Shown: in pieces, positions 1-64,000 of the stretch | How positions within the stretch are numbered: the stretch's first letter is position 1 | How the letters are laid out: the number at the start of each line of letters is the position of its first letter | From: Acidobacteriota bacterium | GTDB lineage: Bacteria; Acidobacteriota; JBCCFW01 | NCBI GenBank assembly: GCA_039029535.1 | Contig: JBCCFW010000004.1 | Coordinates: forward strand, 41,512 to 105,511 | Reading direction: 5' to 3' | DNA length: 64,000 bases | Position numbers and translations under genes: made by a program | The notes under the pieces: model-generated | Told to the model about the DNA's origin: nothing | The model's input: the letters and a program-made list of their open reading frames with translations, nothing else | Database searches by the model: none

Positions 1-397
1 TGCAGACGGCACGGAGCGCCGCCAGGCGCAGCGCCGGCAGGGGCTCGCCGAGGATGCGCACGCCCTGCGCTTCGAGCACGAAGCGATCCGGGGAGAAGTC
101 GACACGCACCTCGTCGACGGCGAAGCGATAGATCGCGGCGGTCGTCTCCCAGGCCGCATCCCACGCAGCCTCGGGGGCTTGCGACTCCGGCACGAGCAGG
201 CGGCGGGGTGTCGCGCCCGGGAGCTGAGCGACGTACTTGCGCAAGGTGGAGAGACGCGGCTGACGACCGGCCTCGATGGAGGAGATGGTCGCGACGCCGA
301 CCTTCATCCGCCGGGCGAGCTCGCGCTGGGACAGGCCGGCCGACTCTCGCAGCTCTTCGAGCAGGCGGCAGACCTCGTCCCGCGACGCCGATGCCAT
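1..397 (-). CDS. XRE-family helix-turn-helix transcriptional regulator, N-terminal part (gene runs off the window edge)
   Basis: Absent from ORF track because no stop codon lies within the window. A reverse-strand ATG at 395-397 gives MASASRDEVCRLLEELRESAGLSQRELARRMKVGVATISSIEAGRQPRLSTL..., a Cro/C1-type HTH. The frame is stop-free down to position 1. The start sits 1 nt after the TGA of the upstream acyltransferase gene. Confidence 0.55.
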   Translation of the reverse strand, partial: MASASRDEVCRLLEELRESAGLSQRELARRMKVGVATISSIEAGRQPRLSTLRKYVAQLPGATPRRLLVPESQAPEAAWDAAWETTAAIYRFAVDEVRVDFSPDRFVLEAQGVRILGEPLPALRLAALRAVC

Positions 398-398
398 C

Positions 399-1094
399 TC
401 AGCCTCCAGCCGCCAGGAGTCGTCGAGCTTCGTCGACCTGCTGATCGAGCGAGCCTTGGAGCAGGCCACGCACGTGCTCGAGCTCGTCCGCGTCGGCCCG
501 GAGCGGCACTTCGATCGGTTCGCCGATGGTGATCGCCACCCGACTGCCTGGCTTGGGGACGAGAAGACGATCCCAGGAGCGCAGCGTCCAGGCCGAGGTC
601 AGGGCGGCTCCCATGGGCAGGAGCGGGGCGCCGCTCACTTGAGCCAGCACCACGGCGCCGAGCTGGGCCTCGTGGGCCGGACCGCGGGGACCGTCCGGTG
701 CCAGGAAGACGGCCTGCCCGTCTTCCTTCAATCGACGTCGGAGCTTGGTGAGGGCCTGACGCCCGCCCCGCGAGGTCGAGCCACGGACAGAGTCGGCTCC
801 CCAGGACCTCAGCACGGACGAGCCCAGCTCGCCGTCGCGGGAAAGGCTCACGAGGAAGGTCGGTCGCACTCCTCGTTCACGGAGACGGGAGATGAGGAAG
901 GCCGACACCGGCAACACCCGTCGGTGCCAAGAGCAGGGGATGAACGACCGCTGGTCGTCGAGGAGCGCGGCGAGCGCCTCCTCACCGGACCGATGCGCCG
1001 GTCGTCGGCTGGTGCGCAGCAGCACGCGCGTCATCAGGGACGCGGGCCAGGCTGCACAGCGCATGGCGAGTCGTTCGAGCCGGGGACTCATCAC
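399..1094 (-). CDS. lysophospholipid acyltransferase family protein (DUF374/LPLAT-like)
   Basis: 231-aa ORF with GTG then ATG start (MMSPRLERL...). Composition and length fit small membrane-associated acyltransferases. It is the last enzyme of the fatty acyl-AMP ligase/ACP/acyltransferase operon. Confidence 0.5.
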   Translation of the reverse strand: MMSPRLERLAMRCAAWPASLMTRVLLRTSRRPAHRSGEEALAALLDDQRSFIPCSWHRRVLPVSAFLISRLRERGVRPTFLVSLSRDGELGSSVLRSWGADSVRGSTSRGGRQALTKLRRRLKEDGQAVFLAPDGPRGPAHEAQLGAVVLAQVSGAPLLPMGAALTSAWTLRSWDRLLVPKPGSRVAITIGEPIEVPLRADADELEHVRGLLQGSLDQQVDEARRLLAAGG

Positions 1095-1125
1095 CCCGAA
1101 TCATGACAGTTCTAGCCCGAACGGT

Positions 1126-1320
1126 TGATGAGTGTTCGTCGCGAGCGGCCGGAGACGCCAGCCGAGAAGGGTGAAACGTAGCGACGAGGCCCGCGGCTCA
1201 ATCCGGTGGGAACCGGGGAATGAGAGTCGGAAGCGCACTTGGCGGTGCGTTGAGGAGCCGAGGGGCGAAAGCACGCCCTTCGGAGGCAGCGGATCTGGTC
1301 GCGCAGCAGGAGACTCATCA
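1126..1320. repeat. copy A of a ~190-nt conserved element with closing inverted repeat (TGATGAGT...ACTCATCA); candidate structured RNA
   Basis: About 80% identical to 15203-15384. Conserved blocks include CCGAGAAGGG, GGCTCAATCCGGTGGGAACCG, GGAATGAGAG and GGTGCGTTGAGGA. Stems are conserved while loops differ (CGCAC-TTGGCG-GTGCG vs CGCAC-TTGATG-GTGCG; GGGCG-AAAGCA-CGCCC vs GGGCG-AGTA-CGCCC). The element lies in the intergenic space between the ACP and acyltransferase genes. Confidence 0.5.
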
Positions 1321-1334
1321 ACCGTCCGGGCCGC

Positions 1335-1580
1335 TCAAGGACTGGCGAGTCCGTCCACGAGGGCGAGCAGCGCGCCGACGGTCGCGATGTCGTCGTCCAG
1401 GTCCTCGGGCATCTCCAGCTCGAGCTCGTCCTCCAGCTCTGCGATGAGCTGCACGGACTTGAGCGAGTCGATCCCCAGGTCGGCGACCAGCTCGAGCTCG
1501 TCGGTGAGCTCGCTCTCGGCCCGACCGGTGAGTCGAGCGAGGGCAGCCAGGACGGCTGCGCGTGGCGTCGGGCTGCTCAC
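1335..1580 (-). CDS. acyl carrier protein
   Basis: 81-aa acidic protein with phosphopantetheine-attachment motif DLGIDSL. GTG start overlaps the upstream TGA (GTGA). Confidence 0.85.
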   Translation of the reverse strand: MSSPTPRAAVLAALARLTGRAESELTDELELVADLGIDSLKSVQLIAELEDELELEMPEDLDDDIATVGALLALVDGLASP

Positions 1581-3271
1581 GAAGACTCCTCCGAAGGCAG
1601 CTCGAAGCGGTCGAGCTGCTGCGCCAGGTAGAGACGACGGAGCTCCGCACGGCGGACCTTGCCGCTGCTCGTCTTGGGGACCTGACCCCGTCGGACGAAG
1701 ACCAGGTCCGCCAGCGGCAGGCCCAGGGCACGTCCGAGGCGACTGCGGACCTCGGAGTCGAGAGCGCGGAGCGCCGCGTCGTCGCGGCCGGAGACCTCCA
1801 TGACCAGCACGGGCTCCTCACCGGAGCCGTCGCGGGCGACGGCGAACGCGCCACAGCGCTCGCTGCCGCCACCGCCCGCGGCCTCGTCGGCGAGCCACTC
1901 GAGCTCGTGCGGCATGACATTGTGACCGCGGAGAACGAGGATCTCCTTGTGGCGACCCACCGGGTAGAGCTCGCCATCGTGGAGAAAGGCGAGGTCGCCG
2001 GTGTCGAGCCAGCCGTCGTCGAAGGACTCGTAGGTGCCGTTCGGATCGTCGTAGTAGCCGTCGCAGAGGCTGGGTGCCTTGACCCACAGCCGACCGACCT
2101 TGTCCTCGCCGAGCACCGTGCCGTCGGGTGCGCGGACTTCCAGCTCCGTGTCGGCCACCGGTCGACCATTGCAGGTGACCTCTTCGAGCTCCCAGCCCTC
2201 GGTGCTGCCTTCCGGCGGTCGTCGGAAGCGCGGCCCCTCGCCGCGGTCGTCGAAGGTCACCGCGAGGGTCGCCTCCGCCAGGCCATAGCAGGGACGTAGG
2301 CTCGAGGCGGAGAATCCGCAGGACTCGAAGCGTTCGAGGAAGCCACGGACCGTCTCGGGTCGGACCATCTCGGCGCCCACCAAGGCAGCCTTCCAGCCCG
2401 AGAGGTCGAGGCCGGTCAGCTCCTCGTCGCGCACGCGCTCGGCGCAGAGCTGGTAGGCGAAGTTGGGGGCCGGCGAGAGGCTGGGGGCGCCGGTGGCCAG
2501 GGCCTGCAGCCAGGCGCGGGGCCGTGCCAGGAAGGCTTCGGGCGCCATGAGCGTGAGGTCGAAGCCGCAGCGCAGTGAGAACAGCAGGCCGCCGACCAGG
2601 CCCATGTCGTGGTGCATGGGCAGCCAGGACACCATCCGCTCGAGCGACTCGGCCGCCGTCGAGCCCAGGGGCTGACCGATGGAGAGGTTCGAGGCATAGG
2701 TGTCGTGGAGGATCGCGCGGTGGCTGATGACCCCCGCGCGACGCTTCCCGGTGGAGCCGCTGGTGAGTTGGAGGAAGGCCGTCTGGTCAGGGTGGATGTC
2801 CGGCAGAGCACCGGTGACCGGCGTGAGCTCCTCCAGCTCTTCGGGAGTGACGACACGCTCGGCGATGGCCCTGTCGCCGCGCTCGGTCAGCTGCTCGCGC
2901 AGGTGAGTCGAGCCCACGATGACCCGGGGCGTGAGGGCCTCGGCCGCGTGGACGACTTGGGCCAGGGCCTGCTCCTTCCCCCCGAGCACGCCCGCCGGTG
3001 CGACGGCCGCGGGCCAGGCACCCCGGAGCACGGAGCCGAGCCAGCAGTCGAGGAGCGAGAAGCCCAGCGGCAGGCAGAGGAGGACGCGGTCCTCCGGCTG
3101 GACCCCGTGACGATGGAGACGGCCGGCCTGCGCCTCGGCGATCTCTCCCAGCTCACGCCAGCTCCGCGCTCCGATGCTGCGGCCGCGGCGGTCGAGGATC
3201 TCCAGGCCGCGGTCGGGGCGCGGAGGAGCGAGCAGCAGTTCCTTGAGGCTGAGGGGCGAGTCGGGTGTCAT
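1577..3271 (-). CDS. fatty acyl-AMP ligase / AMP-dependent synthetase (FAAL family)
   Basis: 564 aa with adenylate-forming core motifs (LTSGSTGKRRAGVISHR, YGLAEAT, SSGKVRR, GWLDTGDL). Encoded directly upstream of the ACP gene. Confidence 0.85.
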   Translation of the reverse strand: MTPDSPLSLKELLLAPPRPDRGLEILDRRGRSIGARSWRELGEIAEAQAGRLHRHGVQPEDRVLLCLPLGFSLLDCWLGSVLRGAWPAAVAPAGVLGGKEQALAQVVHAAEALTPRVIVGSTHLREQLTERGDRAIAERVVTPEELEELTPVTGALPDIHPDQTAFLQLTSGSTGKRRAGVISHRAILHDTYASNLSIGQPLGSTAAESLERMVSWLPMHHDMGLVGGLLFSLRCGFDLTLMAPEAFLARPRAWLQALATGAPSLSPAPNFAYQLCAERVRDEELTGLDLSGWKAALVGAEMVRPETVRGFLERFESCGFSASSLRPCYGLAEATLAVTFDDRGEGPRFRRPPEGSTEGWELEEVTCNGRPVADTELEVRAPDGTVLGEDKVGRLWVKAPSLCDGYYDDPNGTYESFDDGWLDTGDLAFLHDGELYPVGRHKEILVLRGHNVMPHELEWLADEAAGGGGSERCGAFAVARDGSGEEPVLVMEVSGRDDAALRALDSEVRSRLGRALGLPLADLVFVRRGQVPKTSSGKVRRAELRRLYLAQQLDRFELPSEESS

Positions 3272-3307
3272 GAGGTGGCGCAGTTTCGGCGGGCGCCACC
3301 GTCAGTG

Positions 3308-4396
3308 TCAACGACGTTGCGCGCCGCCGGGGCTCGGCGTACCGGCCGTGCCACCCCCGCCGGTCCACGGGTCGCCGTGACCGGGCTGGAGCACGGCGGC
3401 CGGTGGGGCGATGAGGTCGACGAAGTACGGGGGGAGGAGGAAGAGGCAACCCGTCGCCGTGTTCTGCACGGGGATCTCGCCGCTCTCGACGGGGGCGCCG
3501 ACGCGGATCTCGGCGGGGGCTCCCTCGCGGGGGTGGAGGCGGAGCCGGGCGATCGGCCGGTCCATTCCGAGCTCGCTGGCCTGGGTCGGGTCGACGGCCA
3601 CCGACCAGGGGATGCGGCCGATGAAGCGGGCGAAGGACTCGACTTGGCTACCGGTGTCCTGACGGTGGCTCCCGCGCTCGATCTTCCACGCGTGACCAGG
3701 GAGACCGGCCCTCAACTCCTGCGGCGTGCGCTCGAGGCTCACGCGGACCAAGGTGTGCGGCGATCCCGAGGCCGGCGCGACCTCGATGCGATCGACGCGT
3801 CCGCCGGGTCCGGGCCAGGACTGGGGGATGACGTGCGGATCGAGCAGCGGCAGCCGGCGCTCGCCCGCCGACAGAGGTGACCAGGGATCAGTGTCAATCG
3901 ACCAGATCTCGCGAGCGTCGACCGCGCGGACGTAGCCACCGGCACCGGGCGTCGGCTTGCCCAGCTCCATGGCGTGCAGGACGTCGCGCCCCGGGTCCTT
4001 CATCATGTTCGGGCCGTGGAAGCGCACGCGCCAGGTCCGGCCGAAGAAGCCGAAGTCAGCCGCACGGCGCGGGTCGGTGCTCCGCACGACGCCCTCACCG
4101 CCGAGCAAGGCGTTGACCAGGGCACCGCGAGCACCCTCGTCGACGATGACGCCGTGATAGCTCAGGCAGCGCCACTGAGCGCCGTCGTTGGCGTAGTAGA
4201 CCGTGCGTCCGTCGGGGGTCTCGACCGACAGTCCGGCCAAGGTCCAGCTCTCGCTCGTCTCCTTTGGAATGGGGTGGCCGATGGCCGACGCCGCCCGACT
4301 CTGCCGGGCGGAGCTCTGCAGCCGGGAGTGCCCTGCCACGAGGGCGACGATGACGAGGAGCAGGACGAGCCAGCTCTTCCAGGGCCAGGGCTTCAT
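3308..4396 (-). CDS. hypothetical exported or membrane-anchored protein (DUF4340-like, GldG-associated)
   Basis: N-terminal signal/TM segment MKPWPWKSWLVLLLVIVALVAG. ATGA overlap with the GldG-like gene. The position immediately after a GldG-like gene is typical of this family. Confidence 0.45.
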   Translation of the reverse strand: MKPWPWKSWLVLLLVIVALVAGHSRLQSSARQSRAASAIGHPIPKETSESWTLAGLSVETPDGRTVYYANDGAQWRCLSYHGVIVDEGARGALVNALLGGEGVVRSTDPRRAADFGFFGRTWRVRFHGPNMMKDPGRDVLHAMELGKPTPGAGGYVRAVDAREIWSIDTDPWSPLSAGERRLPLLDPHVIPQSWPGPGGRVDRIEVAPASGSPHTLVRVSLERTPQELRAGLPGHAWKIERGSHRQDTGSQVESFARFIGRIPWSVAVDPTQASELGMDRPIARLRLHPREGAPAEIRVGAPVESGEIPVQNTATGCLFLLPPYFVDLIAPPAAVLQPGHGDPWTGGGGTAGTPSPGGAQRR

Positions 4397-7300
4397 CGCA
4401 GCTCCGGGATGGGCCGAGCCAGGCCCAGGCGCCGCAGCACGGCGAGACCGATGAGAAGCACGGGCAGGGAGAGCAGGGCGGCGAGCCGCCAGCGGAGCCG
4501 CGCCCCGTCGTCGACGCTCTCGAAACCACGGCCGGCCGAACGTCGGGAGAGCACCTCGGCCAGGCCCTCGTCGAGGGTGAGGCTCGCGACCGCGTTGAGG
4601 AGGAGGTGGTCACCGCGGAAGCGGGGCGCGAGGCTGGGGAGCCGTTCGTCCTTGAACAGCTCCGAGCACGACAGCAGCAACAGCCGGCCGGGAGCCGCGC
4701 CGTCCGCGGGCTCTGAGCGCGGGTAGGGAGGAGTGACCATGACCGGCTCGCCACCGTCGGGCGGGGTCTCCGGCCGCGGACGCTCGAAGCCCTGCGTGGG
4801 CCAGGGGAACTGCCCCTCCACCAGCACGGCGAGGGGCACGGCGCCGACGCGCGTCGTCTCGCTCGGGCCCTCGAGGACCTCGCGAGGAATCCAGCCGCCC
4901 TCCCACTTGAAGGTCCAGGCGTCCTCGGAGGTGGTCATGAGCGTGCGGGCGGTCAGGCCCAGCTCGTCGAGACGCTCCTGGTCGAGTCGGAACCAGGCCG
5001 CGTTGGGGAAGGCCTGGTCGCCGAGGTGACGGGTGACGACCGAGTCCGTGTCGAAGTTCTCGGCCACCGCCCGCAGGTAGAACGGCTCGGCGAGATCCAT
5101 GGTGGTGAACTCGCGACGCTGCGTGCGGTGGACCTGGCTCTCGAGCTCGAGCCGGAACGACTGACGGTCGAAGAGCAGCTCGCGCACCATCTCGATGCCC
5201 AGGTCCGGGAGGTAGTGATGCTCGAGGTCGGGCCACTGCGGCTGGGGCCAGTAGACGAACTCGTAGTCGGTGCCGGCGTACTGCCGCGACTGCACGGAGA
5301 AGTGCTGCGCGGCGATGAGCACGTTCCCGCCGCGGTAGAGCGACTCGACCGCCGGCTCGAGCAACGGATGCACGTTGCGACGCGGCTGCAGCCAGCAGAG
5401 CAGGTCGTAGGAGCGCGGGAGCTGGGCCTTCTTGGGATCGACGTGCGTCACGCGGAAGCCGAGCTCCTCGAGACGTCGACGGGAGATGCTGAAGACGTCC
5501 TTGCCCGAGGGCGCGATGAGCCCCTTCTCCTGGTAGTAGTGGTAGGCCTCGGCGGGCGAGAGCCGGGGCAGGTCGGAGGCGAAGGCGACGTGGGGACGAC
5601 GGTCCTCCTTCAGACGCCAGAGCGCGAACGCCAGCTTGAACTCGAGGTCGTCGAAGGAGGCCTCGTCCGGGAACACCAGGCTCTCGGTGCGGCCGAAGGC
5701 GTGGAGTCGCAGCACCGACCAAGTCTTGCGAACGTGGGTCTGCTCCTCCTCACGGCTGCTCACGTGCAGCGGCTTCAGGCCGTCCTCAGCGAGAGCTTCG
5801 CGCTCCGCGTCGGTCAGCTCCTCGGGGCGTCGGGTGACGACGGTGAGGTCGGCGCCCGCCGCGTCGAGCTCGGCGAGGGTGCCCCGCACGCTGCGCCAGC
5901 CCCGTCGCAGCTCGGGTGGCAGGAGGGCCGGTGGCGAGACGAGCAGCTCGGCTTCGAGCGCGCCGTCGCCTCGGCAGCTCCACGCGAGCTCGCGGGTGCG
6001 CGGGGCGAGGCGGTTGAGGTCGGCGTCGGTGAGGTCGGCGCGGAGCCGCGGGCCGGCGAGGAGCCCGGCGACGAGGCAGGCGAGCACCAGGCCGCCGAGC
6101 AGGCGTCCGGCCAAGGCGGGCTCCCAGCGACGTCGCGGCGCGCCCGTGCTCCGACCGCGACGGAGATGCAGCCAGGTGAGCACCATGACGATGGCGGGAA
6201 GGAGGACGACGCAGGCGATGCGCCAGCCGAGCCGGCTGCCGGCGGAGAGGGCGGGCAGGGGCTCGGGTCGGTCGAGGCCGCTGCGAGCGACGACCAGGGC
6301 CTGGTCCGAGGCGAGCGTGTCGAGCAAGGCATCGAGGAGGTTGCGCGAGCTGCGCGCGGGACCGCCGAGGAGCTGATCGCCGAAGGGACCGCCGCTACTG
6401 AGCAGGATCACCGAGCCGGCGAGCGGGTCGGCGCGGCGGAGCCAGGTGACCAGCGGCTGCTTGGGGACCTCGTCCCCGTACATGTTGACGAGTCGCTCGA
6501 CCGGCCAGGTCCCGGGCTCGAGCGGGACCAGCGAGCTCTTCGCCGAGCTCGTCGCGAGGACGTCGGCGTGCAGGCCGGCGGCCGCCAGGGCGTCACCGTC
6601 CAGCGCGATGGGGACGGGCATTGGGAAGACCAGGGCACCCTGCATCTCGCGGGCGAGGGAGTGGAAGTCCTGGTCGATGGGCGAGCAGGTGATGAGGAAG
6701 GGCAGGTGCGTGTCGCGTCCCGAGACCTTCACGGGCGCAGGGGTCTGGTCGAAGACGAGGCCGGACTGCGGGCGGATGCCGAGGGGGACGAGGAGCCCCT
6801 CGAGCGCGTTGAGGTCGTCGTGGAGGAGCAGCGACGCCGTGCCGTCGTCCTCGCGCCAGCTCGCGCGGGGAGCCAGGCCGATGATGGCCCGGCCGCCACG
6901 ATCGAGGAAGCGCTCGAGCCGGGCGAGAAGGGCCGCGTCGGCGCCCGGCGCGTTCATCCAGACGAGGACGTCGACGTCGTCGGCGAGGGCATCGCCTCGG
7001 CCGAGCTGGATGCGTTGCACGTCACCTCGCTCGTCGAGGAGCTCGGCGAGCCGATCGTGACCGGGGCCCGCGTCGAGGGCGAAGACGGCGTCGCGCGGAG
7101 CGAGGAGCTGCTCGAGCTGAGCGGTGAGGAGATCCTGCAGCCGCGGGAGGTGCTCGGGTCCGACGGCGTCGAGCCGGGTGGGCTTGCGGGCGCCGAGCTC
7201 GAGGGTGAGCGTCGACCAGACCTCCGTCTCGCTGTAGGCGTCGCGGCTGACCTGCCGCATGCGGATGGGAGCGACGCGACGACGGGAGGCGTAGCGGGTG

Positions 7301-7632
7301 AGCTCGGGGGAGTCGTCGGGGTCGACGATGCGGTAGTCGACCTGGTCCGGGTTCTCGCGGCGGAGCGTCTCGAGCAGCCCGGCAACCTCACCCTCGAGCT
7401 GCTTGGCGTGGGACGGGAGCTTCTCGCGTGCGCTCACGTAGTAGGTGAAGAACACCGGCTCGGTGAGCGACTCGAGGAGGCGGCTGAGCTCGTCGGAGAC
7501 TTGGAGAAGACGCGTGCGTCCGAGCTCGACCCGACCACCGCTCCACGCACCGGTCGTGCGCTGGAGCCAGGCGGCCGCGGTCAGCGCGAGCAGCAGGCTG
7601 ACCGTCAAGACGAGGAGGCTGCGGGGCTTCAC
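4393..7632 (-). CDS. GldG-like ABC-transporter auxiliary (Gldg family) large periplasmic protein
   Basis: 1079 aa with N-terminal TM (MKPRSLLVLTVSLLLALTAAAWL) and an internal C-terminal TM. Translationally coupled (GTGA) to the ABC-2 permease and ATPase genes. Confidence 0.55.
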   Translation of the reverse strand: MKPRSLLVLTVSLLLALTAAAWLQRTTGAWSGGRVELGRTRLLQVSDELSRLLESLTEPVFFTYYVSAREKLPSHAKQLEGEVAGLLETLRRENPDQVDYRIVDPDDSPELTRYASRRRVAPIRMRQVSRDAYSETEVWSTLTLELGARKPTRLDAVGPEHLPRLQDLLTAQLEQLLAPRDAVFALDAGPGHDRLAELLDERGDVQRIQLGRGDALADDVDVLVWMNAPGADAALLARLERFLDRGGRAIIGLAPRASWREDDGTASLLLHDDLNALEGLLVPLGIRPQSGLVFDQTPAPVKVSGRDTHLPFLITCSPIDQDFHSLAREMQGALVFPMPVPIALDGDALAAAGLHADVLATSSAKSSLVPLEPGTWPVERLVNMYGDEVPKQPLVTWLRRADPLAGSVILLSSGGPFGDQLLGGPARSSRNLLDALLDTLASDQALVVARSGLDRPEPLPALSAGSRLGWRIACVVLLPAIVMVLTWLHLRRGRSTGAPRRRWEPALAGRLLGGLVLACLVAGLLAGPRLRADLTDADLNRLAPRTRELAWSCRGDGALEAELLVSPPALLPPELRRGWRSVRGTLAELDAAGADLTVVTRRPEELTDAEREALAEDGLKPLHVSSREEEQTHVRKTWSVLRLHAFGRTESLVFPDEASFDDLEFKLAFALWRLKEDRRPHVAFASDLPRLSPAEAYHYYQEKGLIAPSGKDVFSISRRRLEELGFRVTHVDPKKAQLPRSYDLLCWLQPRRNVHPLLEPAVESLYRGGNVLIAAQHFSVQSRQYAGTDYEFVYWPQPQWPDLEHHYLPDLGIEMVRELLFDRQSFRLELESQVHRTQRREFTTMDLAEPFYLRAVAENFDTDSVVTRHLGDQAFPNAAWFRLDQERLDELGLTARTLMTTSEDAWTFKWEGGWIPREVLEGPSETTRVGAVPLAVLVEGQFPWPTQGFERPRPETPPDGGEPVMVTPPYPRSEPADGAAPGRLLLLSCSELFKDERLPSLAPRFRGDHLLLNAVASLTLDEGLAEVLSRRSAGRGFESVDDGARLRWRLAALLSLPVLLIGLAVLRRLGLARPIPELR

Positions 7633-8390
7633 TCGCGGTTCCAGTCCAGGGCCAGCGCGCAGGCCCAGAGGAAGGCTGCCGCCACGCCGAGGTAGTAGCA
7701 GAGACCGGAGAGGCTCACGATGCCGCGGCTGAAGGCGGCGTGATGCGGGGCGATGGAGACCCAGTCGTGAAGCAAGGTTCCCAGCGACAATGACGGCGCC
7801 ATCCCGTCGAGGACGGGCACGACCCTCTCGTTGCCGGCGAGCACGAAGAGGAAGGAGAGCACCGCGGCGCTCACGAACGAGACGATCTGGTCGGCGGTGA
7901 GGGCAGAGACGAAGGAGCCGAGGCCGAGCAGCATGGCGCCGAGCAGGAAGGAGCCCAGGTAGCCGGCGGCGATGCGACCGAGGTCGGGGTCACCGAGCAC
8001 GATGAGCATGACCACGATCGGCAGGGTGCCGAGGAGCATGACCGCGAGCAGCACGAGCCCGGCGAGGAACTTGCCGAGCACCGCTTCGACCGAGCGAATG
8101 GGGAGGGTCAGCAGCAGCTCGATGCTGCGGACGCGTCGCTCCTCGGACCAGGAGCGCATGCTGATGGCGGGCACGAAGAGCGGGAGCAGGAGGGGGAGCA
8201 GCTCGAAGAAGCCGCTCATGTCGACGAGCCCGGTGAGGAAGAACTCGTTCATGAAGATCGAGCTGGCGAGCACGACGAAGGCGATGCCGCAGACGTGGAC
8301 GATCTTCGAGTCGAAGATGGCGGCGACCTCCCGCTCGGCGACGAGCAGGACGGGACGCCAGGACGGCAGGTGGTCGGCCAGGCTGCTCAT
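7629..8390 (-). CDS. ABC-2 type transporter permease
   Basis: Polytopic membrane protein with six hydrophobic helices. Start taken at the internal ATG at 8390 (MSSLADHLPSW...), which overlaps the ATPase TGA (ATGA). The longer ORF-track N-terminus is a low-complexity Arg/Pro artefact. Confidence 0.7.
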   Translation of the reverse strand: MSSLADHLPSWRPVLLVAEREVAAIFDSKIVHVCGIAFVVLASSIFMNEFFLTGLVDMSGFFELLPLLLPLFVPAISMRSWSEERRVRSIELLLTLPIRSVEAVLGKFLAGLVLLAVMLLGTLPIVVMLIVLGDPDLGRIAAGYLGSFLLGAMLLGLGSFVSALTADQIVSFVSAAVLSFLFVLAGNERVVPVLDGMAPSLSLGTLLHDWVSIAPHHAAFSRGIVSLSGLCYYLGVAAAFLWACALALDWNRE

Positions 8391-9139
8391 GCCTTCGCTC
8401 CTTCGCCGGCCGTGGCGGTCTTGCGACCGGCCTGCACGATGTCGAGCAGCACGCGCTCGAGGTCCTGGTCGCCGGCCTCCTTGCGGAGCTCGTCGACGGG
8501 GGTGTCGGCGAGGAGTTGGCCCTCGTTGATGACGAGGAGTCGGTCGGAGACCGCGACGACCTCGGCGAGAATGTGGCTGGAGAAGAGGATGGCCCGGTCC
8601 TCGCGGAGGTCGCGGAGGAAGTCGCGGAAGGCGACGACCTGGACGGGGTCGAGCCCGTGGGTCGGCTCGTCGAGGAGGAGCACGGGCGGGTCGTGGATGA
8701 GGGCAGCCGCCACGCCGATGCGCTGGCGATAGCCCTTCGAGCACTCCCGGCACCACTTCGCGAGGACGGCCTTCAGGTCACAGGCGTCGATGCACCACTC
8801 GAGCCGCTCCTGGAGCCGGTCGCCGGAGAGGCCGCGCATCCGCCCCATGAAGCGGAGGAAGCGGTCGACCTTCATCCCCTCGTAGAGGGCGGAGTGCTCG
8901 GGCAGGTAGCCGAGGAGCCGACGGACGGCGAGAGGCTCGCGGACGACGTCGTGACCGTCGATGGCGATTCGGCCCGCCGTGGGGAGGAGCCAGGTCACCA
9001 TCATCTTCAGGAGGGTGGACTTCCCGGCGCCGTTGGGGCCGAGGAAGCCGACGATCTCGCCCGGGTCCATCCGGAAGGAGACCTGGTCGACGGCCTTCAC
9101 CGGACCGAAGTGCTTGCTGACCTCAGAGACCTCAATCAT
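8387..9139 (-). CDS. ABC transporter ATP-binding protein
   Basis: Walker A GPNGAGKST, ABC signature LSKGYRQR and Walker B LLLDEPT. Confidence 0.9.
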   Translation of the reverse strand: MIEVSEVSKHFGPVKAVDQVSFRMDPGEIVGFLGPNGAGKSTLLKMMVTWLLPTAGRIAIDGHDVVREPLAVRRLLGYLPEHSALYEGMKVDRFLRFMGRMRGLSGDRLQERLEWCIDACDLKAVLAKWCRECSKGYRQRIGVAAALIHDPPVLLLDEPTHGLDPVQVVAFRDFLRDLREDRAILFSSHILAEVVAVSDRLLVINEGQLLADTPVDELRKEAGDQDLERVLLDIVQAGRKTATAGEGAKA

Positions 9140-9364
9140 GAGCTTCCGTTCCCACCGTGCGGACGGTCGAGACAGAGAACCTGGATCAGGAGGGGGCCGA
9201 GGTCAAGGTTTGGGCGGATCCTCGAAGGCAGACGAGCGGTGAACGAGAGTTCCGGAGATGTCGACGTGTCCTCCCTCTCTCATCAATGGCTGGTCGCTCC
9301 GCTGCTGCTCAGTCGCTCCGGTAGAATCCTCGCTTGCCTCGCACGCTCGGGGTGGAGGGGGCTG

Positions 9365-9988
9365 ATGACACTACCGACGAAGGGGAGCCGGCGGCTCGTG
9401 CATGACGGCACGGCCTATCGCTGGTTGCTGACCTCGCGACAGGACCTGCTCCACCTGACCGTCGAGCTCGACGAGGAGCCCGGTCAGGTTCTGCGGGCCT
9501 TCTTCGAGCCTCATGACCAGTACCGGCGTGGCGAGGACAGGCGATGGTCCTTTCATCGTCAAGGACGTGAGGTCACGCCGTCGCTCGTGAGCCGGGTCGT
9601 CGGCCACGGGCTTGCCAACGGCTGGGAGCCGGCGGTGAGAGGGAAACCGCCGCTCGAGATCTACACCTGGCAGGTCGAGGACCTCCCGAAGGTTGAGACC
9701 TCCGAGGACGAAGTGGCCCTGCGGGAGATCGCCGCCGCCGAGGTCACCGACCTGCTGTTCGACATCAGCACCGATGCGGCATGGCGTCAGCGTCTCTTCG
9801 ACGCGCCCGTGCATCAGCGAATCTCCATCCCCGAGGAGGAGCTGTCGAGGCGCGTTCGCGGTCTCGGCCTGCGCTTCGCGGTCTTCAATGACGGGTGGTT
9901 GGGCGACGGCTTCGTCGTGTTCGGCATCGAGTCGGTCGACTTCTCCCACGTGGTCATGTACACCACCAACAACGCCAGCATCATCTGA
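9365..9988 (+). CDS. hypothetical protein
   Basis: Internal ATG at 9365 preceded by GGAGGGGG. The upstream part of ORF-track entry 8516..9988 is antisense to the ABC ATPase gene. Confidence 0.45.
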   Translation: MTLPTKGSRRLVHDGTAYRWLLTSRQDLLHLTVELDEEPGQVLRAFFEPHDQYRRGEDRRWSFHRQGREVTPSLVSRVVGHGLANGWEPAVRGKPPLEIYTWQVEDLPKVETSEDEVALREIAAAEVTDLLFDISTDAAWRQRLFDAPVHQRISIPEEELSRRVRGLGLRFAVFNDGWLGDGFVVFGIESVDFSHVVMYTTNNASII

Positions 9989-10000
9989 CGGAGATGCCCG

Positions 10001-10462
10001 ATGAACGTGACACTCCGAGAAATCACCGCCGACACCGTCGTGAGCATCATCAAGCTCACCGTTGCCGAGAGCCAGAAGGGCTACGTCGCGAGCAACTCCG
10101 TGTCGCTCGCCCAGGCGCTCTTCCAGGAGGAGGCGTGGTACCGCGCGGTCTACCTCGACGACGAGCCGGTCGGCTTCGTGATGCTCGAGGATGACTCCCT
10201 GGCCTCGGAGCCTCCCGACGAGCCGGGCGTCTACCTCTGGCGCTTCATGATCGACGAGAAGTTCCAGGGCCGTGGGATCGGCAAGGCCGCGCTGGAGCTC
10301 GTCATCGAGCACGTCCGCACGAACCGCACGGCACCGAAGCTCACGCTGTCGTACGTGCCCGGACCCGGTGAGCCCGCCGACTTCTACCGGGGTTTCGGCT
10401 TCGAGCCCACCGGTGAGGTCGACGAGGGTGAGATCGTCATGGCCCTGGAGATCGCTCGTTAG
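10001..10462 (+). CDS. GNAT family N-acetyltransferase
   Basis: 153 aa with the acetyl-CoA binding motif QGRGIGKAAL. Confidence 0.8.
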   Translation: MNVTLREITADTVVSIIKLTVAESQKGYVASNSVSLAQALFQEEAWYRAVYLDDEPVGFVMLEDDSLASEPPDEPGVYLWRFMIDEKFQGRGIGKAALELVIEHVRTNRTAPKLTLSYVPGPGEPADFYRGFGFEPTGEVDEGEIVMALEIAR

Positions 10463-10480
10463 CTGAGCGCCGTTCGCGGC

Positions 10481-12427
10481 TCACTTGCCCTTTGCGACGC
10501 TCCCGACCACGAGGTACTGGTCCAGGTCGAAGCCGAGCGTGTCGTCGAAGGTCAGCTCGGACTCCAGCTCGGGGTGAGCGGTCACCGGCTCGAGCGTGAG
10601 CAGCTCCACCCGACCCTCGCCCCAGGTGTTGCTCTCGGGGAGCTGCTTCTTGTCGAGGTGGCTCCAGCGGAGCAGGCTCACCTGCTCGTCGTCGAGCTCA
10701 CCCGACACCACGTCGAGCACGTCGGCGACCTGCACGACCAGCGCCCGTCGGTAGGTCTCGAGCTGCTCGATCGTCGGCACCTCGGTGATCTCGGAGATCC
10801 GACAGCGCACCTGCACGCGAGGAGCCGGCGTGCGGGAGGCGATCGCGGTCGTCACGAGCGACGCCCGCTGAGCGACCTTCTCGTCCGGAAGACGACGCGC
10901 CAGGAGCATGAGCTTCTCGAGACGACCCGACCACGAGTCGCGTCCGTCGGCGAGGCTGCCGATCGAGAGCTCGGCCTCGGTGAACCCACCGAAGGGATGA
11001 CCGGCCGGGATGGCACGGACGTTTTCGCCGTTCACGAACACCGCACCTTCCGCACCGTCGAGAGTGACGATCAGGTGCGCTGGCGAGGCCCCGCCGCCCG
11101 GCAAGGGCGCCAGCGTGACGAAGTCCTTCCGGCCGGGCCAGAGCCCTCTCAGGTCAGCGCCGCTCTGCTTCAACACGAGCCCGGACCACGACAGCAGCAC
11201 GCCGTCCTGAGGACCGTCCGGCGTGATCGTCATCTCCACCGTGAGCGCTTCCTTCGTGGCCACGTGATCGACCAGCGGCGACGGAACCGTGCCGAAGAAG
11301 CGGCCGCGTCCGAGCTGCATGTCATGACGCGAGCCGTAGCGGGCCCGACCCGCCGGGGTGAGCCGACAGTCGAGGCCTCGACCATCGGGCCCCGGCACCT
11401 GGTTCGACGCCGTCGCGACGTCCCAGCCGAACACCGCGTCGGTCTCGTCGGGCGGCCAGGTCGTTCGCGTCGCCTTCGTGGAGCCGCCATCGGCGGGGTC
11501 CTTCGGTCGCGTGCGTGCCACCGTGCCGGCCGGCCGCTCGTGGTTGGTGGCGACGAAGAGGTCCGGGTAGCTGGCGAAGCCACCGCCGGTGCTCAGGCGG
11601 AAGCAGCGGCTCGTCGAGACCTGAACGACGTAAGCCTCACGCTTCGACTCCTTCTTCGAGTCCCCCTGGGCGGCGATCCAGTCGTCGTCGTTGCTCCAGT
11701 GGTGGTTGTCCCAGCGCCGATCGGGCAGGCAGCCGCTGGCCCAGACGCTGACGAGCTCACCACCGCCCCAGGGCTGGAGCTGGAGCTCCTCGTGGCTGCC
11801 CACGTTGTTCATGATCCGCGAGCCGTCGGGAGAGGTGCCCGACGAGCAGCCGCGTGCGTACTTGCGATGGCTGCGCTGCACGAGGTCGATGGCGTAGAGG
11901 TCGTGACCCCAGCGCATGGCCAGGCGCGTGCCGTCCGCGGAGATGCCCGGCTCGCCCGTGTACTGACCCGGCAGCTCGAGCGAGCGCTGGACGCCCGTCT
12001 CGACATTCACCGCCCAGACACGATCTTCCTCGGGCTTCATGAAGACGATCTCGCGACCGTTGGCGTGGAACTCGAGCGCGCAGCCGTGCTTCTCCCAGGC
12101 ACCTTCGACCAGGGGCTTGCGCTCCTGCCCCTCGGCATCCCACAGCTCGATGCGACCGGCTCCCTCGCCGGTCCGGACGAAGACGGCGAGACGCGTACCG
12201 TCGGGGCTCCAGCGGGCGTAGTCGCCCGCGCCGAGCTCGCGCTCGCCTTCGGTCCCGACGTCGACCCGGAGGACGCGACCTTGTCGGGTGAACACCACCG
12301 AGCCCTCGATGAGTGTCGAGAGGCCGCCGTGGGCGGCGTCGGGCTCCGGCAGGGGAGGCGGCGCGGGGGCGCTCGAACACGATGCGGTGGCTAGCCAGAG
12401 GAGCACCGCTACGAGGAGGAGACGCAT
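10481..12427 (-). CDS. lipoprotein with TolB-like WD40/PD40 beta-propeller
   Basis: Start at the internal ATG at 12427, giving MRLLLVAVLLWLATASC with lipobox ASC. Repeated ...SPDG(T/S)R... beta-propeller blades. Last gene of the AlgJ/AlgX operon. Confidence 0.6.
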   Translation of the reverse strand: MRLLLVAVLLWLATASCSSAPAPPPLPEPDAAHGGLSTLIEGSVVFTRQGRVLRVDVGTEGERELGAGDYARWSPDGTRLAVFVRTGEGAGRIELWDAEGQERKPLVEGAWEKHGCALEFHANGREIVFMKPEEDRVWAVNVETGVQRSLELPGQYTGEPGISADGTRLAMRWGHDLYAIDLVQRSHRKYARGCSSGTSPDGSRIMNNVGSHEELQLQPWGGGELVSVWASGCLPDRRWDNHHWSNDDDWIAAQGDSKKESKREAYVVQVSTSRCFRLSTGGGFASYPDLFVATNHERPAGTVARTRPKDPADGGSTKATRTTWPPDETDAVFGWDVATASNQVPGPDGRGLDCRLTPAGRARYGSRHDMQLGRGRFFGTVPSPLVDHVATKEALTVEMTITPDGPQDGVLLSWSGLVLKQSGADLRGLWPGRKDFVTLAPLPGGGASPAHLIVTLDGAEGAVFVNGENVRAIPAGHPFGGFTEAELSIGSLADGRDSWSGRLEKLMLLARRLPDEKVAQRASLVTTAIASRTPAPRVQVRCRISEITEVPTIEQLETYRRALVVQVADVLDVVSGELDDEQVSLLRWSHLDKKQLPESNTWGEGRVELLTLEPVTAHPELESELTFDDTLGFDLDQYLVVGSVAKGK

Positions 12428-12432
12428 GAGAG

Positions 12433-13482
12433 CTATCCGGGTTCGGAGCTGGGGGGAGGCGGCACGGGGACCTTCCGCCAGCCGCTGGCCTGCGTCAGCT
12501 CGCGGGCGGTGAAGCACCACACGACGGCGCGCTTGCCGGCCAGCCACGACGGATCGCGGCGTGCCTTGCGGAACAGGCTGATCCGCGCCGGCGTCGCACC
12601 GGAGCCCCGCACGCCGAGGACGTCGACCCGACGACCGAGACGCCGCGCGAGCTGCTCGGGGAGACCGGCACCCTTGGCGTGAAGGTCGGCCCCGACCGAG
12701 AACACGAGCACGTGCGAGTCGCCCAACACGAGGACGGGGCTCTCGGGGTCGCTCGCGAGCGGCTCGAAGCCCGCGTCGGTCTTCGTGCCGATGAAGTCGA
12801 GCGTGAGCTGCTCCTGCGCCGGTCGTTCTTCCAGCTCGCGCCAGAGGTCGCCCTCGATGGTGATCGTCCGCGGCTCGGCGACGAATCCACCCGGTCCGGC
12901 TTCGAGCGCCTTCGTGTCCAGCAGTTGCTTGGCGGTCTGCTCGGCGGCGAGCTCGATGGCCGGCCCCGCCCAGTGCGTGTCGCTGCGACAGTAGGGCGCG
13001 CGCTTCGGGTCGGCCCGGAGGGACTCGAGCTCGGGCAGCAGGTCGAGCACGGTGAGGCCGGACTCGCGGAGGAGCTTCAGGAACTCGAGGTGCGTCGCGC
13101 GGGCGGCGGTGGGGTCGGTCGCGGTCTCACCCGGTAGCTTCGCGTGATGGACCAGCGCCTTCGGCGGCACCGGCACGAGGACGAGCTCGATGTCGTGCGC
13201 GGCCAGCCCTTCGCGGAAGTCGAGGATGGCCGGGAGAGGGTCGGCCTCGGCAGGCTTGCGCGCTCGCGAGACCTTCGCGGCGTTCTCCCCCCAGAACGGA
13301 CCCGCCGCCACGTGGCGCAGGTCGGAGGGGAGGAACAGCCAGTCGTCCTTGCCGCGGATGACCGACTCGTCGCGGGACTTGGCCTCCTCGACCAGACGCG
13401 CGCAGCGGTCGACGAGCTCCTCGGCTGACGCCGACACGGCGAGGCCCGCGGCCACGATGAGCAGCAGCCGAGCGAGGCTCAT
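12433..13482 (-). CDS. AlgX/AlgJ-like SGNH-fold polysaccharide O-acetyltransferase family protein (periplasmic)
   Basis: Signal peptide MSLARLLLIVAAGLAVSASA. Family signature D-x-H-W (CRSDTHWAGP). ATGA overlap with the upstream gene. Confidence 0.6.
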   Translation of the reverse strand: MSLARLLLIVAAGLAVSASAEELVDRCARLVEEAKSRDESVIRGKDDWLFLPSDLRHVAAGPFWGENAAKVSRARKPAEADPLPAILDFREGLAAHDIELVLVPVPPKALVHHAKLPGETATDPTAARATHLEFLKLLRESGLTVLDLLPELESLRADPKRAPYCRSDTHWAGPAIELAAEQTAKQLLDTKALEAGPGGFVAEPRTITIEGDLWRELEERPAQEQLTLDFIGTKTDAGFEPLASDPESPVLVLGDSHVLVFSVGADLHAKGAGLPEQLARRLGRRVDVLGVRGSGATPARISLFRKARRDPSWLAGKRAVVWCFTARELTQASGWRKVPVPPPPSSEPG

Positions 13483-15188
13483 CGCAGGACCTCGAGGTCT
13501 TCGATCCACAGCGGTTCTTCGAACAAGAGATCCTCGTCGTCGAGCTCGCTGCGAGAGAGACCGCCGAGCTCGTCTTCCACCTCGGCCCAGGGCCGGAGCG
13601 TCATCTTCACGCGTTGACCCGGTCGCAGCCTCGCGGCCGGCGTCCAGCGATGATCTCTCATCCCGTGAACGTGCGCGAGCAGCTCGGTCGCCGGTTCGTC
13701 GTTCATGAGATCCGTCGAGACCGGGTCGGCCAGGTGGAGCGTCATGACGTGGTCGGCGTAGGGCACGCTGCGGGGGCGGGGCACCACCGAGGCGGCGAGC
13801 ACCGTCGCCTCGACCACGCCGCTCCAGCCGTCGGGCGCGGTGACGAAGCGCGAGGGGCGCGGCTCACCGAGCACCAGCGGCAGGACTTCCCAGTCGCCGA
13901 ACGACAGCTCGCGTTCGGCGAGCTCCCAGACGACGACCTTCTTGTCGGCCAAGCGATCGCGACCCGAAGCGAGCTCGCGGTGCAGCACGCGGCGGCTCTC
14001 CACCGCACCACCCGCGTTGACGGCGATGCGATCGACGGGGGCCTCGAGCTCGAGCGCGAGTTGCTCGGCGAGCCCCGCGTCCTCGCCCCAGCCCAGTGAC
14101 GGCAGCGAGAAGACGTTGGTGAAGCTGTCGCCGAGCAGGAGAACCTCGGCCTCGCGCGACGGACGCCAGGTCTCGGACGCTGCGGTGCTCACGCGGCGGA
14201 GCTCGATTCGCTGCGCCGGAAAGCGGTCCTGCTCCTCGGGCAGCGACAGCATCCGCACGATGTCGCCTTCACCGTCGACCGTCGCGGCGTCACCACGCAG
14301 GCGAGCGGTGCCCGTGCGGACGCCGAGATCGCGGAGCGTCGTGGCCAAGCGAGCCGCCGCCAGCTCGACGGCAATCGGTGACCAGTGGCTGTCGGTGCGG
14401 AGGAACACCTCGTCTCCACGAGCCAGCGCGAAGAGCTCCGCCCGCAGGTCGACGACGGTGACGCCCGACTCGGCCAAGGTGGCGAGCAGGTCGCTGGTCG
14501 ACGGGTTCTGCAGCGCCGCGTCGAAGCTGCCGCTGGCGAGCTGCTCGGGATGGATGGCGGCCTTGCCGGGAACCGGCAGCACGACGAGCGCGATGTCGCG
14601 TTCGGCGAGGTCACGGTGGAGCTGAAGGATGGCCGGCGTCGGATCGATGCCGGGGACCGCATCCCAGCTCGGAGCGGCGTCGCGTCGGGACTCGACGTGG
14701 CGAGCGTCGTGGAAGGCCGGACCGGTGAGGTGGTCGACCCCCGGTCGAAAGAACAGCCAGCCCGGGCGGCCGAGGTAGCTGTCTTCGGTCCCTTGACGCA
14801 GTGCTCCCGACATCAAGAGACGGACGGGCGAGACCAGCCCCGCATTCAGGAAAGACGCGTCTTCGAGGGAGCGCTCGTGAGCGGTCATCCCCGCCAGGAG
14901 GCGCCGATTGGCCGCGAGGAGCCCTCTGAGCCCACCACCGGCTTCCCGATGCGCGGCGGGTAGGCCGGGCAGCACGTGCAGCAGGTCGAGCACCGAGGGC
15001 AGGGCGGAGCTTCGTTCGCCACGTCGGTGGGACGCGAGGTCGAGTCCTGCCTGCACGAGTGGGACGACCAGCAGCAGGAGCACGAAGCCGAGGCTCAGCG
15101 CGCGTGCGACGCTGGGCTCGACCTCGGTGTGCCCGATCTCGACGTGGGCCTGGGCCTCGCGGTCGGTGGTCCGGTTGGGGGCGGACAT
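13479..15188 (-). CDS. AlgJ-like membrane-anchored polysaccharide O-acetylation protein with C-terminal extra domain
   Basis: N-terminal TM anchor and signature LRTDSHWSP. Start chosen at ATG 15188 (alternative 15206). Confidence 0.55.
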   Translation of the reverse strand: MSAPNRTTDREAQAHVEIGHTEVEPSVARALSLGFVLLLLVVPLVQAGLDLASHRRGERSSALPSVLDLLHVLPGLPAAHREAGGGLRGLLAANRRLLAGMTAHERSLEDASFLNAGLVSPVRLLMSGALRQGTEDSYLGRPGWLFFRPGVDHLTGPAFHDARHVESRRDAAPSWDAVPGIDPTPAILQLHRDLAERDIALVVLPVPGKAAIHPEQLASGSFDAALQNPSTSDLLATLAESGVTVVDLRAELFALARGDEVFLRTDSHWSPIAVELAAARLATTLRDLGVRTGTARLRGDAATVDGEGDIVRMLSLPEEQDRFPAQRIELRRVSTAASETWRPSREAEVLLLGDSFTNVFSLPSLGWGEDAGLAEQLALELEAPVDRIAVNAGGAVESRRVLHRELASGRDRLADKKVVVWELAERELSFGDWEVLPLVLGEPRPSRFVTAPDGWSGVVEATVLAASVVPRPRSVPYADHVMTLHLADPVSTDLMNDEPATELLAHVHGMRDHRWTPAARLRPGQRVKMTLRPWAEVEDELGGLSRSELDDEDLLFEEPLWIEDLEVLR

Positions 15189-15202
15189 GCAACCCGGACT
15201 CT

Positions 15203-15384
15203 TCATGAGTGTTCGTTGCGAGTGGCTAGCCGAGAAGGGCGCACGTAGCCGCGAAGCCCGTGGCTCAATCCGGTGGGAACCGCGGAATGAGAGCCGGAGG
15301 CGCACTTGATGGTGCGTTGAGGACCGAGGGGCGAGTACGCCCTTCGCAGGCAGCACATCTGGTCACGCAGCAGGAGACTCATGG
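15203..15384. repeat. copy B of the ~190-nt conserved element (candidate structured RNA), closing inverted repeat TCATGAGT...ACTCATGG
   Basis: Aligns to 1126-1320. The closing-helix change G..C to C..G is compensatory between copies. Lies in the intergenic space upstream of the AlgJ-like gene. Confidence 0.5.
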
Positions 15385-15399
15385 AGTGTCCGGGTTTCG

Positions 15400-17880
15400 T
15401 CACTCGACGGGGAGGAGGTCGAAGCACGGCACGGGCCTGCCGCGAAGGTCGCGGACGAAGTCGCGATCGGGGTCGCGAGTCTGACAGTAGCTCGCTGTGG
15501 TCGGGAGCGCGAGGGGCGTGGCGGTCTCGACCCGGACCGTGGTGCCGAAGCCGACGATGGAGATGGCGGTGGCCTCAGGCCCGGCGCCGTCGTCGTAGTA
15601 GAAGAGGTTGGCGTGAAGACCGCCGCCGTCGAAGCTGACGAAGCCGTCGAAGACGTAGTCGACGTACGAGCCTCCCGGTCCCGGCTCGATGCGCACGAGC
15701 TCGACGAGCGAGTCGACGGGCTCGCCGAAGAGGTGCTCGCGCACGGCGTCGGCGAAGCGCACGCCGAGCCTCTTGTACGACGCCGTGTCGAAGTGGAAGT
15801 CGTCGATGCGCGCCGAGTCCATGGTCGTGACGAGATGGGCGTTGACGTCCTCCTCCACGATCAAGCGCTGAGCCTCGCGTATGCGGTTCATCTCGGTGCG
15901 GCTCGGTCCGTCCGAGGTCGCGAGCTGGGCGATGAAGAACGGGAGCTGCGACTGACGGAGGTCGAAGCGGACGAGGGCGAGGAAGTCACGGAGGAAGTCC
16001 GCGTACTCGGTGGTCGAGAGAGCGCCGGCATCGGACTCACCTTGGAACCAGAGCACGGCGGTCAGGCCGTTGCCGTCCTGCTCGAGCACGCGTCGGAGGG
16101 CGTTGCCGTAGAGGCTGCCGTGTCCGAAGGGCGCGTCGTCGTCCCGTTGCCAGTCCGTGCGGATGTTCGTCCCACCCCTTGGTGCCGGGATGATGCCGAC
16201 GGGAAAGCCGGTGCTGGCGTGGATCTCCTTGCCGAAGCGCAGCATGAGGGAATGGGTGGCCTGAGCATCGCCACCGCCGTCGTCGGCCGCCACCGCCTCG
16301 CGCTCGTTCACCGGGTCGTCCATGGGCTCCTGGCCCCGCTTCCAGAGACCGTCGGCGTGGAAGACGTGGACCTCGTCATCGGGTGACTCGATCGGCGAGA
16401 ACGGATCCATCAGGTCGCCGCGGCCCGACATGTTGCTCTGACCCGCGCAAAGGAAGACATCGCCCACGCCCACCTCGAGCAGGGTGTCGTTGCCGAGCAG
16501 GGTGAAGTCGGACTGACGAACGAGCTGCACCTCGATGTCGTAGTTGCCGCCGGCCGGCACGTCGAGGAGCTCGAAGTCGAGCCAGGCGCCGTCGGGCTCC
16601 GCCCCGGTCAGAGTGAGCCGATGGTCTGCGAAGCCGTGCCCTGGCACGAGCGCTCCGCTGTCGCTCTCCAGAACGCGGGCCTGGAGCCAGGCGGGACCGT
16701 CATGACGCAGGTGCAGCCGCAGCGGAATGGTCGCTTCGTCGAATTCGTCGCGCTGGAAGACCTTCCAGTCGTCGGACCACTCGTGATGCCGTCCGATCAC
16801 CAGACCATCCGGTCCCGGCTCCTGGCAGGCGGTGATCCGCTTGATCGGGCGGAGGCCACCGCCCCAGTCACTCATCGCCGAGTGGATGCCCGTGAACTGC
16901 GTGTCGCCGGCGATGTCGAAGATCGCCTGGTCGTCGAGCCAGGTGCTGCTCATGTCGTCGAAGAAGTCGACATGCAGCCGCGAGGTCGTGCCGGCTCCCT
17001 TGCGGAGTCGGAGACGCAGCCGGCGCGAGTCGGGTCCGGTGGGTCCGGCGACCGAGGTCGTCGTCGCGTCGCGTCGTCGCTCGATGAAGTGGAGATCGCC
17101 AGCGTCGCGCACCTGGAGGATCACGCCGGCGCCGGACTGCCACGAGCGGACACCGTCGCTCCAGAGCTCCAGCGAGAAACGACCCATGCCGGGTCCGTAG
17201 TCGACCCACACCGTGGTGTCGAGCTGACGACCGCGGGCGGCGACACGCGAGAACTGCTCGTTCGTGCCCCCATCTCCCGATCCGAACGCGACGACGAGAT
17301 CGGGATCCGGATCGTCGATGACGCCGACCTGGAAAGACATGTTTTCGCTACCGCGCGTCCGCATGTCGGCGGGACGCATCATCGTGATGTCGTCCTCGAA
17401 GGTGTAGGTCTTCGGGTCGCAGGCGTCGCCGATGCCGTCCTCGTTCTGGTCCGCCTGGTCGGGGTTCGCCACGTCGGGGCAGTTGTCGAGCGCACCCTCG
17501 ACGCCGTCGGCGTCCGGGTCGAGGTCGACGACGCAAGGAACGCGGTTCGGTCGCGTCACTCCCTGGCTGGTCGTGCCCAGGGTGCCCTCGCCCGCCGTGT
17601 CGAAGGCGGTGACGAACACGTAGGTCAGCCCGCTCGGACGCGGCCAGTCCGGGGGGACGACCGAGGTCCCCATGACGTCGGGGAGCCGGCACTCGTGGTC
17701 GAAGGGCCGGAGGCTGTCTCCCGCGTGGACGGCGTAGCCGAGCGCACCGGGGACGGGGTCCCAGGTCAGCGTGTCGGCGACCCAGCGGAGGTTGGTGACC
17801 TCACCCGGCTGCGCGCGTGCCGTGTCGAGGCCGGTGGCCAGCAACACGACGACGAGCGCGCAGCGGGCGAGCCGGCTCAA
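15400..17880 (-). CDS. secreted sialate O-acetylesterase-like (SASA/DUF303) carbohydrate esterase with thrombospondin type-3 repeats
   Basis: Signal peptide MSRLARCALVVVLLATGLDTARA. TSP3 Ca-binding repeats (DNCPDVANPDQADQNEDGIGDACD). C-terminal esterase hallmark GQSNMSGRG. TTG start overlapping the upstream stop. Confidence 0.7.
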   Translation of the reverse strand: MSRLARCALVVVLLATGLDTARAQPGEVTNLRWVADTLTWDPVPGALGYAVHAGDSLRPFDHECRLPDVMGTSVVPPDWPRPSGLTYVFVTAFDTAGEGTLGTTSQGVTRPNRVPCVVDLDPDADGVEGALDNCPDVANPDQADQNEDGIGDACDPKTYTFEDDITMMRPADMRTRGSENMSFQVGVIDDPDPDLVVAFGSGDGGTNEQFSRVAARGRQLDTTVWVDYGPGMGRFSLELWSDGVRSWQSGAGVILQVRDAGDLHFIERRRDATTTSVAGPTGPDSRRLRLRLRKGAGTTSRLHVDFFDDMSSTWLDDQAIFDIAGDTQFTGIHSAMSDWGGGLRPIKRITACQEPGPDGLVIGRHHEWSDDWKVFQRDEFDEATIPLRLHLRHDGPAWLQARVLESDSGALVPGHGFADHRLTLTGAEPDGAWLDFELLDVPAGGNYDIEVQLVRQSDFTLLGNDTLLEVGVGDVFLCAGQSNMSGRGDLMDPFSPIESPDDEVHVFHADGLWKRGQEPMDDPVNEREAVAADDGGGDAQATHSLMLRFGKEIHASTGFPVGIIPAPRGGTNIRTDWQRDDDAPFGHGSLYGNALRRVLEQDGNGLTAVLWFQGESDAGALSTTEYADFLRDFLALVRFDLRQSQLPFFIAQLATSDGPSRTEMNRIREAQRLIVEEDVNAHLVTTMDSARIDDFHFDTASYKRLGVRFADAVREHLFGEPVDSLVELVRIEPGPGGSYVDYVFDGFVSFDGGGLHANLFYYDDGAGPEATAISIVGFGTTVRVETATPLALPTTASYCQTRDPDRDFVRDLRGRPVPCFDLLPVE

Positions 17881-20800
17881 GGATCGATGGGCCGGAGGTC
17901 GAAGCAGGGCACCGGCGTGCCCCGGAGGTCGCGGAGGAAGTCGTCTTCCTCTCGCTGCGTGAAGCCGTAGCTGGCGGTGGCCGGGAGCGTGAGGGCGCGG
18001 GAGAGCGTCACGCGCACGGTGTTGCCGCCCATGACGGTCACGCCGGTGGCGGTGGGGCCCGTGTCGTCGTTGAAGCGGAAGAGCTCGGGATCGAGACCAC
18101 CGTCGACGAACTCGACCTCGCCGTCGAAGGTGAAGTCCACCGAGGAGCCACCCGGGCCGACCTGGACGCTCGTGAGGTGCACGAGGGCGTCGAGGGGCTC
18201 GCCGAGCAGGTGCTCGCGGACGGCGTCGGCGAAGCGCACGCCGAGCATCTTGTAGCTGTCCGCGAAGAAGTGGTAGTTGTCGAAGCGCAGGGCGTCGATG
18301 GCCGTGATGAGGTACGCGTCGGCGTCACGCTCCACGACCTGGAGCTGAGCTTCGCGGATGCGCAGGAACTGTCGGTTGCCGACGGCGGTCGAGGTCGCGA
18401 GCTGGGCGATGAAGAACGGCAGGTCCGGCTGACTCAGGTCCGATCGGAGCTGGGAGATGAGCCGCTCCAGGTCGTCGCGATACTGCTCGAGTGTCCTGTT
18501 GTCGGCGGCGTCGGACTCGCCCTGGAACCAGAGCACGCCGGCGAAGCCGTTGGGATCGTTCTGATCCCGCGCCCGACGCATGGCGTTGCCGTAGAGCGAC
18601 TCGTGGGAGTCGGGGTCGTCGACGTCGCGCTGCCACTCGTCCCAGATGGCGGTGCCGCCTCGAGGCGAGGGGATGATGCCGACGGGCAGGCCCGTGCTCG
18701 CGTGGACCTCCTTGCCGAAGCGGAGCATGGGGCTGTGACCGGCGTCGCGGGCACCGCCTCCGTTGTCGGCTGCCACCTGCTCGCGCTCTCCGGTCGCGTC
18801 GTCCATGGGCTCCTGGCCCATCTTCCAGAGACCGTCGGCGTGGTAGACGTGGACCTCGTCGATCGGGGTCTCCGCGTCGGCCATGTCGCCGCGTCCGGAC
18901 ATGTTGCTCTGACCCGTGCAGAGGAAGACGTCGCCCACGCCGAGCTCGACGAGCATGTCGCTGCCCAGGAGGGCCATGTCCGAGCTGCGCACGAGCTGGA
19001 CTTCGACGTCGTAGTTGCCGCCGGCCGGCACGCGGTCGAGATCGAAGGACACCGTCGCCCCATTCGGTGCGGGGTCGGAGAGGTCGAGCTGATGGTCCGA
19101 CCAGTCGTGGTCGGGGACGACCGTGCCGGTGTCGCTCATGACGACGCGGGCTTGCAAGAAGGCCGGCTCGGCGTGACGGACCTGGAGCTGCAAGGGGATG
19201 GTCGCTTCGTCGAAGTCGTCACGCTGGAAGACCTTCCAGTCGTCGGACCACTCGTGATGACGCCCGATGGTCAGGTCGGTCGGACCGGGCTCCGGACAGA
19301 CCGTGATGCGCTTGATCGAGCGACGTCCCTGGCTGAAGTCGGCCATGGCGGTGTCGACGCCGATGAGCGCGCTGTCGTCGACGACGTCGAAGATAGCTTC
19401 GTCCTCGGACCAGCTCCCGGCGATGAAGTAGTCGACGTGGAGCCGTGAGGTCGTGCCGGCGCCCTTGCGCAACCGGAGCCGCAGCCGACGCGAGTCGGGG
19501 CCGCGGGGGCCGGCGACCGGCGTGGCGACGCCCTGATTCTGGAAGCGCTCGATGAAGTAGAGGTCGTTGCGGTCGTCGACCTGGAGCATCAGGCCGGCGC
19601 CGGACTCCCAGCGGAAGGCGCTGTCGCTCCACATCTCGAGGGAGAGCCGGCCGTTGAACGGGCCGTAGTCGAGCCAGACCGTCGTGTCCTGACGGTGGCC
19701 GCTGGCGCGCACGCGGGTGAACTGGTCGTTGGTGCCGTCACGGTCGGAGCGGTACGACGCGGCGAGCTCGCCCTCGACCATCCGCACGAGCAGGGTCTCG
19801 TCGAGACCTCCGTAGGACAACATGTCGGCGGGGCGGCCGTCGATGAGGTCGTCCTCGAAGGTGTAGGTCTTCGGGTCGCAGGGGTCACCGATGCCGTCGT
19901 CGTTGTGGTCCTCCTGGTCGAGGTTCGACGCGAACGGGCAGTTGTCGCAGGCATTGCCGAGGGTGTCGGCGTCGTCGTCGAGCTGCTCGGGGTTGGCGAG
20001 ACCGAGACAGTTGTCGCAGTCGTTGCCGGCGTCGTCCACGTCGTCGTCGGCCTGGTCGGCGTTGCTCAGGCCCGGGCAGTTGTCGCAGGCCTCGTTCGTG
20101 CCGTCGCCGTCGCTGTCTTCCTGGAACGGGTCGAAGTCGTCGGGGCAACCGTCGCAGGCGGTGCCGACGTCGTCGGCGTCTGGGTCCTCTTGCATGGGGT
20201 TGGCGAGACCGGGGCAGTTGTCGCAGGCCTCGCCGGTGCCGTCGCCGTCGGTGTCTTCCTGGAGGGGATCGGCGTCGTCGGGGCAGATGTCGCAGGCACT
20301 GCCGAGCCCATCGACGTCGGGGTCGTCCTGCGTGGGGTTGGCGAGACCGGGACAGTTGTCGCAAGCCTCGCCCGTGCCGTCGACGTCGTCGTCGGCCTGG
20401 TCGTCGTTGTCGAGGGCCGGGCAGTTGTCGCAGGCGTCACCGTGGGTGTCGGCGTCGGAGTTCTGCTGGTCCTCGTTCGAGAACGTCGGGCAGTTGTCGC
20501 AGGCACTGCCCAGGGTGTCGAAGTCGAGGTTCTGCTGGTCCTCGTTGTCCACCGTCGGACAGTTGTCGCAGGCGTCGCCGAAGCTGTCGGTGTCGGAGTT
20601 CGCCTGGTCCGCGTTGGCGACCATCGGGCAGTTGTCGTCGGGGTCGCCGATGCCGTCGAGGTCGAAGTCGGGAATGCAGGGCGCGAGGTTGGGGGTCGGG
20701 TTGCCCAGGCTGTCGGTCCCGAGGGTGCCCTCGCCCTCGCTGTTGACGGCGGTGACCAGGACGTAGGTGAAGCCCGTCGGACGCGGCCAGTCGGGGGGGA

Positions 20801-21068
20801 CGACCGAGGTCTCGGTGATGCCCGAGATCCGGCAGTCGTGGTTGTACATCCACGGGGTCTCGCCGGCGTGGACCGTGTAGCTGGTCGCGCCGGGCACGGG
20901 ATCCCAGGTCAGCGTGTCCGCGACCCATCGCAGGCCGGTGACCTCACCGGGTTGGGCCTGGGCGAGGCTCGTCCCGAGGGTCAGCGCCAGGAGGAGCAGC
21001 AGGCCTCTTGAGTGAAGGGTCCGTGGTGAGCGCACGACGTCATCCCGCGAGCGCGGCGGCAGCCGCAC
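17877..21068 (-). CDS. secreted sialate O-acetylesterase-like carbohydrate esterase, paralog with expanded TSP3 repeat array
   Basis: Same architecture and GQSNMSGRG motif as 15400-17880, with about ten tandem D-x-D-x-DG...DNCP repeats. Confidence 0.7.
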   Translation of the reverse strand: MRLPPRSRDDVVRSPRTLHSRGLLLLLALTLGTSLAQAQPGEVTGLRWVADTLTWDPVPGATSYTVHAGETPWMYNHDCRISGITETSVVPPDWPRPTGFTYVLVTAVNSEGEGTLGTDSLGNPTPNLAPCIPDFDLDGIGDPDDNCPMVANADQANSDTDSFGDACDNCPTVDNEDQQNLDFDTLGSACDNCPTFSNEDQQNSDADTHGDACDNCPALDNDDQADDDVDGTGEACDNCPGLANPTQDDPDVDGLGSACDICPDDADPLQEDTDGDGTGEACDNCPGLANPMQEDPDADDVGTACDGCPDDFDPFQEDSDGDGTNEACDNCPGLSNADQADDDVDDAGNDCDNCLGLANPEQLDDDADTLGNACDNCPFASNLDQEDHNDDGIGDPCDPKTYTFEDDLIDGRPADMLSYGGLDETLLVRMVEGELAASYRSDRDGTNDQFTRVRASGHRQDTTVWLDYGPFNGRLSLEMWSDSAFRWESGAGLMLQVDDRNDLYFIERFQNQGVATPVAGPRGPDSRRLRLRLRKGAGTTSRLHVDYFIAGSWSEDEAIFDVVDDSALIGVDTAMADFSQGRRSIKRITVCPEPGPTDLTIGRHHEWSDDWKVFQRDDFDEATIPLQLQVRHAEPAFLQARVVMSDTGTVVPDHDWSDHQLDLSDPAPNGATVSFDLDRVPAGGNYDVEVQLVRSSDMALLGSDMLVELGVGDVFLCTGQSNMSGRGDMADAETPIDEVHVYHADGLWKMGQEPMDDATGEREQVAADNGGGARDAGHSPMLRFGKEVHASTGLPVGIIPSPRGGTAIWDEWQRDVDDPDSHESLYGNAMRRARDQNDPNGFAGVLWFQGESDAADNRTLEQYRDDLERLISQLRSDLSQPDLPFFIAQLATSTAVGNRQFLRIREAQLQVVERDADAYLITAIDALRFDNYHFFADSYKMLGVRFADAVREHLLGEPLDALVHLTSVQVGPGGSSVDFTFDGEVEFVDGGLDPELFRFNDDTGPTATGVTVMGGNTVRVTLSRALTLPATASYGFTQREEDDFLRDLRGTPVPCFDLRPIDP
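19886..20681 (-). repeat. tandem array of thrombospondin type-3-like Asp-rich calcium-binding repeats (coding, inside esterase paralog)
   Basis: Repeated ...(A/E)CDNCP(G/T)(L/V)(A/S)N(P/E)DQ(x)D(x)D(x)DG(x)G... units visible at protein and DNA level. Confidence 0.75.
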
Positions 21069-21305
21069 TCCGTCCTTTTTCTACATTTACCTGAAGGAAA
21101 CCTAGGCGGCCGAGTCAGGGGCTGTCAACCGGCCTGGAGCGGGTCTTGGAACACCGACGAGACGGAGCTCCGAGATCTCCGCCGACATCGGGTCCTATCG
21201 GCACGGAGGGGGAACGGAATCAGTGAATTCCGGGAGCCTGGGGCCCCGGGCCCAGGTCGGGTCCGGGGCGCTCGTGGGGAGGTCAGGAGCCCGCGACGCA
21301 GGCTT

Positions 21306-22367
21306 CTAGGCCGGGTCGGGCTCGGGGGCGCCCTCCTTGCGGAAGGCATAGACCACGCCGCCGAGGAGCCCGTAGCTCAAGAAGAGCAGGTACTCGAGCC
21401 AGGCGAAGGCGACGGCCTGGGCCTGCTCGACCCCGGCGTAGGCGGTGAGCAGCGCGACGCAGGCGGCTTCGCGGACGCCGATGCCGTTGATGGAGACGGG
21501 CACCAGCATGATGAAGAGGAAGATCGGGACGATGAGATAGAAGTCCGCGTAGTCGATCGGCAGCGAGAGCGACTGGGCGATGAGCCAGTAGAACGTCACC
21601 ACGTTCACCTGGAGCAGCACCGACAGCACGAAGGCGCGACCGAGCTGACCGGTCTTGCCCTGGAAGCTGGTGAGGGCGCGGAGGACCTTCTCGAAGGGTG
21701 AGCGGAGCTTCTTCGGGAAGCGATCGAGGATCCCGTTGACGAAGCTCATGAGCCGCGGCGTGGGGAAGAAGACGATCCACGTGCCGAAGAGCAGACAGGC
21801 GGTCCCGAGAACGACCCAGGGTCGCAGGAGCGGGAAGCGCTCGTTGAGGGCCGGCGAGAACATCAGCGCGCCGAGCGCGAAGCAGATGAGCGCGAGGAAG
21901 CCGACGAGTCGGTCGATGACGAGGATGGCGAGGGAGAGCGCCTTGGGCGTGCCGGCCCGCCAGGTGTCCCAGCCGCGGAGGGCGTCGCCGCCAATGGTGG
22001 TCGGCAGGAACTGACCGACGAAGCGGGCGACCACGCAGGATTGAAACAGGTAGAAGACGGACATCCGGTGACCGTGGGCAGCGAGCAGGCCGCGCCAGCG
22101 GGTGGCGGTCACGAGGGAGCCGACGAACACGAGGGAGAAGGCGGCGAGGAGCCAGGGGAGCTTCGCGCCCTTCATCGCGTCGATGACCTTGCCGAACTCG
22201 GCGTTCTTGACGGTCCAGGCGATGAGCAGGCCGGAGATGACGACCTTGATCAGCGTGAGCGGGAGCTTCTTCTTCTTGCGCTTGGCGCCGAAGGTCTCGC
22301 CGGGCGGAGGGCCGGCGTCGTCGCCGACTGCATCCGGGACGTCGGGGCCGTCCTCGGGGCCGCTCAT
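21306..22367 (-). CDS. lysylphosphatidylglycerol-synthase transmembrane-region-like (MprF flippase-domain / UPF0104) membrane protein
   Basis: Start at the internal ATG at 22367 (MSGPEDG...), which overlaps the upstream TGA. Polytopic protein with the motif [18 protein letters not shown] typical of this family. Confidence 0.55.
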
Positions 22368-23170
22368 GGCTTGCGCGACTTGAGGATCTTGGCGGGGACG
22401 CCCGCGACGATGGAGTAGTCCGGGACGTCCTTGGTCACCACCGCGCCCGAGGCGACGATGCAGCCCTCGCCCACGGTCACGCCGTCGACCACCGCGGCCT
22501 GCGCGCCGATCCACGTGCCGTTTCCGATGGTGATCCCGCCGCGCAGGTCATGACCCTGCTGGCTGATGGGCACGTCGAGCCGGTCGTGGTTGTACATCGT
22601 GCCACCGAGGTAGACGTACGGCCCGAGCATGACGTCGTCACCGAGGACGAGCCGGTTGCCGTGGACAGCGTAGAGACCGCAGTAGGCGCCGATGCCGATG
22701 CGGCTGCCGTAGCTCATCGTGCCGTTCTTGCAGAGCATCAGCGTGCGCTGCCCGACGGTGACGTCGTCGCCGATCTCGATGGCCAGGTCGCCGTCGTTGC
22801 GCGCGTCGACGATGCAACCGTCGGAAATGATCAGGTTGCGGCCGGCGTGGATCTTGTTGGGGCTACGCAGGGTGACGCCGGGGCCGAACAGCGCTCCCTT
22901 GCCCACGCGACCGAGGAGGCCGGGGAAGAGCTTCTTCCGGAACATGAGACCGACCGCGCCGGGCATGTTCGCGCCGAGACCGTGGATGAGCTCGTACTTG
23001 ATCATCGAGCCCAGGCCGGTCGAGCCGACGATCAGCGCCTGGTACTTGGCCAGGGCCGACTTGGACTCGTCGTGGATCTGCGCGTGAACCTTCCGACTCT
23101 TCGCCGGCGGCGCCTCGGCCGGAGCGGTCTCGGTGGGCGGGTTGGCGGGCAGCTCGGGAGGTCCAGACAT
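22364..23170 (-). CDS. left-handed beta-helix (hexapeptide-repeat) acyl/acetyltransferase
   Basis: Start at the internal ATG at 23170 (MSGPPELP...). C-terminal hexapeptide repeats ([33 protein letters not shown]). Confidence 0.65.
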
Positions 23171-23361
23171 GGGCGGAGTCCTGAGTAGAAAAATCGTTCG
23201 CGGAGTGTACCGCATCGACCCGGTCAGTATTCCGAGAGTTTCCGTTGACCCCCTGAGGGGCCTTCGGTAGGGTCGCTCGACACCCAGGGCCGGGGACTGG
23301 CACCCCAGCCGAGAGCGCATCACGGCCTCTCGGTCAGGCTCACCTGAAGAGGGACACGACC

Positions 23362-24342
23362 ATGATGCGACCTCTCGTCCGATTCGTCACGCCGGTGCTC
23401 CTCTCGGTCTTCGTCGTCGCGGCTGTCCCGGCCGCTGCGGGGAGCTTCTTCTTCCAGCCCGAGGTCACCTACCTCGACTTCGACGACGCCGACCTCGTGT
23501 TCGCCGTTGACGGTGAGGTGGGCGACACCATCAGCACCGGGCGGGCCAACCGTCTCGATCCCGACCACGAGATCGGCTACCGACTCGCCCTCGGTTACCG
23601 CTGGGAGAACGCCTGGGACGTCGCCTTCCGCTACGGGATGATCGACAGCGACGACTCCGGCAGCGTGACCAACTCGCGCGGCGTCCTCTTCCCGACGCTG
23701 ACTCACGCGGCCGACACGATGGGCTTCGGCACCGCGGCCGTTGCGACCTCGGGCCTCGACACGGAGCTCTCCACCGTCGACCTCGAGGCCGGCTACTTCT
23801 GGGGCGACCGCAAGCGCAACCACGGCCGCGTGTTCTTCGGCGTGCGGGCGGCGTGGTTCGAGCAGGAGCAGCTCACCAGCTACTTCTCGGCGTCGACCTC
23901 ACCCTTCGACCTCTACACCGTGGACACCGATGCGGACTGGTCGGCCTACGGCCTGCGTGTCGGCGTCGAGGGTGTCGCGGCGCTGCGTGGGAGCGACCAC
24001 TGGCGCTTCCTCGGCAGCCTCTCGGTGTCGGGTCTCGATGGCGACACCGACGTCGACCACCACGAGATCTTCACGAGCACGTCGGCGTCCACCCTGGTGG
24101 ACCTGCACGGTGACTACAGCGAGACGCACTTCGTCGTGGAAGCCTCGCTGGGCGTGGGCTTCGTCGTGGAGCGCGCGACCTCGACCTTCGCCTTCGAGTT
24201 CGGCTACGAGTACGCGAGCTGGGGAGACCTGGTGACCGCGCAGGGTTTCAACGTCGATGCCAACGACTCCGCTCTCGGCAACCAGGGGCAAGAGGACGTC
24301 ACGCTGCAGGGTGCGTTCCTTCGCTTCCGCTGGGAGTGGTGA
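23362..24342 (+). CDS. outer-membrane beta-barrel protein (putative porin)
   Basis: Signal peptide [26 protein letters not shown]. Alternating amphipathic beta-strands. C-terminal aromatic residue (RFRWEW). Confidence 0.6.
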
Positions 24343-24401
24343 GCCGGGCCGTCACGGGCTGAAGCTCTGAGCCGGGGAGCTTGCTGAGGGCAACCCGGAG
24401 G

Positions 24402-24448
24402 AGGCTCGCCAGGAATGGGGCCGGTGAAACGGTCCTCCTGGCGAGCCT
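24402..24448. terminator. imperfect hairpin between the convergent outer-membrane-protein and HlyD genes (possible bidirectional terminator)
   Basis: 13-bp stem AGGCTCGCCAGGA / TCCTGGCGAGCCT around a 21-nt loop. No clear U-tract. Confidence 0.3.
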
Positions 24449-24455
24449 TCCCTCT

Positions 24456-25466
24456 TCACGACGAGGTGCTGCCGATGAGGCCTCGCGTGACCTGACCGAG
24501 GAGGCTCCGTCGCTCGACCACCAGCGAGACGGTCCCCGTCATGCCCGTGGTGAGCTCCAGGCTCGCGGGCACGGGACCGAGCGACAGGTGGGCGCGGTAG
24601 TGGCCGGTCTCGTCGTCGACGCTGCTCACGGCGACGAGCGTGGCGGAGAGCGAGCCCTGGTCGAGCAGCGAGTCGGCATCGAGCCGGAGTCGGCCCTCTC
24701 CGAGCACGCGCTGGAGGAGCCCCACCTGTCGAGGCGCGATCGTCGCCGTCGCGTGGAAGACCGCGGTCGACTGGCCCTCGGCGGAGTCCGACACCAGCGC
24801 GTGCAGCAAGGTCCCCGCCGGAGCGCGGGAGCCGAAGGACAGGTGAGCGACCCGACCGGCCGTGGCCGCCGTGACGTCGAGGTGCGCGTCACCCTCGCTC
24901 ACCGCAGCATGAGGGCCGTAGCGCTCCCGCAGCAGCGCCTCGGCGCGGGCCAGCTCGAAGCCGAGGCGTCGGCGTCGAGCCTGCTGCTCGGTGCTCTCGG
25001 CCTCCAGCCAGGCGAGCTCGGCTCGTGCGGCGTGCAGGCGAGCCAGTGCTTCGGAGAGCTCGGCTGATCGAAGCCGAAGCAGCGGCTGGCCGAGGTCGAC
25101 GCGGTCTCCGATGACGACGTGTCGTGCGTCGATCACGACGTCCTCGAAGAGCGAGTAGCGGTGCTCTCCCTCCACGCGGACGAGCTCGACGGGGAGCTCG
25201 ACCGTCCAGTCGAGGGGGATGAGGGAGCCACCGGCGACCAGCGCCACGGCGAGGAGCAGGCCCAGGCGGAGGGCGACGCGTCGGGCGCCCTGCGTGACGT
25301 CGAGGAGAGGGGAGTCCTCCTCGCGGTAGAGCTCGGTCGACTGGAGCGCGGTGAGCTCTCCCTCGGGTCGGACCTCGCCCGGAGGCGGCGGCCCCTTGCG
25401 GAGTCGGTCCGTGAGATCGACGACGGTCGATCCGGTGCCGTTCGGCGGCGAGACGGGCTCAGGCAT
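24456..25466 (-). CDS. HlyD-family membrane fusion / secretion protein
   Basis: Start at the internal ATG at 25466 (MPEPVSPP...), which overlaps the ABC-transporter TGA (ATGCCTGA). TM segment followed by a coiled-coil. The ORF-track N-terminus is an out-of-frame low-complexity artefact. Confidence 0.65.
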   Translation of the reverse strand: MPEPVSPPNGTGSTVVDLTDRLRKGPPPPGEVRPEGELTALQSTELYREEDSPLLDVTQGARRVALRLGLLLAVALVAGGSLIPLDWTVELPVELVRVEGEHRYSLFEDVVIDARHVVIGDRVDLGQPLLRLRSAELSEALARLHAARAELAWLEAESTEQQARRRRLGFELARAEALLRERYGPHAAVSEGDAHLDVTAATAGRVAHLSFGSRAPAGTLLHALVSDSAEGQSTAVFHATATIAPRQVGLLQRVLGEGRLRLDADSLLDQGSLSATLVAVSSVDDETGHYRAHLSLGPVPASLELTTGMTGTVSLVVERRSLLGQVTRGLIGSTSS

Positions 25467-27657
25467 GGGCGAGATACGCGTTGGTGAGGCTGGCATAGAT
25501 GCCGTCGTGGGAGAGGAGCTGCTCGTGAGTGCCGTCCTCGACGATGCGACCGTCGTCGAGCACGACGATGCGGTCGGCCCCGCGGACCGTGGACATGCGG
25601 TGGGCGATCGTGATGATGGTGGCCTTGGGGAAGCGCTCGTGCAGCCGGGCGGTGATCCTCTGCTCCGACTCGGTGTCCAGGACGCTGGTCGCTTCATCCA
25701 GGAGGATGATCTCCGGGTCGGTGAGGAAGAGCCTTGCGAAGGCCAGCTTCAAGCGCTGCCCGCTCGACAGGTTCCTTCCACCGTCGCTGAGGACGAAGTT
25801 GAAGCCCAGGAAGTTGCGACGCAGGAAGTCGCCGAGCTCGGCGTCCTCCATCGCCTGCTCGAGCTGCTCGAGGCTGGCGTCGGGTCTCACCTGCTGGAGG
25901 TTCGAGCGGATGGTCCCGTGGAAGATGTAGATGTCCTGCGGCAGCATCACGACCGACTGCCGGAGGAGCTGGGGGTGGTACTGCCGGAGCTCCGTGTCGC
26001 CGAGGAAGATGTTGCCCTCGTACGGATGGAGCTGGAGCAGCAGCTTGGCGAGCGTCGACTTGCCCGAGCCGTTGCGGCCCACGATGGCGAGGTGGGTGCC
26101 GGCCTCGACCTCCAGGTCGACCTCGTCGAGCACGCGGTCCGCCTCCTTCTCGGAGTAGCGGAAGGAGAGCCCCTCGATCCTCAGGTCGCCGTCCGGTCGG
26201 GTCGTGCGCTGGCTGCCGACGTCGCGAAACTCCGGCTCCTGGCCGATGAGGTCGTTCAGACGCTCGAAGGTCACGCTGAGCCCCAGCAACATCAGCCAGA
26301 GGTCGCCGAGGCTTCCCGCGCGGCTCACGACCATCATGAAGATGCTCGTGAAGGCCACGTACTGTCCGATCGTGAGCTCGCCCTGGACGGTGAGGTACGC
26401 ACCGATCCAGTACACGGAAACCTGGCTCGCCACGATCAGGCCGGACTGGAGGAGCCCGAGGCGGAGCGTGGACGTCTCCAACTCCATCGTCGAGTTCAGC
26501 GAGCGCGTGAAGAGGTGTCTCCAGTTCCAGAGACGCTGTTGCTCGATCCCGAGGATCTTGACGGTGTTGATGCCGTAGAGCGTCTCGGTGAAGCTGCCCA
26601 TCGCGTGAACGTTCGAGTGAAAGACCTTGTTTTCCAGGCTCCGAAGGCGAGGCGTGAAGACTGCCGACACGATGGTGATCACCAACACGGCCGCCAGCGC
26701 CACCGTGGCGAGGAGGGGGCTGTAGAAGAAGAGGAAGGCCGAGTAGGCGACGACCAGGAGGATGTCGAGCAGGGACTCGAGCACCGCCGGTGACAAGATG
26801 CCGGAGACCGACGACGCCTCCTGCAGGCGGTTGATGAAGTCCTCCTTCGGGTGGTCGTCGAAGTAGGACTGCCGCAGCCGCACGAAGCGATCCATGACCG
26901 CTCCGAAGAACGATCGCTCGTAGCGAGCCTTGAGCTGGATCATGAGGACGTTGCGCAGGTACTTCAGCAGGAGCTGCGTCGAGTAGACGAGGACGAGACC
27001 GAGGAGGATGGCGTGCAACAGGCGCAGGTCGTCGTCGACCAGGACTCGGTCGATGATGCCCTGGGTCATGACCGGGAGCCCGAGCCCCAGCAACTGCAGG
27101 ACGACAGTGGCGAGCAGGAGCTCGGCGAGGACCTTGCGAGCGGCGAGCAGGGGCGGCAGGTAGAACTCGCGGAGGAGACCCCACTTGCGACCACGTCGCT
27201 CCTCGATGAGCTCGAGCAGGTCGGGGTTGCGGAAGGCGTCCTCCGTCGGATCGACGGTGAACACGACGCCGTTCCAGCGAGCATGGAAACGATCCTTGCT
27301 CAGCTCATGCTCGCCGCTTCCCGGATCGATGAAGGTGATGGTGTCGTCGCCGACTCGCGTGACGACGATGAAGTGATCTCCCTGGTAGTGGGCGATGAAC
27401 GGTGCCTGCAGGTCCTGCATGCCCTCCCAGGAGGCGTGGTAACCCATGGCCTCGAAGCCGAACTTCTGAACGACTTCGGCCGCGAGGTAGAGGTTGGTGC
27501 CCTGGGCGTCGACCTGCGCGAGCTCGCGCAGCAGGTCCTGCACGTTGGTCATGCCCCAGTAGCGGAAGATCATCGCCAGGCAGGTGGTCAGACACTCGGA
27601 GCCGTCCCGCTGGAGGATCACCGGTACCGAACGTCGAGGCTTGAGCTTCGGTCTCAT
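25459..27657 (-). CDS. bacteriocin/lanthipeptide-processing ABC transporter with N-terminal C39 peptidase domain (LanT-like)
   Basis: C39 peptidase motifs QRDGSECLTTCLAM and HFIVV. Six-TM domain. Walker A GRNGSGKST, signature LSSGQRLK and Walker B ILLDEATS. ATGA overlap with the LanB gene. Confidence 0.9.
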   Translation of the reverse strand: MRPKLKPRRSVPVILQRDGSECLTTCLAMIFRYWGMTNVQDLLRELAQVDAQGTNLYLAAEVVQKFGFEAMGYHASWEGMQDLQAPFIAHYQGDHFIVVTRVGDDTITFIDPGSGEHELSKDRFHARWNGVVFTVDPTEDAFRNPDLLELIEERRGRKWGLLREFYLPPLLAARKVLAELLLATVVLQLLGLGLPVMTQGIIDRVLVDDDLRLLHAILLGLVLVYSTQLLLKYLRNVLMIQLKARYERSFFGAVMDRFVRLRQSYFDDHPKEDFINRLQEASSVSGILSPAVLESLLDILLVVAYSAFLFFYSPLLATVALAAVLVITIVSAVFTPRLRSLENKVFHSNVHAMGSFTETLYGINTVKILGIEQQRLWNWRHLFTRSLNSTMELETSTLRLGLLQSGLIVASQVSVYWIGAYLTVQGELTIGQYVAFTSIFMMVVSRAGSLGDLWLMLLGLSVTFERLNDLIGQEPEFRDVGSQRTTRPDGDLRIEGLSFRYSEKEADRVLDEVDLEVEAGTHLAIVGRNGSGKSTLAKLLLQLHPYEGNIFLGDTELRQYHPQLLRQSVVMLPQDIYIFHGTIRSNLQQVRPDASLEQLEQAMEDAELGDFLRRNFLGFNFVLSDGGRNLSSGQRLKLAFARLFLTDPEIILLDEATSVLDTESEQRITARLHERFPKATIITIAHRMSTVRGADRIVVLDDGRIVEDGTHEQLLSHDGIYASLTNAYLAHA

Positions 27658-30600
27658 GGTGCGGGTACTTCGGCGGTGACGAGTGGACGTGGTGCCTGCT
27701 CTGCGCGTGAGCGGGCGGCTCGGGAGACGTGGAGTCGATCGAGGAAGTCGTGCAAGACCAACTCGTGGGCACGCTCATGCGAGCGGACGAGACGGTTCAC
27801 GAACATGTGGAGGTAACTGACCGCCAGCTCGGTCATGGACAGGTGGCCGGCCTGCTCGTGCGCTCGCAGGCTCGGCACGATCTCGGCGAGGGCGCGCGAC
27901 CTCTCCTGGAACACGGCCATCGCATCCTTGCCCACGGTGAGCTCGGGTGCATCCAGCGCGTGCTGGACGTGCCGGCGCTCCGAGCGGTAGCGGGCCCCGA
28001 GGGGCACCCGCAACGCCCGCTCACCACCGTGCTCTCGGAGGTAACCGGCCCGCATCGAGCGGATGACGTGGTGGCGGTCCTCGATGTCAGGTAGGAGGTC
28101 TTCGAGGAGTTGCTGGATGCCGACGAGAGCGAGGCGCCAGCGCAGGTCGGCTCCCGAGCTTCCGCGGGAGAGGGCGACGAGACGCAGCACGGCGTCCGAG
28201 TCGGCATGGAAGAGCCGTTCGGACAGCTCCATCCCGTGTCGGCCACCGTAGCGTTCGAGCTCACGCTCATAGGTGTCGAGCTGCACGCGCCAGGCCAGCC
28301 CGTTCCGCAGCGGCTCGCGGAGGGCGGCGTGGAGCTGAGGGACGACGTCCGTGAGCAGGCGTCCCGGCTCACCGTGGACGCGGAGACGCACGGTGGGGTC
28401 GGGGTCCTGGAGTCGGATGAAGAACCAGCGGTCCACGACACCGTCATGCATCCAGCGTTCGACCAGAGGTCGGACGACGTCGCAGAGGAGGTCGTCGGCG
28501 CTCGCCGGCCCCGTGAAGATCCGTGCGTAGAGCCACTCGGAACCGGGAGCGAAGGTCCGCTCGCAGCCCGACAGCTCGACGCGGGGGAGCGAGGGCTCGG
28601 GTGTCGGTTCGCGACGCAGTGTCATCGGTACGAAGAGCTCGTGAACGAAGTCACCCTCCGGTCCGGTGACGGGGAGGTCGTCGAAGCCCCCCCAGTGCTC
28701 GCGAAGAACGGCTTCGTCTTCGCGCAGTAGCAAGTCGAGCAAGCTGTCGACCATCAGCTCGTTGTCGAGATCGACGAGCAGCTCGGAGTCACCACTGCCG
28801 AAGACCACGAAGCGCGGCCAGGCGTGTCGGCGACGCCACTTCGTCAACAGTCGCGGTCGCTCGTCGGGTGCGGACGTCGAGAGTCGCCGCAGGTCGTGTT
28901 GGCTCAGGCGCCAGCGAGCGAGGGAGAGAACGGTGTTCCCGAGGCACACGCGGGGCAGCGATGGCTGGGCCTCGAGCGAGCCCCAGTTCCACTGGAGCCA
29001 GCCGGCGACTCCCTGGAACTGCAGGTCGCTGAGGAAGCGATAGACACCGAGCGTGTGCGAGTCGGCAGAGTGCGCCGTGGTCAATCGAGGGACGACTTCC
29101 TTTCCGAAACGTGCCGACCGCAGGACCACGCGGTCGTCGACGACGCTCACGAGCAGGTCATCGAGCGGAATCTGATCCTGGACCGGGGCCCCGGAACGCC
29201 CGAGGAAGGGAATCTCGTGCTTCCGAAACTGCGGGCGGTGCACGACGTTGCCGTCGCGTCCCTCGGGCACGTGAACGACCTCGGCGAAGGCGGCGTCGGG
29301 GCGGAGAGCCTCCTCGCGTGCGAGGTGCTCGGCGACGTGCTCTCGCAGCGTTGCATCCCCCGTGCAGAATCGACCGAGGAGCTGGGCTCCGGACGGGCCG
29401 ACGGCCCCCTCGAACAGGAACCGGGCGTGGTCGTCCTGCCCCGAGGGAGCGAGCCGGATGCCTGCGGTGAGCGCGTCGGGGAAGGGCGGGCTCTCGGGTC
29501 GACGCAAGGCGGCGACGTCCGCGTCGCTCAGCACGAGCTCGTCCGCTCCGGAGCGTCGCCAGCGTTCGAGGATCTCGTGCAGGACGATGTCACGCGAGCC
29601 CATCTCGAGCGCCGCTCGCCCCGTGCCCGCTTCGTCATCGAGAGGCAGCCCGGCCAGTAGCGGCGAACCCGAGCTGCTCGTGGAGGAGGAGTTGCCGTAG
29701 CCGATGCCGGCCTCTTCGTCGAGCGCCTGGACCAGGGGGATCTCTCGCTCTCCGTAGCGCTCGACGAACGCGTCCCGGAAGCGGCCTAGCTCGCGATCGT
29801 GATCGAAGTCGGAGGCACCACGCAGGAACTCGAGGACGTCGGCAAGCTGGCTCGTGACGTTTTCGGAGAGCGTGGCCTCAGGTGCCGACTTGATGAGCTC
29901 GAGGTGGACGAGCGCTCGGCCGGGCGTGGGCACCGAGAGCGTTTCCAGCGTGGGCGTTAGACGGGACAGGAGCAGGCCCGGGGACGGCGTGCCGTCCCTG
30001 CCGAGCTCCCCCAGCGCGTGGTTGAGGTCGACGAGGGCCTCGTGCCAGCGTCCGCCGCCCGCGTGTTCACCGACCTGAGCGGTCAGCTCATCGAGTGAGC
30101 TAGGACCGGTCAAGCAAGGACGGAGGTCCGGGACGAGGAGCTGCTCCCTCGCCAGCTCCTCGACGTACTCTTCCGCTTCCTCCAGGTCGACGTCGGCCTC
30201 CCGTGCGAGCGAGCGCGCGAGTCGTTCTCGGGTCTCACCACCGCGCGCGTGCTCGAGCGCGGCGTCGAGGAACGGGGACGGCTCGAAACGGACGAGATGA
30301 TGGGCGCGGTTGCGGTCGCTGCCCTGGGCCTGAATGACACCGAGCTTGCCCGCGACGCGATGGAGGGTGGAGCTCGGCCGCAGCTTCGTCGTGGACACGA
30401 GCTCTGGAGCAGTGGCGAGCGCCTCGGCGATCTCCTGCACGACTGCTGCGTCGAGACGGACGTGGAGACGATGACGCGACGTCTCCGCAAGACGCAGGTT
30501 CGTTTCATCGCCGACGCGGACGACGGCGTGACCCGCGAAGAGTCCGAAGGGTGTCGCCCGCGAGGTCATGCGGGTCAGGTAGCGGACCAGCGAGCGCTCC

Positions 30601-30857
30601 ACGGCGCGACCCTGACGACTGTCCGGAGCGCGACGCCAACCTGGCAGCTCCGCGTGCAGGCTCGGCGAGGCAAGTGCGATCGCCGTGTCCACGTCTTCGC
30701 GATCGATGAACGCCGCGAGTCGATCTCGGAGCTCGCTTCGGTCGGATGAAGGAGCGTCGCCGCACCACTCCCTGAGCTCCCGGAGCGCATGTGCTGGCGT
30801 CCTCAGCACGGCGAAGCCCGAGCTTTCGAGGACGGGAGAGCGTTCCGAGGTCTTCAT
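27654..30857 (-). CDS. class I lanthipeptide dehydratase (LanB-like, glutamylation plus elimination domains)
   Basis: 1067 aa, the typical LanB size, with the N-terminal motif TPFGLFAG. ATGA overlap with the LanC gene. Confidence 0.8.
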   Translation of the reverse strand: MKTSERSPVLESSGFAVLRTPAHALRELREWCGDAPSSDRSELRDRLAAFIDREDVDTAIALASPSLHAELPGWRRAPDSRQGRAVERSLVRYLTRMTSRATPFGLFAGHAVVRVGDETNLRLAETSRHRLHVRLDAAVVQEIAEALATAPELVSTTKLRPSSTLHRVAGKLGVIQAQGSDRNRAHHLVRFEPSPFLDAALEHARGGETRERLARSLAREADVDLEEAEEYVEELAREQLLVPDLRPCLTGPSSLDELTAQVGEHAGGGRWHEALVDLNHALGELGRDGTPSPGLLLSRLTPTLETLSVPTPGRALVHLELIKSAPEATLSENVTSQLADVLEFLRGASDFDHDRELGRFRDAFVERYGEREIPLVQALDEEAGIGYGNSSSTSSSGSPLLAGLPLDDEAGTGRAALEMGSRDIVLHEILERWRRSGADELVLSDADVAALRRPESPPFPDALTAGIRLAPSGQDDHARFLFEGAVGPSGAQLLGRFCTGDATLREHVAEHLAREEALRPDAAFAEVVHVPEGRDGNVVHRPQFRKHEIPFLGRSGAPVQDQIPLDDLLVSVVDDRVVLRSARFGKEVVPRLTTAHSADSHTLGVYRFLSDLQFQGVAGWLQWNWGSLEAQPSLPRVCLGNTVLSLARWRLSQHDLRRLSTSAPDERPRLLTKWRRRHAWPRFVVFGSGDSELLVDLDNELMVDSLLDLLLREDEAVLREHWGGFDDLPVTGPEGDFVHELFVPMTLRREPTPEPSLPRVELSGCERTFAPGSEWLYARIFTGPASADDLLCDVVRPLVERWMHDGVVDRWFFIRLQDPDPTVRLRVHGEPGRLLTDVVPQLHAALREPLRNGLAWRVQLDTYERELERYGGRHGMELSERLFHADSDAVLRLVALSRGSSGADLRWRLALVGIQQLLEDLLPDIEDRHHVIRSMRAGYLREHGGERALRVPLGARYRSERRHVQHALDAPELTVGKDAMAVFQERSRALAEIVPSLRAHEQAGHLSMTELAVSYLHMFVNRLVRSHERAHELVLHDFLDRLHVSRAARSRAEQAPRPLVTAEVPAP

Positions 30858-32173
30858 GACGTCGCCTCAGCGCACGGAGAAGACAGGAGCAGGATCGCGT
30901 CCCAGGCTGGTGCGATCGAAGTCGTCGCCGCGAGAAGGGCGAGCGCGATGCCGGAGGCTCCGTTGAGGAAGCCGCTGTCGTCGTGCCATGCGAGTCGGCC
31001 GTCATCGCCTCGGTCCCAGGCGCGGTAGCCAGCAACGCCGGTTCCCGGGTGCTGCATGTCGAGTGCGAGCTCGAACCAGCGTCGTGCCGCGTCGGCCATC
31101 ACGTCGTCGCCCGTTGCATGCCAGAGGCGGTTGAACACGTGGCCGATGCCGGAAGCACCGTGGCACAGGGCGGCGTCCTCCACGCCGCTGCTCTCGCGGG
31201 TCCGCGCTGCCGCGCGTCGAGCGATCACACGCGCCTCGAGCTCCCAGTCCTGCCGGCCCGTGGCGCGCGCTGCCTGGAGCAGGACCACGCTGATGCCGAG
31301 CTCGCCGTGGCACCAGGCGAGACGAGCTGGGAGCTCATCCCTGCCGTCTCCCATGTCGTAGGGGAACACGGCGTCGGCATCGTCTTCGAGCTTGCGAGCG
31401 AGCAACCAGCTCACCGCTCCGTCGAGCAGGACGAGGGCACGGTCGCGCTCGATGTCGGCACGCACCAGCGCGCTCAGCAGGGCGGCGATTCCGGCGACGC
31501 CGTGGGCGACTCCGACACAATAGGTACCGCCGTTCGCGACGGCGTGTTCTGATGGCACCAGGTCGTTGCTCGTGAACCAGGCGAGGCCGTCGCCATGCTC
31601 CACGGCGAGCGTCTCGAGGTGGCCGAGCATCGAGCGCAGGCACGAGAACGCGCTCTCTCGAGGAAGTCGCGACAGCGCGTGGGCGCCGAAGCCGACGAGG
31701 CCTTCCACGAGGTCGTGATGATGGGGCCATGTCTCTCGCGAGAGATGTTCCGCCAGCGCGAGGTCGACGACCTCGCCGGGATCCGGAATGTCATCGAGAC
31801 CCGAGACGCGGTGAGCGAGCTGGCTCATGACGTGATCGCGGGCCCAGGCAACACCGACGAAGCCACAGTAGAGGGAGGCGGACATGGGGGTCTCGGCGAG
31901 CGCCACCACCGAACGCTCGAGTCTCGTCGCGACGGCATCTCCTGCCACCAGGCCGGGTCGAGCTGCCGAGAGATACGCGAGGGTGAGCGCGCGACCTGCA
32001 TTGCCGTCGGCCAGTGATTCGTCATCGGGACGCAATGTCGGCTCGGACAGGAGGGCGTCTGCGAGGTCACCGAGGGCGACGTTGGCTCGGACGGCGAGGT
32101 CGCCCTCCAGGACGGGAGTCCACGTGGCTGGAGTCGGGGTCGTTCGCGTTCGGCTAGCGCTGAGTGAGGTCAT
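30854..32173 (-). CDS. lanthipeptide cyclase (LanC-like)
   Basis: LanC zinc-site motifs VAHGVAGIAALL, AWCHGELG and ALCHGASGIGHV. Start assigned to the internal ATG at 32173, which is preceded by AGGAGA at 7 nt. The ATG at 32209 abuts the hairpin. Confidence 0.85.
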   Translation of the reverse strand: MTSLSASRTRTTPTPATWTPVLEGDLAVRANVALGDLADALLSEPTLRPDDESLADGNAGRALTLAYLSAARPGLVAGDAVATRLERSVVALAETPMSASLYCGFVGVAWARDHVMSQLAHRVSGLDDIPDPGEVVDLALAEHLSRETWPHHHDLVEGLVGFGAHALSRLPRESAFSCLRSMLGHLETLAVEHGDGLAWFTSNDLVPSEHAVANGGTYCVGVAHGVAGIAALLSALVRADIERDRALVLLDGAVSWLLARKLEDDADAVFPYDMGDGRDELPARLAWCHGELGISVVLLQAARATGRQDWELEARVIARRAAARTRESSGVEDAALCHGASGIGHVFNRLWHATGDDVMADAARRWFELALDMQHPGTGVAGYRAWDRGDDGRLAWHDDSGFLNGASGIALALLAATTSIAPAWDAILLLSSPCAEATS

Positions 32174-32212
32174 GCCCGGTCTCCTGGTTGGTCGGGGTGA
32201 GTGGTGCATGGA

Positions 32213-32243
32213 GCGTCCGGACCGGCATCGTCGGTCCGGACGC
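32213..32243 (-). terminator. perfect 12-bp stem-loop (GCGTCCGGACCG-N7-CGGTCCGGACGC) between precursor A and lanC; probable attenuator or processing hairpin
   Basis: Perfect inverted repeat read directly. No U-tract follows, so partial termination or transcript stabilisation is more likely than full termination. Confidence 0.5.
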
Positions 32244-32259
32244 GTCCACCGCGTTCGGA

Positions 32260-32460
32260 CTAGAGCCCGAAGTCCTCGCCGGTCTCGGCCTGGCGTGCGC
32301 TACCGCATCCCCGCTTCTTGCACTTCGTGCAGCCACAGGTGCTCTTGCGCTTGCTCTTCGGGACCGCCACGCCGCCCTGCACGTCCTGCAGCTCGTCGGC
32401 GTCGAGCTGGCGGAGGGTGTCCTTGTTCAGCACGAGCTTCTTCACGTTGTTCTTGGTCAT
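32260..32460 (-). CDS. RiPP precursor peptide A (double-glycine leader; polycationic Cys/Ser/Thr-rich core)
   Basis: 66 aa: MTKNNVKKLVLNKDTLRQLDADELQDVQGG / VAVPKSKRKSTCGCTKCKKRGCGSARQAETGEDFGL. ATG at 32460 preceded by AGAGGAAG. Leader has hydrophobic residues at -4, -7, -12, -15 and ends in GG. Confidence 0.85.
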   Translation of the reverse strand: MTKNNVKKLVLNKDTLRQLDADELQDVQGGVAVPKSKRKSTCGCTKCKKRGCGSARQAETGEDFGL

Positions 32461-32550
32461 GGTCAGGCTTCCTCTCATTGATTGATTCGGTCTTCGGTAG
32501 GCACGGCCGACTGAGTGCGGGTGGTGGTGCGCGTGAGCGGCCGTCGTCTC

Positions 32551-32579
32551 CCTGTACAGCTCCTCGTGCGGGACCTGAC
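32551..32579 (-). promoter_or_regulatory. conserved cis motif GTCAG-N15-CTGTACAGG, copy upstream of precursor A (about 90 nt from the ATG)
   Basis: One of four copies with identical 15-nt spacing (also 32949-32977, 36365-36393, 38731-38759). Confidence 0.5.
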
Positions 32580-32640
32580 ACGCCACCAAGCTAGTCCCGC
32601 TCGTCTCCTCGTCCTGGGAGGAGTGAGCGGAGACGCAACG

Positions 32641-32665
32641 CTCGGACCGCGGCCGCCGGTCCGAG
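32641..32665 (-). terminator. stem-loop CTCGGACCG-N7-CGGTCCGAG immediately downstream of precursor B
   Basis: Perfect 9-bp stem. Shares the CGGACCG...CGGTCCG core with the hairpin after precursor A. Confidence 0.45.
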
Positions 32666-32684
32666 CGCCACCGAGCTCACTCGA

Positions 32685-32864
32685 TCAGGCGCCGCCGCGG
32701 CAGAACCGCGACTTGCCCTTCTGGCAGCTGCAGGTCGACTTCCGCTTGGTCCCCTTGCGCTTCGGGACCGCCTCGCCTCCCTGCACGTCCTGCAGGTCGT
32801 CGGCGTCGAGCTGGCGGAGGGTGTCCTTGTTCAGGCTGAGCTTCTTCACGTCGTTGTTGCTCAT
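32685..32864 (-). CDS. RiPP precursor peptide B (paralog of A)
   Basis: 59 aa: MSNNDVKKLSLNKDTLRQLDADDLQDVQGG / EAVPKRKGTKRKSTCSCQKGKSRFCRGGA. ATG at 32864 preceded by GAAGGAA. Leader DNA is ~90% identical to precursor A while the cores diverge. Confidence 0.85.
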   Translation of the reverse strand: MSNNDVKKLSLNKDTLRQLDADDLQDVQGGEAVPKRKGTKRKSTCSCQKGKSRFCRGGA

Positions 32865-32948
32865 GATCAGTTCCTTCTGAGTGGATTGGCATTGCTGTGT
32901 TGGGGACGACGACCCACGACGGGTGCGCGGACCATCGGCCGTCACCCC

Positions 32949-32977
32949 CCTGTACAGTCAGCCGTTCGGAACCTGAC
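32949..32977 (-). promoter_or_regulatory. conserved cis motif GTCAG-N15-CTGTACAGG, copy upstream of precursor B (about 84 nt from the ATG)
   Basis: See 32551-32579. Confidence 0.5.
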
Positions 32978-32986
32978 GCAGAGTTG

Positions 32987-34354
32987 TCAGGGCGTGACCG
33001 TCGCTCGGTGCTGTCCGCTTCGTGTCGCTGGCTGATCGAGGAAGCAACGAAGGAAGTACGGAGCACCATCGCGCAGCTCCCAGCGCGACGTTGGCACGCA
33101 GCGCTTCAGCTCTCGCCAGCGGCCGATGGCGAGATGCAGCGGTGCCAGCCACTCGGCGAGACGGAGGGTCTCGGCCAACTCCTCCGGTGTCGCGAACCCT
33201 CGCCAAGGCCCCAGGTAGGCTGCAAGCACTCGCGCTCGCAACTCCGGCGGCTCGCCATCGAGCAGGCCGGTGAAGGGGGTGAGGAAAGGATGGCTGAGCG
33301 TCGCGTCGGTCCAGTCGAGGATCGCGGGCTGACCATCGCGCTCGCAGAGATTGCCCAGATGAAAGTCGCCGTGCTCGAGCCCGCTGGGTCCGAGGAGTGC
33401 CAGGCGCCTACAAGCGTCGACGAGGTCTCCGCGGAGAGACGCGAACACGTCGAGCTCGGTTGCGGTGAGCCCGAATCGACCGAAGGTGACGGTCTCGGTT
33501 TCGTGCAGCAGTGAGTCGACTTGCTCTGGGAGTAGGTCGATGGCGGCTTCCGGCAGCCTGAGCGTGCGGAGCTCGTGTTCGTTCTCCAGGAGCGCGCGTT
33601 GCATCGTCGCGAGCGTGGCGGCCGCCTGGCAGGCGGCGTCTGTTCGAGAGAGTGTCGAGACGAGCGGATCGCCGAGCGAGCGTGTCAAGAACCAACCCCG
33701 GGATCGGTCATGGGCGATCAGCTCGGGAACGCGCCCGGGGCAGCGTGCGGCGAGGCAGCGGAGGAGAGCGGCCTCGCGTGTCGAGCTTGGCCCGACCATC
33801 TTGAGGTACGTGGTGCCGGCGTCGGTCTCCAACATGACGACGGCACCACCGGAGTCGGACTTGAGCGACTGAGCCTCGAGCACCGGCCGTTCCAGAGCGA
33901 CCTCGGCCCAGTCGATGGCCTCGTCCAGCCAACCTCGTCGCTGCCACGGCGCGAGGGTGACCGCTTCTCGCTCCGCCTCTTGGAGGCATTGACTCACGAC
34001 TGCGACGTGAGTTTCGTCGGCGAGATCCGCTCGAGCCAGCTCCTCCTCGGCCCACCATCGACTCTCGGCGGTGGCTCCGGTGCGGTGCCCGACGACGTGG
34101 TACACGTGGAACCGTTCGCCGGTCTGCAAGAACTCCGTTCCGGCTGCCACGACCTCCCGTGAGAACTGAGAGCGGACGCCGTGCCGTACCAGAAGCCAGT
34201 CCGTGACGTCCTGGACCTCGGGCTCGTCGTCGTTGTCGAACTCCACGGCAGGAAGGGTCCAGCCCTCACCGCTTCGGACGAGCAAGACCCTTGGCAGCGT
34301 GTCGTGGAGCAGGAGTGAGCAGAGTCGGGTGCGCCTTGCTCGCGGGCTACTCAC
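32987..34354 (-). CDS. aminoglycoside-phosphotransferase (APH)-family kinase with N-terminal ~150-aa extension
   Basis: Brenner catalytic motif HGDFHLGNL and downstream ILDWTDA (Mg-binding D). GTG start 13 nt after the JmjC stop. Confidence 0.7.
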   Translation of the reverse strand: MSSPRARRTRLCSLLLHDTLPRVLLVRSGEGWTLPAVEFDNDDEPEVQDVTDWLLVRHGVRSQFSREVVAAGTEFLQTGERFHVYHVVGHRTGATAESRWWAEEELARADLADETHVAVVSQCLQEAEREAVTLAPWQRRGWLDEAIDWAEVALERPVLEAQSLKSDSGGAVVMLETDAGTTYLKMVGPSSTREAALLRCLAARCPGRVPELIAHDRSRGWFLTRSLGDPLVSTLSRTDAACQAAATLATMQRALLENEHELRTLRLPEAAIDLLPEQVDSLLHETETVTFGRFGLTATELDVFASLRGDLVDACRRLALLGPSGLEHGDFHLGNLCERDGQPAILDWTDATLSHPFLTPFTGLLDGEPPELRARVLAAYLGPWRGFATPEELAETLRLAEWLAPLHLAIGRWRELKRCVPTSRWELRDGAPYFLRCFLDQPATRSGQHRATVTP

Positions 34355-34367
34355 GACGCGATCCCGT

Positions 34368-35558
34368 TCAGTGAACCTGCTGGCCGGCGTCTCGCTGGAG
34401 CGCGCCTTCCTTCAGCAGGTAGGCGAGGGTGAGCTCGACGAGATCCGGCGCGACGCTCGAGCACGCCGCGCGGGCGTCCTGAGCGGTGAAGGCGCTCGGG
34501 CGGTCGACGAGCCACTGCACCAACGGGAGCAGCTCGGTGTCGACCTCGATCTCCGCCCCCGCGTTCGGACGCCTGACACGGAGCTTCCAGTTGCTTCCTC
34601 GAACGCCCTCGTCCCGCAGCGACTTCGACGCGTCTGCCGGCCAGTGGAAGCGCTCGCCCGAGACGCTGGCGCTCTGCAGCAGTGACTCGGCGTCGAGCCC
34701 ATCGACCACCCGAGCGAGATCGGGAAGCAAGGTGGCGAGCTCGCGCGCGAGCCGTGCCCGGGAGCGCTCGTCTCCGGCGAGTCCGAGGGGGTAGGCCCGC
34801 CACTCCGCCAGGTTTCCGAGGCGGCGGTCGAGCTCCTCGAGCACGACGTTCTTCCAGGTCGGAGGTTGCACGGTGAAGTTGAGCGCGAAGGACTCACCGG
34901 CGACACCGGTCTCGTGCCAGACCCCGCGAGGGAGGAACATGACGCTTCCCTCCCTCAGCTCGACGGTCTCGGAGTTGCGTGGCATCCGACGAGGGAGCGG
35001 CCGACGTGCGTGCGGTGGGCCGTGGTCGTCCGTGGCCTTCGCGTGGTAGCTCTCGGTCGGGTTCACGACGTGGTGATTCGGCGCGAGACGCCAGGTCTTG
35101 GTTCCCCTGAGCTGCACGTTGAAGTTCACGTCGAAGTCGTAGTGCATCGGCACGCCCAGGCTGCGCTTCGAGGCAAATGCCTCGATGGAGACGTGGTCTG
35201 GATGGACTCCGAGGTCGGCGGCGAGCTCGGCCCGGGGGGAGCGCAGCTCGGGCACCGCGTTCTCGACGTTCGTGATGTAGAGCGTGTCGCCGCGCTCGTA
35301 GAGGTCGCGAGCGGTCGCGGCAGGGACCTCGGTCTGGAATCCCTTGTCGCCGAAGATGGTCACGGGCTTGCGGAGTCTTCCGAGCAGGACTCCGAGGTCG
35401 CGCATGGCGGGTAGGGTCGCGAGCAACCCGAGGCGGTCGACGGCGCCGTGGCCCACGTGACTGACTTCGGGCCAGTGCTGCCGGAGGAAGTCACGCTTGG
35501 GCATGCCGAAGAGGGTCCGCAGTCCGAGCTTCTTGTCAGTCGAGCCGTCTCGTCTCAT
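34368..35558 (-). CDS. JmjC/cupin-4 family Fe(II)/2-oxoglutarate-dependent hydroxylase
   Basis: HxD...H facial triad context (VPMHYDFDVNFNVQLRGTKTWRL ... FLPRGVWHET). Start at ATG 35558 with a GGAGAAG SD. Confidence 0.65.
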   Translation of the reverse strand: MRRDGSTDKKLGLRTLFGMPKRDFLRQHWPEVSHVGHGAVDRLGLLATLPAMRDLGVLLGRLRKPVTIFGDKGFQTEVPAATARDLYERGDTLYITNVENAVPELRSPRAELAADLGVHPDHVSIEAFASKRSLGVPMHYDFDVNFNVQLRGTKTWRLAPNHHVVNPTESYHAKATDDHGPPHARRPLPRRMPRNSETVELREGSVMFLPRGVWHETGVAGESFALNFTVQPPTWKNVVLEELDRRLGNLAEWRAYPLGLAGDERSRARLARELATLLPDLARVVDGLDAESLLQSASVSGERFHWPADASKSLRDEGVRGSNWKLRVRRPNAGAEIEVDTELLPLVQWLVDRPSAFTAQDARAACSSVAPDLVELTLAYLLKEGALQRDAGQQVH

Positions 35559-35589
35559 GTCTCTTCTCCGTCGTGTGGTTCGTGGCGCT

Positions 35590-36321
35590 TCAGGACGCGA
35601 TGTCGGATTGGTCGAGGTGGATGACGCCGGCACGCGAGGCTGCGTGGCGACCGAGGTCCCGGCGGAGCTCGATGGGGTCGAAGGCGGAGCTCTGGCGACC
35701 GTCTCGCATGCCGCGAGGCCGCCGGTCCCACCAGTTGACGAGGAAGGTCACGCGGATGGAGCCGGCGACGTCACCGGGGTAGATCGCGTGATAGAGATGA
35801 CCCGGGAACACGGTGTAGTGATTCGAGCGGGGGAGCACGGCGACGCCGCGTGTCGGGCTGGGCGGCGAGAGCGTCTTGCCAGAGGGGTCACAGCCTTGAT
35901 CGACGATGAGCGTCGGGCCGCCGTTGCGACCCAGGTAGAACACGGACGCGACGAGCGGGTGCACCATCCGTCCCGTGTCTTCGAAGAGCTGTTCGTCCTT
36001 GTCGAAGTGAAAGCTCTTTCCGTCGGTCGTGTCTCGAACCTGGAACCACCACTCCGCTCCGATGCAACTCGGTCCCGGCCGCGCCAGCCGTCGAAGCCGT
36101 CGAATGGCGTGCTCGGGCAGGGTCGACGGTGCGCGGTCGAGCGGGTACCAACCACCCGCCCGTGAGAGCTCGTTCCGCGCGCCCCGGCGGAGGGTGCGAC
36201 GGACGTGCTCGGCGAAGCGGCGATACAGGGTCGACGGCAGCGCCGAGCGGAAGCAGCGCGTGCTCGTCACGTCGGCTCGGTGACGGGAGCGGGGCTTTTC
36301 GGCGAGGGCTCGTGACGACAT
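35590..36321 (-). CDS. putative Fe(II)/2-oxoglutarate oxygenase (prolyl-4-hydroxylase-like fold)
   Basis: HFDKDE (HxD), ~55 aa later HYTVFPGHLYH, then IRVTF (RxS/T-like). ATG 36321 with a GGAG SD. Confidence 0.45.
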   Translation of the reverse strand: MSSRALAEKPRSRHRADVTSTRCFRSALPSTLYRRFAEHVRRTLRRGARNELSRAGGWYPLDRAPSTLPEHAIRRLRRLARPGPSCIGAEWWFQVRDTTDGKSFHFDKDEQLFEDTGRMVHPLVASVFYLGRNGGPTLIVDQGCDPSGKTLSPPSPTRGVAVLPRSNHYTVFPGHLYHAIYPGDVAGSIRVTFLVNWWDRRPRGMRDGRQSSAFDPIELRRDLGRHAASRAGVIHLDQSDIAS

Positions 36322-36364
36322 GGCGAACTCCGTTGGCGAGCCAGGGATGGCTCGTCGGTAGTTG

Positions 36365-36393
36365 CCTGTACAGCGCAGCGGTCCAGCTCTGAC
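36365..36393 (-). promoter_or_regulatory. conserved cis motif GTCAG-N15-CTGTACAGG, copy upstream of the oxygenase/JmjC/kinase unit (about 43 nt from the ATG)
   Basis: See 32551-32579. Confidence 0.5.
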
Positions 36394-36402
36394 ATCGGGC
36401 GG

Positions 36403-38673
36403 TCAAGCCGACGGAGCGATGGGCATGAGCAACGCTTCGTCCCAGGTGGGCTCGTCGAGGCTGACGGCCGAGAGCAACCCGAGAACGACGCCCGAGCGTC
36501 CATCGAGCAGGCCGTTGCCGCTCAGACGTGGAGGCGTGTCGTCGGTGGGCAGGGCGAGGGTCACGGCGTGGTCGAGCCACGTTCGCGCTGCCTGCTCGAG
36601 TGAGGGGTGACCGAGGGCTCGATGCAGGCGATTGAGGGCCTGGGCGACGCCGATGGCTCCGTGGCAGGCAGAGGCCGTGTCGATGCCGGCCGACTCCGCC
36701 GAACGAGTGGCGGCGTGGAGCGCGATGTCGAGGGCGAGAATCTCCCAGCTCGACTCTCCGATCGAGCGAGCAGCCGAGAGCAGTGCGAGCGCGATCCCGA
36801 GGTCTCCCGAACACCACGATGGGCGCGACGGGGTCGGTGTCGCCCAGCCGACGAATGACGGGAATCGAGACGCCGAGCCCGGAGGAAGCTCCCGGTCGAG
36901 GAGCCACTCGATGCTCTCGAACAACAGCTCCCGTGCGGAGCCCGGTGGCTCGTCGAGCGCGCAGGCCCGGGAGAGCAGTGCGACGACGCCCGCCATCCCG
37001 TGCAGCACGCCGAGGTCGCGACGTCCCCCGCGGAAGACATGAGGTGCCTCGGGTGCGTGGCGCATGAGCGCGAGAGACCAGTCCCGCGAGCCGTTCACGA
37101 GCGAGGCCTGGTCGAGCCGCTCGATCACGTCCTCAATGAGGCTTCGTGCCGACGCACGTGACCGGCGCTCGAGGGCATGAACGCCGATCCCGACGAGCCC
37201 GCCGCGGAGATCCAACCGCCCGGTCCAAGCCTGTGAGGCGAGCGTGTCCGCGAGGGTGGCGTCGACGTCCTCCAGGCCGTCGGCTTCGTGCAGGCTCGCT
37301 TCCGAGAACCGCGAGGCGACCCACGCGACACCGGTGAAGCCGTCGTGGAGACCGATGCCCAGCGGACGCTCGGCGACTGCTTCGAGCGCGACATCGAGCC
37401 ATCGCGACGCCAGGTCGTCGTGAGCCGAGTCGATGCCGGCGCGCGCCAGCTCGAGATGGCAGAGCGCACGGCCGGCCGCACCGGTCGCCAGGGAAGCGTC
37501 GACGGACCCGGCGTCGACCGAGACGTCGGGCTCGGAGACCAGCTCGTCGGACAAGCGGGCGATCGCGTCCCAGGTCGTCTCTGCTTCCTGGCCGACGAGG
37601 AGTGGTTGCCACCCTGAGACGGGAGAGGGGCTCATCGCAGCCGGGGATGGCACGACGTCGAGCCGGGCTGCGCCGTCGCTTGGGCCTCTCGCCGTCGGTT
37701 CGAGCTCGAGCACGTGGAAGGCCCGGCAGGCGATCGGCTCGGCGCCCAGCCGCTCTGCAAGACGGAGGGTGTGTCGGTAACCGGAGAGGTGGCAGTTGGT
37801 GTCGAACCACGTGCGGGTCGCGCCTTGCTCCGCCGCACGCTCGGCGACCGCCGAAAGGAGGAGCGCGTGAATTCCCGTCCTCCTCATGTCCGGCAGGATC
37901 TCCTCGTACTCGGCGTGAACGTGCGGCCCCTTCCGGAACGCGAGCAGCACGCCGACGGCGCGGTCGTTCACGCGTGCGACGACCGAGAGGTCGCGGAGCG
38001 CGCGGTAGTCCTCGCTCAGGAGCCAGGTGCGGAAGTCGTCGCCCTTCCGGCCCAGCACGACGTGAAACAGCGACTCGAGCGAGGCGTCGGGGTCGTCCGG
38101 GAGTGGGCCGAGGCTCAGGCCGTCCGGGAGCGTTCGCCGACGGGCGATGCGCTCGCACAGCGTCGCGACGTGGGCACGGAAGTCTCCGAGGTCCACGTCG
38201 AAGCTGGCTTGCTCGAGGTCGCGGGAGAAGCCCTGCTCACGGAGGAAGGCGACGGCTCCGGGCTCCGTCGGCTGCGTCACTTCGAGAGACGTGACTCCGG
38301 CGGCCCGACCGTCCTCGCGCAGCCGCTCGAGGAGGATGCTGCCGACACCGCGCCGACGGGCGCCCTCGGCGACACGCAGCAACAGGGGCACGCGCTCGCC
38401 GACGTCGCCCCAGTAGCGAACACCGCGCGCCGCGGCGCCGACCGGTCGGCCCCCTGCTTCCGCGATGAGCAGGCCCGGCGCCCACGGGCCCAGCGGTCCG
38501 AGGTGCTCCGCGAGTTGGGCCCAGTCGGGTCGTTCCTCGAAGAGCTCCGGCAGGAGCTCTCGGAGAACGTCGGAATCGGAGCCGGTGGCTTGCCGGACTC
38601 GAATCCCCGGTTCGGCCGGTGGGATCGAGTCCGACCACGTGGTCGCTGCCTGCGTCTCGGACCTGCCCTGCAT
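36403..38673 (-). CDS. fusion protein: tandem GNAT acetyltransferase-like domains plus C-terminal LanC-like cyclase domain
   Basis: N-terminal ~330 aa with GNAT-like segments (RRRGVGSILLERL). C-terminal LanC motifs GVLHGMAGVVALL, SWCSGDLG and SACHGAIG. ATG 38673 preceded by GGAGGAAC. Confidence 0.75.
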   Translation of the reverse strand: MQGRSETQAATTWSDSIPPAEPGIRVRQATGSDSDVLRELLPELFEERPDWAQLAEHLGPLGPWAPGLLIAEAGGRPVGAAARGVRYWGDVGERVPLLLRVAEGARRRGVGSILLERLREDGRAAGVTSLEVTQPTEPGAVAFLREQGFSRDLEQASFDVDLGDFRAHVATLCERIARRRTLPDGLSLGPLPDDPDASLESLFHVVLGRKGDDFRTWLLSEDYRALRDLSVVARVNDRAVGVLLAFRKGPHVHAEYEEILPDMRRTGIHALLLSAVAERAAEQGATRTWFDTNCHLSGYRHTLRLAERLGAEPIACRAFHVLELEPTARGPSDGAARLDVVPSPAAMSPSPVSGWQPLLVGQEAETTWDAIARLSDELVSEPDVSVDAGSVDASLATGAAGRALCHLELARAGIDSAHDDLASRWLDVALEAVAERPLGIGLHDGFTGVAWVASRFSEASLHEADGLEDVDATLADTLASQAWTGRLDLRGGLVGIGVHALERRSRASARSLIEDVIERLDQASLVNGSRDWSLALMRHAPEAPHVFRGGRRDLGVLHGMAGVVALLSRACALDEPPGSARELLFESIEWLLDRELPPGSASRFPSFVGWATPTPSRPSWCSGDLGIALALLSAARSIGESSWEILALDIALHAATRSAESAGIDTASACHGAIGVAQALNRLHRALGHPSLEQAARTWLDHAVTLALPTDDTPPRLSGNGLLDGRSGVVLGLLSAVSLDEPTWDEALLMPIAPSA

Positions 38674-38730
38674 GGTTCCTCCGTCGGGAGCAGCCGCGCC
38701 AGGACGGAGCCCGGCGTTCGTCTCGCAGCG

Positions 38731-38759
38731 TCAGGACAGTGCAGGGCCAAGAACCTGAC
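38731..38759 (-). promoter_or_regulatory. conserved cis motif variant GTCAG-N15-CTGTCCTGA upstream of the GNAT-LanC gene (about 57 nt from the ATG)
   Basis: Same 15-nt spacing, and its GTCAGGTTC matches copy B. The 3' block is degenerate (CTGTCCTGA vs CTGTACAGG). Confidence 0.4.
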
Positions 38760-39117
38760 TCCAGCGTCGCGGATCCGAAATCCGCGTGCGGCACGTTCCT
38801 CTCGGAATCGTGACCACCCTCTCGGCCGGCTGACCGCGACCAAACGACGCGCGGCAATCCCGCTCAGAGGGGAAAATTCAGCCGTCTCAGCCCTTCCTGA
38901 ATTGCTGATTCACCAAATTCCAACTCTCGCTTGACCGGTCGGCTGGGTGAGCGCAATTTGTTTAGAAATTCAGTCAGGAAGGTTCAGGGGCCTGGGGCTC
39001 ACGGGGTGTTGCCAGCATCCCGACACGGACGACCCCCAACGCCGGGGGTCGTCCTGCGTCTCATGCGGACTCCCGCCCGTCGTGAGCACGCAGGATTCCG
39101 GGTCTCGAACGCAGAAA

Positions 39118-39165
39118 GACGAAAAGGGCGTGGAGTCGCCAACTCCACGCCCTTTTCATTTTTCG
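39118..39165 (-). terminator. Rho-independent terminator downstream of the Nif11-type precursor gene (bidirectional)
   Basis: 14-bp GC-rich stem AAAAGGGCGTGGAG / CTCCACGCCCTTTT with 7-nt loop. Flanked by T-tracts on both strands (TTTTCATTTTT on plus; UUUUCGUCUUUC on minus). Confidence 0.75.
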
Positions 39166-39213
39166 ATCGGCTGGTCAGCCGTTGCTCGCCTCAACGGGCG
39201 GGCAACGAGAGGA

Positions 39214-39708
39214 CTAGTTCATCCACTTGTCGAGCCAACCGGTGTCGATGCTGACCGAACCGGAGGCCGAGCCGCCGACGGTGCCGGGCTTCGTGCCGCT
39301 GACGCCGGTGTTGTTGCGGTTGGCCGCCTGGCCGGGGGCCGAGCCGCCGCCGCCCATGCCGCTGCCGACACCCATGGTGTTGCCGGCCGAGCGACGACGA
39401 ACCGCGTCGTAGACGGCGGAGGCGTCGATGGTGCCGCCACGGATGTTGCCGACCGTGCCGCCCACGCCGCCGGCGACCTGCTCGAGCATGTCGTCGGAGA
39501 GCTCTTCCGCGCTGGCCATGCGGGCCTTCAGGGCCTCACGGAGACCGGACGCGTCCTCGGCCGAGAAGGCGAAACCGTGCTTGCCAGCGACCTCGGCGAC
39601 GGAGGTGTCGACGTCCGCCGCCTCCTCGAGGGTGCGGTTCAGCTCATCCCGCAGGCCTTCGTCCTGACAGGCTTTGTTGAAGAACTCCAGGGCCTTTTCC
39701 GTGCTCAT
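39214..39708 (-). CDS. Nif11-type leader RiPP precursor peptide with Cys-free Gly/Ser/Thr-rich core
   Basis: 164 aa. Leader MSTEKALEFFNKACQDEGLRDELNRTLEEAADVDTSVAEVAGKHGFAFSAEDASGLREALKARMASAEELSDDMLEQVAGG matches the Nif11 leader family (ends LSDDMLEQVAGG). Core GTVGNIRGGTIDASAVYDAVRRRSAGNTMGVGSGMGGGGSAPGQAANRNNTGVSGTKPGTVGGSASGSVSIDTGWLDKWMN. SD GGAGGAAG. Confidence 0.8.
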   Translation of the reverse strand: MSTEKALEFFNKACQDEGLRDELNRTLEEAADVDTSVAEVAGKHGFAFSAEDASGLREALKARMASAEELSDDMLEQVAGGVGGTVGNIRGGTIDASAVYDAVRRRSAGNTMGVGSGMGGGGSAPGQAANRNNTGVSGTKPGTVGGSASGSVSIDTGWLDKWMN

Positions 39709-39888
39709 CGCGCTTCCTCCGCGGCGTGTTCCTTGGGTGGTTCGTAAACCGTGAACCAGGAGAGTACACGCTCTTCGTCACGCTGAAAAGACCTGGTCTC
39801 CAGAACGTCGTTCTTGACCGAAATCGACCACCTAGGCACCCTGAGACGGTCCTGAAGCGCCTCGAACGGGGGTCCCCTGCGCACCGGA

Positions 39889-40530
39889 TTGCTCCTCCTC
39901 ATCGGCCTGAGCCTCCTCGGCTCGACCACCCGGCCCGACCTGATCCGGGGCCGCTGCGTCCGTGTTCTCGATGGCGACAGCCTCGAGATGGAGGGCCCCA
40001 CGGGGCCCTTCACGGTGCGTCTCTCCGGCGTGGACGCCCCCGAGTGGGACCAGCCCTGGGGCCGCGCCGCCCGGGCCTGGGTCGAGGAGCTATGCGAGGG
40101 GCGGATGCTGACCCTGGACGTCGTCGACCGCGACCGGCACGGACGGCTCGTCGCGCGGGTGCGGTCGGGCCGCATCGACGTCTCCCGCAGCCTGGCCGAC
40201 GCCGGCCTGGCCTGGCACGACGAGCGGTACTCGCGCGACGGCCAGCTCCGGGACCTGGCGCGCTCGGCGCGTCGCGCCGGACGCGGGTTGTGGTCGACCT
40301 CGAAGCCGGTGGCGCCCTGGGACCATCGGGCACGTCGCTCGGCCGATGCGAGCGAGGTGGCCGAGAAGGACGCGACCACCCCGTCGGTCTTCGTTGCCAA
40401 CACGCGCAGCGGTGTCTTTCACTCCGCTTCCTGTCGGAACGCGGGCTGCCGGAACTGCCGGCGTCACTACGCCCGTCGTGCGGACGCGCTGGCTGCCGGT
40501 CATCGGCCGGCCGGCTGCTGTCGACCATGA
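39889..40530 (+). CDS. thermonuclease (staphylococcal-nuclease-like) family protein, exported
   Basis: SNase motifs VLDGDSLEM...VRLSGVDAPE. N-terminal hydrophobic segment. TTG start. Confidence 0.65.
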   Translation: MLLLIGLSLLGSTTRPDLIRGRCVRVLDGDSLEMEGPTGPFTVRLSGVDAPEWDQPWGRAARAWVEELCEGRMLTLDVVDRDRHGRLVARVRSGRIDVSRSLADAGLAWHDERYSRDGQLRDLARSARRAGRGLWSTSKPVAPWDHRARRSADASEVAEKDATTPSVFVANTRSGVFHSASCRNAGCRNCRRHYARRADALAAGHRPAGCCRP

Positions 40531-40570
40531 TGACGGTGCGGCCTCACCCCGCGCCGGCGAAGGATTGAAC

Positions 40571-41368
40571 GTGCTCGGTCAAGGTCGCGCGCCCCTGGTG
40601 GTCCTCGGTGTCACGGTGATGTCCGTGATCGGAGCTCGGCTCATGGGGGCCTCACCATCGCTGCTGATCGCAGCCGGCGTCATCGGGGCGCTCCTGGGGC
40701 TCGCGATCGTCTTCGTCCGGCGCAAGCTGCGCGAAGGTCTCACTCGCAACCTTCCCGCCGATCACCCCGAAGTCGTCGCGCTCTGCTCGCGGCTCCCGCT
40801 GCGGGAGCCCTGGCCGCGCTTCGGTGGTTGGGCGATCCTCCCGGACTTCGCCGAGCTCCTCCTCGAGCTCACGAAGGAGCGTCCCCACGCGTGCATCCTC
40901 GAGCTCGGTGGCGGTGCCTCGACTCAGGTGTTGGCGGCCGCCCTCGGCGACTCGACCCGCATCGTGTCGGTGGAAGCCGAGAAGCGCTTCGCCGACGATC
41001 TCCGCGACGCGCTCACGCACCAGGAGCTCACCGACCACGTGGAGGTCCTCGACGCAGCCATGAGCGGCACGCCGCCCTGGTACGACCGCGAGCGCGTGCA
41101 GTCGGCGGCGGAGCGACTCGGCCCCATCGACCTGCTCGTCGTCGATGGTCCCTCCACCGCGCTCGACGCGCGAGCACGTGAGCCGGCCATGCCCGAGCTG
41201 CTGAGCCGTCTGGCTCCCGACGCGACGGTCGTCCTCGACGACACGGTGCGCGAGGGTGAGCAGGCCATCGTCGAGGCGTGGCGTGAGCAGGGCCTGCTCG
41301 AAGGGTTCGAGGTGGAGCAGCGCCCGCTCGGTCGCGGGGCCATCGTGCTCCGACGTCAGTCGACCTAG
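40571..41368 (+). CDS. class I SAM-dependent methyltransferase-like protein with N-terminal TM helix
   Basis: Motif ILELGGGASTQVLAAAL (glycine-rich SAM binding) and acidic DDTV. Start assigned to GTG 40571 with an AAGGA SD (alternative ATG 40619). Confidence 0.5.
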   Translation: MLGQGRAPLVVLGVTVMSVIGARLMGASPSLLIAAGVIGALLGLAIVFVRRKLREGLTRNLPADHPEVVALCSRLPLREPWPRFGGWAILPDFAELLLELTKERPHACILELGGGASTQVLAAALGDSTRIVSVEAEKRFADDLRDALTHQELTDHVEVLDAAMSGTPPWYDRERVQSAAERLGPIDLLVVDGPSTALDARAREPAMPELLSRLAPDATVVLDDTVREGEQAIVEAWREQGLLEGFEVEQRPLGRGAIVLRRQST

Positions 41369-42690
41369 CCCGCTGCGTCTTCCATCATCCCGCGCCAGCG
41401 CTCGATCTCCTCGCGCAGCGACGCTCGCTCGGCTCGCATCTGTTGCAGGTGGCGAGGATGACGCAGGCGCAAGCGCCACTCCCGACGCCAGGAGCGCAGC
41501 GCGAGCACGCCCCGTCGCGTGATCAGCCCGAGGAAGGGAGCGACGAGCAGGCTGAGCACCGCCGGCACCGGCCCGAGCCAGGCATGCAGTCCCAGGGCGA
41601 GCAGGCCCCAGTACAGCGGGAAGAGCAAGGTGCCGCTGAGCAGCGCATGCCAGGCCTGAGACGGAGCGCCGGTGACCAGCGCGCGCCGACGAGCTCGACG
41701 GCCGGCCAGCCAGTACGGCGGTCCCGACTGAAGGAGCCCGAGCAGGAGCACGGGCAGGCCGAGGAGCGACAGCGCACGTCCTGTGATCCTCCGGTGGCTC
41801 GTGCGGAGGTCGAGCGAGGCGGCGGAGATCCCCTGGAGGTCGAGCTGCTCGGCGAGGGCGACCAGCCGCTGACGGAAGTCGTCGAGACGCTCGGGCTCCT
41901 CCTTCGAGAAGCGACGGATGGCGCGGGCCACCGCCAGGTCGAGGGCGTGACGCTCGCCCGGATCGTCGGCCCCGATGCGGTCGGCCAGCTCGCTCCGTTC
42001 GATGACGCGGAAGGCCGTGAGCAGCTCCTCGTGCTCGCCATCGTCGACGGCGACGAGCTGTTCCGACAGTCGCTCCTCGAGCACGCTCATGAAGGCATCG
42101 GACTCGAGCTCGGCGTCCACGGCGATCGGCTCGCCGATCACGATGGCAGCCTCGCTGCGGAAGCGTGCGCGGTCAGGGAAGTGCAAGACGACCGGCAGGA
42201 CCTGAACGGGCTCACCCGACAGCTCGGCAGCGCGGCGCGCGACGTGAGCGACCCCCTTGCGGAGTCGCTTGAGCCGTGGCTCGAGGTGCGTGAGGCCCTC
42301 GGGGAAGATGCCGAGCACGGTGCCTTCGGCGACGGCTTCGGCAGCCGTCTCGATGGCCGGGTTGGTGCCGCGGCTCTCACGTCCCTCGTGACGACGTCGC
42401 ACGGGGATGACCCCGAACGAGGAGAGCATCTTCGCGGCGAGGGGATGCTCGAAGAGTGGTGCCTTGGCGAGCCAGCGGATGGGGCGGGGGAACCAGGCCG
42501 ACAGCAGGAGCGGGTCGATGATGCTGTTGGGATGGTTCGCGGCGACCACGAGGGGACCGTCGGGCACGCGGCCGAGACCGGTGATCGAGAGATCCGGGTA
42601 GAAGGAGTGGAGGAGCAGACGCGCGAGACGGCGGATGGGCCGGTGCAGTCGCGTGCCGCCGGCGGTCGAGCTCACGGTCCGGCCGCCCAC
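41365..42690 (-). CDS. 1-acyl-sn-glycerol-3-phosphate acyltransferase (PlsC family) with C-terminal TM extension
   Basis: HX4D motif NHPNSIIDP and FPEG motif. Alternative GTG start at 42675 would give a GTGA overlap with the upstream gene. Confidence 0.75.
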   Translation of the reverse strand: MGGRTVSSTAGGTRLHRPIRRLARLLLHSFYPDLSITGLGRVPDGPLVVAANHPNSIIDPLLLSAWFPRPIRWLAKAPLFEHPLAAKMLSSFGVIPVRRRHEGRESRGTNPAIETAAEAVAEGTVLGIFPEGLTHLEPRLKRLRKGVAHVARRAAELSGEPVQVLPVVLHFPDRARFRSEAAIVIGEPIAVDAELESDAFMSVLEERLSEQLVAVDDGEHEELLTAFRVIERSELADRIGADDPGERHALDLAVARAIRRFSKEEPERLDDFRQRLVALAEQLDLQGISAASLDLRTSHRRITGRALSLLGLPVLLLGLLQSGPPYWLAGRRARRRALVTGAPSQAWHALLSGTLLFPLYWGLLALGLHAWLGPVPAVLSLLVAPFLGLITRRGVLALRSWRREWRLRLRHPRHLQQMRAERASLREEIERWRGMMEDAAG

Positions 42691-43289
42691 CAGAGGAAGA
42701 GGCTCTCGGCCGCCCCGACGGCGAAGCCGAGGACGCCACCGAGGATCTCCACGTGTTTCAGCTCGCGAGCGGCGATGCGGTAGACGACGCGCTCGAGATG
42801 CGCGACGTCGAAGCCTTCGATGCGCTCGCGGACCATCTCGCGCACGTCGATCTGTCGCTCGATGCCGGCGTGCATCTGCTCGGACAGGCCCGTGAACACG
42901 GCGAGGATCTCTTCCTCCAAGCGAGCCTTGAGGTCGTCGGTGAGCCCACCGGCGAAGCTCCGGACCATCGGGCCCATCTTGTTGAGCTGCTCCTCGACCA
43001 TGACGTCGAGACGCTCGCGCAGGCTGGCGCGGAGACTCTCGTCCTCGGTCAGCCCCTTCACGACGTCCTGGATGTCCTTGGCCGAGAGCAGCTCTTGCTC
43101 GACGGTGTCGGCGACCGAGGCGGCGAGCTCGGAGCGGCGCTTCGGCAAGACGCCCTGCACCTTGAAGCCCAGCACCGACACGGGCTCGCGCGGGCGGAAG
43201 ATCATCTTCACCGCCAGGGTGTTGGTCACCCAGCCGATGAGCGCGCCGATGAAGGGCAGCGCGAGCAGGGTCAGCGTGGTCGGGCTCAT
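42672..43289 (-). CDS. DUF445 family membrane protein
   Basis: N-terminal TM MSPTTLTLLALPFIGALIGWVTN followed by the FRPREPVSVLGFKVQGVLPKR block typical of DUF445. ATGA overlap. Confidence 0.55.
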   Translation of the reverse strand: MSPTTLTLLALPFIGALIGWVTNTLAVKMIFRPREPVSVLGFKVQGVLPKRRSELAASVADTVEQELLSAKDIQDVVKGLTEDESLRASLRERLDVMVEEQLNKMGPMVRSFAGGLTDDLKARLEEEILAVFTGLSEQMHAGIERQIDVREMVRERIEGFDVAHLERVVYRIAARELKHVEILGGVLGFAVGAAESLFLWWAAGP

Positions 43290-43770
43290 CGGAGGATCCT
43301 AGCGGGGGGCGTCGGGGTATCGGGTCGCTCGATGACGATGCGACGGTCGTCGGGACCGAGCTCGGACAGGGTCACGCGACAGGCTGCGCCCGCCTCGTGA
43401 CCGGCCAGGCGCTCGGGCCACTCCACCGCCGCGATGGCGTCGGAACCGGGCAGCTCGTCGAGCCCGAGCTCGGTCAGCTCCTCGGGACCGTCGATGCGGT
43501 AGAGGTCGACGTGGACCAGGCCGAGTCGGGGCTCGTCGTCGTCGGTGACGGCTGGACGGTGAACGTTGACGATCGTGAAGGTCGGCGAGCAGACGTCGTC
43601 GGGAGAGAGGCCGAGGCCCTCGGCCAGGCCCTTGGCGAAGTGGGTCTTGCCCACGCCGAGATCACCGACGAGGTGGATCACCGAGCCACCGGGCAGGGAG
43701 GCCGCGAGCTCGGCCGCGATCTCCATCGTCTCGGAGACGTCGTGGCTCTCGAAGGAACGCGTGGTCGTCA
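43286..43770 (-). CDS. tsaE: tRNA threonylcarbamoyladenosine biosynthesis protein TsaE (YjeE-like ATPase)
   Basis: P-loop GDLGVGKTHFAKGLAEGLG and conserved SPTFTIVNVH. Start assigned to GTG 43770 (GTGA overlap with nnr); the ORF-track start at 43831 would overlap nnr by 64 nt. Confidence 0.6.
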
Positions 43771-45369
43771 CGAGTCGGAGTCGTCTCCCTCGTCCTGCTC
43801 GTCGGCGAGCCGGTGCACGGCCAGGGGCCAAGCGTCGACGAGGTCACCCGCGCAGGTCGACAGCACGCCGCGACGCTCCTCGGCCACCTCGCCGGCCAGC
43901 CCATGGCTGACCACCCCCAGGGCCGCGGCCGCGCGGGGCGTGAGGTCCTGGGCGAGCAGGCCGCCGATCAGGCCGGCGAGGACGTCACCGGAGCCGGCGG
44001 TCGCCAACGCCGGACCGCCGTCGAGGGAGACGAGGGCCGGCTCATCGGGCTCGACGACGAGGGTGCGGTAGCCCTTGGCGACGATCGTTGCCTCGAGCTC
44101 GGTGGCCAGCTTGCGGGTCGGTGCGAGTCGTTCGTCCGCTCGATGACCTCGTGGCAGCGGCTCGTGACCGAAGCCGGTCAGGAGTCGACCCAGCTCGCCG
44201 GGGTGGGGCGTGAGGACGAGCGGGCAGCCCTCGCCGTCAGGCGAGGGAACCTCACCGAGGCTCGCGAGCAGGTTGAGCGCGTCGGCGTCGAGGACGGTGG
44301 GGACCTCGGTCTTCGCGAGCAGCGTCGCGAGCAGCTCGGCTGCGGCTTCGCCCGTGCCCCAGCCGGGGCCGATCACGAGCACGCTCGCCCGTTCGAGGAT
44401 CGCCTCGACGTCGGCGCCGTCGGCGAGCTGGCCGTCGTCGGTGGACGGCAATGGCAGGGCCATGAGCTCGGGGTGGGCGGCCAGGGCGGGGACCGCGACG
44501 TCGGGTAGCGCGATCGTGCAGAGCCCGGCTCCGGCGGTCATGGCGGCCCGACCGGCGAGCACGGTGGCGCCGGCGCTGCCGAGGCGTCCGCCCACGATGA
44601 CGACGTGTCCGTTCTCGCCCTTGTGGGTGTCGGCCGGTCGGTCCTCCAGCTCGTCGAGGATCTCGGCCAGCTCGTCGTGCTCGATGGTCTCGAGTCGGGC
44701 CTCGGCGCGGTCGAGGCTCATCTCCGGGATGCCGATGTCGGCGACGACGAGGTCGCCACAGAGCTCGCCGGCGGGCGCGAACACGTGACAGTACTTCGCG
44801 GCCGCGAAGGTCACCGTGGCCGAGGCGGCGATCACCGGACCCGGCAGGCCGCCGTGGTCACCGCAGAGACCCGACGGCACGTCGACGGCCAGCACCGGGA
44901 GGTTCGAGGCGTTGAGGTCGGTGGCGACTCGGGCGAGCAGGCCCTCGAGGCGACCGTCGAAGCCAGTGCCGAGCAGGGCGTCGATGGCGAGGTCGTAGCC
45001 CTCGAGCGAGTAAGCCAGCTCGGACCAGCGTTCCTCGTCGCAGGGCTCGAGCGGGAGGCCGAGTCGCTCCAGGATGGCCGCCTGGGCGTTGGCATCCTCC
45101 GACAGGCGGCCGCTGCGCGAGAGCAGCAGGGGAGTGACGTCGGCGCCGCGGTCACTGGCACGTCGGGCGATGACCATGCCGTCGCCGCCGTTGTTGCCCG
45201 ACCCGCAGAGGACGAGGAGCCGTCGCCCTTCCAAGCCGCCGAGGCGTTCGTGGGCTTCTTCCACCACGGAGAGACCGGCCGACTCCATGAGGACGGCTGA
45301 CGGGAGGCCCAGCTCCTCGATGGCGTGGGCGTCGGCGGAGCGCATCTGCCAGGCGTCGAGGACTCTCAT
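43768..45369 (-). CDS. nnr: bifunctional NAD(P)H-hydrate repair enzyme (NAD(P)HX epimerase / ADP-dependent dehydratase)
   Basis: YjeF_N motif LVLCGSGNNGGDG and C-terminal carbohydrate-kinase-like domain (GTGFDG...GSGDVLAG). Confidence 0.85.
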   Translation of the reverse strand: MRVLDAWQMRSADAHAIEELGLPSAVLMESAGLSVVEEAHERLGGLEGRRLLVLCGSGNNGGDGMVIARRASDRGADVTPLLLSRSGRLSEDANAQAAILERLGLPLEPCDEERWSELAYSLEGYDLAIDALLGTGFDGRLEGLLARVATDLNASNLPVLAVDVPSGLCGDHGGLPGPVIAASATVTFAAAKYCHVFAPAGELCGDLVVADIGIPEMSLDRAEARLETIEHDELAEILDELEDRPADTHKGENGHVVIVGGRLGSAGATVLAGRAAMTAGAGLCTIALPDVAVPALAAHPELMALPLPSTDDGQLADGADVEAILERASVLVIGPGWGTGEAAAELLATLLAKTEVPTVLDADALNLLASLGEVPSPDGEGCPLVLTPHPGELGRLLTGFGHEPLPRGHRADERLAPTRKLATELEATIVAKGYRTLVVEPDEPALVSLDGGPALATAGSGDVLAGLIGGLLAQDLTPRAAAALGVVSHGLAGEVAEERRGVLSTCAGDLVDAWPLAVHRLADEQDEGDDSDS

Positions 45370-45381
45370 CTGTTTCCCTCG

Positions 45382-47787
45382 TCAGGGCATGGGTTCGAGG
45401 CGGGCGTGCTCGCAGACGAGCTTCACGCGGCCGCGACCGGCGAAGTACACGTTGATCTTGGCAGTCTTGCCCCCGCCTTCGAAACCCAGAACCGTGCCGA
45501 CGCCGAAGCGTCCGTGACGGACGAGGTCGCCCTTCTTGAGCTTCCGAGGATCGACGGGACCGGCCGCAGCTGGTGCCGGAGCAGCGGGTGCAGCGACGGG
45601 CTCCGGAGCGGTCATCTCCGGCTCGTCGTCGACCTGGCGGGCGGGGACCTCGTCCTCCTCCGCCGGAGCCGACTCGGTCTCGAACTCGTCGTCGGGGGAT
45701 TCCTGGGAGTAATCCTCGGTGGGGACCTGCTCGTCGCCGAAGAAGCTCGCCAGCGCCTGCTGCTGCGAGCTGCCCAGGCGACGCTTGCGTCGCGGCGTCG
45801 AGCCACGACCACCGCCGCCGATCGCCTCGTGCTTCAGGAGCTCGGGCGGGAGCTCGTCGAGGAAGCGCGACGGGTCCTGGAGCTTGAGCTCACCGAAGAC
45901 CCGACGCATCCGGGCGTGGGTGATCCAGAGTCGCTTCTTGGCGCGAGTCACGCCGACGTAGCAGAGACGCCGCTCTTCTTCGAGCGCGGCGAGCTCGTCG
46001 AGGCTGCCGCCGTGGGGGAGCAGGCCCTCCTCGAGACCGGTGAGGAAGACGCAGTCGAACTCGAGACCCTTGGCGGCGTGCAAGGTCATGAGCTGGGCCT
46101 TCTCGCCGCCGAGCTCGTCGGTCTCGCTCGACAGGGCGACGTCGGCGAGGAAGCCGGCGAGCCCGCCCTCGTCTTCCGAGTCGGGATCCTGCATGGCGAT
46201 CTCGGCGCGCCGCTCGTGATCGGTGGCGGCGGCGACGAGCTCCTGCAGGTGGGAGGCCCGCTCCTTGGCGATGGCCTCACCTTCCTTCTCCAGGTAGGCA
46301 ATGTAGTTGGACTCGTCGATCACCAGCTCGATGAGCTCGGCGACCCGCAGCTCGGGTGCCTGCTTGCGGAGGCTCTCGACCAGGTCGATGAAGCGATCGA
46401 GCGCCCGCTCGACACGCGGCGGGTAGGCGGAGTCCTGGACGCCCCGCTGGATGGCGTCGTAGAGGGAGCAGCGGCGCTCTCGGGCCAACGTGAAGATGGC
46501 CTCCCGCGCGCCGCGGCCGATGCCGCGGGGGGGGACGTTGAGCACGCGATCGACCGCGAGGTCGTCGTTGGGGTTGAGCGAGAGTCGGAGGTAGGACAGC
46601 AGGTCCTTGATCTCGCGTCGCTCGTAGAAGCGCATCCCGCCCACGACCACGTGGGGGATGCCGCGCCGGGTGAAGGCCTCCTCGAACTGTCGCGACTGGA
46701 CGTTCGTGCGGTAGGTGACCGCGACCTCGCCCAGGCCGTGCTCCTGACTCCAGCGCTGCGCCAGGTCTGCGACCCACTCGGCTTCGTCGACGCCGCTCTC
46801 GGCCACCGCGAGGGTGATGGGCTCGCCCTCCTCGGCGTCGGTCCACAGCCGCTTGCCCTTGCGCTCGCGGTTGCACGCGACGAGAGCGTTGGCGGCTTCG
46901 AGGATGTTCCCGGAGCTGCGGTAGTTGCGCTCGACGCGATAGACGGTCGTGCCGGCGAAGTCCTTCTCGAAGGAGAGGATGTTCTGGATGTCCGCCCCGC
47001 GGAAGCGGTAGATGCTCTGGTCCTCGTCACCGACGGCGCAGGGGGTGGTGTTCTCACCGCAGAGCAACTTGATGAGGCGGTACTGGATCGGGTTGGTGTC
47101 CTGGTACTCGTCGATGAGCAGGTGCGACAACCGCTCGCGGTACTTGTCCCGAATGTCCTCGCGGACCTCGAACAGCCGCACGCAGCGCATGAGCAGGTCG
47201 TCGAAGTCGCAGGCGTTCGACTGGACGAGACGCTCTTGATAGAGCGGGTAGACCTTCGCTGCGGCCTCGTCGAGCTCGTCGCCACCATCGACCTTGCGCG
47301 CGAAGGCCTTGGGGTCGAGACAGTCGGCCTTGGCCCGGGAGATGCGGGAGAGCACCCGGCGCGGAAGCCAGGTGCGATCGTCGACGCCGAGCTCGCGCTG
47401 GCAGGCCTTCACCAGGGCGCGGGCGTCGTCTTGATCGAGGACGACGAAGCCGGGGGTCAGCTCGATCTCGTCGACCTCCGCCCGCAGCAGTCGGAGACAG
47501 CAGCCGTGGAAGGTGCCCATCCACGGAGCGGGGAGGTCGTAGCCGGCTCGGTCGAGCAGGGCGAGGACTCGCTCGCGCATCTCCCGCGCCGCCTTGTTCG
47601 TGAAGGTGAGGGCGAGGATGGAGCCCGGGTGCGCGCCGGAGGCCAGGAGGTGGGCGATCCGGTAGGTGATGACCCGGGTCTTGCCCGAGCCGGCACCGGC
47701 CAGGATCAGCATGGGACCGCCCTCGTGGGCGGCGGCGGCACGCTGCTCGGGATTGAGCTCGTCGAGCCAGGTCATGAGGGCCATCAA
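45382..47787 (-). CDS. ATP-dependent DNA helicase, UvrD/PcrA family
   Basis: Walker A AGAGSGKT, DEYQDT, GDEDQSIY, VGVTRAK and C-terminal Tudor-like GRFGVGTV. Confidence 0.9.
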   Translation of the reverse strand: MMALMTWLDELNPEQRAAAAHEGGPMLILAGAGSGKTRVITYRIAHLLASGAHPGSILALTFTNKAAREMRERVLALLDRAGYDLPAPWMGTFHGCCLRLLRAEVDEIELTPGFVVLDQDDARALVKACQRELGVDDRTWLPRRVLSRISRAKADCLDPKAFARKVDGGDELDEAAAKVYPLYQERLVQSNACDFDDLLMRCVRLFEVREDIRDKYRERLSHLLIDEYQDTNPIQYRLIKLLCGENTTPCAVGDEDQSIYRFRGADIQNILSFEKDFAGTTVYRVERNYRSSGNILEAANALVACNRERKGKRLWTDAEEGEPITLAVAESGVDEAEWVADLAQRWSQEHGLGEVAVTYRTNVQSRQFEEAFTRRGIPHVVVGGMRFYERREIKDLLSYLRLSLNPNDDLAVDRVLNVPPRGIGRGAREAIFTLARERRCSLYDAIQRGVQDSAYPPRVERALDRFIDLVESLRKQAPELRVAELIELVIDESNYIAYLEKEGEAIAKERASHLQELVAAATDHERRAEIAMQDPDSEDEGGLAGFLADVALSSETDELGGEKAQLMTLHAAKGLEFDCVFLTGLEEGLLPHGGSLDELAALEEERRLCYVGVTRAKKRLWITHARMRRVFGELKLQDPSRFLDELPPELLKHEAIGGGGRGSTPRRKRRLGSSQQQALASFFGDEQVPTEDYSQESPDDEFETESAPAEEDEVPARQVDDEPEMTAPEPVAAPAAPAPAAAGPVDPRKLKKGDLVRHGRFGVGTVLGFEGGGKTAKINVYFAGRGRVKLVCEHARLEPMP

Positions 47788-47955
47788 GAGGATGGAGGGG
47801 GAAGAAGCGCGGCATCATGTCATGAGGCCGGGAGTCGACGGATCGCGGTGGTCCGCGAGTCTCGCGGGCGAGCCGGAGCGGTCCTCCGAAGTCGTGCATC
47901 GGGCCAGGCTCGCGGTACTCTTGTCGTGCTTCCGTCAACCCGGGAGACCGCTGCC

Positions 47956-48945
47956 ATGACGTGCTCGAGCCCCCGCTGCTGCTTCCTGCAAACCCTTCAC
48001 CTGCCGTCGCTTCTCGCCGTCACCGCCCTCGTGGCGGTCCCCGCCGCTGCGAGCGGTGCGGCCGGGCTGCGCGCCGAGCTGGCGTCCGCGCTCCGGACCA
48101 ACGAGCAGCTCACCCAGGACCTGCTCCGTCAGCGTGAGCACGCACGACGTCTCAGCAGCGAGCTGGCTGCCGCCCGACGCGAGGTCGAGCAGCTCCGCAA
48201 CGCGGGTGCTCGTCGCTCGGCGCAGGAGCGTCGGTTCCGGAGTGACCAGCGTTGGCAGGTCGACCAGGCGGTGAGTGAGGCCCTGCGTCAGCGCGACGCG
48301 GAGCACGACGCCGCGCTCGCCGCGCTCCAGTTGAAGCAGCGACGCGAGCTGGACGCCGCTCGCATCGAGGAGCGGCAGCGTCGCTCCGAGCTGGCCGACG
48401 AGCAGCAGACGGTGCAGCAGCAGTTCGTCGTCAACTGCGCTGAGCTCCACGAGCGGGCGCTGGCCGATCAGGAGACCTTCCTGCGGGCGGAGTTCGATCG
48501 CGAGAAGGCCGAGCTCCTCAAGCAGCACGAGAAGAAGCTGCGCGCGGTGGGCAAGGAGTCCGGCTGGGAGCAGGAGTTCGACCGCGAGCTCCGGGCGCAG
48601 GTCCGCGAGCAGCTCGAGCTCCAGCTCGGTGAGCAGCGCGAGCGCAACAAGGCCAAGATTCGTGGCCGCGATGCCGACATGGACCGACGCATTCGACGTC
48701 TCGAAGACGACGCCGAACGCGACTGCGACAGTCGGCTGGCCATTCAGAAGGAAGAGGACGCGCAGGCGCACCGACGTCAGCTCGAGCAGGAGCGGCAGAA
48801 GGCGGAGCAGCTCGTCGTGAGCGCGCGCACCGAAGAGCGGCAGACTTGCCTGCGTGGTCTCGAGACGGCGCTGCGACGGTGCTCGGAGGGCGCGAGCGTC
48901 GACGAGGTTCGATCGGAGCTGCGCTCGGGCAGCATTGGGCAGTGA
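47956..48945 (+). CDS. secreted coiled-coil protein (hypothetical)
   Basis: Internal ATG at 47956 gives signal peptide MTCSSPRCCFLQTLHLPSLLAVTALVAVPAAASGA. The rest is heptad-rich E/R/Q/L coiled coil. The upstream 2.6 kb of ORF-track entry 45325..48945 is antisense to the helicase. Confidence 0.55.
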   Translation: MTCSSPRCCFLQTLHLPSLLAVTALVAVPAAASGAAGLRAELASALRTNEQLTQDLLRQREHARRLSSELAAARREVEQLRNAGARRSAQERRFRSDQRWQVDQAVSEALRQRDAEHDAALAALQLKQRRELDAARIEERQRRSELADEQQTVQQQFVVNCAELHERALADQETFLRAEFDREKAELLKQHEKKLRAVGKESGWEQEFDRELRAQVREQLELQLGEQRERNKAKIRGRDADMDRRIRRLEDDAERDCDSRLAIQKEEDAQAHRRQLEQERQKAEQLVVSARTEERQTCLRGLETALRRCSEGASVDEVRSELRSGSIGQ

Positions 48946-50012
48946 GCGACCCGCTCTGGACGGCGCTCAAGCCGCTGGTCTTCTCCCTCGACGCCGAGCT
49001 GGCTCACGAGCTGGGGCTCGGCTTCCTGGCCGCGGTCTCACGCTCTCGCTCGGCCCGGGGTTGGCTGGAGGGCTCGTGTCGCTTCGGTCGTGAGGACGAT
49101 GCGGCGTCCCCCGTCGAGGTCTTCGGTCTTCGCTTCCCCAACCGCTTCGGTCTCGCCGCGGGCTGTGACAAGGACGGTCGCGCGGTGCCGGCGCTGTTCG
49201 CCCTGGGCTTCGGCTTCGTGGAGGTCGGGACGGTCACTCCTCGTCCGCAATCCGGCAATCCCCGACCACGGATGTTCCGCGCGCCGGGGCCGGGGGCCCT
49301 GGTCAATCGCCTGGGCTTCAACAGCCGCGGGGCCGAGGTCGTGGCGGCAGCGCTGTCGGCGCTCGACGACGACGTCCGCTCGCAGGGCGTGCTCGGCATC
49401 AACCTCGGCAAGAACAAGCTGACCTCGGCCGAGGATGCGGCCGCCGACTACGCCGTCGCGCTGCGCGCCTTGCACGGCCTGGGCGACTACTTCGTCGTCA
49501 ACGTGTCGAGCCCCAACACGCCGGGCCTGCGCGACCTGCAGTCGGAGCAGGCGCTCGAGCCGCTCTTGCGCGAGGTCGTGCGGGTCGAGGCCGAGCTGGC
49601 CGAGGCGAGCGGCACGCCATCGAAGCCGGTGCTCCTCAAGCTCGCGCCCGACCTGAGCGACGAGGGCCTGGAGGCGGCGCTGGCGGTAGCGGAGTCGGTA
49701 GGCATCACCGGGCTCATCGCGACCAACACGACGCTCGCACGCCCCGAGTGCCTGCCGCCCGAGATCGCGGCGGAAGCGGGGGGACTCTCCGGAGCGCCCT
49801 TGCTCGAGAGAGCGCTGGAGGTCGTCGCTCGCATCCATGCACGCGTCGGCGACAGCTTGCCTGTCATCGGCGTCGGTGGCGTGAGCGCGCCGGACGACGC
49901 ACGTCGCATGCTCGACGCGGGTGCGAGCCTCGTGCAGGCCTATACCGGCTTCGTGTACGGCGGTCCGCGGTGGGTGGGGGACGTGGTGGGAGCGCTGGGC
50001 GAAGGCCGTTAG
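48942..50012 (+). CDS. pyrD: dihydroorotate dehydrogenase (quinone), class 2
   Basis: N-terminus (M)SDPLWTALKPLVFSLDAELAHELGL typical of PyrD type 2, and LGINLGKNK. Start assigned to GTG 48942 (the ATG at 48846 would overlap the previous gene by 100 nt). Confidence 0.8.
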   Translation: MSDPLWTALKPLVFSLDAELAHELGLGFLAAVSRSRSARGWLEGSCRFGREDDAASPVEVFGLRFPNRFGLAAGCDKDGRAVPALFALGFGFVEVGTVTPRPQSGNPRPRMFRAPGPGALVNRLGFNSRGAEVVAAALSALDDDVRSQGVLGINLGKNKLTSAEDAAADYAVALRALHGLGDYFVVNVSSPNTPGLRDLQSEQALEPLLREVVRVEAELAEASGTPSKPVLLKLAPDLSDEGLEAALAVAESVGITGLIATNTTLARPECLPPEIAAEAGGLSGAPLLERALEVVARIHARVGDSLPVIGVGGVSAPDDARRMLDAGASLVQAYTGFVYGGPRWVGDVVGALGEGR

Positions 50013-50024
50013 GCCGTCCTGCGA

Positions 50025-50705
50025 TCAGCTCACCGGTGCTTCCACCTGCGTCAGGAACTCCTCCATGGCGGGCACGTGCCAGGAGGGGAGGTCCATGAAC
50101 TGGAGCCCGTGAGACCAGGTGCCCGAGGCGCTCTCGCTGCGGACGATCTTGCCGAGCGCGATGATGTCTTCGTTGGAGCCGGGCAGCGCCAGCTTGAGCC
50201 GAAGGATCTCGTTCTCGGTGAGCCGCCGCGTCGACTCGAAGCGCACGCCACCCATCGACATGTCGACGATGCGGACGGGGAAGTCGGTGTCACCGACCGT
50301 GCCGGTGGCGTCGAGCTCGATGAGCGAGCGTTCGTGCTGACGGAGGCCGACGCCGAGGTGCTGGCAGATCTTGGCGGTGAGCTCGGTCGTGCAGGTGGGG
50401 CGGCGGACGATGTCGGCGGCCCCGGCCGAGAGCAGCTCGGCGGCGCGCTCGTCGGCGTCGCGGTCGACCACGACGAGGACGGCTCCCGTGCCGCCCTGCT
50501 CGACGAGCTTCTCCATGAACTCCTCGGCGGTGGAGCCGGGGAGGTCCGAGTCGACGAGGAAGGCGTCCACGCGGTCGGCCGCGTCGACGTCGAGGGCCTC
50601 GCGATACGAGGACGCCACGCCCAGGACGCACTCCCGCCGTCGGAACAGCGAGCCGGACAGCCCTTCGATGGGTCGGTGGCCTTCCACCACGAGGATCTTC
50701 TTCAT
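50025..50705 (-). CDS. response regulator receiver protein with C-terminal PilZ domain
   Basis: REC domain (MKKILVVEGH...DAFLVDSDLPG...) and PilZ-like RxxxR...DxSxGG context (FPVRIVDMSMGGVRFES). Confidence 0.65.
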   Translation of the reverse strand: MKKILVVEGHRPIEGLSGSLFRRRECVLGVASSYREALDVDAADRVDAFLVDSDLPGSTAEEFMEKLVEQGGTGAVLVVVDRDADERAAELLSAGAADIVRRPTCTTELTAKICQHLGVGLRQHERSLIELDATGTVGDTDFPVRIVDMSMGGVRFESTRRLTENEILRLKLALPGSNEDIIALGKIVRSESASGTWSHGLQFMDLPSWHVPAMEEFLTQVEAPVS

Positions 50706-50798
50706 CGGGTCTCCTCAGGAGTCTCCTGAACGGACCATCGGCCCGCTCCCGGGGGGACCTGAGCAGAACTTGCGCCCGAGCTCGACCGGACCTAGATT

Positions 50799-51209
50799 GT
50801 GATCGTGAGCATGCACACCGGTCCTCGCGAGCCGCTTCGGCTGAGTGAGGCCACGGGCGTGCCGTTCTACCGGCAGATCGTCCAGCAGCTCAGCGACCAG
50901 ATCCGCAGCGGTGGGCTCCAGCCCGGCGAGCGCTTGCCGTCGGTGCGGGAGCTGGCGGCCGAGCTGGTCGTGTCGCTCATCACGACACGACGGGCCTACG
51001 CGGAGCTGGAAGCGGAGGGGCTGATCGTCCGCCGGCAGGGGCAGGGCACGTTCGTGAGGGAGGCGGTCGAGCAGGCCAGTCGACGTCAAGCACGTCGAGA
51101 GGTCGAGCGTTCGCTCGGCGAGGCCTTGCAGCGCGGACGTCACCTCGGTTTCGACGACGACCAGCTTCGCGAGCTGGTCGACGAGATCCTGAAAGGAGGG
51201 GAAGCGTGA
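50799..51209 (+). CDS. GntR-family (YtrA-like short) transcriptional regulator
   Basis: winged HTH LPSVRELAAELVVSLITTRRAYAELEAEGLIVRRQGQGTFV. 136 aa. Confidence 0.8.
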   Translation: MIVSMHTGPREPLRLSEATGVPFYRQIVQQLSDQIRSGGLQPGERLPSVRELAAELVVSLITTRRAYAELEAEGLIVRRQGQGTFVREAVEQASRRQARREVERSLGEALQRGRHLGFDDDQLRELVDEILKGGEA

Positions 51210-51919
51210 GCGACGAGGAGGTCATTCGGCTCGAGAACGTGGAGGTGCGTCGTGGGAGCTTCCGGCTTCGCGTTCCGAGCTGGTCGGTGCCCAGCGGCTG
51301 CGTGGTGGGGGTGATCGGAGCGAGCGGCGCGGGGAAGACGACCCTGCTGCGTCTGCTGCCAGGGCTCGATCCCGTCCATGGCGGCTCCGTGCGCGTGTTC
51401 GGGCTGGATCCGCGAAGGGCTCCCGAGGACGTCCGGTCGGCGCTGGGCTACATGACCGACGACCTGCCCGTCTTCTCGATGCAGCTCGACGAGCTCTTCC
51501 GCTTCGTGTCGGGCTACTACCCGTCCTGGGATGCGACGCTCGTCGACGAGCTCCTCCAGCGGTTCCCGCTCGAACTGGACAAGCAGGCGAGTGAGCTCTC
51601 GAAGGGCGAGGCGACGAAGCTGCGGTTGATCCTCGCGATGGCGTTCCGTCCACGCGTGCTCGTGCTGGACGAACCGGCGACCGGGCTCGATCTCATGAGT
51701 CGGCGGAACCTCCTCACGACCGTGCTCGAGGTGGTCAAGGAGCCCGAGCGCACGGTGATCGTGAGCTCTCATGCCATCGTCGATCTCGAACGCATCGCCG
51801 ATCACTTGCTGGTCCTGCGCGAAGGGGAGGTCGTGCAACAGGGCGCGACCGATGAGCTGGTCGGCGAAGGACGGAGTCTCGAGGAGGCCTTCCTCGAGTG
51901 GAGCGGCGAACGCACGTGA
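51206..51919 (+). CDS. ABC transporter ATP-binding protein
   Basis: Walker A GASGAGKTT, signature LSKGEATKL and Walker B LVLDEPATGLD. GTGA overlap with the GntR gene. Confidence 0.85.
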   Translation: MSDEEVIRLENVEVRRGSFRLRVPSWSVPSGCVVGVIGASGAGKTTLLRLLPGLDPVHGGSVRVFGLDPRRAPEDVRSALGYMTDDLPVFSMQLDELFRFVSGYYPSWDATLVDELLQRFPLELDKQASELSKGEATKLRLILAMAFRPRVLVLDEPATGLDLMSRRNLLTTVLEVVKEPERTVIVSSHAIVDLERIADHLLVLREGEVVQQGATDELVGEGRSLEEAFLEWSGERT

Positions 51920-53412
51920 GCTGGCAGCACCTGTGGACCTACCTCTTCGGATGCTTGGCGAGCGAGAAGGAGAGACCTGGCCGCTTGTTCAAGCTCGGCG
52001 ACGGTTGTGGGATGTTCCTCGGCGTCGTCGTCTTCGGTGGGTTCTTCGCCCTTCTCTCACGCATCGCTGTCGGGATTGGCGAGATGGGCCCCATCGGCTT
52101 GGGTTTCATCGTGCTCGTCTTGGCCGCGACTGGCGCCATTGGCGAGTACGAGATGCCGACCCTGCCGTTGGCGCCGCGAACGAGAGCGCTCACCGAGGTC
52201 ACCACTCTCCTGATGCTCCTGGGCGCATGTGCGTTCCCCGCCTGCTTGCTCTGGGAGTTGCTGTCGGCCTCCGGCTTCGGGGAGGCCGAGCCGAGGGCTC
52301 TCCCGGCAGTGGAGCAGTGGGTCTGGCTGTCGCTTGGCATCGACGGACGACTGGCGTGGCTCGTGGCCGTGCTCTGCCTGTTCTGGCCAGTGATGCTGAT
52401 GGGGCGCATCGCCGTCCACGAAGGTCACGGCTTCTCCTTCATGGCGACCCTGCCAGTGGCAGTCCTCGTCGTCGTCCTCGCACGCTTCGTCGGGACGGGA
52501 GGTCCGACAGGCCCGATGTTGATCGGACTGACCGTTGCCGTGCTCGTGTTCGTGACGGCGCCGTTCGAGCTCCTGCCGCGATCGCGCAGAGCGGACCGCA
52601 GTGAGTCGGTTCTTGACGTGCCGCCCTCAGCTGGAGAAGACCGGAGCGAGTTGGTTCCCGACGCGTTGCCCTCTGCGGGAGAGGACCGGAGAGAGTCGAT
52701 TCCTCGACTGCCTTCCCCCTTCCGAGAAGGGCTGCCGGCCGGTGAGGCGTTGCTGCGCGACTCTCGGGCGAGGCTCTTGCCCGAGCTCCTGCCGAGGGCC
52801 GCACTGGGTGCGTGCGTCATCTTCTCCATCGCGCTGCTTGGTTCGCTGTTCGGTGAGTCCTGGGCCCCGCACGCTCAGGTTGTCAGCCTGGCTGTCTACT
52901 TCGCGATGCGGAGCTGGTACCTGGCAGACTCTCGCTTGTGCCAGGAGGCGACTGGCGCGAGCTCCATCATGATGAAAGTCGGACGGGATCGGGAGGCCTG
53001 GTCCGTCTTGCCTGTCGCACCCAGGAGGCTCGCTGCGGCCGTGGTGGAAGAGACCAGGGGGCCCCTGTACGTGCAGGCCGGCCTCGCGTGCCTTGCCGCC
53101 TTGCTCGTGTTCCTCCCGCTACCCGGCAGCCTGGCCGTCCGGGGGACTCTCGGTTGGCTCGGAGTGTTCGCCTGGCTGACCGCATTGCGTCAGTTCTTGG
53201 GACCCGTCCTCTGGGGTATGAGCAGCGCGGCGGAAGAGGGGCCTGGCCGAATGCCGGGTTGCTTCGGCGGCATCTTCTACGGAGTCGCGATCCTCGCGGC
53301 CGTGTACTGGACGCCGTGGTGGGGAGTGATCGCTGTCGTGGTCACCATCGTGACCCATGTCGGAGTGGTGCGGTGGCTGTCCGAGAACCTTCGACACGAG
53401 CTCTGTGGTTGA
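51916..53412 (+). CDS. polytopic membrane protein of unknown function (partner of the ABC ATPase)
   Basis: Many hydrophobic helices. Start assigned to GTG 51916 (GTGA overlap; ORF-track start is 51898). Confidence 0.5.
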   Translation: MSWQHLWTYLFGCLASEKERPGRLFKLGDGCGMFLGVVVFGGFFALLSRIAVGIGEMGPIGLGFIVLVLAATGAIGEYEMPTLPLAPRTRALTEVTTLLMLLGACAFPACLLWELLSASGFGEAEPRALPAVEQWVWLSLGIDGRLAWLVAVLCLFWPVMLMGRIAVHEGHGFSFMATLPVAVLVVVLARFVGTGGPTGPMLIGLTVAVLVFVTAPFELLPRSRRADRSESVLDVPPSAGEDRSELVPDALPSAGEDRRESIPRLPSPFREGLPAGEALLRDSRARLLPELLPRAALGACVIFSIALLGSLFGESWAPHAQVVSLAVYFAMRSWYLADSRLCQEATGASSIMMKVGRDREAWSVLPVAPRRLAAAVVEETRGPLYVQAGLACLAALLVFLPLPGSLAVRGTLGWLGVFAWLTALRQFLGPVLWGMSSAAEEGPGRMPGCFGGIFYGVAILAAVYWTPWWGVIAVVVTIVTHVGVVRWLSENLRHELCG

Positions 53413-53472
53413 TCAAGTCGATGCAGTTTCGAATGGAAGACGACACCTGATGGTCGATGGAGGGAGAGCGTG

Positions 53473-54183
53473 ATGAGTCGCGACGAGTTGATCGTGTTCG
53501 AGGACGTCGAGGTACGGAGGGGCGGCTTTCGCCTCAACGTGCCTCGGTGGTCGGTGCGTGCCGGTGGCGTGATCGGAGTCGTGGGCGCGAACGGAGCCGG
53601 CAAGACCACGTTGCTGCGTCTCTTGCCTGGTCTCGATCCCGTCGATGGCGGCAGCATTCGCGTGTTCGGGCACGACCCCTGGCAAGAGCCGGTCGAGGTT
53701 CGGACGCAGCTCGGGTTCATGACGGACGACATGCCCGTCTTCGCCCTACGGCTGGCCGAGCTCTTGCGCTTCGTTTCCGGCTACTACCCCTCCTGGGATG
53801 CCGGGCTCGTCGACGAGTTGATCAGGCGATTCGAGCTCGACCTGAGCAAGCACGCCGCAGTGCTCTCGAAGGGGGAGGCCACGCGCCTGCGTCTGGTCCT
53901 CGCGATGGCCATCCGGCCGCGGGTGTTGGTGCTCGACGAGCCGGCGACCGGTCTCGACCTCATGGGTCGGAGAACGTTGCTCGAGACCGTGCTCGAGTTC
54001 GTGCAAGACCCGCAGCGCACGGTCATCGTGAGCTCCCACGCCATCGCCGACGTCGAGCGGATCGCCGATCAGCTCCTCGTGTTGAAGGGTGGGGAGGTCT
54101 TGCAAGACGGACCGACGGATGAGCTCGTCGGTGAAGGCCGGAGCCTGGAGGAGGCGTTCCTTCAGTGGAACGAGGCGAGCTGA
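53473..54183 (+). CDS. ABC transporter ATP-binding protein (paralog of 51206-51919)
   Basis: About 65% identical to the first ATPase (GANGAGKTTLLRLLPGLDPVDGGSIRVFGHDP...). ATG preceded by GGAGGGAG. Confidence 0.85.
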   Translation: MSRDELIVFEDVEVRRGGFRLNVPRWSVRAGGVIGVVGANGAGKTTLLRLLPGLDPVDGGSIRVFGHDPWQEPVEVRTQLGFMTDDMPVFALRLAELLRFVSGYYPSWDAGLVDELIRRFELDLSKHAAVLSKGEATRLRLVLAMAIRPRVLVLDEPATGLDLMGRRTLLETVLEFVQDPQRTVIVSSHAIADVERIADQLLVLKGGEVLQDGPTDELVGEGRSLEEAFLQWNEAS

Positions 54184-55655
54184 TGGTCGTGCGTCAGTTG
54201 GTCGCTCACTGGCGAACCTGCGTGGGTCTCTTGCGATGCGAGACGCGACAGGAGGTGCCGGCGACCCTCGCGGGCTTCGAGGAGATGGCGCCCAGAACCA
54301 AGCTTGCTCTCGCGCTGTGCGCCATCGGGTTCTTCGTGACCTGCCTGGGACGTGGCGTGGCCGAGCTCGGGACGTTGGGGTGGCTGGGATGTGCATTGCT
54401 GGCCCTCGGGCTCGGTCTGACCTGCTCGCTTCTCTCGGTCAGCCTCCGAGCCACGACACATTGGCCGGCCGTCGTGCCGCCGATGCCCGTTCTTCCACTG
54501 CACGTGAAGCATCGCGCTGTGGTCGAGGCGGTCGTCGTCATCATCTTGGGGCTCGTTGGCAGCCTGCCGTTTGCCCTGCTTTGGGAGGTCATCGCCGCGC
54601 GCGTCGACGCCATGCAAGTTGCTCCCGAGGAGAGCTCTCCACTCTTCGAGTTGATGTACTTGCCGACGGGGCTCGGCTGGCGCTTCGGCTCGTTGTTCGT
54701 GACGGCGGCCTTGATGCTGCCCGTGCAGGTCGCAGCCTGCTTCATCGGGAGTGAGTACCGCTTGGCGACCTACACTCGAGCGCTTGCCGTGGCGTTCGTC
54801 GTGGTCGGGGTTGCTCGCACGGTCGCGCCTCACTCGGCGTTGCTCACCCTGGTGCTGCCTCTCCTCCTCACGCCCTTCGTGATGAAGGTCGTCCCGCGTG
54901 ATCGACCGGCTCGCTCGCAATCGAGCGGCAGCACGTGGCCGCCCTTGCCCGAGCCTCGGCGCGATGGCTTGCCTTCCGTAGCGGCCTTGAGGCGGGACTC
55001 ACGCGATCAGATCGTGCGTCATCTTCCAGCGGAGTCTGCGTTGCTCCTGGGGATGGGCGCCGTCTCGCTCTGGCGTGGGCCGGGAAGTGAGTACGTTCAC
55101 TTCCTGACGCTTCCGGTCTTGATCTTCTTCCTCGCCTTTCGAGGGATGAAGCCAGCCTTGCGCACTCTCTCCGTGGGCAGCGGTAGCCGATTCCCAGCCA
55201 CGGGATGTGCAGCGTGGAGCTGGATGCCGGTCGTGCCGAGGGCCCTCTGCCGTGCGGTGGACGAAGAAGTGTGGCTTCCCTTCATTCTTCGAGCGGGAGT
55301 CGTGCTCGTCGGGGCTCTCCTGGCGGCCCTCGTGGCTCCGGGACGAGAAGGGATGGCTTCCTCTGCCGCACAGCTAGGTGCTCTCATCCTCATCATGACG
55401 ATGGCCGACTGCATCGCCACTCAGCAGTGGGTCGGCGAGAGCATCGCTTCCGTGGGGAAGCTCATGGGGACCTGTGCCCTGGGCGTCGTCGGAGTGGCGT
55501 TCTCGCTGATTGCCGGCGCTGGTCTCGCCTGGTTTCCGAAGGTCTCCCTGGTGCTGGTTGCCGTGGCGTTGGTCGCCATCGTGGGCCTCGCGCGACAGCA
55601 CTCACGGTCGCTCCTACGAGCGCTGGTGCCGCGAAGCCAGGAACGGGTCGGCTGA
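54183..55655 (+). CDS. polytopic membrane protein of unknown function (paralogous partner)
   Basis: Same architecture as 51916-53412. ATG overlaps the ATPase stop (TGATG). Confidence 0.5.
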   Translation: MVVRQLVAHWRTCVGLLRCETRQEVPATLAGFEEMAPRTKLALALCAIGFFVTCLGRGVAELGTLGWLGCALLALGLGLTCSLLSVSLRATTHWPAVVPPMPVLPLHVKHRAVVEAVVVIILGLVGSLPFALLWEVIAARVDAMQVAPEESSPLFELMYLPTGLGWRFGSLFVTAALMLPVQVAACFIGSEYRLATYTRALAVAFVVVGVARTVAPHSALLTLVLPLLLTPFVMKVVPRDRPARSQSSGSTWPPLPEPRRDGLPSVAALRRDSRDQIVRHLPAESALLLGMGAVSLWRGPGSEYVHFLTLPVLIFFLAFRGMKPALRTLSVGSGSRFPATGCAAWSWMPVVPRALCRAVDEEVWLPFILRAGVVLVGALLAALVAPGREGMASSAAQLGALILIMTMADCIATQQWVGESIASVGKLMGTCALGVVGVAFSLIAGAGLAWFPKVSLVLVAVALVAIVGLARQHSRSLLRALVPRSQERVG

Positions 55656-55659
55656 GCGC

Positions 55660-56322
55660 TCACTCCTCCCCGACCAGCTCCTCCCAGATCTCCAGCACCC
55701 TCGCTCGCAAGGCCTCCAGGTCACCGGAGTTGTCCACCACCCAGTCGGCGCGCGCGGCCTTCTCGGCCTGAGGCATCTGTGCCTCCATCCGAGCCCGCGC
55801 CGCCGCGACGGCCTTTTCGCGCGCTTCACCTTCGGCCTGGTCGTCACCCGATCGCGACAAGACTCGGGCGAGCTGCACGTCCTCGTCGCAGGTCACGACC
55901 AGCAGCTTGTCGAAGCGGTCGAGCGAGCTCTCACCCGAGCTGCCCGACAAGGCCGACTCGAGCAGGAGCGCCGCCTCGGTCACCGCGACGACGACACCTT
56001 CACCACGGAAGCGATCGAGCCGGGCCCAGTTCTCCGCGATGACCAACGGATGAAGGAGATGCTCGAGCTGCTTGCGAGCTTCGTCGTCGGCGAACACCAC
56101 GCCGCCGAGCGCCTGGCGGTCGACGCAACGTGCGCCGTCGTCATCGCTCCCTTCAGCCGACGGGAACGCGGTGAGCACCGGCTCGACGCCGGCACCACCC
56201 GCCGCGAGCAGCTCGTGGACGATGACGTCGGCGTCGATGAGGGCGGCGCCGAGACGACCGAGCTCAGCGGCCACCGTCGACTTGCCACAGCCGATGTTGC
56301 CGGTGAGCCCGACCGAGATCAC
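55660..56322 (-). CDS. coaE: dephospho-CoA kinase
   Basis: N-terminal P-loop MISVGLTGNIGCGKST. Confidence 0.85.
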   Translation of the reverse strand: MISVGLTGNIGCGKSTVAAELGRLGAALIDADVIVHELLAAGGAGVEPVLTAFPSAEGSDDDGARCVDRQALGGVVFADDEARKQLEHLLHPLVIAENWARLDRFRGEGVVVAVTEAALLLESALSGSSGESSLDRFDKLLVVTCDEDVQLARVLSRSGDDQAEGEAREKAVAAARARMEAQMPQAEKAARADWVVDNSGDLEALRARVLEIWEELVGEE

Positions 56323-57266
56323 TTCTCGTCGATCCCGGCTCGACGGAAGGCCGCGTCCACCGTGTTCGCCATGAGCATGGCGATGGTGAGTGGTCCGACC
56401 CCGCCCGGCACGGGCGTGAGCAGGCCGGCCTTCTTGCGGGCCTCGACGTGGTTCACGTCGCCGACCAGCGCGTGACCCTTCTCCTCGAAGCGCGCCAGCC
56501 GCTTGGGGCCGAGCACCTTCTTGGCGATCTCGAGGTCACGCGGGTGCTCGATGCGGTTGATGCCGACATCCACCACGACCGCGCCTTGCCTGATGCAGGA
56601 GCCGTCGATGAAGCCCGGTCGACCCACCGCCGCCACGAGGACGTCCGCCTGAGAGCAGACCTCGGGGAGGTTCTTCGTGCGCGAGTGGCAGGTGGTCACC
56701 GTCGCGTTGGCCGACAGCAGCAGCGCGCCCATGGGCTTGCCGACGATGTTGCTGCGACCGACCACCACCGCGTGCGCACCCGAGAGGTTCACGTCCGCGT
56801 CGGCCAGCGCTTCCATGACACCAGCCGGCGTGCAGGGCGCGCAGGTGGGCAGGCCGGAGTGGAGACGACCCACGCTCTCGGGATGGAAGCCGTCGACGTC
56901 CTTGGCAGGTGAGATGGTCTCGAGAACGACCTGCTCGTCGATCTGATCCGGCAAGGGAAGCTGCACGAGGATGCCGTCGACCTCGTCGTCCGCGTTGAGC
57001 CGCTCCACCGTCGCGAGGACCTCGTCGTGGGGCGTGTCGGCCGACAAGCGGATCGACTTCGAGCTCATGCCGAGCTCGCCCGCCGTGCGCTCCTTGCTGC
57101 CGACGTACACCGCCGAGGCGGGATCGTCACCGACCAGGACGACGGTCAGGCCCGGGGCCCGGCCGGCGGCCTCGGTGAACGCACGCACGCGTCCGGCCAC
57201 GCGATCTTGAATGCGACCCGCGATCGCCTTGCCGTCCAACTTGGTCGCCACGCTACCTTCACTCAC
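56319..57266 (-). CDS. folD: bifunctional methylenetetrahydrofolate dehydrogenase/cyclohydrolase
   Basis: Characteristic FolD blocks (VVVGRSNIVGKPM, PGGVGPLT). Confidence 0.85.
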   Translation of the reverse strand: MSEGSVATKLDGKAIAGRIQDRVAGRVRAFTEAAGRAPGLTVVLVGDDPASAVYVGSKERTAGELGMSSKSIRLSADTPHDEVLATVERLNADDEVDGILVQLPLPDQIDEQVVLETISPAKDVDGFHPESVGRLHSGLPTCAPCTPAGVMEALADADVNLSGAHAVVVGRSNIVGKPMGALLLSANATVTTCHSRTKNLPEVCSQADVLVAAVGRPGFIDGSCIRQGAVVVDVGINRIEHPRDLEIAKKVLGPKRLARFEEKGHALVGDVNHVEARKKAGLLTPVPGGVGPLTIAMLMANTVDAAFRRAGIDEK

Positions 57267-57958
57267 GGTTGCTCCTTGGTGCTCCAGGACCGTCCGGACC
57301 TGGCCCGTTGTTCCTTGCTGGGTCGTTCTTCGTAGTTGCGCAGGGGCATGACCGGGCTGAAGTGCTGAAGCCCGACCTGCAGCGGTCCCAGCTCCAAGAT
57401 GAGGCGCTCCATCCGGTGCGTTCGGCTGTCGAAGACGAGCAGGCGGGTGGCCCGCTCACCGTTCTCGAGCACGAGCCGCTCGTGATGGAACACCGACAGT
57501 CCCGCCAGCGCCTTGCGCTCGGTCTCCTGGCTCCACTGCGTGATGTCCGGTCCACCGTGGCAGATGCGCAACATCTCGAAGTACTTGTCTGCATGCCACG
57601 GCAGCAGCTCCTTGCCGCCGGGCACCTTGCACGCCGCCAGGTTGGGCGTGAACGACAGTCGCTGACCCGAGCGATTGTCGAACGAGACCTCGAACACCGT
57701 CAGGCCCTTGGGCCGCTCGTAGAGACAGGTGAAGGGATCGTGTCCGAGCTGCGTCCGTAGCTGGAAGAAGGTGCTCCGCTCGCCCGGCGTGAGGGGGGCC
57801 AGGCGCACGTGGACCCCGTGCGACTGGAGCTCGAAGGCGCCGTCGATGATGGTCAGCGGCGGGCGCGTGTGCTCCACGTCGGGCTCGATTCCGGCGACAG
57901 CCGGGCCCGAGAGGGTGCCGATCACGAAGAGGAGAAGGAGGACGATGACTCTCGACAT
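57263..57958 (-). CDS. hypothetical exported protein
   Basis: Internal ATG at 57958 gives signal peptide MSRVIVLLLLFVIGTLSGPAVAG, with a GAGGA SD. The longer ORF-track N-terminus would collide with the divergent gene. Confidence 0.4.
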   Translation of the reverse strand: MSRVIVLLLLFVIGTLSGPAVAGIEPDVEHTRPPLTIIDGAFELQSHGVHVRLAPLTPGERSTFFQLRTQLGHDPFTCLYERPKGLTVFEVSFDNRSGQRLSFTPNLAACKVPGGKELLPWHADKYFEMLRICHGGPDITQWSQETERKALAGLSVFHHERLVLENGERATRLLVFDSRTHRMERLILELGPLQVGLQHFSPVMPLRNYEERPSKEQRARSGRSWSTKEQP

Positions 57959-57977
57959 GGGACGATATCCTCGCATC

Positions 57978-58574
57978 ATGACGCCCCAAACGACGAGCGC
58001 TTCGCGCGTCCCCGCCCCCTGGCTGGCGCTGGTGCTGGCCTGCGGCCTCGCCCTGCCGGCCCTCGCCGAGACCGAGGTCATCGACCAGATCGACGCCAGC
58101 GCGAGCGTCGAGGCGGTGACGATCGGCAAGAAGAAGGGATTCAAGCACTTGCGCAAGGCGCTCGGCGGCGGGATCGCCGAGAGCACCGCCCGCCAGCAGG
58201 CCCACGAGGCCCTCGAGCTCCGACGGGCGTTCCGCGAGATGCTCGACGAGGGGGGCGACTACCGCCTGACCCTCGTCACCGCCTCCGTGGAGACCGATCA
58301 GCGGCGGCTCAAGGACTACCAGTCCAAGCGCAGCTACCACGTCTTCAAGGGCGAGTTCGCCTACCAGTGGCGGACGGGGGACGAGCTGCTGCACGAGGGG
58401 CGCTTCACGGTCGAGGGGCGCACGGAGTACGACGACAAGCCTCACCTCAAGGACATCGAGCTCGGCGCTCGCCGCCTCATCGAGACCGCCGCCATCGAGG
58501 CCTTCGCTCAGGGTTGGGAAGCAGGAGTGTTCGGCAATCGTCCGACGATCGACGGCACGCGCTGGATTCCCTGA
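57978..58574 (+). CDS. hypothetical secreted protein
   Basis: Internal ATG at 57978 gives MTPQTTSASRVPAPWLALVLACGLALPALAETEV (signal peptide). Only ~20 bp separate it from the divergent start at 57958, so one of the two starts is uncertain. Confidence 0.4.
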   Translation: MTPQTTSASRVPAPWLALVLACGLALPALAETEVIDQIDASASVEAVTIGKKKGFKHLRKALGGGIAESTARQQAHEALELRRAFREMLDEGGDYRLTLVTASVETDQRRLKDYQSKRSYHVFKGEFAYQWRTGDELLHEGRFTVEGRTEYDDKPHLKDIELGARRLIETAAIEAFAQGWEAGVFGNRPTIDGTRWIP

Positions 58575-58708
58575 GTAGGACGCATGATTGCGTCACGTTC
58601 TGTCCCATGGCGTGTGCATTAGCTGTGGAAATCGGGACCCTCGCGTGAGATGATCCGTTTCCTCAGGGAGGGCCCTCGGAAGAGCAAGTGCTTCATTGCA
58701 AGTGACTT

Positions 58709-61700
58709 GTGGGGGCGCCCGGAAAGGGACGAATCTCGGTGCTGCGCCTAGACGGTCTGAGTCTCAGTGGCTTCAAGTCCTTCGCCTCGCGGGCGGACAT
58801 GACGCTTCCCGAGGGCATCACCTGCGTCGTGGGGCCCAATGGCTGTGGCAAGTCCAACATCGTGGACGCCATCACCTGGGTGCTCGGCGAGACGCGGGCC
58901 AAGTCGCTCCGCGGCGCCAAGATGGAAGACGTCATCTTCGCCGGGTCCCGCAGCCGCAAGCCGGGTGGCCTCGCCGAGGTGTCGCTCCGCTTCAGCCCCC
59001 GGCCTGGCGGCCCCATCGCCGTCAGCCTGGCCGAGGCGCCGGACCAGGAAGTCCTCATCCAGCCCGACCCCGCCTTCGACGCCAGCTCGGAGGAGGCGGA
59101 CGCCAGCGCCGAGGCTGATGCCGACGCGCCAGAGGCCGGGGAGGAGGCCGCCGACGCTGAGGACACCGAGGCCGCCGCTGAGGCCGCCGCCGAGGACGGC
59201 GAGGCCAGCACGGAGGCGAGCGAGGGCGACGACGCCGGCAAGACGCCGGCCCCGCTCCCGCCCGAGACCTTCGACTCGAGGCTTCAGGAGTCGCTCGAGA
59301 TCACTCGTCGTCTCTACCGCAACGGTGACTCCGAGTACCTCATCAATGGTCAGAAGGCGCGCCTGAAGGACGTCAAGGAGCTCCTCATGGGCACGGGCCT
59401 GACCACCCGCGCCTACTCGATCATCGGGCAGGGTCGGGTCGATCAGATCCTCAACTCGAAGCCCACCGACCGCCGGATGCTCCTGGAAGAGGCCGCGGGC
59501 ATCGCCGGCTACCGCGCCAAGCGTCGCAGCGCGAAGATCAAGCTCGACGACTCCGAGCAGGATCTCCTCCGCGTCACCGACATCATCTCGGAGATCGAGA
59601 AGCAGCTCCGCTCGCTCAAGCGTCAGGCTGCTGCGGCTCGCCGCTACCGCAAGCACGCGGGTCGGCTCCGCATCCTCCAGCGAGCTCTCTACGCGGTTCA
59701 GCACGCCAAGCTCGGCGAGCAGCTCGACGCCGCGCGCAACGAGCTCGCCGCCCTGCGGATGAGCGAAGACGAGAGCCGAGCGGCCCTCGCTGCGCACGAA
59801 GAGTCCGCTCGCGGCGCCCGCGAGACGGTCGCGAGCCTCGAAGAGGCACGAGACGTCGTCGCCCAGCGGCAGCAGGCGCTCGAGCTCGAGCTCGAGCGAG
59901 CCCGCGGCCAGCTCTCGGCCTGTCGTGAGCGCCTGGCCGACAACGCCGAGCAGAGTCGTCGCAACGAGCGCGCGCGTCAGGTCGCCGAGGAGGACCTCGG
60001 TCGGGTGAAGGAGCGGCTCCAGGAGCAGGAAGAGCGACTCGAGCGACTCGAGGTCGAGCTCTCCCAGGCCCAAGAAGCCCTTGCCAACTCGAAGGAAGCG
60101 TCTTCGGAGAGTCGCGAGAAGCTCGAGTCGGCACACCGCGTCGTCGCCGAGACCAAGGAGACGATCTTCGAGGTCATGAGCGAGGCGGCCGGCCTCCGCA
60201 ACCGTCGCGCTGAGGCGGAGGCGGCCCTCGAGCGACTCGAAGTGCAGCACGCCCGTCTCACCGAGTCGTTCACTGAGGCCGAGGCCGAGGCCGCGCGGCT
60301 CGAGGCCGAGCGCGAGGCCGGTGAGGAGACGCTTCGCCTGGCGCGTGAGCGCGAGGCGTCGTTGAAGGATGAGTTCGGCGAGGCCAAGACGGCGCTCCAC
60401 GCCCAGACCACCGAGATCGAGGCGGCCTCGGCGAAGGTCGACGAGCATCGTCGGCTGCTCAACGACGCCGAGTGGCAGCTCGCCGCGGTCGAAGAGCTCA
60501 TCAAGACGCGCTCATCGTTCGGCGAGGGCGTGCGTCGCTTCCTCGAGAGTGATGACGGCACGGCCCTCGGCACGGTCTCCGACTTCGTCACCAGCGACGA
60601 GGCGGACGCCACGGCGTGCGAGAAGGCGCTCGGCCCGCTGCTCCAGTCCGTCGTCTTCGCCGACCGCGACACGGCCGAGTCGGTCGTGCGTCGGCTCGCT
60701 CCCGGCGACGAGCCCGAGCTGGCCTTCGTCTTCCCCGAGACGCCGCCGGTTCCGTCAGCGGAGCTCGCCTCCGAGCTCACCGGGCTGCCCTCGCTGCGGC
60801 AGGCGCTGCGCGTGGCGCCCGAGGTCTCGTGGCTCGAAGGGCTCGTGCCCGACGCGGTCCTCGTCGACACGCGGGACGAAGCCATCGACCTCTCCCGTCG
60901 TCACCCCGGCCTGCTGCTCGTCTCCCGCGACGGCGCCCTGCTCGGGCCCTGGGGTCGGGGCAGCGCGGGCCGTCCGCTCGGCGACGGTGAGGGCATCCTC
61001 GAGACGCAGAGTCGCCGCGATCGTCTCGCAGGCGAGGTGCGTGAGCATGGCGCCGCCGTCGAGGAGGCCGAGTCGGCCCGCGCGGTCCTCGACGAGCGAC
61101 GCGAGGAGCTGGCCGCCACGGTCGGTCGTCTTCGCGACGAGCTCAGCGACGCCGAGAAGGCCGCCCTCTCGGCGCGCCATGCTCAGGACCGCCTCACGCA
61201 GGGTGTCGACACGGCACAGGCTCAGCTGTCCACCTTGACCTTCGAGCACCAGGCCGTCGGTGGCGAGCTCGAGGGTGCGCGCACGCGCATCAGCGAGTAC
61301 GCGGAGCGGCTGCAGGCGGGAATGGAGCGTCGCGAGACGCTGGATGCCACGCTCACCGACGCTCAGGGCCTGGTGACCGAGCTGGAGAGCGAGGTCGGCA
61401 GCGCGGACGCCGAGCGCACGCGTCTCTCACAGGAAGCCGCCATCCGCCAGGATCGCCGGCAAGGTCTGGCCTCCGAGCTGGAGCCCATCCGCGCGCAGGT
61501 GGCGCAGGCCACGGAGCGTGTCGAGCTCCTCGGTGAGGAGTCCGAGGCCCTCACGCATCAGAAGGGCCAGCTCGAAGAGATCATCACCACGTCGCAGACG
61601 ACGCTCGACGAGGGTCATCCGCGGGGTGAGGAGCTCCAGTCCGAGCTCGGCGTCGCCGAGGAGAAGCTCAACGAGCACCGCGACGGGATGATGCAGGAGG

Positions 61701-62803
61701 CCAACCGGCTCCGCGACCTGCGGCTGTCTCACGAGGAGCGCTCGAAGGCGGCCAACGGTGTCGACCTCCGGCGTGAGCGGCTCAGCTCGCAGCTCGAGCA
61801 CCTCGTGGCTGACTGCGAGTCGCAGCTCGGCATGCTGCCCACCGAGCTCGAGATTCCCACGCCTCCGCAGCCCGAGGCCGAGGTCGAAGAAGAGACCGAC
61901 GCCGAGGTCGCGGCGGAAGCCGATGCCGACGAGCCGACCGAGACCGAGGACACCGAAGCCAGCGCCGAAGGCGACTCCGAGAGTGAAGAGAGCGCCGAGG
62001 GTGACGCTGACGACTCCGAGGAGACCGACGAGGACGTCGACTCCGAGGCGGATGAGGAAGGCGAAGGCTCCACGACCGCCGAAGACGATGAGCCCATCGA
62101 CGAGAACCTCCCGTGGACGGAGGACGGGGAGCTCGAGCTCGACCTGGTCGCCACCGAGGTGGCGGACGTCAAGCGCAAGATCAAGAACATCGGCCCGGTG
62201 AACCTGGTCGCCATCGAGGAGTGCGACGAGCAGGAGGAGCGGCTGTCCTTCCTGACGAAGGAGCGCGACGACCTGGTCACCTCGATCGAGCGTCTCAAGG
62301 AGACCATCGAGCAGATCGACCACACCTCGCGCGAGCGCTTCCTCGCGTGCTTCGAGCAGGTCAAGGAGACCTTCAACACCTCCTTCACCAAGCTCTTCCG
62401 CGGCGGTCGCGCCGAGCTTCGGCTTCAGGACGAGGAAGACGTCCTCGAGTCGGGCATCGAGATCATCGCCCAGCCTCCGGGCAAGCGGCTGCAGAACATG
62501 CTGCTGCTCTCCGGTGGCGAGAAGGCGCTGACCGCCATCGCCCTGCTCGTGGCGCTCTTCCGCTACAAGCCCTCGCCCTTCTGCGTCCTCGACGAGGTCG
62601 ATGCGCCGCTCGACGAGGCCAACGTCGTTCGCTTCATCGACCTGGTGAACTCGATGTCGAAGGACACGCAGTTCATCGTCGTCACGCACAACCGCCGCTC
62701 GATGGAGCAGGGCAAGGTGCTGTACGGCGTCACGATGGAGGAGCAGGGCTGCAGCAAGCTCGTCTCCGTGCGCTTCGACGGCATGACCGAGAACGTCGCC
62801 TGA
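58709..62803 (+). CDS. smc: chromosome segregation protein SMC
   Basis: N-terminal Walker A GPNGCGKSN, long coiled coils, hinge region and C-terminal LSGGEKALTAIALLVALF...VLDEVDAPLD. GTG start (alternative GTG 58739 gives VLRLDGLSLSGFKSF). Carries two acidic low-complexity insertions. Confidence 0.9.
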   Translation: MGAPGKGRISVLRLDGLSLSGFKSFASRADMTLPEGITCVVGPNGCGKSNIVDAITWVLGETRAKSLRGAKMEDVIFAGSRSRKPGGLAEVSLRFSPRPGGPIAVSLAEAPDQEVLIQPDPAFDASSEEADASAEADADAPEAGEEAADAEDTEAAAEAAAEDGEASTEASEGDDAGKTPAPLPPETFDSRLQESLEITRRLYRNGDSEYLINGQKARLKDVKELLMGTGLTTRAYSIIGQGRVDQILNSKPTDRRMLLEEAAGIAGYRAKRRSAKIKLDDSEQDLLRVTDIISEIEKQLRSLKRQAAAARRYRKHAGRLRILQRALYAVQHAKLGEQLDAARNELAALRMSEDESRAALAAHEESARGARETVASLEEARDVVAQRQQALELELERARGQLSACRERLADNAEQSRRNERARQVAEEDLGRVKERLQEQEERLERLEVELSQAQEALANSKEASSESREKLESAHRVVAETKETIFEVMSEAAGLRNRRAEAEAALERLEVQHARLTESFTEAEAEAARLEAEREAGEETLRLAREREASLKDEFGEAKTALHAQTTEIEAASAKVDEHRRLLNDAEWQLAAVEELIKTRSSFGEGVRRFLESDDGTALGTVSDFVTSDEADATACEKALGPLLQSVVFADRDTAESVVRRLAPGDEPELAFVFPETPPVPSAELASELTGLPSLRQALRVAPEVSWLEGLVPDAVLVDTRDEAIDLSRRHPGLLLVSRDGALLGPWGRGSAGRPLGDGEGILETQSRRDRLAGEVREHGAAVEEAESARAVLDERREELAATVGRLRDELSDAEKAALSARHAQDRLTQGVDTAQAQLSTLTFEHQAVGGELEGARTRISEYAERLQAGMERRETLDATLTDAQGLVTELESEVGSADAERTRLSQEAAIRQDRRQGLASELEPIRAQVAQATERVELLGEESEALTHQKGQLEEIITTSQTTLDEGHPRGEELQSELGVAEEKLNEHRDGMMQEANRLRDLRLSHEERSKAANGVDLRRERLSSQLEHLVADCESQLGMLPTELEIPTPPQPEAEVEEETDAEVAAEADADEPTETEDTEASAEGDSESEESAEGDADDSEETDEDVDSEADEEGEGSTTAEDDEPIDENLPWTEDGELELDLVATEVADVKRKIKNIGPVNLVAIEECDEQEERLSFLTKERDDLVTSIERLKETIEQIDHTSRERFLACFEQVKETFNTSFTKLFRGGRAELRLQDEEDVLESGIEIIAQPPGKRLQNMLLLSGGEKALTAIALLVALFRYKPSPFCVLDEVDAPLDEANVVRFIDLVNSMSKDTQFIVVTHNRRSMEQGKVLYGVTMEEQGCSKLVSVRFDGMTENVA

Positions 62804-62819
62804 GGGAGGGAGCGCTGTC

Positions 62820-64000
62820 GTGAGTTTCAAGGCCGGATTCCGAAGACTGCTGCGGCGGTTGGCGGGTGAGCCGGTCGAACGCTCGGCGGCCGACGATTTC
62901 GGCGACACCGCTCGCGACATCGAGGCGAAGGCGGCGAGTCTCCGCACCCGCAGCGACGGTCAGCTCCGCGAGCGTGCCGAGACGCTGCGAGAGCAGGCTC
63001 AGCACCAAGGACGCGTCGATGTCGTCGATGGCCTGTCCCTCGTGCGCGAGGCAGGTGAGCGGGTCCTCGGCTTGCGTCTCCACGACGCGCAGGTGCTCGC
63101 AGCAGTCGCCCTGCATCACGGTCGGGTGGTCGAGCTGGCGACCGGTGAAGGCAAGACGCTCGCGGCGGTCGGGCCGGCCTGGCTCGGCGCCTTGGCGGGA
63201 CGGGGCTCCCACGTCCTGACCTTCAACGACTATCTCGCGCGTCGCGACGCCGAGTGGATGGGGCCGGTCTACCAGCTTCTCGGAGCCAGCCTCGGCTGCG
63301 TGCAGGAAGGGGACTCACCCGAGCAGCGACGAGAAGCCTGGGCCAGTGACGTCACCTACGCGACGGCGAAGCAGTCGGGCTTCGACTACCTGCGTGACTC
63401 GCGAGTGCTGGCGCTCGAAGACCGCGTTCACCGTCCCTTCCATCAGGCCATCGTCGACGAGGCCGACTCGCTCATGGTCGACGAGGCCCGGGTGCCGCTG
63501 GTGCTGGCGGGTGGGGAAGACGAGCCGCCGGTCGACCGAGCGAAGCTCGCCGAGCTGGCCGCCAAGCTGGAAGACCAGCACTTCGAGGTCGAGGACAATG
63601 CGCGCCACGTGGCGCTCACGCCGTCGGGCATCCGGATGGTCGAGGCGAGTCTCGACCTCCGCAACCTCCACGAGGACTTCAACCGCGAGGTCCACGCCGG
63701 CCTGAACCTCGCCCTGCATGCGCGCACCTTGCTGCACCGCGACGTCGACTACGTCGTCGCCGACGAGCGCGTCCAGGTCATCGACGAGTTCACGGGTCGT
63801 GTCGTCCCCGACCGACGCTGGCCCGACGGCCTGCACCCGGCGCTCGAGGCGAAGGAGGAGCTGCCGCACAGGAAGGAAGGGCGCGTGCTGGCGTCCATCC
63901 CCTTGCAGCACTTCTTCCCGCTCTATCCACGCCTGGCGGGGATGACCGGCACGGCGGTGGCGGCCGCCGACGAGCTCGACGCGTTCTATGGCCTCGAGGT
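62820..64000 (+). CDS. SecA-family preprotein translocase ATPase, N-terminal part (continues beyond the window end)
   Basis: Not in ORF track because it is open to the window end. GTG 62820 preceded by GGGAGGGAG. Motor motifs ELATGEGKTLAAVGPAWLGALAGRGSHVLTFNDYLARRDAEWMGPVY and IVDEADSLMVDEARVPLV. N-terminus is divergent from canonical SecA. Confidence 0.65.
   Translation, partial: MSFKAGFRRLLRRLAGEPVERSAADDFGDTARDIEAKAASLRTRSDGQLRERAETLREQAQHQGRVDVVDGLSLVREAGERVLGLRLHDAQVLAAVALHHGRVVELATGEGKTLAAVGPAWLGALAGRGSHVLTFNDYLARRDAEWMGPVYQLLGASLGCVQEGDSPEQRREAWASDVTYATAKQSGFDYLRDSRVLALEDRVHRPFHQAIVDEADSLMVDEARVPLVLAGGEDEPPVDRAKLAELAAKLEDQHFEVEDNARHVALTPSGIRMVEASLDLRNLHEDFNREVHAGLNLALHARTLLHRDVDYVVADERVQVIDEFTGRVVPDRRWPDGLHPALEAKEELPHRKEGRVLASIPLQHFFPLYPRLAGMTGTAVAAADELDAFYGLE

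Follow-up and report, generated by a model that had tools for sequence, protein, structure and literature searches.

A structured, non-coding element present twice in a gene array of an Acidobacteriota bacterium, tentatively read as a self-folding intercistronic repeat

Two copies of one element, here called A and B, lie within a long array of minus-strand genes in the window, the whole stretch of 64,000 nucleotides of Acidobacteriota DNA that was analysed. Copy A is preceded, in the direction of transcription, by a gene for an acyl carrier protein (ACP; 1335..1580, minus strand, PF00550) and followed by a DUF374 gene (399..1094, minus strand, PF04028, E = 2.8e-21). The ACP gene overlaps by 4 nt a gene for a fatty acyl-AMP ligase (FAAL; 1577-3271, minus strand, PF00501 and NF006624). 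Copy B follows a gene for a SASA-type carbohydrate acetylesterase with a TSP3 repeat (15400..17880, minus strand, PF03629 and PF02412) and precedes one for an AlgX-domain, SGNH-like acetyltransferase (13479..15188, minus strand, PF16822, E = 3.2e-32). An earlier note on this DNA had described both copies as intergenic and surrounded by minus-strand genes, and the domain assignments agree with that description. The array also encodes ABC-transporter components, a second AlgX, a second SASA, an LPG-synthase-TM protein, and a hexapeptide transferase.

Copy A lies in a junction of 240 nt and copy B in one of 211 nt. Elsewhere in the array, the junctions that were checked measure −4 to +36 nt, some of them taken from a crude GC3-based gene map that missed genes and from which only called ORFs were used. 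A gap of 237 nt at 21069-21305 on the minus strand contains a promoter-like site, TTGACA-18 nt-TAGGTT at ~21100-21135, and, ahead of the GTG at 21068, the ribosome-binding site AAGGA; the promoter-like site was found by eye, as a near-consensus sequence, and not by a promoter scan. This gap is likely to be the start of the transcription unit that holds copy B. Since the site precedes the gene starting at 21068, copy B comes after the second gene of this probable unit.

Other features of the region can be described in their own right. The SASA-esterase genes at 15400-17880 and 17877-21068 (minus strand) are tandem paralogues, 71-85% identical in blocks, and the longer one contains nine tandem units of 69 nt (19875-20645) coding for thrombospondin type 3 repeats. 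On the minus strand, 25459-33069 is taken up by the genes of a class I lanthipeptide cluster, with a C39-peptidase ABC exporter (25459-27657), a LanB dehydratase (27654-30857; PF04738 and PF14028), and a LanC cyclase (30854-32209; PF05147). Upstream of these genes are two 117-nt repeats, 91% identical (32350-32466 and 32754-32870), within small ORFs. One of these repeats reads ...MTKNNVKKLVLNKDTLRQLDADELQDVQGG-VAVPKSKRKSTCGCTKCKKRGCG, and they probably represent precursor-peptide genes in tandem whose leader is of the GG type.

Copy A spans 1115..1331 (217 nt; ends from blastn and nhmmer, covariance model score 260 bits) and copy B spans 15192..15395 (204 nt; ends from blastn and MAFFT, 242.6 bits). 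The element itself is assigned to neither strand, and on the + strand the two copies are in register with each other. The two related copies recognised in the earlier note are real, with ends slightly longer than it gave: blastn aligns them with 81.4% identity over 215 columns (E = 3e-54). A MAFFT alignment of 1112-1334 with 15189-15398 contains 33 substitutions and four indels (9, 1, 1, and 2 nt) over 223 columns, a count that includes three flanking columns on each side. The longest exact word common to the copies is at most 21 nt, and the element has a GC content of 63-67%. Similarity between the copies ends abruptly on both sides and the sequence outside them is unrelated, which is not the picture of a segmental duplication.

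The ends of the element are inverted, imperfect repeats of the form (G)CCCGRAC...GTCCGGG(C), which close a 19-bp terminal helix in both copies; in copy B the CCCGRAC...GTCCGGG pattern covers 15193-15394. In copy A the left arm of this helix is 1115..1133 (GCCCGAACGGTTGATGAGT), where RNAalifold pairs columns 4-22 with 202-220 and blastn finds a self-inverted match at 1133-1115, and the right arm, also from the RNAalifold pairing, is 1313..1331 (ACTCATCAACCGTCCGGGC), 3 nt from the ACP stop codon (1335-1337). The left arm of copy B is 15192..15210 (ACCCGGACTCTTCATGAGT), 3-4 nt away from the AlgX-like ATG at 15188-15186, and its RNAalifold-paired right arm is 15377..15395 (ACTCATGGAGTGTCCGGGT), ~5 nt from the SASA stop codon (15400-15402). 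Both copies thus begin 3-5 nt past the stop codon of the upstream gene, and the distance from the helix to the downstream start is ~20 nt in copy A and 4 nt in copy B. The immediate 5-nt flanks, left and right, are TTCTA and CGCTC for copy A, and ATGCA and TTCGT for copy B; no target-site duplication, direct repeat, or TA was found at the flanks of either copy.

Inside the terminal helix, the best-conserved part is a core block (GGCTCAATCCGGTGGGAACCGGGGAATGAGAG; A 1195..1226, B 15262-15293), identical at 31 of 32 nt in the MAFFT alignment and predicted by RNAalifold to form a bulged hairpin with pairs at columns 83-88/113-118 and 91-96/101-108. The conservation of this block extends over its internal loops. 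Two further hairpins were defined from the alignment and RNAalifold, each with a kept stem and a variable loop. The first (A 1232..1251, B 15299-15318) has the stem GCGCAC/GTGCG, which counts 8 bp on the + strand, G-U pairs among them, and 5 bp on the minus strand. In the second, CCGAGGGGCG-loop-CGCCCTTCGG (A 1259..1282, B 15325-15346), columns 151/168 form a G-U pair when read on the + strand and an A-C mismatch when read on the minus strand. The details on which the earlier note had based its proposal of a structured RNA are all present in the alignment: the loop differences (TTGGCG vs TTGATG, and AAAGCA vs AGTA), the maintenance of the CGCAC/GTGCG and CCGAGGGGCG/CGCCCTTCGG stems, and the exchange of G-C for C-G in the closing helix. 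To this exchange can be added three more two-sided changes, at columns 4/220, 13/211, and 35/190.

The predicted stability of the element was compared with that of dinucleotide shuffles. For the whole element the folding z-scores are −7.9 (+ strand) and −4.0 (minus strand) for copy A, and −4.9 and −3.5, respectively, for copy B. With the terminal helix removed, the core of copy A scores −4.2 on the + strand and −0.9 on the minus strand, and that of copy B scores −1.9 and −2.5. The RNAalifold consensus for the + strand contains 68 pairs, of which four are compensatory (columns 4/220, 13/211, 16/208, and 35/190; the first three lie in the terminal helix), eight are changed on one side through G-U, and none is broken. 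It consists of the terminal helix, an irregular extension of that helix, and four local hairpins. The minus-strand consensus has 62 pairs with three compensatory changes.

A less circular measure than a count on a consensus fold, applied here to two sequences only, was obtained by folding one copy alone and asking how many of its pairs are broken by the substitutions of the other, in comparison with 5000 random re-placements of those substitutions. With copy A as the reference, three broken pairs were counted on the + strand where 11.1 ± 2.1 would be expected (P = 0.0002), and eight on the minus strand where 14.1 would be (P = 0.004). With copy B as the reference, the values are eight against 14.7 on the + strand (P = 0.003) and seven against 12.8 on the minus strand (P = 0.002). 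Broken pairs are thus far fewer than random placement would give, and so the two copies have diverged under a constraint on pairing. This conservation of the fold between A and B is the strongest positive result of the analysis and belongs to a comparison of two sequences.

The pairing constraint is visible on both strands, and several observations bear on which of them carries it. Over the union of both consensus structures there are 17 G-U cells for the + strand and six for the minus strand, and among wobble sites that lie between Watson-Crick pairs six favour the + strand and two the minus strand. The + strand is rich in G and in purines, and the sense (minus) strand is C/U-rich, with 76 C and 46 G in the core of copy A. 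The whole-element z-scores and the wobble pairs therefore lean towards the + strand, and the core-only z-scores are mixed. Every flanking gene is antisense to the + strand of the element, and at neither copy does this strand have a promoter-like site or conserved sequence beyond the element. In contrast, a minus-strand RNA of the element is made whenever the operon is transcribed.

Several known classes of element were considered. A search of the whole window with Rfam 15, which presumably holds the EAR/epsC model, gave no matches at the gathering thresholds, and permissive Rfam scans of the two copies reached at best 16.2 and 18.5 bits, where the thresholds would have demanded 40.6 and 39. 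The Rfam scan is in keeping with the absence of riboswitch consensus sequences that had been judged by eye in the earlier note. No intrinsic terminator and no sigma-70 promoter was detected at the copies on either strand, so the element is neither of these. Occlusion of the ribosome-binding region is not a feature common to the two copies and is possible in copy B only. A hammerhead ribozyme was set aside because the UGAUGAG of copy A reads UCAUGAG in copy B and no Rfam match was obtained, and ARAGORN found nothing resembling a tRNA or tmRNA. Integron attC sites have core sites RYYYAAC ... GTTRRRY, are 57-141 nt long, and lie downstream of cassette ORFs. Judged by eye, the ends of the element (GCCCGAAC/ACCCGGAC with GTCCGGG) do not fit these core sites, its length is 204-217 nt, and its neighbours form a conserved FAAL-ACP-acyltransferase unit and are not cassettes. 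REP/BIME sequences are high-copy palindromic units of 20-40 nt, most of which bear a GTAG or CGTC tag (PMC3733652); the present unit, of ~210 nt with a branched interior, is far larger.

The nearest parallels are found among small repeats of other bacteria. ERIC and Correia are bacterial MITEs of ~100-200 bp with terminal inverted repeats, whose RNAs pair between their 5′ and 3′ ends (PMC2229807). They are located in transcribed intergenic regions, alter the stability of adjacent mRNA via RNase III or RNase E, and affect neighbouring cistrons in an orientation-dependent manner (PMC2229807). Like ERIC/IRU and Correia/NEMIS, the element is small and non-coding, has inverted termini, and sits in an operon spacer. 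The usual marks of a MITE are a target-site duplication, TA termini, and A+T richness (PMC2229807). The element, a non-coding unit of 204-217 nt with imperfect inverted termini of 19 bp, has the form of a MITE, but it has no target-site duplication or TA ends, is GC-rich, and is known from two copies. A MITE had been named in the earlier note as the alternative that would count against an RNA regulator: the terminal inverted repeats speak for it, and the target-site duplications that should accompany them were not found. Furthermore, ERIC and Correia each form one long imperfect palindrome, whereas the element has four branched local hairpins and a conserved block, and it shares with them no sequence similarity and has no candidate parent IS.

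Comparison with relatives of the locus is consistent with an insertion. Other Acidobacteriota-like contigs (L016, at 8001-10766, and L017-L019) also carry the trio of FAAL, ACP, and acyltransferase genes as a conserved unit. Its third member is a DUF374 gene in L016 and Lip_A_acyltrans in L017-L019, and the junctions before this third gene measure 5-47 nt. An AurF-like gene lies directly upstream of the trio in L016. The source is a metagenome-assembled genome at NCBI, labelled Acidobacteriota (protein MEM7244032.1), and its FAAL protein has a best database relative of no more than 53% identity. L016, with 53% protein identity, is the closest FAAL-ACP-DUF374 operon and has 47 nt between ACP and DUF374, without the element; in loci L017-L019 only 5 nt precede the acyltransferase gene. 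No trace of the element was detected with nhmmer in any of these four loci. The short L016 gap, together with the position of the element 3-5 nt after the upstream stop codon, gives it the look of an insertion, and since the relatives that lack it are as distant as 53% identity, insertion here and loss there are not separable.

The search for further copies, which the earlier note had proposed, brought none beyond A and B in the collections covered. Only these two were found in the 64-kb window by blastn, nhmmer, and an unfiltered covariance model. The 18-mer CTCAATCCGGTGGGAACC gave 15 matches among 185,579 species genomes, about the number expected by chance, and no match extends beyond ~20-29 nt; the pattern CGGTGGGAACCN{1,6}GAATGAGAG gave five matches, at chance level, in the JGI metagenomes. 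Four scans of viral contigs (IMG/VR) yielded nothing or chance matches, and one contig that came up there, L044, is unrelated. These genome, metagenome, and IMG/VR scans rely on exact words and may miss diverged relatives, so that absence from them is weak evidence. Plasmids and phages contained no match by blastn in 'distant' mode. At the protein level, the translated ORFs, a six-frame concatenation of both copies, and, separately, a profile run against 1.84 billion representatives returned repetitive-protein noise only. Look-ups of the exact proteins of the source FAAL gene and the AlgX-like gene had no entry. Neither the window nor any collection covered contained a parent IS or a transposase whose ends match, and the termini have no counterpart in the window but themselves.

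One observation hints at a larger family. Two Logan contigs from SRR22824298, which came up in exact-protein look-ups, are identical to the window and of the same strain, and both break off inside copy A: the end of L042 is at window position 1197 and the start of L043 at 1157, and 39 nt are not covered. If Logan assemblies use k = 31, this pair alone should not break the assembly graph, since A and B have no exact word above 21 nt in common. The two breaks within 40 nt would then suggest further near-identical copies in the SRR22824298 sample, and low coverage, such as a drop over a GC-rich hairpin, could also account for them.

Taken together, the element is non-coding and structured, and it lies outside the known Rfam classes. 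The reading that we prefer, at a confidence somewhat short of an even chance, is a self-folding repeat of the ERIC/Correia type, restricted to one lineage, that lies between cistrons and is co-transcribed with its operon. The element looks like a unit inserted into the short spacers of a long minus-strand operon for envelope and polysaccharide modification, or duplicated from one spacer to the other. It would have spread by transposition or another copy-and-insert process, in the manner of MITEs, ERIC, and Correia, and would be transcribed passively within the operon mRNA. The insert may be tolerated, and its fold selected, since the terminal helix would loop it out. By doing so the helix would bring the upstream stop codon, 3-5 nt off, next to the downstream start, 4-20 nt off; a ribosome terminating at the stop would melt the 5′ arm and so free the 3′ arm by the next start. 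The geometry of the junctions suggests such a coupling of stop to start. Any effect on expression would be post-transcriptional and not a matter of ligand sensing, through translational coupling or through processing or stabilisation by RNase III/E. Against the repeat reading, besides the missing marks of a MITE and the lack of a matching IS or transposase in the window and the collections covered, only two copies have been demonstrated, 14 kb apart in one gene array, and the branched hairpins and the 31/32-nt block look more like a dedicated RNA than the remnant of a transposon.

The best-placed alternative, which we regard as unlikely but worth weighing, is a dedicated cis-regulatory RNA on the sense (minus) strand, acting as a sensor, a protein-binding leader, or an EAR-like antiterminator for the DUF374 and AlgX-like genes. 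The conserved fold and the compensatory changes in the closing helix are as expected for such an RNA, as is a nearly invariant block that spans internal loops. Both copies have the same orientation to transcription and precede genes of the acyl/acetyl-transfer type, and with 4 nt between the 3′ arm of its helix and the ATG, copy B could mask the ribosome-binding region. As in riboswitch aptamers, which have a P1 closing helix and a multi-stem junction, the closing helix shows compensatory changes, several hairpins meet at a junction, some unpaired nucleotides are conserved, and enzyme genes lie downstream. It differs from riboswitches in having no shared expression platform, in its intercistronic position 3-5 nt after a stop codon, and in being known from one genome only, with no match to a curated class. 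The resemblance to EAR is of a similar kind. EAR lies between cistrons, after the second gene of the Bacillus eps exopolysaccharide operon, and acts in processive antitermination (PMC7858274). Both are structured RNAs of ~100-200 nt, and copy B, after a second gene, is at a comparable operon position. Unlike EAR, the element has no Rfam match, occurs in two copies of which the second lies a long way downstream, is of uncertain strand, and has no terminators near either copy in a scan that covered the surroundings of the copies.

Other findings count against a sense-strand regulator more generally. It has neither a terminator nor an expression platform common to the copies, and the start after copy A, behind a spacer of ~20 nt, is not occluded. 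The whole-element thermodynamics and the wobble pairs lean antisense, and the sense strand is C/U-rich. The homologous operon of the nearest relative is without the element, the genome, metagenome, and protein collections yielded no similar sequence, and Rfam offers no match. The proposal of the earlier note, a structured cis-regulatory RNA upstream of acyltransferase genes, therefore divides into two parts: a non-coding element with a conserved, stable fold is well supported, and a sense 5′ RNA that regulates acyltransferases is unsupported and somewhat disfavoured. In its most specific form, this would be a new class of intercistronic regulatory RNA, responsive to a ligand or protein or acting by antitermination or processing, which co-ordinates two acyl/acetyl-transfer modules of a cell-envelope operon in an uncultured lineage of the Acidobacteriota and whose closing helix couples stop to start. 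We consider that form improbable, and a new cis-regulatory RNA in general to be somewhere between improbable and unlikely.

A functional molecule produced from the + strand is more doubtful again. It could be a structured small RNA with its own promoter, or a structure of single-stranded DNA used in recombination or transposition. The better whole-element fold of the + strand in both copies argues for it, along with the excess of G-U cells and of Watson-Crick-flanked wobbles, the G- and purine-rich composition seen in many structured RNAs, and the smaller number of pairs of copy A that are broken on this strand (three vs eight). Against it, neither copy has a promoter-like site or a conserved flank on the + strand, and the core-only z-scores are mixed between the copies. 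The ends are not attC-like, a length of ~200 nt is far above REP size, and no integrase, RAYT, or transposase was noticed beside either copy.

A small Arg/Cys/Ser-rich protein, read from minus-strand ORFs of 69 and 74 aa that start at a shared ATGAGT, is highly improbable: the open frame is kept from the common ATG across most of the element in both copies, but a 1-nt indel shifts the frame of the last third, where the DNA is still conserved, the substitutions in the part read in a common frame fall 4/5/5 on codon positions 1/2/3, amino-acid identity is 66-67% and so lies below the nucleotide identity of 81-86%, frames of ~60 codons are estimated to arise roughly 1 in 5 times by chance at such a GC content, and 5.8 billion clusters and 1.84 billion representatives contained no homologue, only repetitive-protein noise. 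The poor protein-level conservation of these ORFs seen in the earlier note thus stands, and the pattern of conserved protein that it had set against an RNA is absent from these two copies.

The significance of the element depends on which reading is correct. If it is a self-folding repeat only, its value lies in adding a case from a phylum that has been sampled poorly, and in showing how a tightly coupled operon can tolerate an insertion, with ends that pair so that the insert loops out between the stop codon of one gene and the start of the next. If instead it is a dedicated regulator, it would represent a new class of RNA tied to the acylation of envelope lipids and polysaccharides, a field with few known RNA regulators.

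Follow-up and report, generated by a model that had tools for sequence, protein, structure and literature searches.

The stretch of DNA analysed here (the window, 64,000 nucleotides) comes from the metagenome-assembled genome of an uncultured Acidobacteriota bacterium. Positions 24456-39708 hold a single run of minus-strand genes, whose shared direction, asserted in an earlier note on this DNA, was upheld by third-position GC. The order of transcription is Nif11 precursor, GNAT-LanC fusion, P4H-like oxygenase, JmjC hydroxylase, APH-fold kinase, two lanA precursors, LanC, LanB, C39 exporter and membrane-fusion protein (Table 1). Domains were called with Pfam and NCBIfam profiles. Gene calls and profiles recovered every item that the earlier note had listed, at the same coordinates or within a few codons of them, and all of its domain assignments were reproduced. 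Two starts were revised: the HlyD-like gene begins at 25466 rather than 25697, and the JmjC gene most likely at 35558 rather than at a GTG at 35633. Motif inspection and alignments showed the catalytic motifs to be intact throughout the cluster enzymes, including those of LanC and the C39 domain. Judged by its sequence, the region is a genuine class I lanthipeptide biosynthetic cluster.

Table 1 Features of the cluster in order of transcription (positions in the window)
Feature	Position	Strand	Evidence and remarks
Nif11-leader precursor, 164 aa	39214..39708	-	PF07862 24.3 bits (cut-off 23.8); TIGR03798 30.4 bits (cut-off 32.3)
Strong two-way terminator hairpin	39121..39157		16-bp stem, T runs flanking on both strands
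Tandem GNAT-LanC fusion, 756 aa	36403..38673	-	PF00583/PF13508/PF13480 + PF05147 (LANC_like E 6e-29)
Prolyl-hydroxylase-like 2OG/Fe(II) oxygenase, 243 aa	35590..36321	-	Invariant residues and AlphaFold fold
JmjC-type 2OG/Fe(II) hydroxylase, 396 aa	34368..35558	-	PF08007 E 5e-11, PF13621 (JmjC_2/Cupin_8)
APH-fold kinase, 455 aa	32987..34354	-	PF01636 E 5e-13
lanA1 precursor, 59 aa	32685..32864	-	Leader ...LQDVQGG, core EAVPKRKGTKRKSTCSCQKGKSRFCRGGA; NCBI MEM7244052.1
GC-rich hairpin 3' of lanA1	32621..32682	-	-42.3 kcal/mol, z -3.34
lanA2 precursor, 66 aa	32260..32460	-	Leader ...LQDVQGG, core VAVPKSKRKSTCGCTKCKKRGCGSARQAETGEDFGL; NCBI MEM7244051.1
GC-rich hairpin 3' of lanA2	32206..32252	-	-35.2 kcal/mol, z -4.45; without U tract
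Stand-alone LanC cyclase, 439 aa	30854..32173	-	PF05147 E 4e-33
Full-length LanB dehydratase, 1067 aa	27654..30857	-	PF04738 E 4e-141, PF14028 E 3e-64; ATGA overlap at each end
C39-peptidase ABC exporter, 732 aa	25459..27657	-	PF03412 E 9e-29, PF00664, PF00005 (C39 + ABC_membrane + ABC_tran)
HlyD-like membrane-fusion protein, 336 aa	24456..25466	-	Weak HlyD_3/HlyD_D23 and TIGR01843, E ~5e-3, all below cut-off

The LanB, LanC and C39 exporter genes previously read from the sequence were confirmed by PF04738/PF14028, PF05147 and PF03412, respectively, and genuine ATGA start/stop overlaps occur at LanC/LanB (30854-30857) and LanB/ABC (27654-27657). Aligned with NisC, the stand-alone LanC retains D (HHDLVEG), H (VAHGVAG), WC (AWCHG) and CH (LCHGA), and a ribosome-binding site, AGGAG, precedes its ATG at 32173. 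The exporter, which carries a Cys in GSEC (aa 19-22), a His in GDHF and a Walker A motif, is predicted to cleave double-glycine leaders during export; its top NCBIfam match is NHLM_micro_ABC1 (E 1e-138, 463 bits, under the model cut-off of 853). The HlyD-like gene overlaps the exporter gene by 8 nt (ATGCCTGA) and its product has a hydrophobic segment at the N-terminus; its HlyD profile signal is weak. By sequence, the exporter and its membrane-fusion partner are translationally coupled to LanB.

The two polycationic precursors noticed earlier have class I leaders, and NCBI annotates both as 'class I lanthipeptide'. The LanA1 core has a net charge of +8.8, with three Cys and five Ser/Thr, and the LanA2 core one of +5.7, with four Cys and six Ser/Thr; the two precursors are ~70% identical (68-73%, depending on direction), and their single conserved Pro lies in an AVPK motif. 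LanA2, the one of the two precursors covered by the scan with the class I lanthipeptide leader model NF038153, matched it (E 3e-7, 30.3 bits, cut-off 22). Hairpins lie 3' of both lanA genes. We consider it likely that the cluster yields one or two strongly cationic class I lanthipeptides.

Pinensins carry a double-glycine leader of the NF038153 type. These Chitinophaga peptides are class I lanthipeptides from a Gram-negative bacterium (PMC13060382). The present cluster resembles Gram-negative class I clusters with such leaders in its LanB and LanC pair, in leader removal by a C39 ABC protein, and in a short leader that follows the pattern K-K-L-x-L-x-K-[DE]-T-L-R-Q-L ... V-Q-G-G. The nearest of them, locus L039, holds the closest LanB found (41% identity), next to an unrelated, non-cationic core peptide. 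Unlike these relatives, whose cores are unrelated, the present cluster has far more basic cores (+9 and +6) and encodes four additional enzymes as well as a further LanC domain.

These four enzyme genes lie immediately upstream of lanA1 and lanA2 on the same strand. The JmjC-type hydroxylase, which extends ~100 aa beyond its domain matches at the C-terminus, has Bacillus subtilis YxbC (1vrb/7zcc, E 4e-26) as its closest solved relative; HxD (MHYDFD) and the distal His (VWHET) are aligned, and the iron triad is intact. The 243-aa protein has no Pfam match. The earlier proposal that it is a second 2OG/Fe(II) oxygenase gained support from H105, D107, H178 and R190 (the 2OG triad and Arg), invariant across homologues, and from its AlphaFold model (pLDDT 82), whose best Foldseek matches are the Pseudomonas putida P4H (4j25/4iw3) and PHD2 (E ~2e-7). 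P4H-like and JmjC genes also neighbour each other, preceded by a small Lys-rich ORF, in contig L006, which is unrelated. None of the 32 genome loci bearing the P4H-like family contained LanB, LanC, APH or JmjC genes, and the tailoring genes are therefore recruits.

That the four enzyme genes are chance neighbours with no role in peptide maturation is very improbable: relatives of the APH-fold kinase and of the P4H-like oxygenase do occur mostly outside lanthipeptide clusters, but here the genes share a strand, are separated by gaps of 13-121 nt and have no terminator between them and lanA1. Moreover, one of these enzymes carries a LanC domain in the same polypeptide, and the P4H-like family elsewhere recurs near C39 exporters, small peptides and JmjC genes. 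Our favoured reading, which is probably correct, is that the cluster makes a hydroxylated and side-chain-acylated class I lanthipeptide, its chemistry being inferred from the enzymes; the APH-fold kinase would then serve either as an additional tailoring step or for self-protection.

The kinase, singled out earlier by its HGDFHLGNL motif, was substantiated by PF01636, with the motif at aa 328-336 (window positions 33347-33373). K185, E194, HGD 328-330 and D347 are invariant in its family, whose members are found in non-RiPP contexts. The model (pLDDT 84) has macrolide 2'-phosphotransferase, corramycin phosphotransferase and APH(2'') as top folds. The protein shares with these antibiotic phosphotransferases the kinase fold and the motifs HGD...N and DW.D, and differs from them in its low identity (12-17%), its extra N-terminal alpha/beta domain of ~135 residues and its lanthipeptide operon setting. 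Pro-drug inactivation is used by producers of cationic ribosome-targeting antibiotics, and Vph and Cph phosphorylate viomycin and capreomycin.

By analogy with these kinases, the APH-fold protein, the GNAT or both could protect the producer by phosphorylating or acetylating the finished cationic peptide, which would be inactive until or after export. We regard this as possible, though clearly less probable than our favoured reading. It is consistent with best folds that are antibiotic-inactivating kinases, including the corramycin phosphotransferase with a bound peptide antibiotic (8agy), with the finding of no LanI/LanFEG-type immunity gene in the cluster, and with the view that GNATs in natural-product clusters can act in self-resistance (PMC13060382). 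However, the APH fold is a generic one and structural matches do not identify the substrate, a reactivating phosphatase or deacylase is absent, and the fusion of the GNAT to an apparently active LanC points to work on the leader-bearing precursor during maturation.

Dehydration in class V lanthipeptides likewise employs PF01636 kinases (PMC12291118), and a hybrid of class I and a class V-like system might be envisaged, in which the kinase phosphorylates particular Ser/Thr for elimination and the fused LanC cyclises them, as a second route beside LanB/LanC. In class V, the kinase (LanK) is a stand-alone PF01636 protein, and in class Vb the cyclases are LanC enzymes (PMC12291118); the present cluster, too, combines a stand-alone PF01636 kinase-fold protein with an extra LanC-type cyclase domain. 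This hybrid is nevertheless improbable, as the obligatory lyase LanY (PF17914, HopA1-like) was undetected in the cluster ORFs and the other large ORFs of the 64-kb window, and a complete LanB is already there to supply dehydration.

The GNAT-GNAT-LanC fusion proposed earlier was recovered as two GNAT stretches (aa ~40-320) followed by a LanC domain (aa ~352-756). The latter retains D, H, WC and CH, and since its zinc and acid-base residues are kept, a Cys-containing substrate would be required; among the cluster precursors, only LanA1 and LanA2 contain Cys. The acyl-CoA P-loop is canonical in GNAT1 (RRRGVG) and degenerate in GNAT2 (RRTGIH). The tandem GNAT was not significantly similar to the FemAB-like proteins encoded beside members of the P4H-like family, and no second GNAT-GNAT-LanC protein appeared among the best 150 of 5583 matches in 1.84 billion (1.84e9) representatives. 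The fusion is known from one assembly, and an independent Logan contig spans its last 88 residues only.

The neighbouring Nif11 precursor is present as described earlier, its assignment being borderline by profile. It has a leader ending in EQVAGG, an 83-aa Gly/Ser/Thr-rich core and a GC3 of 0.90. The terminator 3' of its gene, in a region folding at -55 kcal/mol (z -6.3), sets it apart from the four enzyme genes. Two adjoining RiPP systems sharing one exporter might be imagined, with the Nif11 peptide as the selidamide-like substrate of the GNAT, oxygenases and kinase, and LanA1/LanA2 processed by LanB and LanC only. Such an arrangement would fit the Nif11 gene adjoining the fusion gene on the same strand and an exporter closest to the NHLP-type ABC1 family, but we consider it unlikely. 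The strong two-way terminator and ~450 nt of non-coding DNA part the Nif11 gene from the fusion gene (~540 nt counted from the Nif11 stop codon), whereas the enzyme genes lead into lanA1/lanA2; the Nif11 core offers no Cys to the intact fused LanC and only two Lys; and the profile matches are borderline.

Neither the cluster nor its parts had a close homologue in the sequence collections searched, where all its proteins were singletons at 90% identity (~15 billion sequences), and the literature search returned no published description of this gene set. No characterised cluster was found that combines two oxygenases, a kinase and an acyltransferase-cyclase fusion. The gene set is unusual but has more precedent than the earlier note allowed: in the phaeornamide (selidamide) cluster, a lanthionine synthetase occurs together with a PF08007 hydroxylase and with a tandem GNAT that acylates a side-chain amine (PMC8784127). 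Selidamide clusters (pha, nostolysamides; PMC8784127, PMC13060382) share with the present one a thioether-forming enzyme, a PF08007 Fe/2OG hydroxylase, a tandem GNAT with a P-loop in the N-terminal domain and a degenerate second one, and Nif11/NHLP precursors nearby. They differ in using class II LanM, NHLP/Nif11 leaders and a peptide arginase (ksp, pha) where LanB/LanC and class I leaders occur here. The present GNAT is fused to LanC, with no detectable similarity to NpuN/NosN, and the P4H-like oxygenase and kinase are extra.

In selidamide biosynthesis, the hydroxylase acts on a basic side chain and the GNAT acylates that amine on the leader-bearing precursor. PhaI (PF08007) hydroxylates an Orn of a lanthionine-containing RiPP before the tandem GNAT PhaN acylates the same Orn (PMC8784127), and NpuN, likewise a tandem GNAT, carries its P-loop in the N-terminal domain, its acylation target being Lys1 of a lanthipeptide (PMC13060382). 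The JmjC enzyme BipG (biphenomycin) hydroxylates Orn in a RiPP, giving gamma-OH-Orn on a basic side chain (PMC12707348). Like BipG and other bacterial RiPP-context JmjC hydroxylases (PMC12707348, PMC12710340), the present enzyme is a JmjC Fe/2OG protein in a RiPP cluster, though one of a different RiPP class.

For the hydroxylated and side-chain-acylated lanthipeptide that we favour, we propose the following pathway. LanB would glutamylate Ser/Thr and eliminate to give dehydro residues, and the stand-alone and fused LanC domains would close the thioether rings. The JmjC enzyme may hydroxylate a basic side chain (Lys or Arg, the residue being a guess), and the P4H-like enzyme another residue, possibly, again as a guess, the single conserved Pro in AVPK. 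Tethered to the peptide through its fused LanC, the tandem GNAT would move an acyl group from acyl-CoA onto a side chain, tentatively that of Lys, in parallel with selidamide biosynthesis; a side chain rather than the N-terminus is expected because, within the cell, the N-terminus is still masked by the leader. The APH-fold kinase might modify the peptide further by phosphorylating one of its hydroxyls, or hold the peptide inactive within the producer, and the exporter would cut the leader after GG and secrete the product. The hydroxylation, acylation, phosphorylation or self-resistance chemistry put forward in the earlier note keeps the standing of an inference, and the cluster, its product and chemistry still predicted, is a good discovery target.

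We found a contiguous set of genes that is predicted to encode a complete class I lanthipeptide pathway together with four enzyme genes that lie close together in one orientation and whose active sites are intact. Third-position GC in this GC-rich DNA (~69% over the window) resolved one single run of minus-strand genes at 24456-39708, and Pfam and NCBIfam scans provided the domain calls listed in the table. The earlier note had described a co-directional minus-strand cluster with ATGA start/stop overlaps, and both features were recovered: such overlaps join LanC to LanB and LanB to the ABC gene, and the ABC and HlyD-like genes overlap by 8 nt. In the NCBI annotation these genes are MEM7244048-MEM7244056, within a metagenome-assembled genome (MAG) that bears the label Acidobacteriota bacterium. 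The cluster sequence comes from one contig of this MAG; an independent Logan assembly, L003, confirms the genes for the prolyl-hydroxylase-like (P4H-like), JmjC and APH proteins and the start of lanA1. The cluster limits first proposed are right, because outer-membrane β-barrel and polysaccharide genes lie on one side and nuclease, methyltransferase and housekeeping genes on the other.

Genes of the cluster in order of decreasing coordinate, with the basis of each call
Feature	Coordinates	Strand	Basis
Nif11-leader precursor	39214-39708	-	borderline scores
Two GNAT stretches + C-terminal LANC_like (fusion), 756 aa	36403-38673	-	Pfam
243-aa protein, no family (P4H-like)	35590-36321	-	Pfam/NCBIfam
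JmjC_2/Cupin_8 protein, 396 aa	34368-35558	-	Pfam
APH protein, 455 aa	32987-34354	-	Pfam
lanA1 precursor	32685-32864	-	
lanA2 precursor	32260-32460	-	NF038153 (class I lanthipeptide leader model) match
LanC	30854-32173	-	Pfam
LanB, full-length	27654-30857	-	Pfam
C39-peptidase ABC exporter	25459-27657	-	Pfam
Weakly HlyD-like protein	24456-25466	-	Pfam/NCBIfam

Gaps of 81, 31, 13 and 121 nt separate the four extra enzyme genes from one another and from lanA1. Each lanA gene is followed on its 3′ side by a strong, GC-rich hairpin that lacks a U tract (−42 kcal/mol, z −3.3 after lanA1; −35 kcal/mol, z −4.5 after lanA2), and a hairpin of this kind behind the structural gene is a common arrangement for lanthipeptides. 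A 16-bp two-way terminator (39121-39157) ends the Nif11 gene, and ~450 nt of non-coding DNA lie between it and the fusion gene (~540 nt from the Nif11 stop codon). The terminator and the short gaps to lanA1 therefore suggest that the tailoring genes are read into lanA1 and lanA2, not out of the Nif11 gene, which adjoins them as a transcriptionally separate unit. A sigma-70 promoter scan of the 38674-39120 gap gave no usable site, and Rfam and tRNA scans of the window gave no matches. The Nif11 peptide could itself be the real substrate of the tailoring enzymes, and its leader fits those of selidamides, side-chain-acylated RiPPs made by tandem GNATs; however, this is quite unlikely, as the terminator separates its gene from the enzyme genes, gaps of 13-121 nt tie these to lanA1, and the Nif11 core has no Cys.

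The Lys-rich precursors LanA1 and LanA2 carry class I leaders. After the GG site, the LanA1 core is EAVPKRKGTKRKSTCSCQKGKSRFCRGGA (29 aa, net charge +8.8, 3 Cys, 5 Ser/Thr) and the LanA2 core is VAVPKSKRKSTCGCTKCKKRGCGSARQAETGEDFGL (36 aa, net charge +5.7, 4 Cys, 6 Ser/Thr). The two are paralogous, sharing AVPK, then Ser/Thr, then KRK-S-T-C-x-C-x-K-x-K-x-R-x-C. LanA2, the one precursor scanned, scored 30.3 bits on NF038153 against a cut-off of 22, and the NCBI pipeline PGAP names both small peptides 'class I lanthipeptide'. The window held no further precursor of the class I or Nif11 leader type. LanA2 ends in an acidic tail of 13 residues (SARQAETGEDFGL, window 32263-32301) that LanA1 lacks; this tail could either be removed as a follower sequence or partially neutralise the basic core.

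LanB contains both the glutamylation domain (PF04738, E 4e-141, aa 53-706) and the elimination domain (PF14028, E 3e-64, aa 775-1041). Both LanC domains retain the Asp, His, W-C and C-H-G positions that align with the active-site and Zn residues of NisC (2g02), the Zn ligands of the fused domain being C621, C670 and H671, and the exporter has its C39 Cys and His as well as a Walker A motif. By every criterion testable in sequence, namely LanB, LanC, and a leader followed by a Ser/Thr/Cys core, the cluster fits a class I lanthipeptide system. The earlier note's core assignments thus stand: LanB, LanC and the C39 exporter are present with their catalytic motifs intact, both precursors are polycationic, and a Nif11 precursor lies next to them, albeit at borderline scores. 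The HlyD protein that it names is present too, as a weakly HlyD-like protein.

Three further regions of the window were noted. Just outside the cluster, 21306-24342 encodes a flippase-like membrane protein of the LPG_synthase_TM type and a hexapeptide acyltransferase, with a Legionella_OMP-type β-barrel encoded on the opposite strand; no outer-membrane partner of the TolC type was seen for the exporter. The 10481-21068 region encodes a series of large proteins that look secreted, of which two have SGNH domains of the AlgX type and two combine sialate O-acetylesterase (SASA) domains with thrombospondin type 3 repeats, and it looks like a polysaccharide O-acetylation/deacetylation locus. Past housekeeping genes, ~11 kb from the cluster, 50799-54183 encodes a GntR-family regulator followed by two ABC ATPases, between which lies a 504-aa protein without a Pfam match; this unit might serve antibiotic-responsive efflux or immunity, and nothing ties it to the cluster.

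The gene nearest the Nif11 side encodes the fusion protein. Its proposed GNAT-GNAT-LanC architecture was upheld by its Pfam domains, which include two GNAT stretches (PF00583, PF13480) encoded near the precursor genes, and by the positions of its P-loop and LanC motifs. GNAT1 has a canonical acyl-CoA P-loop (RRRGVG, aa 106-111) and GNAT2 a degenerate one (RRTGIH, aa 264-269). The fused LanC domain is not a recent duplicate of the cluster's own LanC, because the two are only 36% identical to each other, versus ~41% identity of each to P0014, an unrelated stand-alone LanC. P0014, the nearest LanC relative of the fused domain, is preceded by a gene for an ABC transporter rather than for a GNAT. 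L003 covers only the last 88 residues of the fusion; the in-frame GNAT-LanC junction, near 37610-37715, is taken from one MAG. One might suppose that the four upstream enzyme genes are adjacent to the lanthipeptide genes by chance, but this is unlikely because one of them is physically fused to LanC.

We then searched for relatives of the fusion. HMMER against 1.84 billion representatives returned 5583 hits, and the best 150 of these, the query aside, were stand-alone LanCs (366-503 aa) and one 721-aa LanC-containing protein, P0091, which was rejected as a GNAT-LanC because its N-terminal part, flavoprotein-like by eye, is no GNAT. An exact-sequence contig look-up gave no record, and a word-indexed homologue search found only the fusion itself. 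Compared with the selidamide GNATs NpuN and NosN by BLASTP, phmmer and hhalign, the tandem GNAT aligned over the generic P-loop region alone (E at least 0.02, probability 2%), and it showed no significant similarity to VipF or to the FemAB-like and Acetyltransf_6 neighbours of the P4H-like family. We therefore dropped both its membership in the selidamide GNAT clade and its identity as a FemX-like aminoacyl-tRNA transferase. PDB sequence searches with the GNAT region, and likewise with the 243-aa protein, gave chance or generic matches only.

Two of the remaining enzymes fit 2OG/Fe(II) oxygenases of the double-stranded β-helix fold, with their HxD/E...H iron triad and 2OG-binding basic residue, as the earlier note had proposed for the enzyme type. 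The JmjC hydroxylase aligned to Bacillus subtilis YxbC (E 4e-26) with its HxD (MHYD) and distal His (VWHET) in place. In the 243-aa protein, H105, D107, H178 and R190 are invariant, and its AlphaFold model (pLDDT 82) best matched bacterial and human prolyl-4-hydroxylases, which narrows the second oxygenase to a P4H-like fold. An 8-sequence alignment of this family was too divergent to yield search patterns; a 5-sequence alignment worked. The family is widespread, with 32 genome loci in Acidobacteria, Verrucomicrobia, Roseibium, Myxococcales and others, none of which has LanB, LanC, APH or JmjC. The usual neighbours are FemAB-like or Acetyltransf_6 proteins, and some loci also have C39 exporters or HExxH-motif membrane proteins fused to HlyD. 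On a short contig, L006, a P4H-like gene directly precedes a JmjC gene (33% identical to the cluster's) behind a small Lys-rich ORF; the two thus appear to be a recurring peptide-associated pair that was recruited into the cluster.

Several of these loci have features of their own. The L006 unit (1292-4821, Logan DRR350540) is RiPP-like, comprising the Lys-rich ORF (54-68 aa, …KKIAAPKNTDRKGVKLTKAEQEKLKAG…SKRCW), the two oxygenases and an FAD amine oxidase, with no lanthipeptide genes. L005 (3541-11740, ENA ERZ25039527 contig_9391) is bacteriocin-like, with a FemAB-like protein, a 312-aa protein and an 84-aa double-glycine-leader peptide (MRVLTVEEMKEVAGG followed by TWSYGGSCGGGG…) whose core is nearly pure Gly/Ser; HlyD, a C39 ABC exporter and a P4H-like homologue come after the peptide. 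A conserved cassette includes the P4H-like gene in MAGs of Acidobacteria, Verrucomicrobia and Gammaproteobacteria (L008, L009, L010, L013, L015, L020, L022, L023, L024, L028 and L029); as read by eye, it encodes this oxygenase together with a large HEFGHG membrane protein fused to an HlyD-type C-terminus, a ~340-aa protein and a FemAB-like protein that has the motif MKPKGRYNI. In Roseibium, Rhizobiaceae and Zhengella (L007, L011, L012, L017, L019, L026 and L027), the P4H-like gene has another conserved setting, beside a gene for a ~430-aa Acetyltransf_6-type protein, a label taken from Pfam on L004, the same contig as L011. A ~311-aa protein, aldo/keto reductase-like by eye, is also encoded next to the P4H-like gene in L007, L012, L017, L019 and L027.

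The APH-family kinase was likewise recognised (PF01636, E 5e-13), with HGDFHLGNL at aa 328-336, and within its small family there is no variation at the Lys, Glu, HGD and DW.D positions. A dozen relatives share 27-36% identity, and neither of the two with usable context is in a RiPP cluster; a search of one-genome-per-species contigs gave no relative, and the gene upstream of one APH homologue (L001) is not a JmjC gene. All homologues share with the kinase an N-terminal α/β domain of ~135 residues (aa 1-135), whose strand/helix order is Nudix-fold-like; no Nudix box was seen. As neither a LanD flavoprotein nor a C-terminal Cys is present, we rejected an AviCys-type role for the APH protein as a 'cyclase with a kinase fold'. 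With class V machinery the cluster shares a PF01636 kinase, which matches LanK at the family level alone, but differs in having no LanY lyase: PF17914 (LanY, HopA1-like) matched none of the cluster ORFs and none of another 30 large ORFs from the rest of the window. The cluster is thus unlikely to be a class V system, and a class V-like second dehydration route, requiring the LanY that is absent from the window ORFs scanned, is highly improbable. It is possible, if doubtful, that the kinase, the GNAT or both serve self-protection. The predicted fold of the kinase best matches antibiotic phosphotransferases, the corramycin enzyme included, and there are no classical immunity genes in the cluster; the APH fold, however, does not resolve substrates.

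The nine cluster proteins found in a collection of ~15 billion sequences were all singletons at 90% identity, and the JGI metagenome collection had no LanB closer than 41% identity. Behind the nearest LanB, on L039 (3700-3900), lies a precursor (MNEKTKKLGLKKETLRQLTREEAAQVQGG followed by RHEGGWGVWLYDMWSTDACGGSQNPGASCAGGCN) with the same leader type and an unrelated, non-cationic core rich in Trp and Gly. Literature searches, of incomplete coverage, gave nothing matching this gene combination or hydroxylysine- or phospho-lanthipeptides. We therefore describe a predicted class I cluster with very basic cores and a tailoring combination, especially the GNAT-GNAT-LanC fusion, that was not found elsewhere. 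The earlier observation is confirmed, and its interpretation is supported as far as sequence analysis reaches. In gene content the cluster would work like a selidamide system: next to the precursor, both encode a tandem GNAT that carries an acyl-CoA P-loop. Membership does not follow, because no similarity of its GNAT to NpuN or NosN could be detected, its synthetase is class I where that of selidamides is class II, and its Lys-rich precursors lack the NHLP/Nif11 leaders of selidamides, a Nif11 leader being carried by the neighbouring precursor.

The tailoring chemistry is hypothetical. LanB would dehydrate the precursors and the two LanC domains would cyclise them. The JmjC enzyme may hydroxylate a basic side chain and the P4H-like enzyme another residue, the single conserved Pro being the obvious candidate. 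The tandem GNAT would acylate a Lys side-chain amine, the leader blocking the N-terminus until the C39 exporter acts, and the kinase may either phosphorylate a peptide hydroxyl or, within the producer, render the peptide inactive. By analogy, the best external support comes from the phaeornamide pathway to a lanthionine-containing RiPP, in which a PF08007 hydroxylase makes hydroxy-ornithine, the preferred substrate of the tandem GNAT (PMC8784127). Furthermore, the tandem GNAT NpuN, whose P-loop lies in its first domain, adds an acyl group to Lys1 of a lanthipeptide (PMC13060382), and BipG is a JmjC Orn hydroxylase that acts on a RiPP (PMC12707348). A bolder and unlikely proposal is that the fusion is a new bifunctional maturase, in which LanC holds and perhaps cyclises the class I precursor as the GNAT acylates a (hydroxy)lysine side chain; the oxygenases and kinase would generate a basic residue that is hydroxylated and possibly O-phosphorylated, and no class I lipolanthipeptide would have preceded the product.

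If this proposal is true, the product would be a ribosomal polymyxin-like peptide, cationic, cyclic and acylated. If the chemistry is right, it would extend side-chain lipidation and basic-residue hydroxylation, so far known to us only from selidamides and biphenomycins, from class II to the tRNA-dependent class I, with a possible peptide O-phosphorylation step added, and the naturally fused acyltransferase-cyclase would be a potential engineering part. Should the kinase and GNAT instead serve self-protection, they would represent a resistance logic not described for lanthipeptides. To our knowledge, almost no RiPP has been characterised from Acidobacteriota, and a thioether peptide of net charge +6 to +9, possibly acylated, would be an antibiotic-like scaffold with no characterised counterpart.

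Follow-up and report, generated by a model that had tools for sequence, protein, structure and literature searches.

Two adjacent small genes, preA and preB, found on one MAG contig in one gene cluster, are very probably a tandem LanA duplication within a class I lanthipeptide cluster in the genome of a Gram-negative member of the Acidobacteriota, and their products would be ringed by LanB and LanC, cleaved after a double glycine (GG) and exported as polycations. The leader family and the export signal of these precursors are already known, and the composition of the cores is the unusual part. The analysis covered a stretch of 64,000 nucleotides, hereafter the window.

The paralogous precursors preA and preB

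Both open reading frames called in the original prediction as paralogous precursors with GG leaders are present on the minus strand.

32260..32460, minus strand: preA, class I lanthipeptide precursor, 66 aa
32371-32460, minus strand: preA leader, codons 1-30
32263-32370, minus strand: preA core, 36 aa, with 4 Cys, 6 Ser/Thr, 6 Lys and 3 Arg
32685..32864, minus strand: preB, paralogous precursor, 59 aa
32775-32864, minus strand: preB leader
32688-32774, minus strand: preB core, 29 aa, with 3 Cys, 5 Ser/Thr, 6 Lys and 4 Arg
32213..32243, minus strand: GC-rich hairpin between preA and lanC, 12-bp stem and 7-nt loop
32598..32669, minus strand: two consecutive GC-rich hairpins directly 3' of the preB stop codon

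Translation gives the leader MTKNNVKKLVLNKDTLRQLDADELQDVQGG and the core VAVPKSKRKSTCGCTKCKKRGCGSARQAETGEDFGL for preA, and the leader MSNNDVKKLSLNKDTLRQLDADDLQDVQGG and the core EAVPKRKGTKRKSTCSCQKGKSRFCRGGA for preB. The predicted near-identity of the leaders was borne out at 25/30 residues and 82/90 nucleotides (91.1%), and the cores diverge as described: where they can be aligned, their DNA identity is 74% and a 9-nt indel separates them, and their C-terminal tails differ, that of preA being acidic (QAETGEDFGL). The GC3 values of preA (0.94) and preB (0.98) compare with 0.78-0.91 in the neighbouring enzyme genes, and the Shine-Dalgarno-like sequences GAGAGGAAG and AGAAGGAA lie 6-8 nt 5' of the two ATGs. 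Alternative in-frame GTG/TTG starts would lengthen the precursors to 109 and 86 aa, but they are unlikely, because the similarity between the paralogs ends 5' of the ATG, except for one non-coding motif, and because the family leader begins at the annotated Met of both peptides. On these sequence features, preA and preB are considered real, tandemly duplicated genes.

The hairpin between preA and lanC (MFE -36.6 kcal/mol, z -2.5) lacks a T-tract and is a putative attenuator or mRNA stabiliser, and the pair behind preB (MFE -57.4 kcal/mol, z -3.4) was equalled by 0/200 shuffles. A consensus scan of 32100-33100 revealed no sigma-70 promoter and no intrinsic terminator, and no Rfam families or tRNAs were found in the window.

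Leader family and the modification and export genes

Both leaders scored 30.3 bits (cutoff 22; E 3.4e-7) against NF038153, a curated model of class I lanthipeptide leaders, in agreement with the proposed reading of the genes as RiPP precursors. Read from the sequence, the motif LxLxKx5L appears as L9-V-L11-N-K13-DTLRQ-L19, and the predicted double-glycine consensus is present with V(-4), L(-7), L(-12) and L(-15) as hydrophobic positions and GG at -2/-1. NCBI names both peptides, in an Acidobacteriota MAG, "class I lanthipeptide". When 1.84 billion proteins were searched exhaustively with HMMER, all matches were short peptides sharing this leader and having Cys/Ser/Thr cores, and a word-indexed search gave 1324 family matches, many of them bearing the name "class I lanthipeptide" or a PF28317 annotation; preA and preB did not match PF28317 in the local Pfam copy, and their relatives carry it in precomputed tables. 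Ser/Thr residues N-terminal to Cys are present in both cores. By sequence, preA and preB thus belong to a known kind, the class I lanthipeptide precursors with an NF038153 leader.

The genes for modification and export follow directly downstream.

30854..32209, minus strand: LanC cyclase (PF05147, E 3.7e-33)
27654..30857, minus strand: full-length LanB dehydratase (PF04738, E 4e-141, glutamylation; PF14028, E 3e-64, elimination)
25459..27657, minus strand: C39-peptidase ABC exporter, LanT/PCAT (PF03412, E 9e-29)
24456..25466, minus strand: putative membrane-fusion (HlyD-like) adaptor, a weak assignment

The cluster order is lanA2-lanA1-lanC-lanB-lanT-adaptor, and the LanC, LanB and C39-ABC genes are joined by 4-nt overlaps, including that between the lanB start and the lanC stop. 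The C39 transporter is encoded in the same operon as the precursors, following lanC and lanB; its predicted placement four genes downstream is correct for preB, whereas it is the third gene downstream of preA. The LanC protein contains the zinc-ligand motifs GxAHG, WCHG and CHG, and the true lanC start is likely the ATG at 32173 with AGGAG just before it. By inspection, the candidate catalytic Cys (QRDGSEC), His (GDHF) and Asp (IDPGSG) of the exporter appear to be present. The adaptor has a TM segment and matched TIGR01843 at E 1e-5, far below the cutoff, and HlyD_3 at 18.6 bits, also below the cutoff. No recognisable LanI/LanFEG immunity gene was found in the operon, and no LanP-like protease among the cluster genes scanned. 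MprF-type immunity by an LPG_synthase_TM protein (21306-22514) was considered and rejected, the protein scoring 14 bits where bifunctional MprF requires 600; it is generic flippase-like and lies beside sugar acetyltransferase genes.

The combination of LxLxKx5L, GG and a C39 exporter in class I is a described leader type (Walker 2020, PMC7268733), and for the viridisins it was demonstrated that LanBC modification is directed by such leaders, Ped15, the thalassomonasins and the pinensins being further characterised members (PMC9680876). The pinensins, Ped15.1/15.2, thalassomonasins and viridisins (NF038153 lant_leader_L1a, PF28317) share the LxLxKx5L motif and the GG site with preA and preB, and their clusters likewise comprise stand-alone LanB and LanC enzymes, a C39-ABC exporter and several precursors per cluster (PMC7268733, PMC9680876). 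Unlike the preA and preB cores, those of the NF038153 family contain only about 6% K/R, and the second LanC fused to a tandem GNAT, together with the apparently co-regulated oxygenase/kinase operon, was found here and not in the other related loci examined.

Core composition and cationic relatives

Core net charge averaged -0.4 (sd 2.1) among 131 family members; of the 1324 family matches, the best 120 were retrieved. The preB core carries +9, within the predicted range of +8 to +9, whereas the preA core reaches +9 only over residues 1-26, before the acidic tail, and +6 as a whole (9 K/R, 3 D/E). Both are extreme charge outliers among the 131 members, so that the description of such poly-Lys/Arg cores as atypical applies within the family; it does not extend to class I as a whole, in which cationic precedents exist (PMC10652874). 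Comparable charge was found in just one other of these peptides, P0011 (+9, 7 Lys; core HAPPHAQTGRKNKCKRSSGKGKGCKK), from soil metagenome loci L001-L004, and the exhaustive HMMER search added no more than this peptide and the mildly basic P0009 (+3). A LanC-based search for relatives located 2 loci in the genome scan and 24 in the metagenome scan, and in about 25 further precursors taken from LanC-related loci the core charge lies between -4 and +2. No further cationic relatives emerged from the word-indexed search with preB alone, which found only preA and preB, or from a profile of the three cationic peptides, which found only those three.

K/R residues account for 25-34% of the preA and preB cores, and the binomial probability of 10 K/R in 29 residues against the window protein composition is 5e-4. 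Lys alone makes up 17-21% of core residues versus 1.7% in window proteins, a more than 10-fold enrichment (binomial P = 8e-6 for 6 Lys in 29 residues), and K/(K+R) is 0.60-0.67 in the cores versus 0.16 in the window proteome. The composition thus argues that Lys itself, beyond positive charge, is selected in the cores. Hydrophobic residues form just 14-15% of the cores, which are therefore not classic amphipathic membrane peptides, and the suggested likeness to membrane-active cationic peptides is weak.

The two cores share the scaffold KRKSTCxCxKxKxRxC, and [S/T]xRKxxC ... K ... C is conserved across preA, preB and P0011. A LanC ring normally links a dehydrated residue with a Cys that follows 2-7 residues later. 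The STC adjacency that had been taken as a sign of small rings is no indicator by itself; the conserved spacing, [S/T]-x-R-K-x-x-C, is i to i+6. Core-only PDB searches gave no significant match.

The P0011 locus has the same gene order as the one described here, precursor-LanC-LanB-...-C39 ABC, and its enzymes (L001) are 42% (LanC) and 41% (LanB) identical to those in the window. It differs in having a single precursor with only 2 Cys (4 in preA and 3 in preB) and in lacking the GNAT-LanC, APH and orf243 genes, and its JmjC gene is distant in sequence and position, 7 kb away across divergent genes. A JmjC protein as a conserved partner of cationic cores was rejected, the L001 protein being just 30% identical over 119 residues.

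Among characterised peptides, the Pep5, epilancin and paenibacillin groups, which are highly cationic class I lantibiotics (PMC10652874), are functionally the best analogues of a polycationic lanthipeptide. Pep5, epilancin 15X/K7 and paenibacillin are made by LanB and LanC and need their many Lys/Arg residues for activity; as non-lipid-II lantibiotics they are believed to have a negatively charged binding partner, and their central ring of five residues is flanked on either side by cationic residues and has another at ring position 2 (PMC10652874). The high net positive charge of this group is also found in preB (+9) and preA (+6), and possible i to i+4 rings (S10-C14 in preA, S13-C17 in preB) would have Thr, not Lys/Arg, at position 2 and cationic flanks. 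No Pep5- or epilancin-like sequences occurred among the HMMER matches. Pep5/epilancin-type peptides have FNLD-type leaders, removed by LanP-type proteases rather than by the GG/C39 route, contain many hydrophobic residues and disrupt membranes. In contrast, the preA and preB leaders are of the GG/LxLxKx5L type and the cores are only about 15% hydrophobic, a composition that makes Pep5/epilancin-like pore formation doubtful.

Candidate tailoring genes, rival readings and proposed pathway

Upstream of preB lie several candidate tailoring genes, and a bipartite motif, GTCAG-N15-CTGTACAGG, occurs in three perfect copies.

32551..32579, minus strand: motif copy 1, 90 nt upstream of the preA ATG
32949..32977, minus strand: motif copy 2, 84 nt upstream of the preB ATG
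36365..36393, minus strand: motif copy 3, 43 nt upstream of orf243
32987..34354, minus strand: APH-family phosphotransferase (PF01636, E 4.8e-13; HGDFHLGN and ILDWTD motifs)
34368..35633, minus strand: JmjC/cupin 2-oxoglutarate oxygenase, YxbC-like (PF08007, PF13621; HYD...WHET motifs)
35590..36321, minus strand: orf243, the first gene behind motif copy 3
36403..38673, minus strand: fusion of a tandem GNAT and a LanC, zinc-ligand motifs kept in the LanC part
39214-39708: Nif11-type precursor, upstream

When up to 2 mismatches were allowed, for which 0.3 copies would be expected, the window yielded no further copy of the motif; none was found in loci L001-L030 and none upstream of the GNAT-LanC fusion gene. 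The conserved upstream element folds no better than shuffles and is therefore read as a DNA-level site, a putative promoter or operator. The third copy suggests a link between the orf243-JmjC-APH operon and both precursors, hinting at extra tailoring.

The APH-family protein, whose gene is immediately upstream of preB, is a candidate tailoring enzyme. The JmjC protein matched 1vrb/7zcc in the PDB at E 4.7e-26 and JMJD5 and MINA weakly, and is a candidate side-chain hydroxylase. Although orf243 gave no match in Pfam, NCBIfam or the PDB and its AF2 single-sequence model (pLDDT 32) was unusable, a pattern HxD...H...R (FHFDKD, GHLYHAI, RVTF) seen by eye recalls 2OG-Fe(II) oxygenases and makes it a possible oxygenase. 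Class V-like dehydration by the APH protein with a HopA1-like lyase was rejected, as orf243 has no database match and looks by eye like an oxygenase, not a lyase. The LanC part of the fusion is 35-41% identical to the LanCs of related loci, falls in the same clade of class I cyclases and is 37% identical (E 8e-55) to the stand-alone LanC; the fusion is a candidate second cyclase and acyl/acetyltransferase.

An extension of the main explanation, tentative and on the unlikely side, is that the cores serve mainly as scaffolds for Lys/Arg chemistry, hydroxylated by orf243 and the JmjC protein, phosphorylated by the APH-like kinase and/or acylated by GNAT-LanC, to give a heavily tailored, possibly lipidated polycationic lanthipeptide. 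The restriction of the exact motif in the window to the upstream regions of preA, preB and orf243, the tight packing of orf243, JmjC and APH directly upstream of preB, the weak matches of the JmjC protein to Arg/Lys/His hydroxylases, the preference for Lys over Arg in the cores and the class I clade of the fused LanC are all consistent with it, and hydroxylysine kinase is itself an APH-family enzyme. Yet the orf243, JmjC, APH and GNAT-LanC genes are absent from the other related loci examined, including that of P0011 with its distant JmjC only; moreover, the Nif11-type precursor could be the true substrate, the oxygenase call for orf243 is a motif seen by eye, and among solved structures the JmjC protein is closest to one that carries the label of putative asparaginyl hydroxylase. 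Precedent exists in the tandem-GNAT enzymes that attach acyl groups to Lys or Orn side chains in lanthipeptides, the selidamides and nostolysamides resembling the present case in having a tandem GNAT in a lanthipeptide cluster with Lys-bearing cores (PMC13060382). Those systems are, however, of class II (LanM) with a free-standing GNAT, whereas the GNAT pair here, a candidate acyltransferase, is fused to a class I-type LanC.

The remaining readings concern the peptides themselves. That preA and preB form a synergistic two-peptide lanthipeptide rather than two congeners is improbable: one leader type and one enzyme set serve two precursors, but the cores are built on the same scaffold, known two-peptide systems pair dissimilar peptides, and only one precursor is encoded at the related P0011 locus. 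Export in an essentially unmodified state, whether as class II-type GG bacteriocins or as polycations with Cys-based disulfides or metal binding, is highly improbable; it would leave the adjacent LanBC enzymes serving other substrates or being inactive on them. A GG leader and a C39 exporter would suffice for secretion and charged flanks may hinder dehydration, yet the Bacteriocin_IIc match (13.3 bits) is weak against its cutoff of 27.1, as is a cerein-type match (14.2 versus 21.5); the leader family adjoins LanB/LanC in most of the longer loci examined (P0132 is an orphan), the window holds no other L1a-type precursor for LanBC, and ring formation fits the conserved Ser/Thr-to-Cys spacing. 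Least probable of all is that either copy, or both, is silent or decaying and yields no product, for although the tandem duplication is recent, as the 91% identity of the leader DNA indicates, and the source is a MAG, each copy keeps an intact ORF, an SD-like site, high GC3, its own motif and its own downstream hairpin.

For the favoured class I pathway, by analogy with characterised systems, the LxLxKx5L leader would dock the precursor on LanB, which would glutamylate core Ser/Thr with Glu-tRNA and eliminate glutamate to yield Dha/Dhb, followed by addition of the 3-4 core Cys to Dha/Dhb by LanC to form thioether rings, with the GNAT-fused LanC possibly sharing in the cyclisation. The best ring candidate joins the conserved [S/T] to the Cys six residues on. 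The orf243, JmjC and APH genes, apparently co-regulated, probably add further modifications, and the C39 domain of the exporter would cut after GG as the peptide leaves the cell. The predicted products are two hydrophilic, ring-constrained polycations of about +9. Ser/Thr with charged flanks are reportedly dehydrated poorly by at least one LanB in the NisB substrate studies of Rink and co-workers, so the extent of preA and preB modification is uncertain. The most likely role, a guess held at somewhat less than even confidence, would be to antagonise competitors by binding electrostatically to anionic components of their envelopes, as electrostatic binding has been proposed for cationic non-lipid-II lantibiotics (PMC10652874).

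Lanthipeptides of Gram-negative and uncultured soil phyla are numerous, and very few have a known function. The cluster is an unusual variant within a known, already annotated basic system, and preA and preB lie at the far edge of the family sequence space, with about one positive charge per three residues, few hydrophobic residues and strongly selected lysine in a genome that scarcely uses it. It is conceivable, though unlikely, that preA, preB and P0011 represent a small, so far unrecognised subgroup of hydrophilic, Lys-selected, hyper-cationic class I lanthipeptides, with Lys/Arg hydroxylated, phosphorylated and/or acylated in the present cluster by the orf243/JmjC/APH operon and the GNAT-LanC fusion; if so, Acidobacteriota would provide a ribosomal ring-constrained polycation, possibly a lipopeptide with polymyxin-like function. 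The shared promoter-like motif offers a concrete link to the oxygenase/kinase operon and possibly to new Lys/Arg chemistry on a RiPP. If LanB and LanC process such substrates, the known substrate tolerance of class I enzymes would be widened, and the products would be compact, protease-resistant polycations and candidate antimicrobials or outer-membrane permeabilisers.

The precursor genes and their biosynthetic cluster

Two small paralogous genes encode precursors with double-glycine leaders, followed on the same strand by a biosynthetic cluster.

32260-32460, minus: preA, 66 aa, leader MTKNNVKKLVLNKDTLRQLDADELQDVQGG, core VAVPKSKRKSTCGCTKCKKRGCGSARQAETGEDFGL
32685-32864, minus: preB, 59 aa, leader MSNNDVKKLSLNKDTLRQLDADDLQDVQGG, core EAVPKRKGTKRKSTCSCQKGKSRFCRGGA
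30854-32209, minus: LanC cyclase, likely start at 32173, behind AGGAG
27654-30857, minus: full-length LanB dehydratase with both Pfam domains (E 4e-141 and 3e-64)
25459-27657, minus: C39-peptidase ABC exporter
24456-25466, minus: weakly HlyD-like protein

The two precursors are 73% identical overall, with leaders that agree at 25 of 30 residues (91.1% DNA identity) and cores that share 74% DNA identity in their alignable part, differ by a 9-nt indel and end in unrelated C-terminal tails. Third-position GC (GC3; 0.94 in preA, 0.98 in preB) is at least that of the neighbouring enzyme genes, and a Shine-Dalgarno-like purine run stands 6-8 nt before the ATG of each gene; by these signs both look translated. 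Longer in-frame starts exist but are unlikely, as the paralogs have no protein similarity above the ATG and relatives begin at the same Met. Neither tblastn nor a leader-HMM scan found a third precursor copy in the 64-kb window. The presence of both ORFs, their coding signs and the lack of a third copy therefore confirmed the original prediction of two double-glycine precursors at 32260-32864 with near-identical leaders and diverged cores. Antisense ORFs facing both precursor genes (32327-32880, plus) also display high GC3 (0.82-0.89), which in DNA this rich in GC most likely arises as a mirror-frame artefact and is not a sign of genes.

The genes for LanC, LanB, the exporter and the HlyD-like protein lie immediately 3' of the precursors with successive overlaps of 4 nt, and the C39 transporter anticipated downstream is present on the same strand. 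LanC retains the GxAHG, WCHG and CHG motifs, and the candidate Cys, His and Asp of the C39 domain are present by inspection. A strong GC-rich hairpin was found 3' of each precursor gene (-36.6 kcal/mol, z -2.5, after preA; -57.4 kcal/mol, z -3.4, after preB), and such a hairpin after a precursor gene is the usual way to keep precursor mRNA above enzyme mRNA. An outer-membrane beta-barrel gene adjoins the cluster, which fits a diderm host.

Family membership and the cationic cores

Both leaders match NCBIfam NF038153 (lant_leader_L1a, "class I lanthipeptide") at 30.3 bits (cutoff 22) and contain the LxLxKx5L motif as L9-x-L11-x-K13-x5-L19; four Lys belong to the family-conserved leader. The predicted double-glycine consensus was borne out, with hydrophobic residues at -4, -7, -12 and -15 before the terminal GG. 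This combination of LxLxKx5L and GG occurs in class I precursors associated with a C39 protease (Walker et al., PMC7268733). The characterised Gram-negative members are the pinensins, Ped15.1/15.2, the thalassomonasins and the viridisins, and in the viridisins the double-glycine leader was shown to direct LanBC modification (PMC9680876). The system is of a known kind, and the protein database already lists both peptides, from a 112-kb contig, under the name "MAG: class I lanthipeptide [Acidobacteriota bacterium]". What is new here is the extreme lysine-rich core composition, a second cyclase carrying fused tandem GNAT domains, and a motif-linked oxygenase/kinase operon.

When 1.84 billion representatives were searched exhaustively with HMMER, a profile of the two precursors gave 24 matches; nearly all are short, share the leader and have cores rich in Cys/Ser/Thr. 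A word-indexed profile search gave 1324 matches, of which the best 120 were retrieved. One family member named "class I lanthipeptide", P0132 (locus L031, GCA_036275055.1, DASUEN010000069.1, 10001-10183), has toxin-antitoxin and integrase genes as neighbours and lacks both LanB and LanC within 10 kb, so this leader family includes orphan precursors.

The cores were predicted to be atypically cationic, and among 131 family members (mean core charge -0.37, sd 2.1; K+R 6% of core residues) the extremes are indeed preB (+9), the database protein P0011 (+9) and preA (+6), with +4 next. The predicted range of +8 to +9 holds for preB and fails for the whole preA core, which carries +9 over residues 1-26 and then an acidic tail, QAETGEDFGL. 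About 25 further precursors beside related LanCs, from 2 genome and 24 metagenome loci scanned, have core charges of -4 to +2. Lys makes up 1.7% of residues, with K/(K+R) of 0.16, across the 36 called ORFs of the window (69% GC), against 17-21% and 0.60-0.67 in the two cores; against window protein composition, 6 Lys in 29 residues has a binomial P of 8e-6. Lysine itself, beyond positive charge, therefore appears selected. Hydrophobic residues form only 14-15% of these cores.

The P0011 locus, from soil-metagenome contigs, has the order precursor-LanC-LanB-(199 aa)-C39 ABC, the same as the preA/preB cluster, with 42% identity for LanC and 41% for LanB. Alignment of the P0011 core, HAPPHAQTGRKNKCKRSSGKGKGCKK, with those of preA and preB revealed a common [S/T]-x-R-K-x-x-C, a later Lys and the last Cys, which hints at a shared ring scaffold in which R-K would sit inside an i to i+6 ring. 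A profile built from the three retrieves those three only, and they may form a small polycationic subgroup, resting on three sequences.

The upstream operon and candidate tailoring

Directly upstream of preB lies a further set of genes, and a shared motif, GTCAG-N15-CTGTACAGG, precedes preA, preB and orf243.

32987-34354, minus: APH-family kinase, directly upstream of preB
34368-35633, minus: JmjC/cupin oxygenase
35590-36321, minus: orf243, with HxD...H...R seen by eye (FHFDKD...GHLYHAI...RVTF)
36403-38673, minus: tandem GNAT and LanC fusion, 756 aa
32551-32579, minus: motif copy 1, 90 nt upstream of preA
32949-32977, minus: motif copy 2, 84 nt upstream of preB
36365-36393, minus: motif copy 3, 43 nt upstream of orf243

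The JmjC/cupin protein is similar to B. subtilis YxbC (1vrb/7zcc, E 5e-26), with weaker similarity to JMJD5 and MINA. For the orf243 product, Pfam, NCBIfam and PDB gave no matches, and its single-sequence AF2 model has a pLDDT of only 32; its pattern is reminiscent of the 2OG-Fe(II) oxygenase signature. The LanC part of the fusion shares 37% identity with the stand-alone LanC, groups with it in one class I clade and retains the zinc-ligand motifs (His, WCxG, CHG). The architecture of the fusion is unusual, and none of the other related loci examined has it.

The motif occurs as three exact copies in the window with no others at two mismatches (chance expectation 0.3; three matches in 0 of 100 shuffles), contains the palindrome CTGTACAG and is absent from the related loci L001-L030; a cluster-specific role as promoter or operator is probable. 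It is the strongest pointer to co-regulation of the orf243-JmjC-APH operon and the precursors. Against a general link, however, none of the orf243, JmjC, APH and GNAT-LanC genes was found in the other related loci examined. The tailoring genes could instead serve a Nif11-type precursor (39214-39708, minus, 164 aa), whose leader ends in LEQVAGG (PF07862 24.3 bits, cutoff 23.8; TIGR03798 30.4, cutoff 32.3) and whose 83-aa core is Gly/Ser/Thr/Asn-rich with no Cys. This third double-glycine precursor nearby may be their real substrate and may also rely on the same C39 exporter. Some tandem-GNAT enzymes acylate lanthipeptides on Lys or Orn side chains (PMC13060382), which makes Lys acylation a reasonable candidate idea.

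Elsewhere in the window, two tandem pairs (51206-53412 and 53470-55655, plus) each combine an ABC ATPase (237 aa) with a membrane protein of ~500 aa; these large partners have no Pfam matches and share 28% identity over their C-terminal halves. The pairs might form an immunity-type exporter, but their distance from the precursors is 19 kb. A flippase-like LPG_synthase_TM protein (21306-22514, minus) adjoins a hexapeptide acetyltransferase; it is not a full MprF (14 bits, cutoff 600) and so does not count as evidence for resistance to cationic peptides. At 12433-21068 (minus), two AlgX-like SGNH acetyltransferase-domain proteins precede a pair of large SASA-type carbohydrate esterases that carry thrombospondin type 3 repeats; this block for polysaccharide O-acetylation/deacetylation has no relation to the precursors. 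No Rfam families or tRNA genes were found in the window.

Proposed biosynthesis and function

The genes, family membership, cleavage consensus, cluster organisation, composition and shared motif are directly established, and their assignment as a class I lanthipeptide cluster carries good confidence; the steps of the route are inferred from established class I biochemistry. LanB would bind the leader, glutamylate core Ser/Thr from Glu-tRNA and eliminate glutamate to give Dha/Dhb, followed by thioether ring closure by LanC and cleavage after GG by the C39 domain during export. The mature products would be hydrophilic, ring-constrained polycations. NisB reportedly dehydrates Ser/Thr with charged flanks poorly, and the extent of the predicted modification of preA and preB is therefore uncertain.

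Pep5, the epilancins and paenibacillin are highly cationic non-lipid-II lantibiotics whose Lys/Arg residues are essential and whose presumed binding partner is negatively charged (PMC10652874). Alike in cationic charge, they are the nearest functional analogy to preA and preB but are unrelated in sequence. Their leader type also differs, and they are much more hydrophobic. Given this analogy, but with the different leader and hydrophobicity, electrostatic targeting of anionic envelope polymers is tentatively favoured over classical pore formation. The cluster is a good candidate for heterologous expression, and it would surprise a specialist only if the Lys/Arg tailoring is real.
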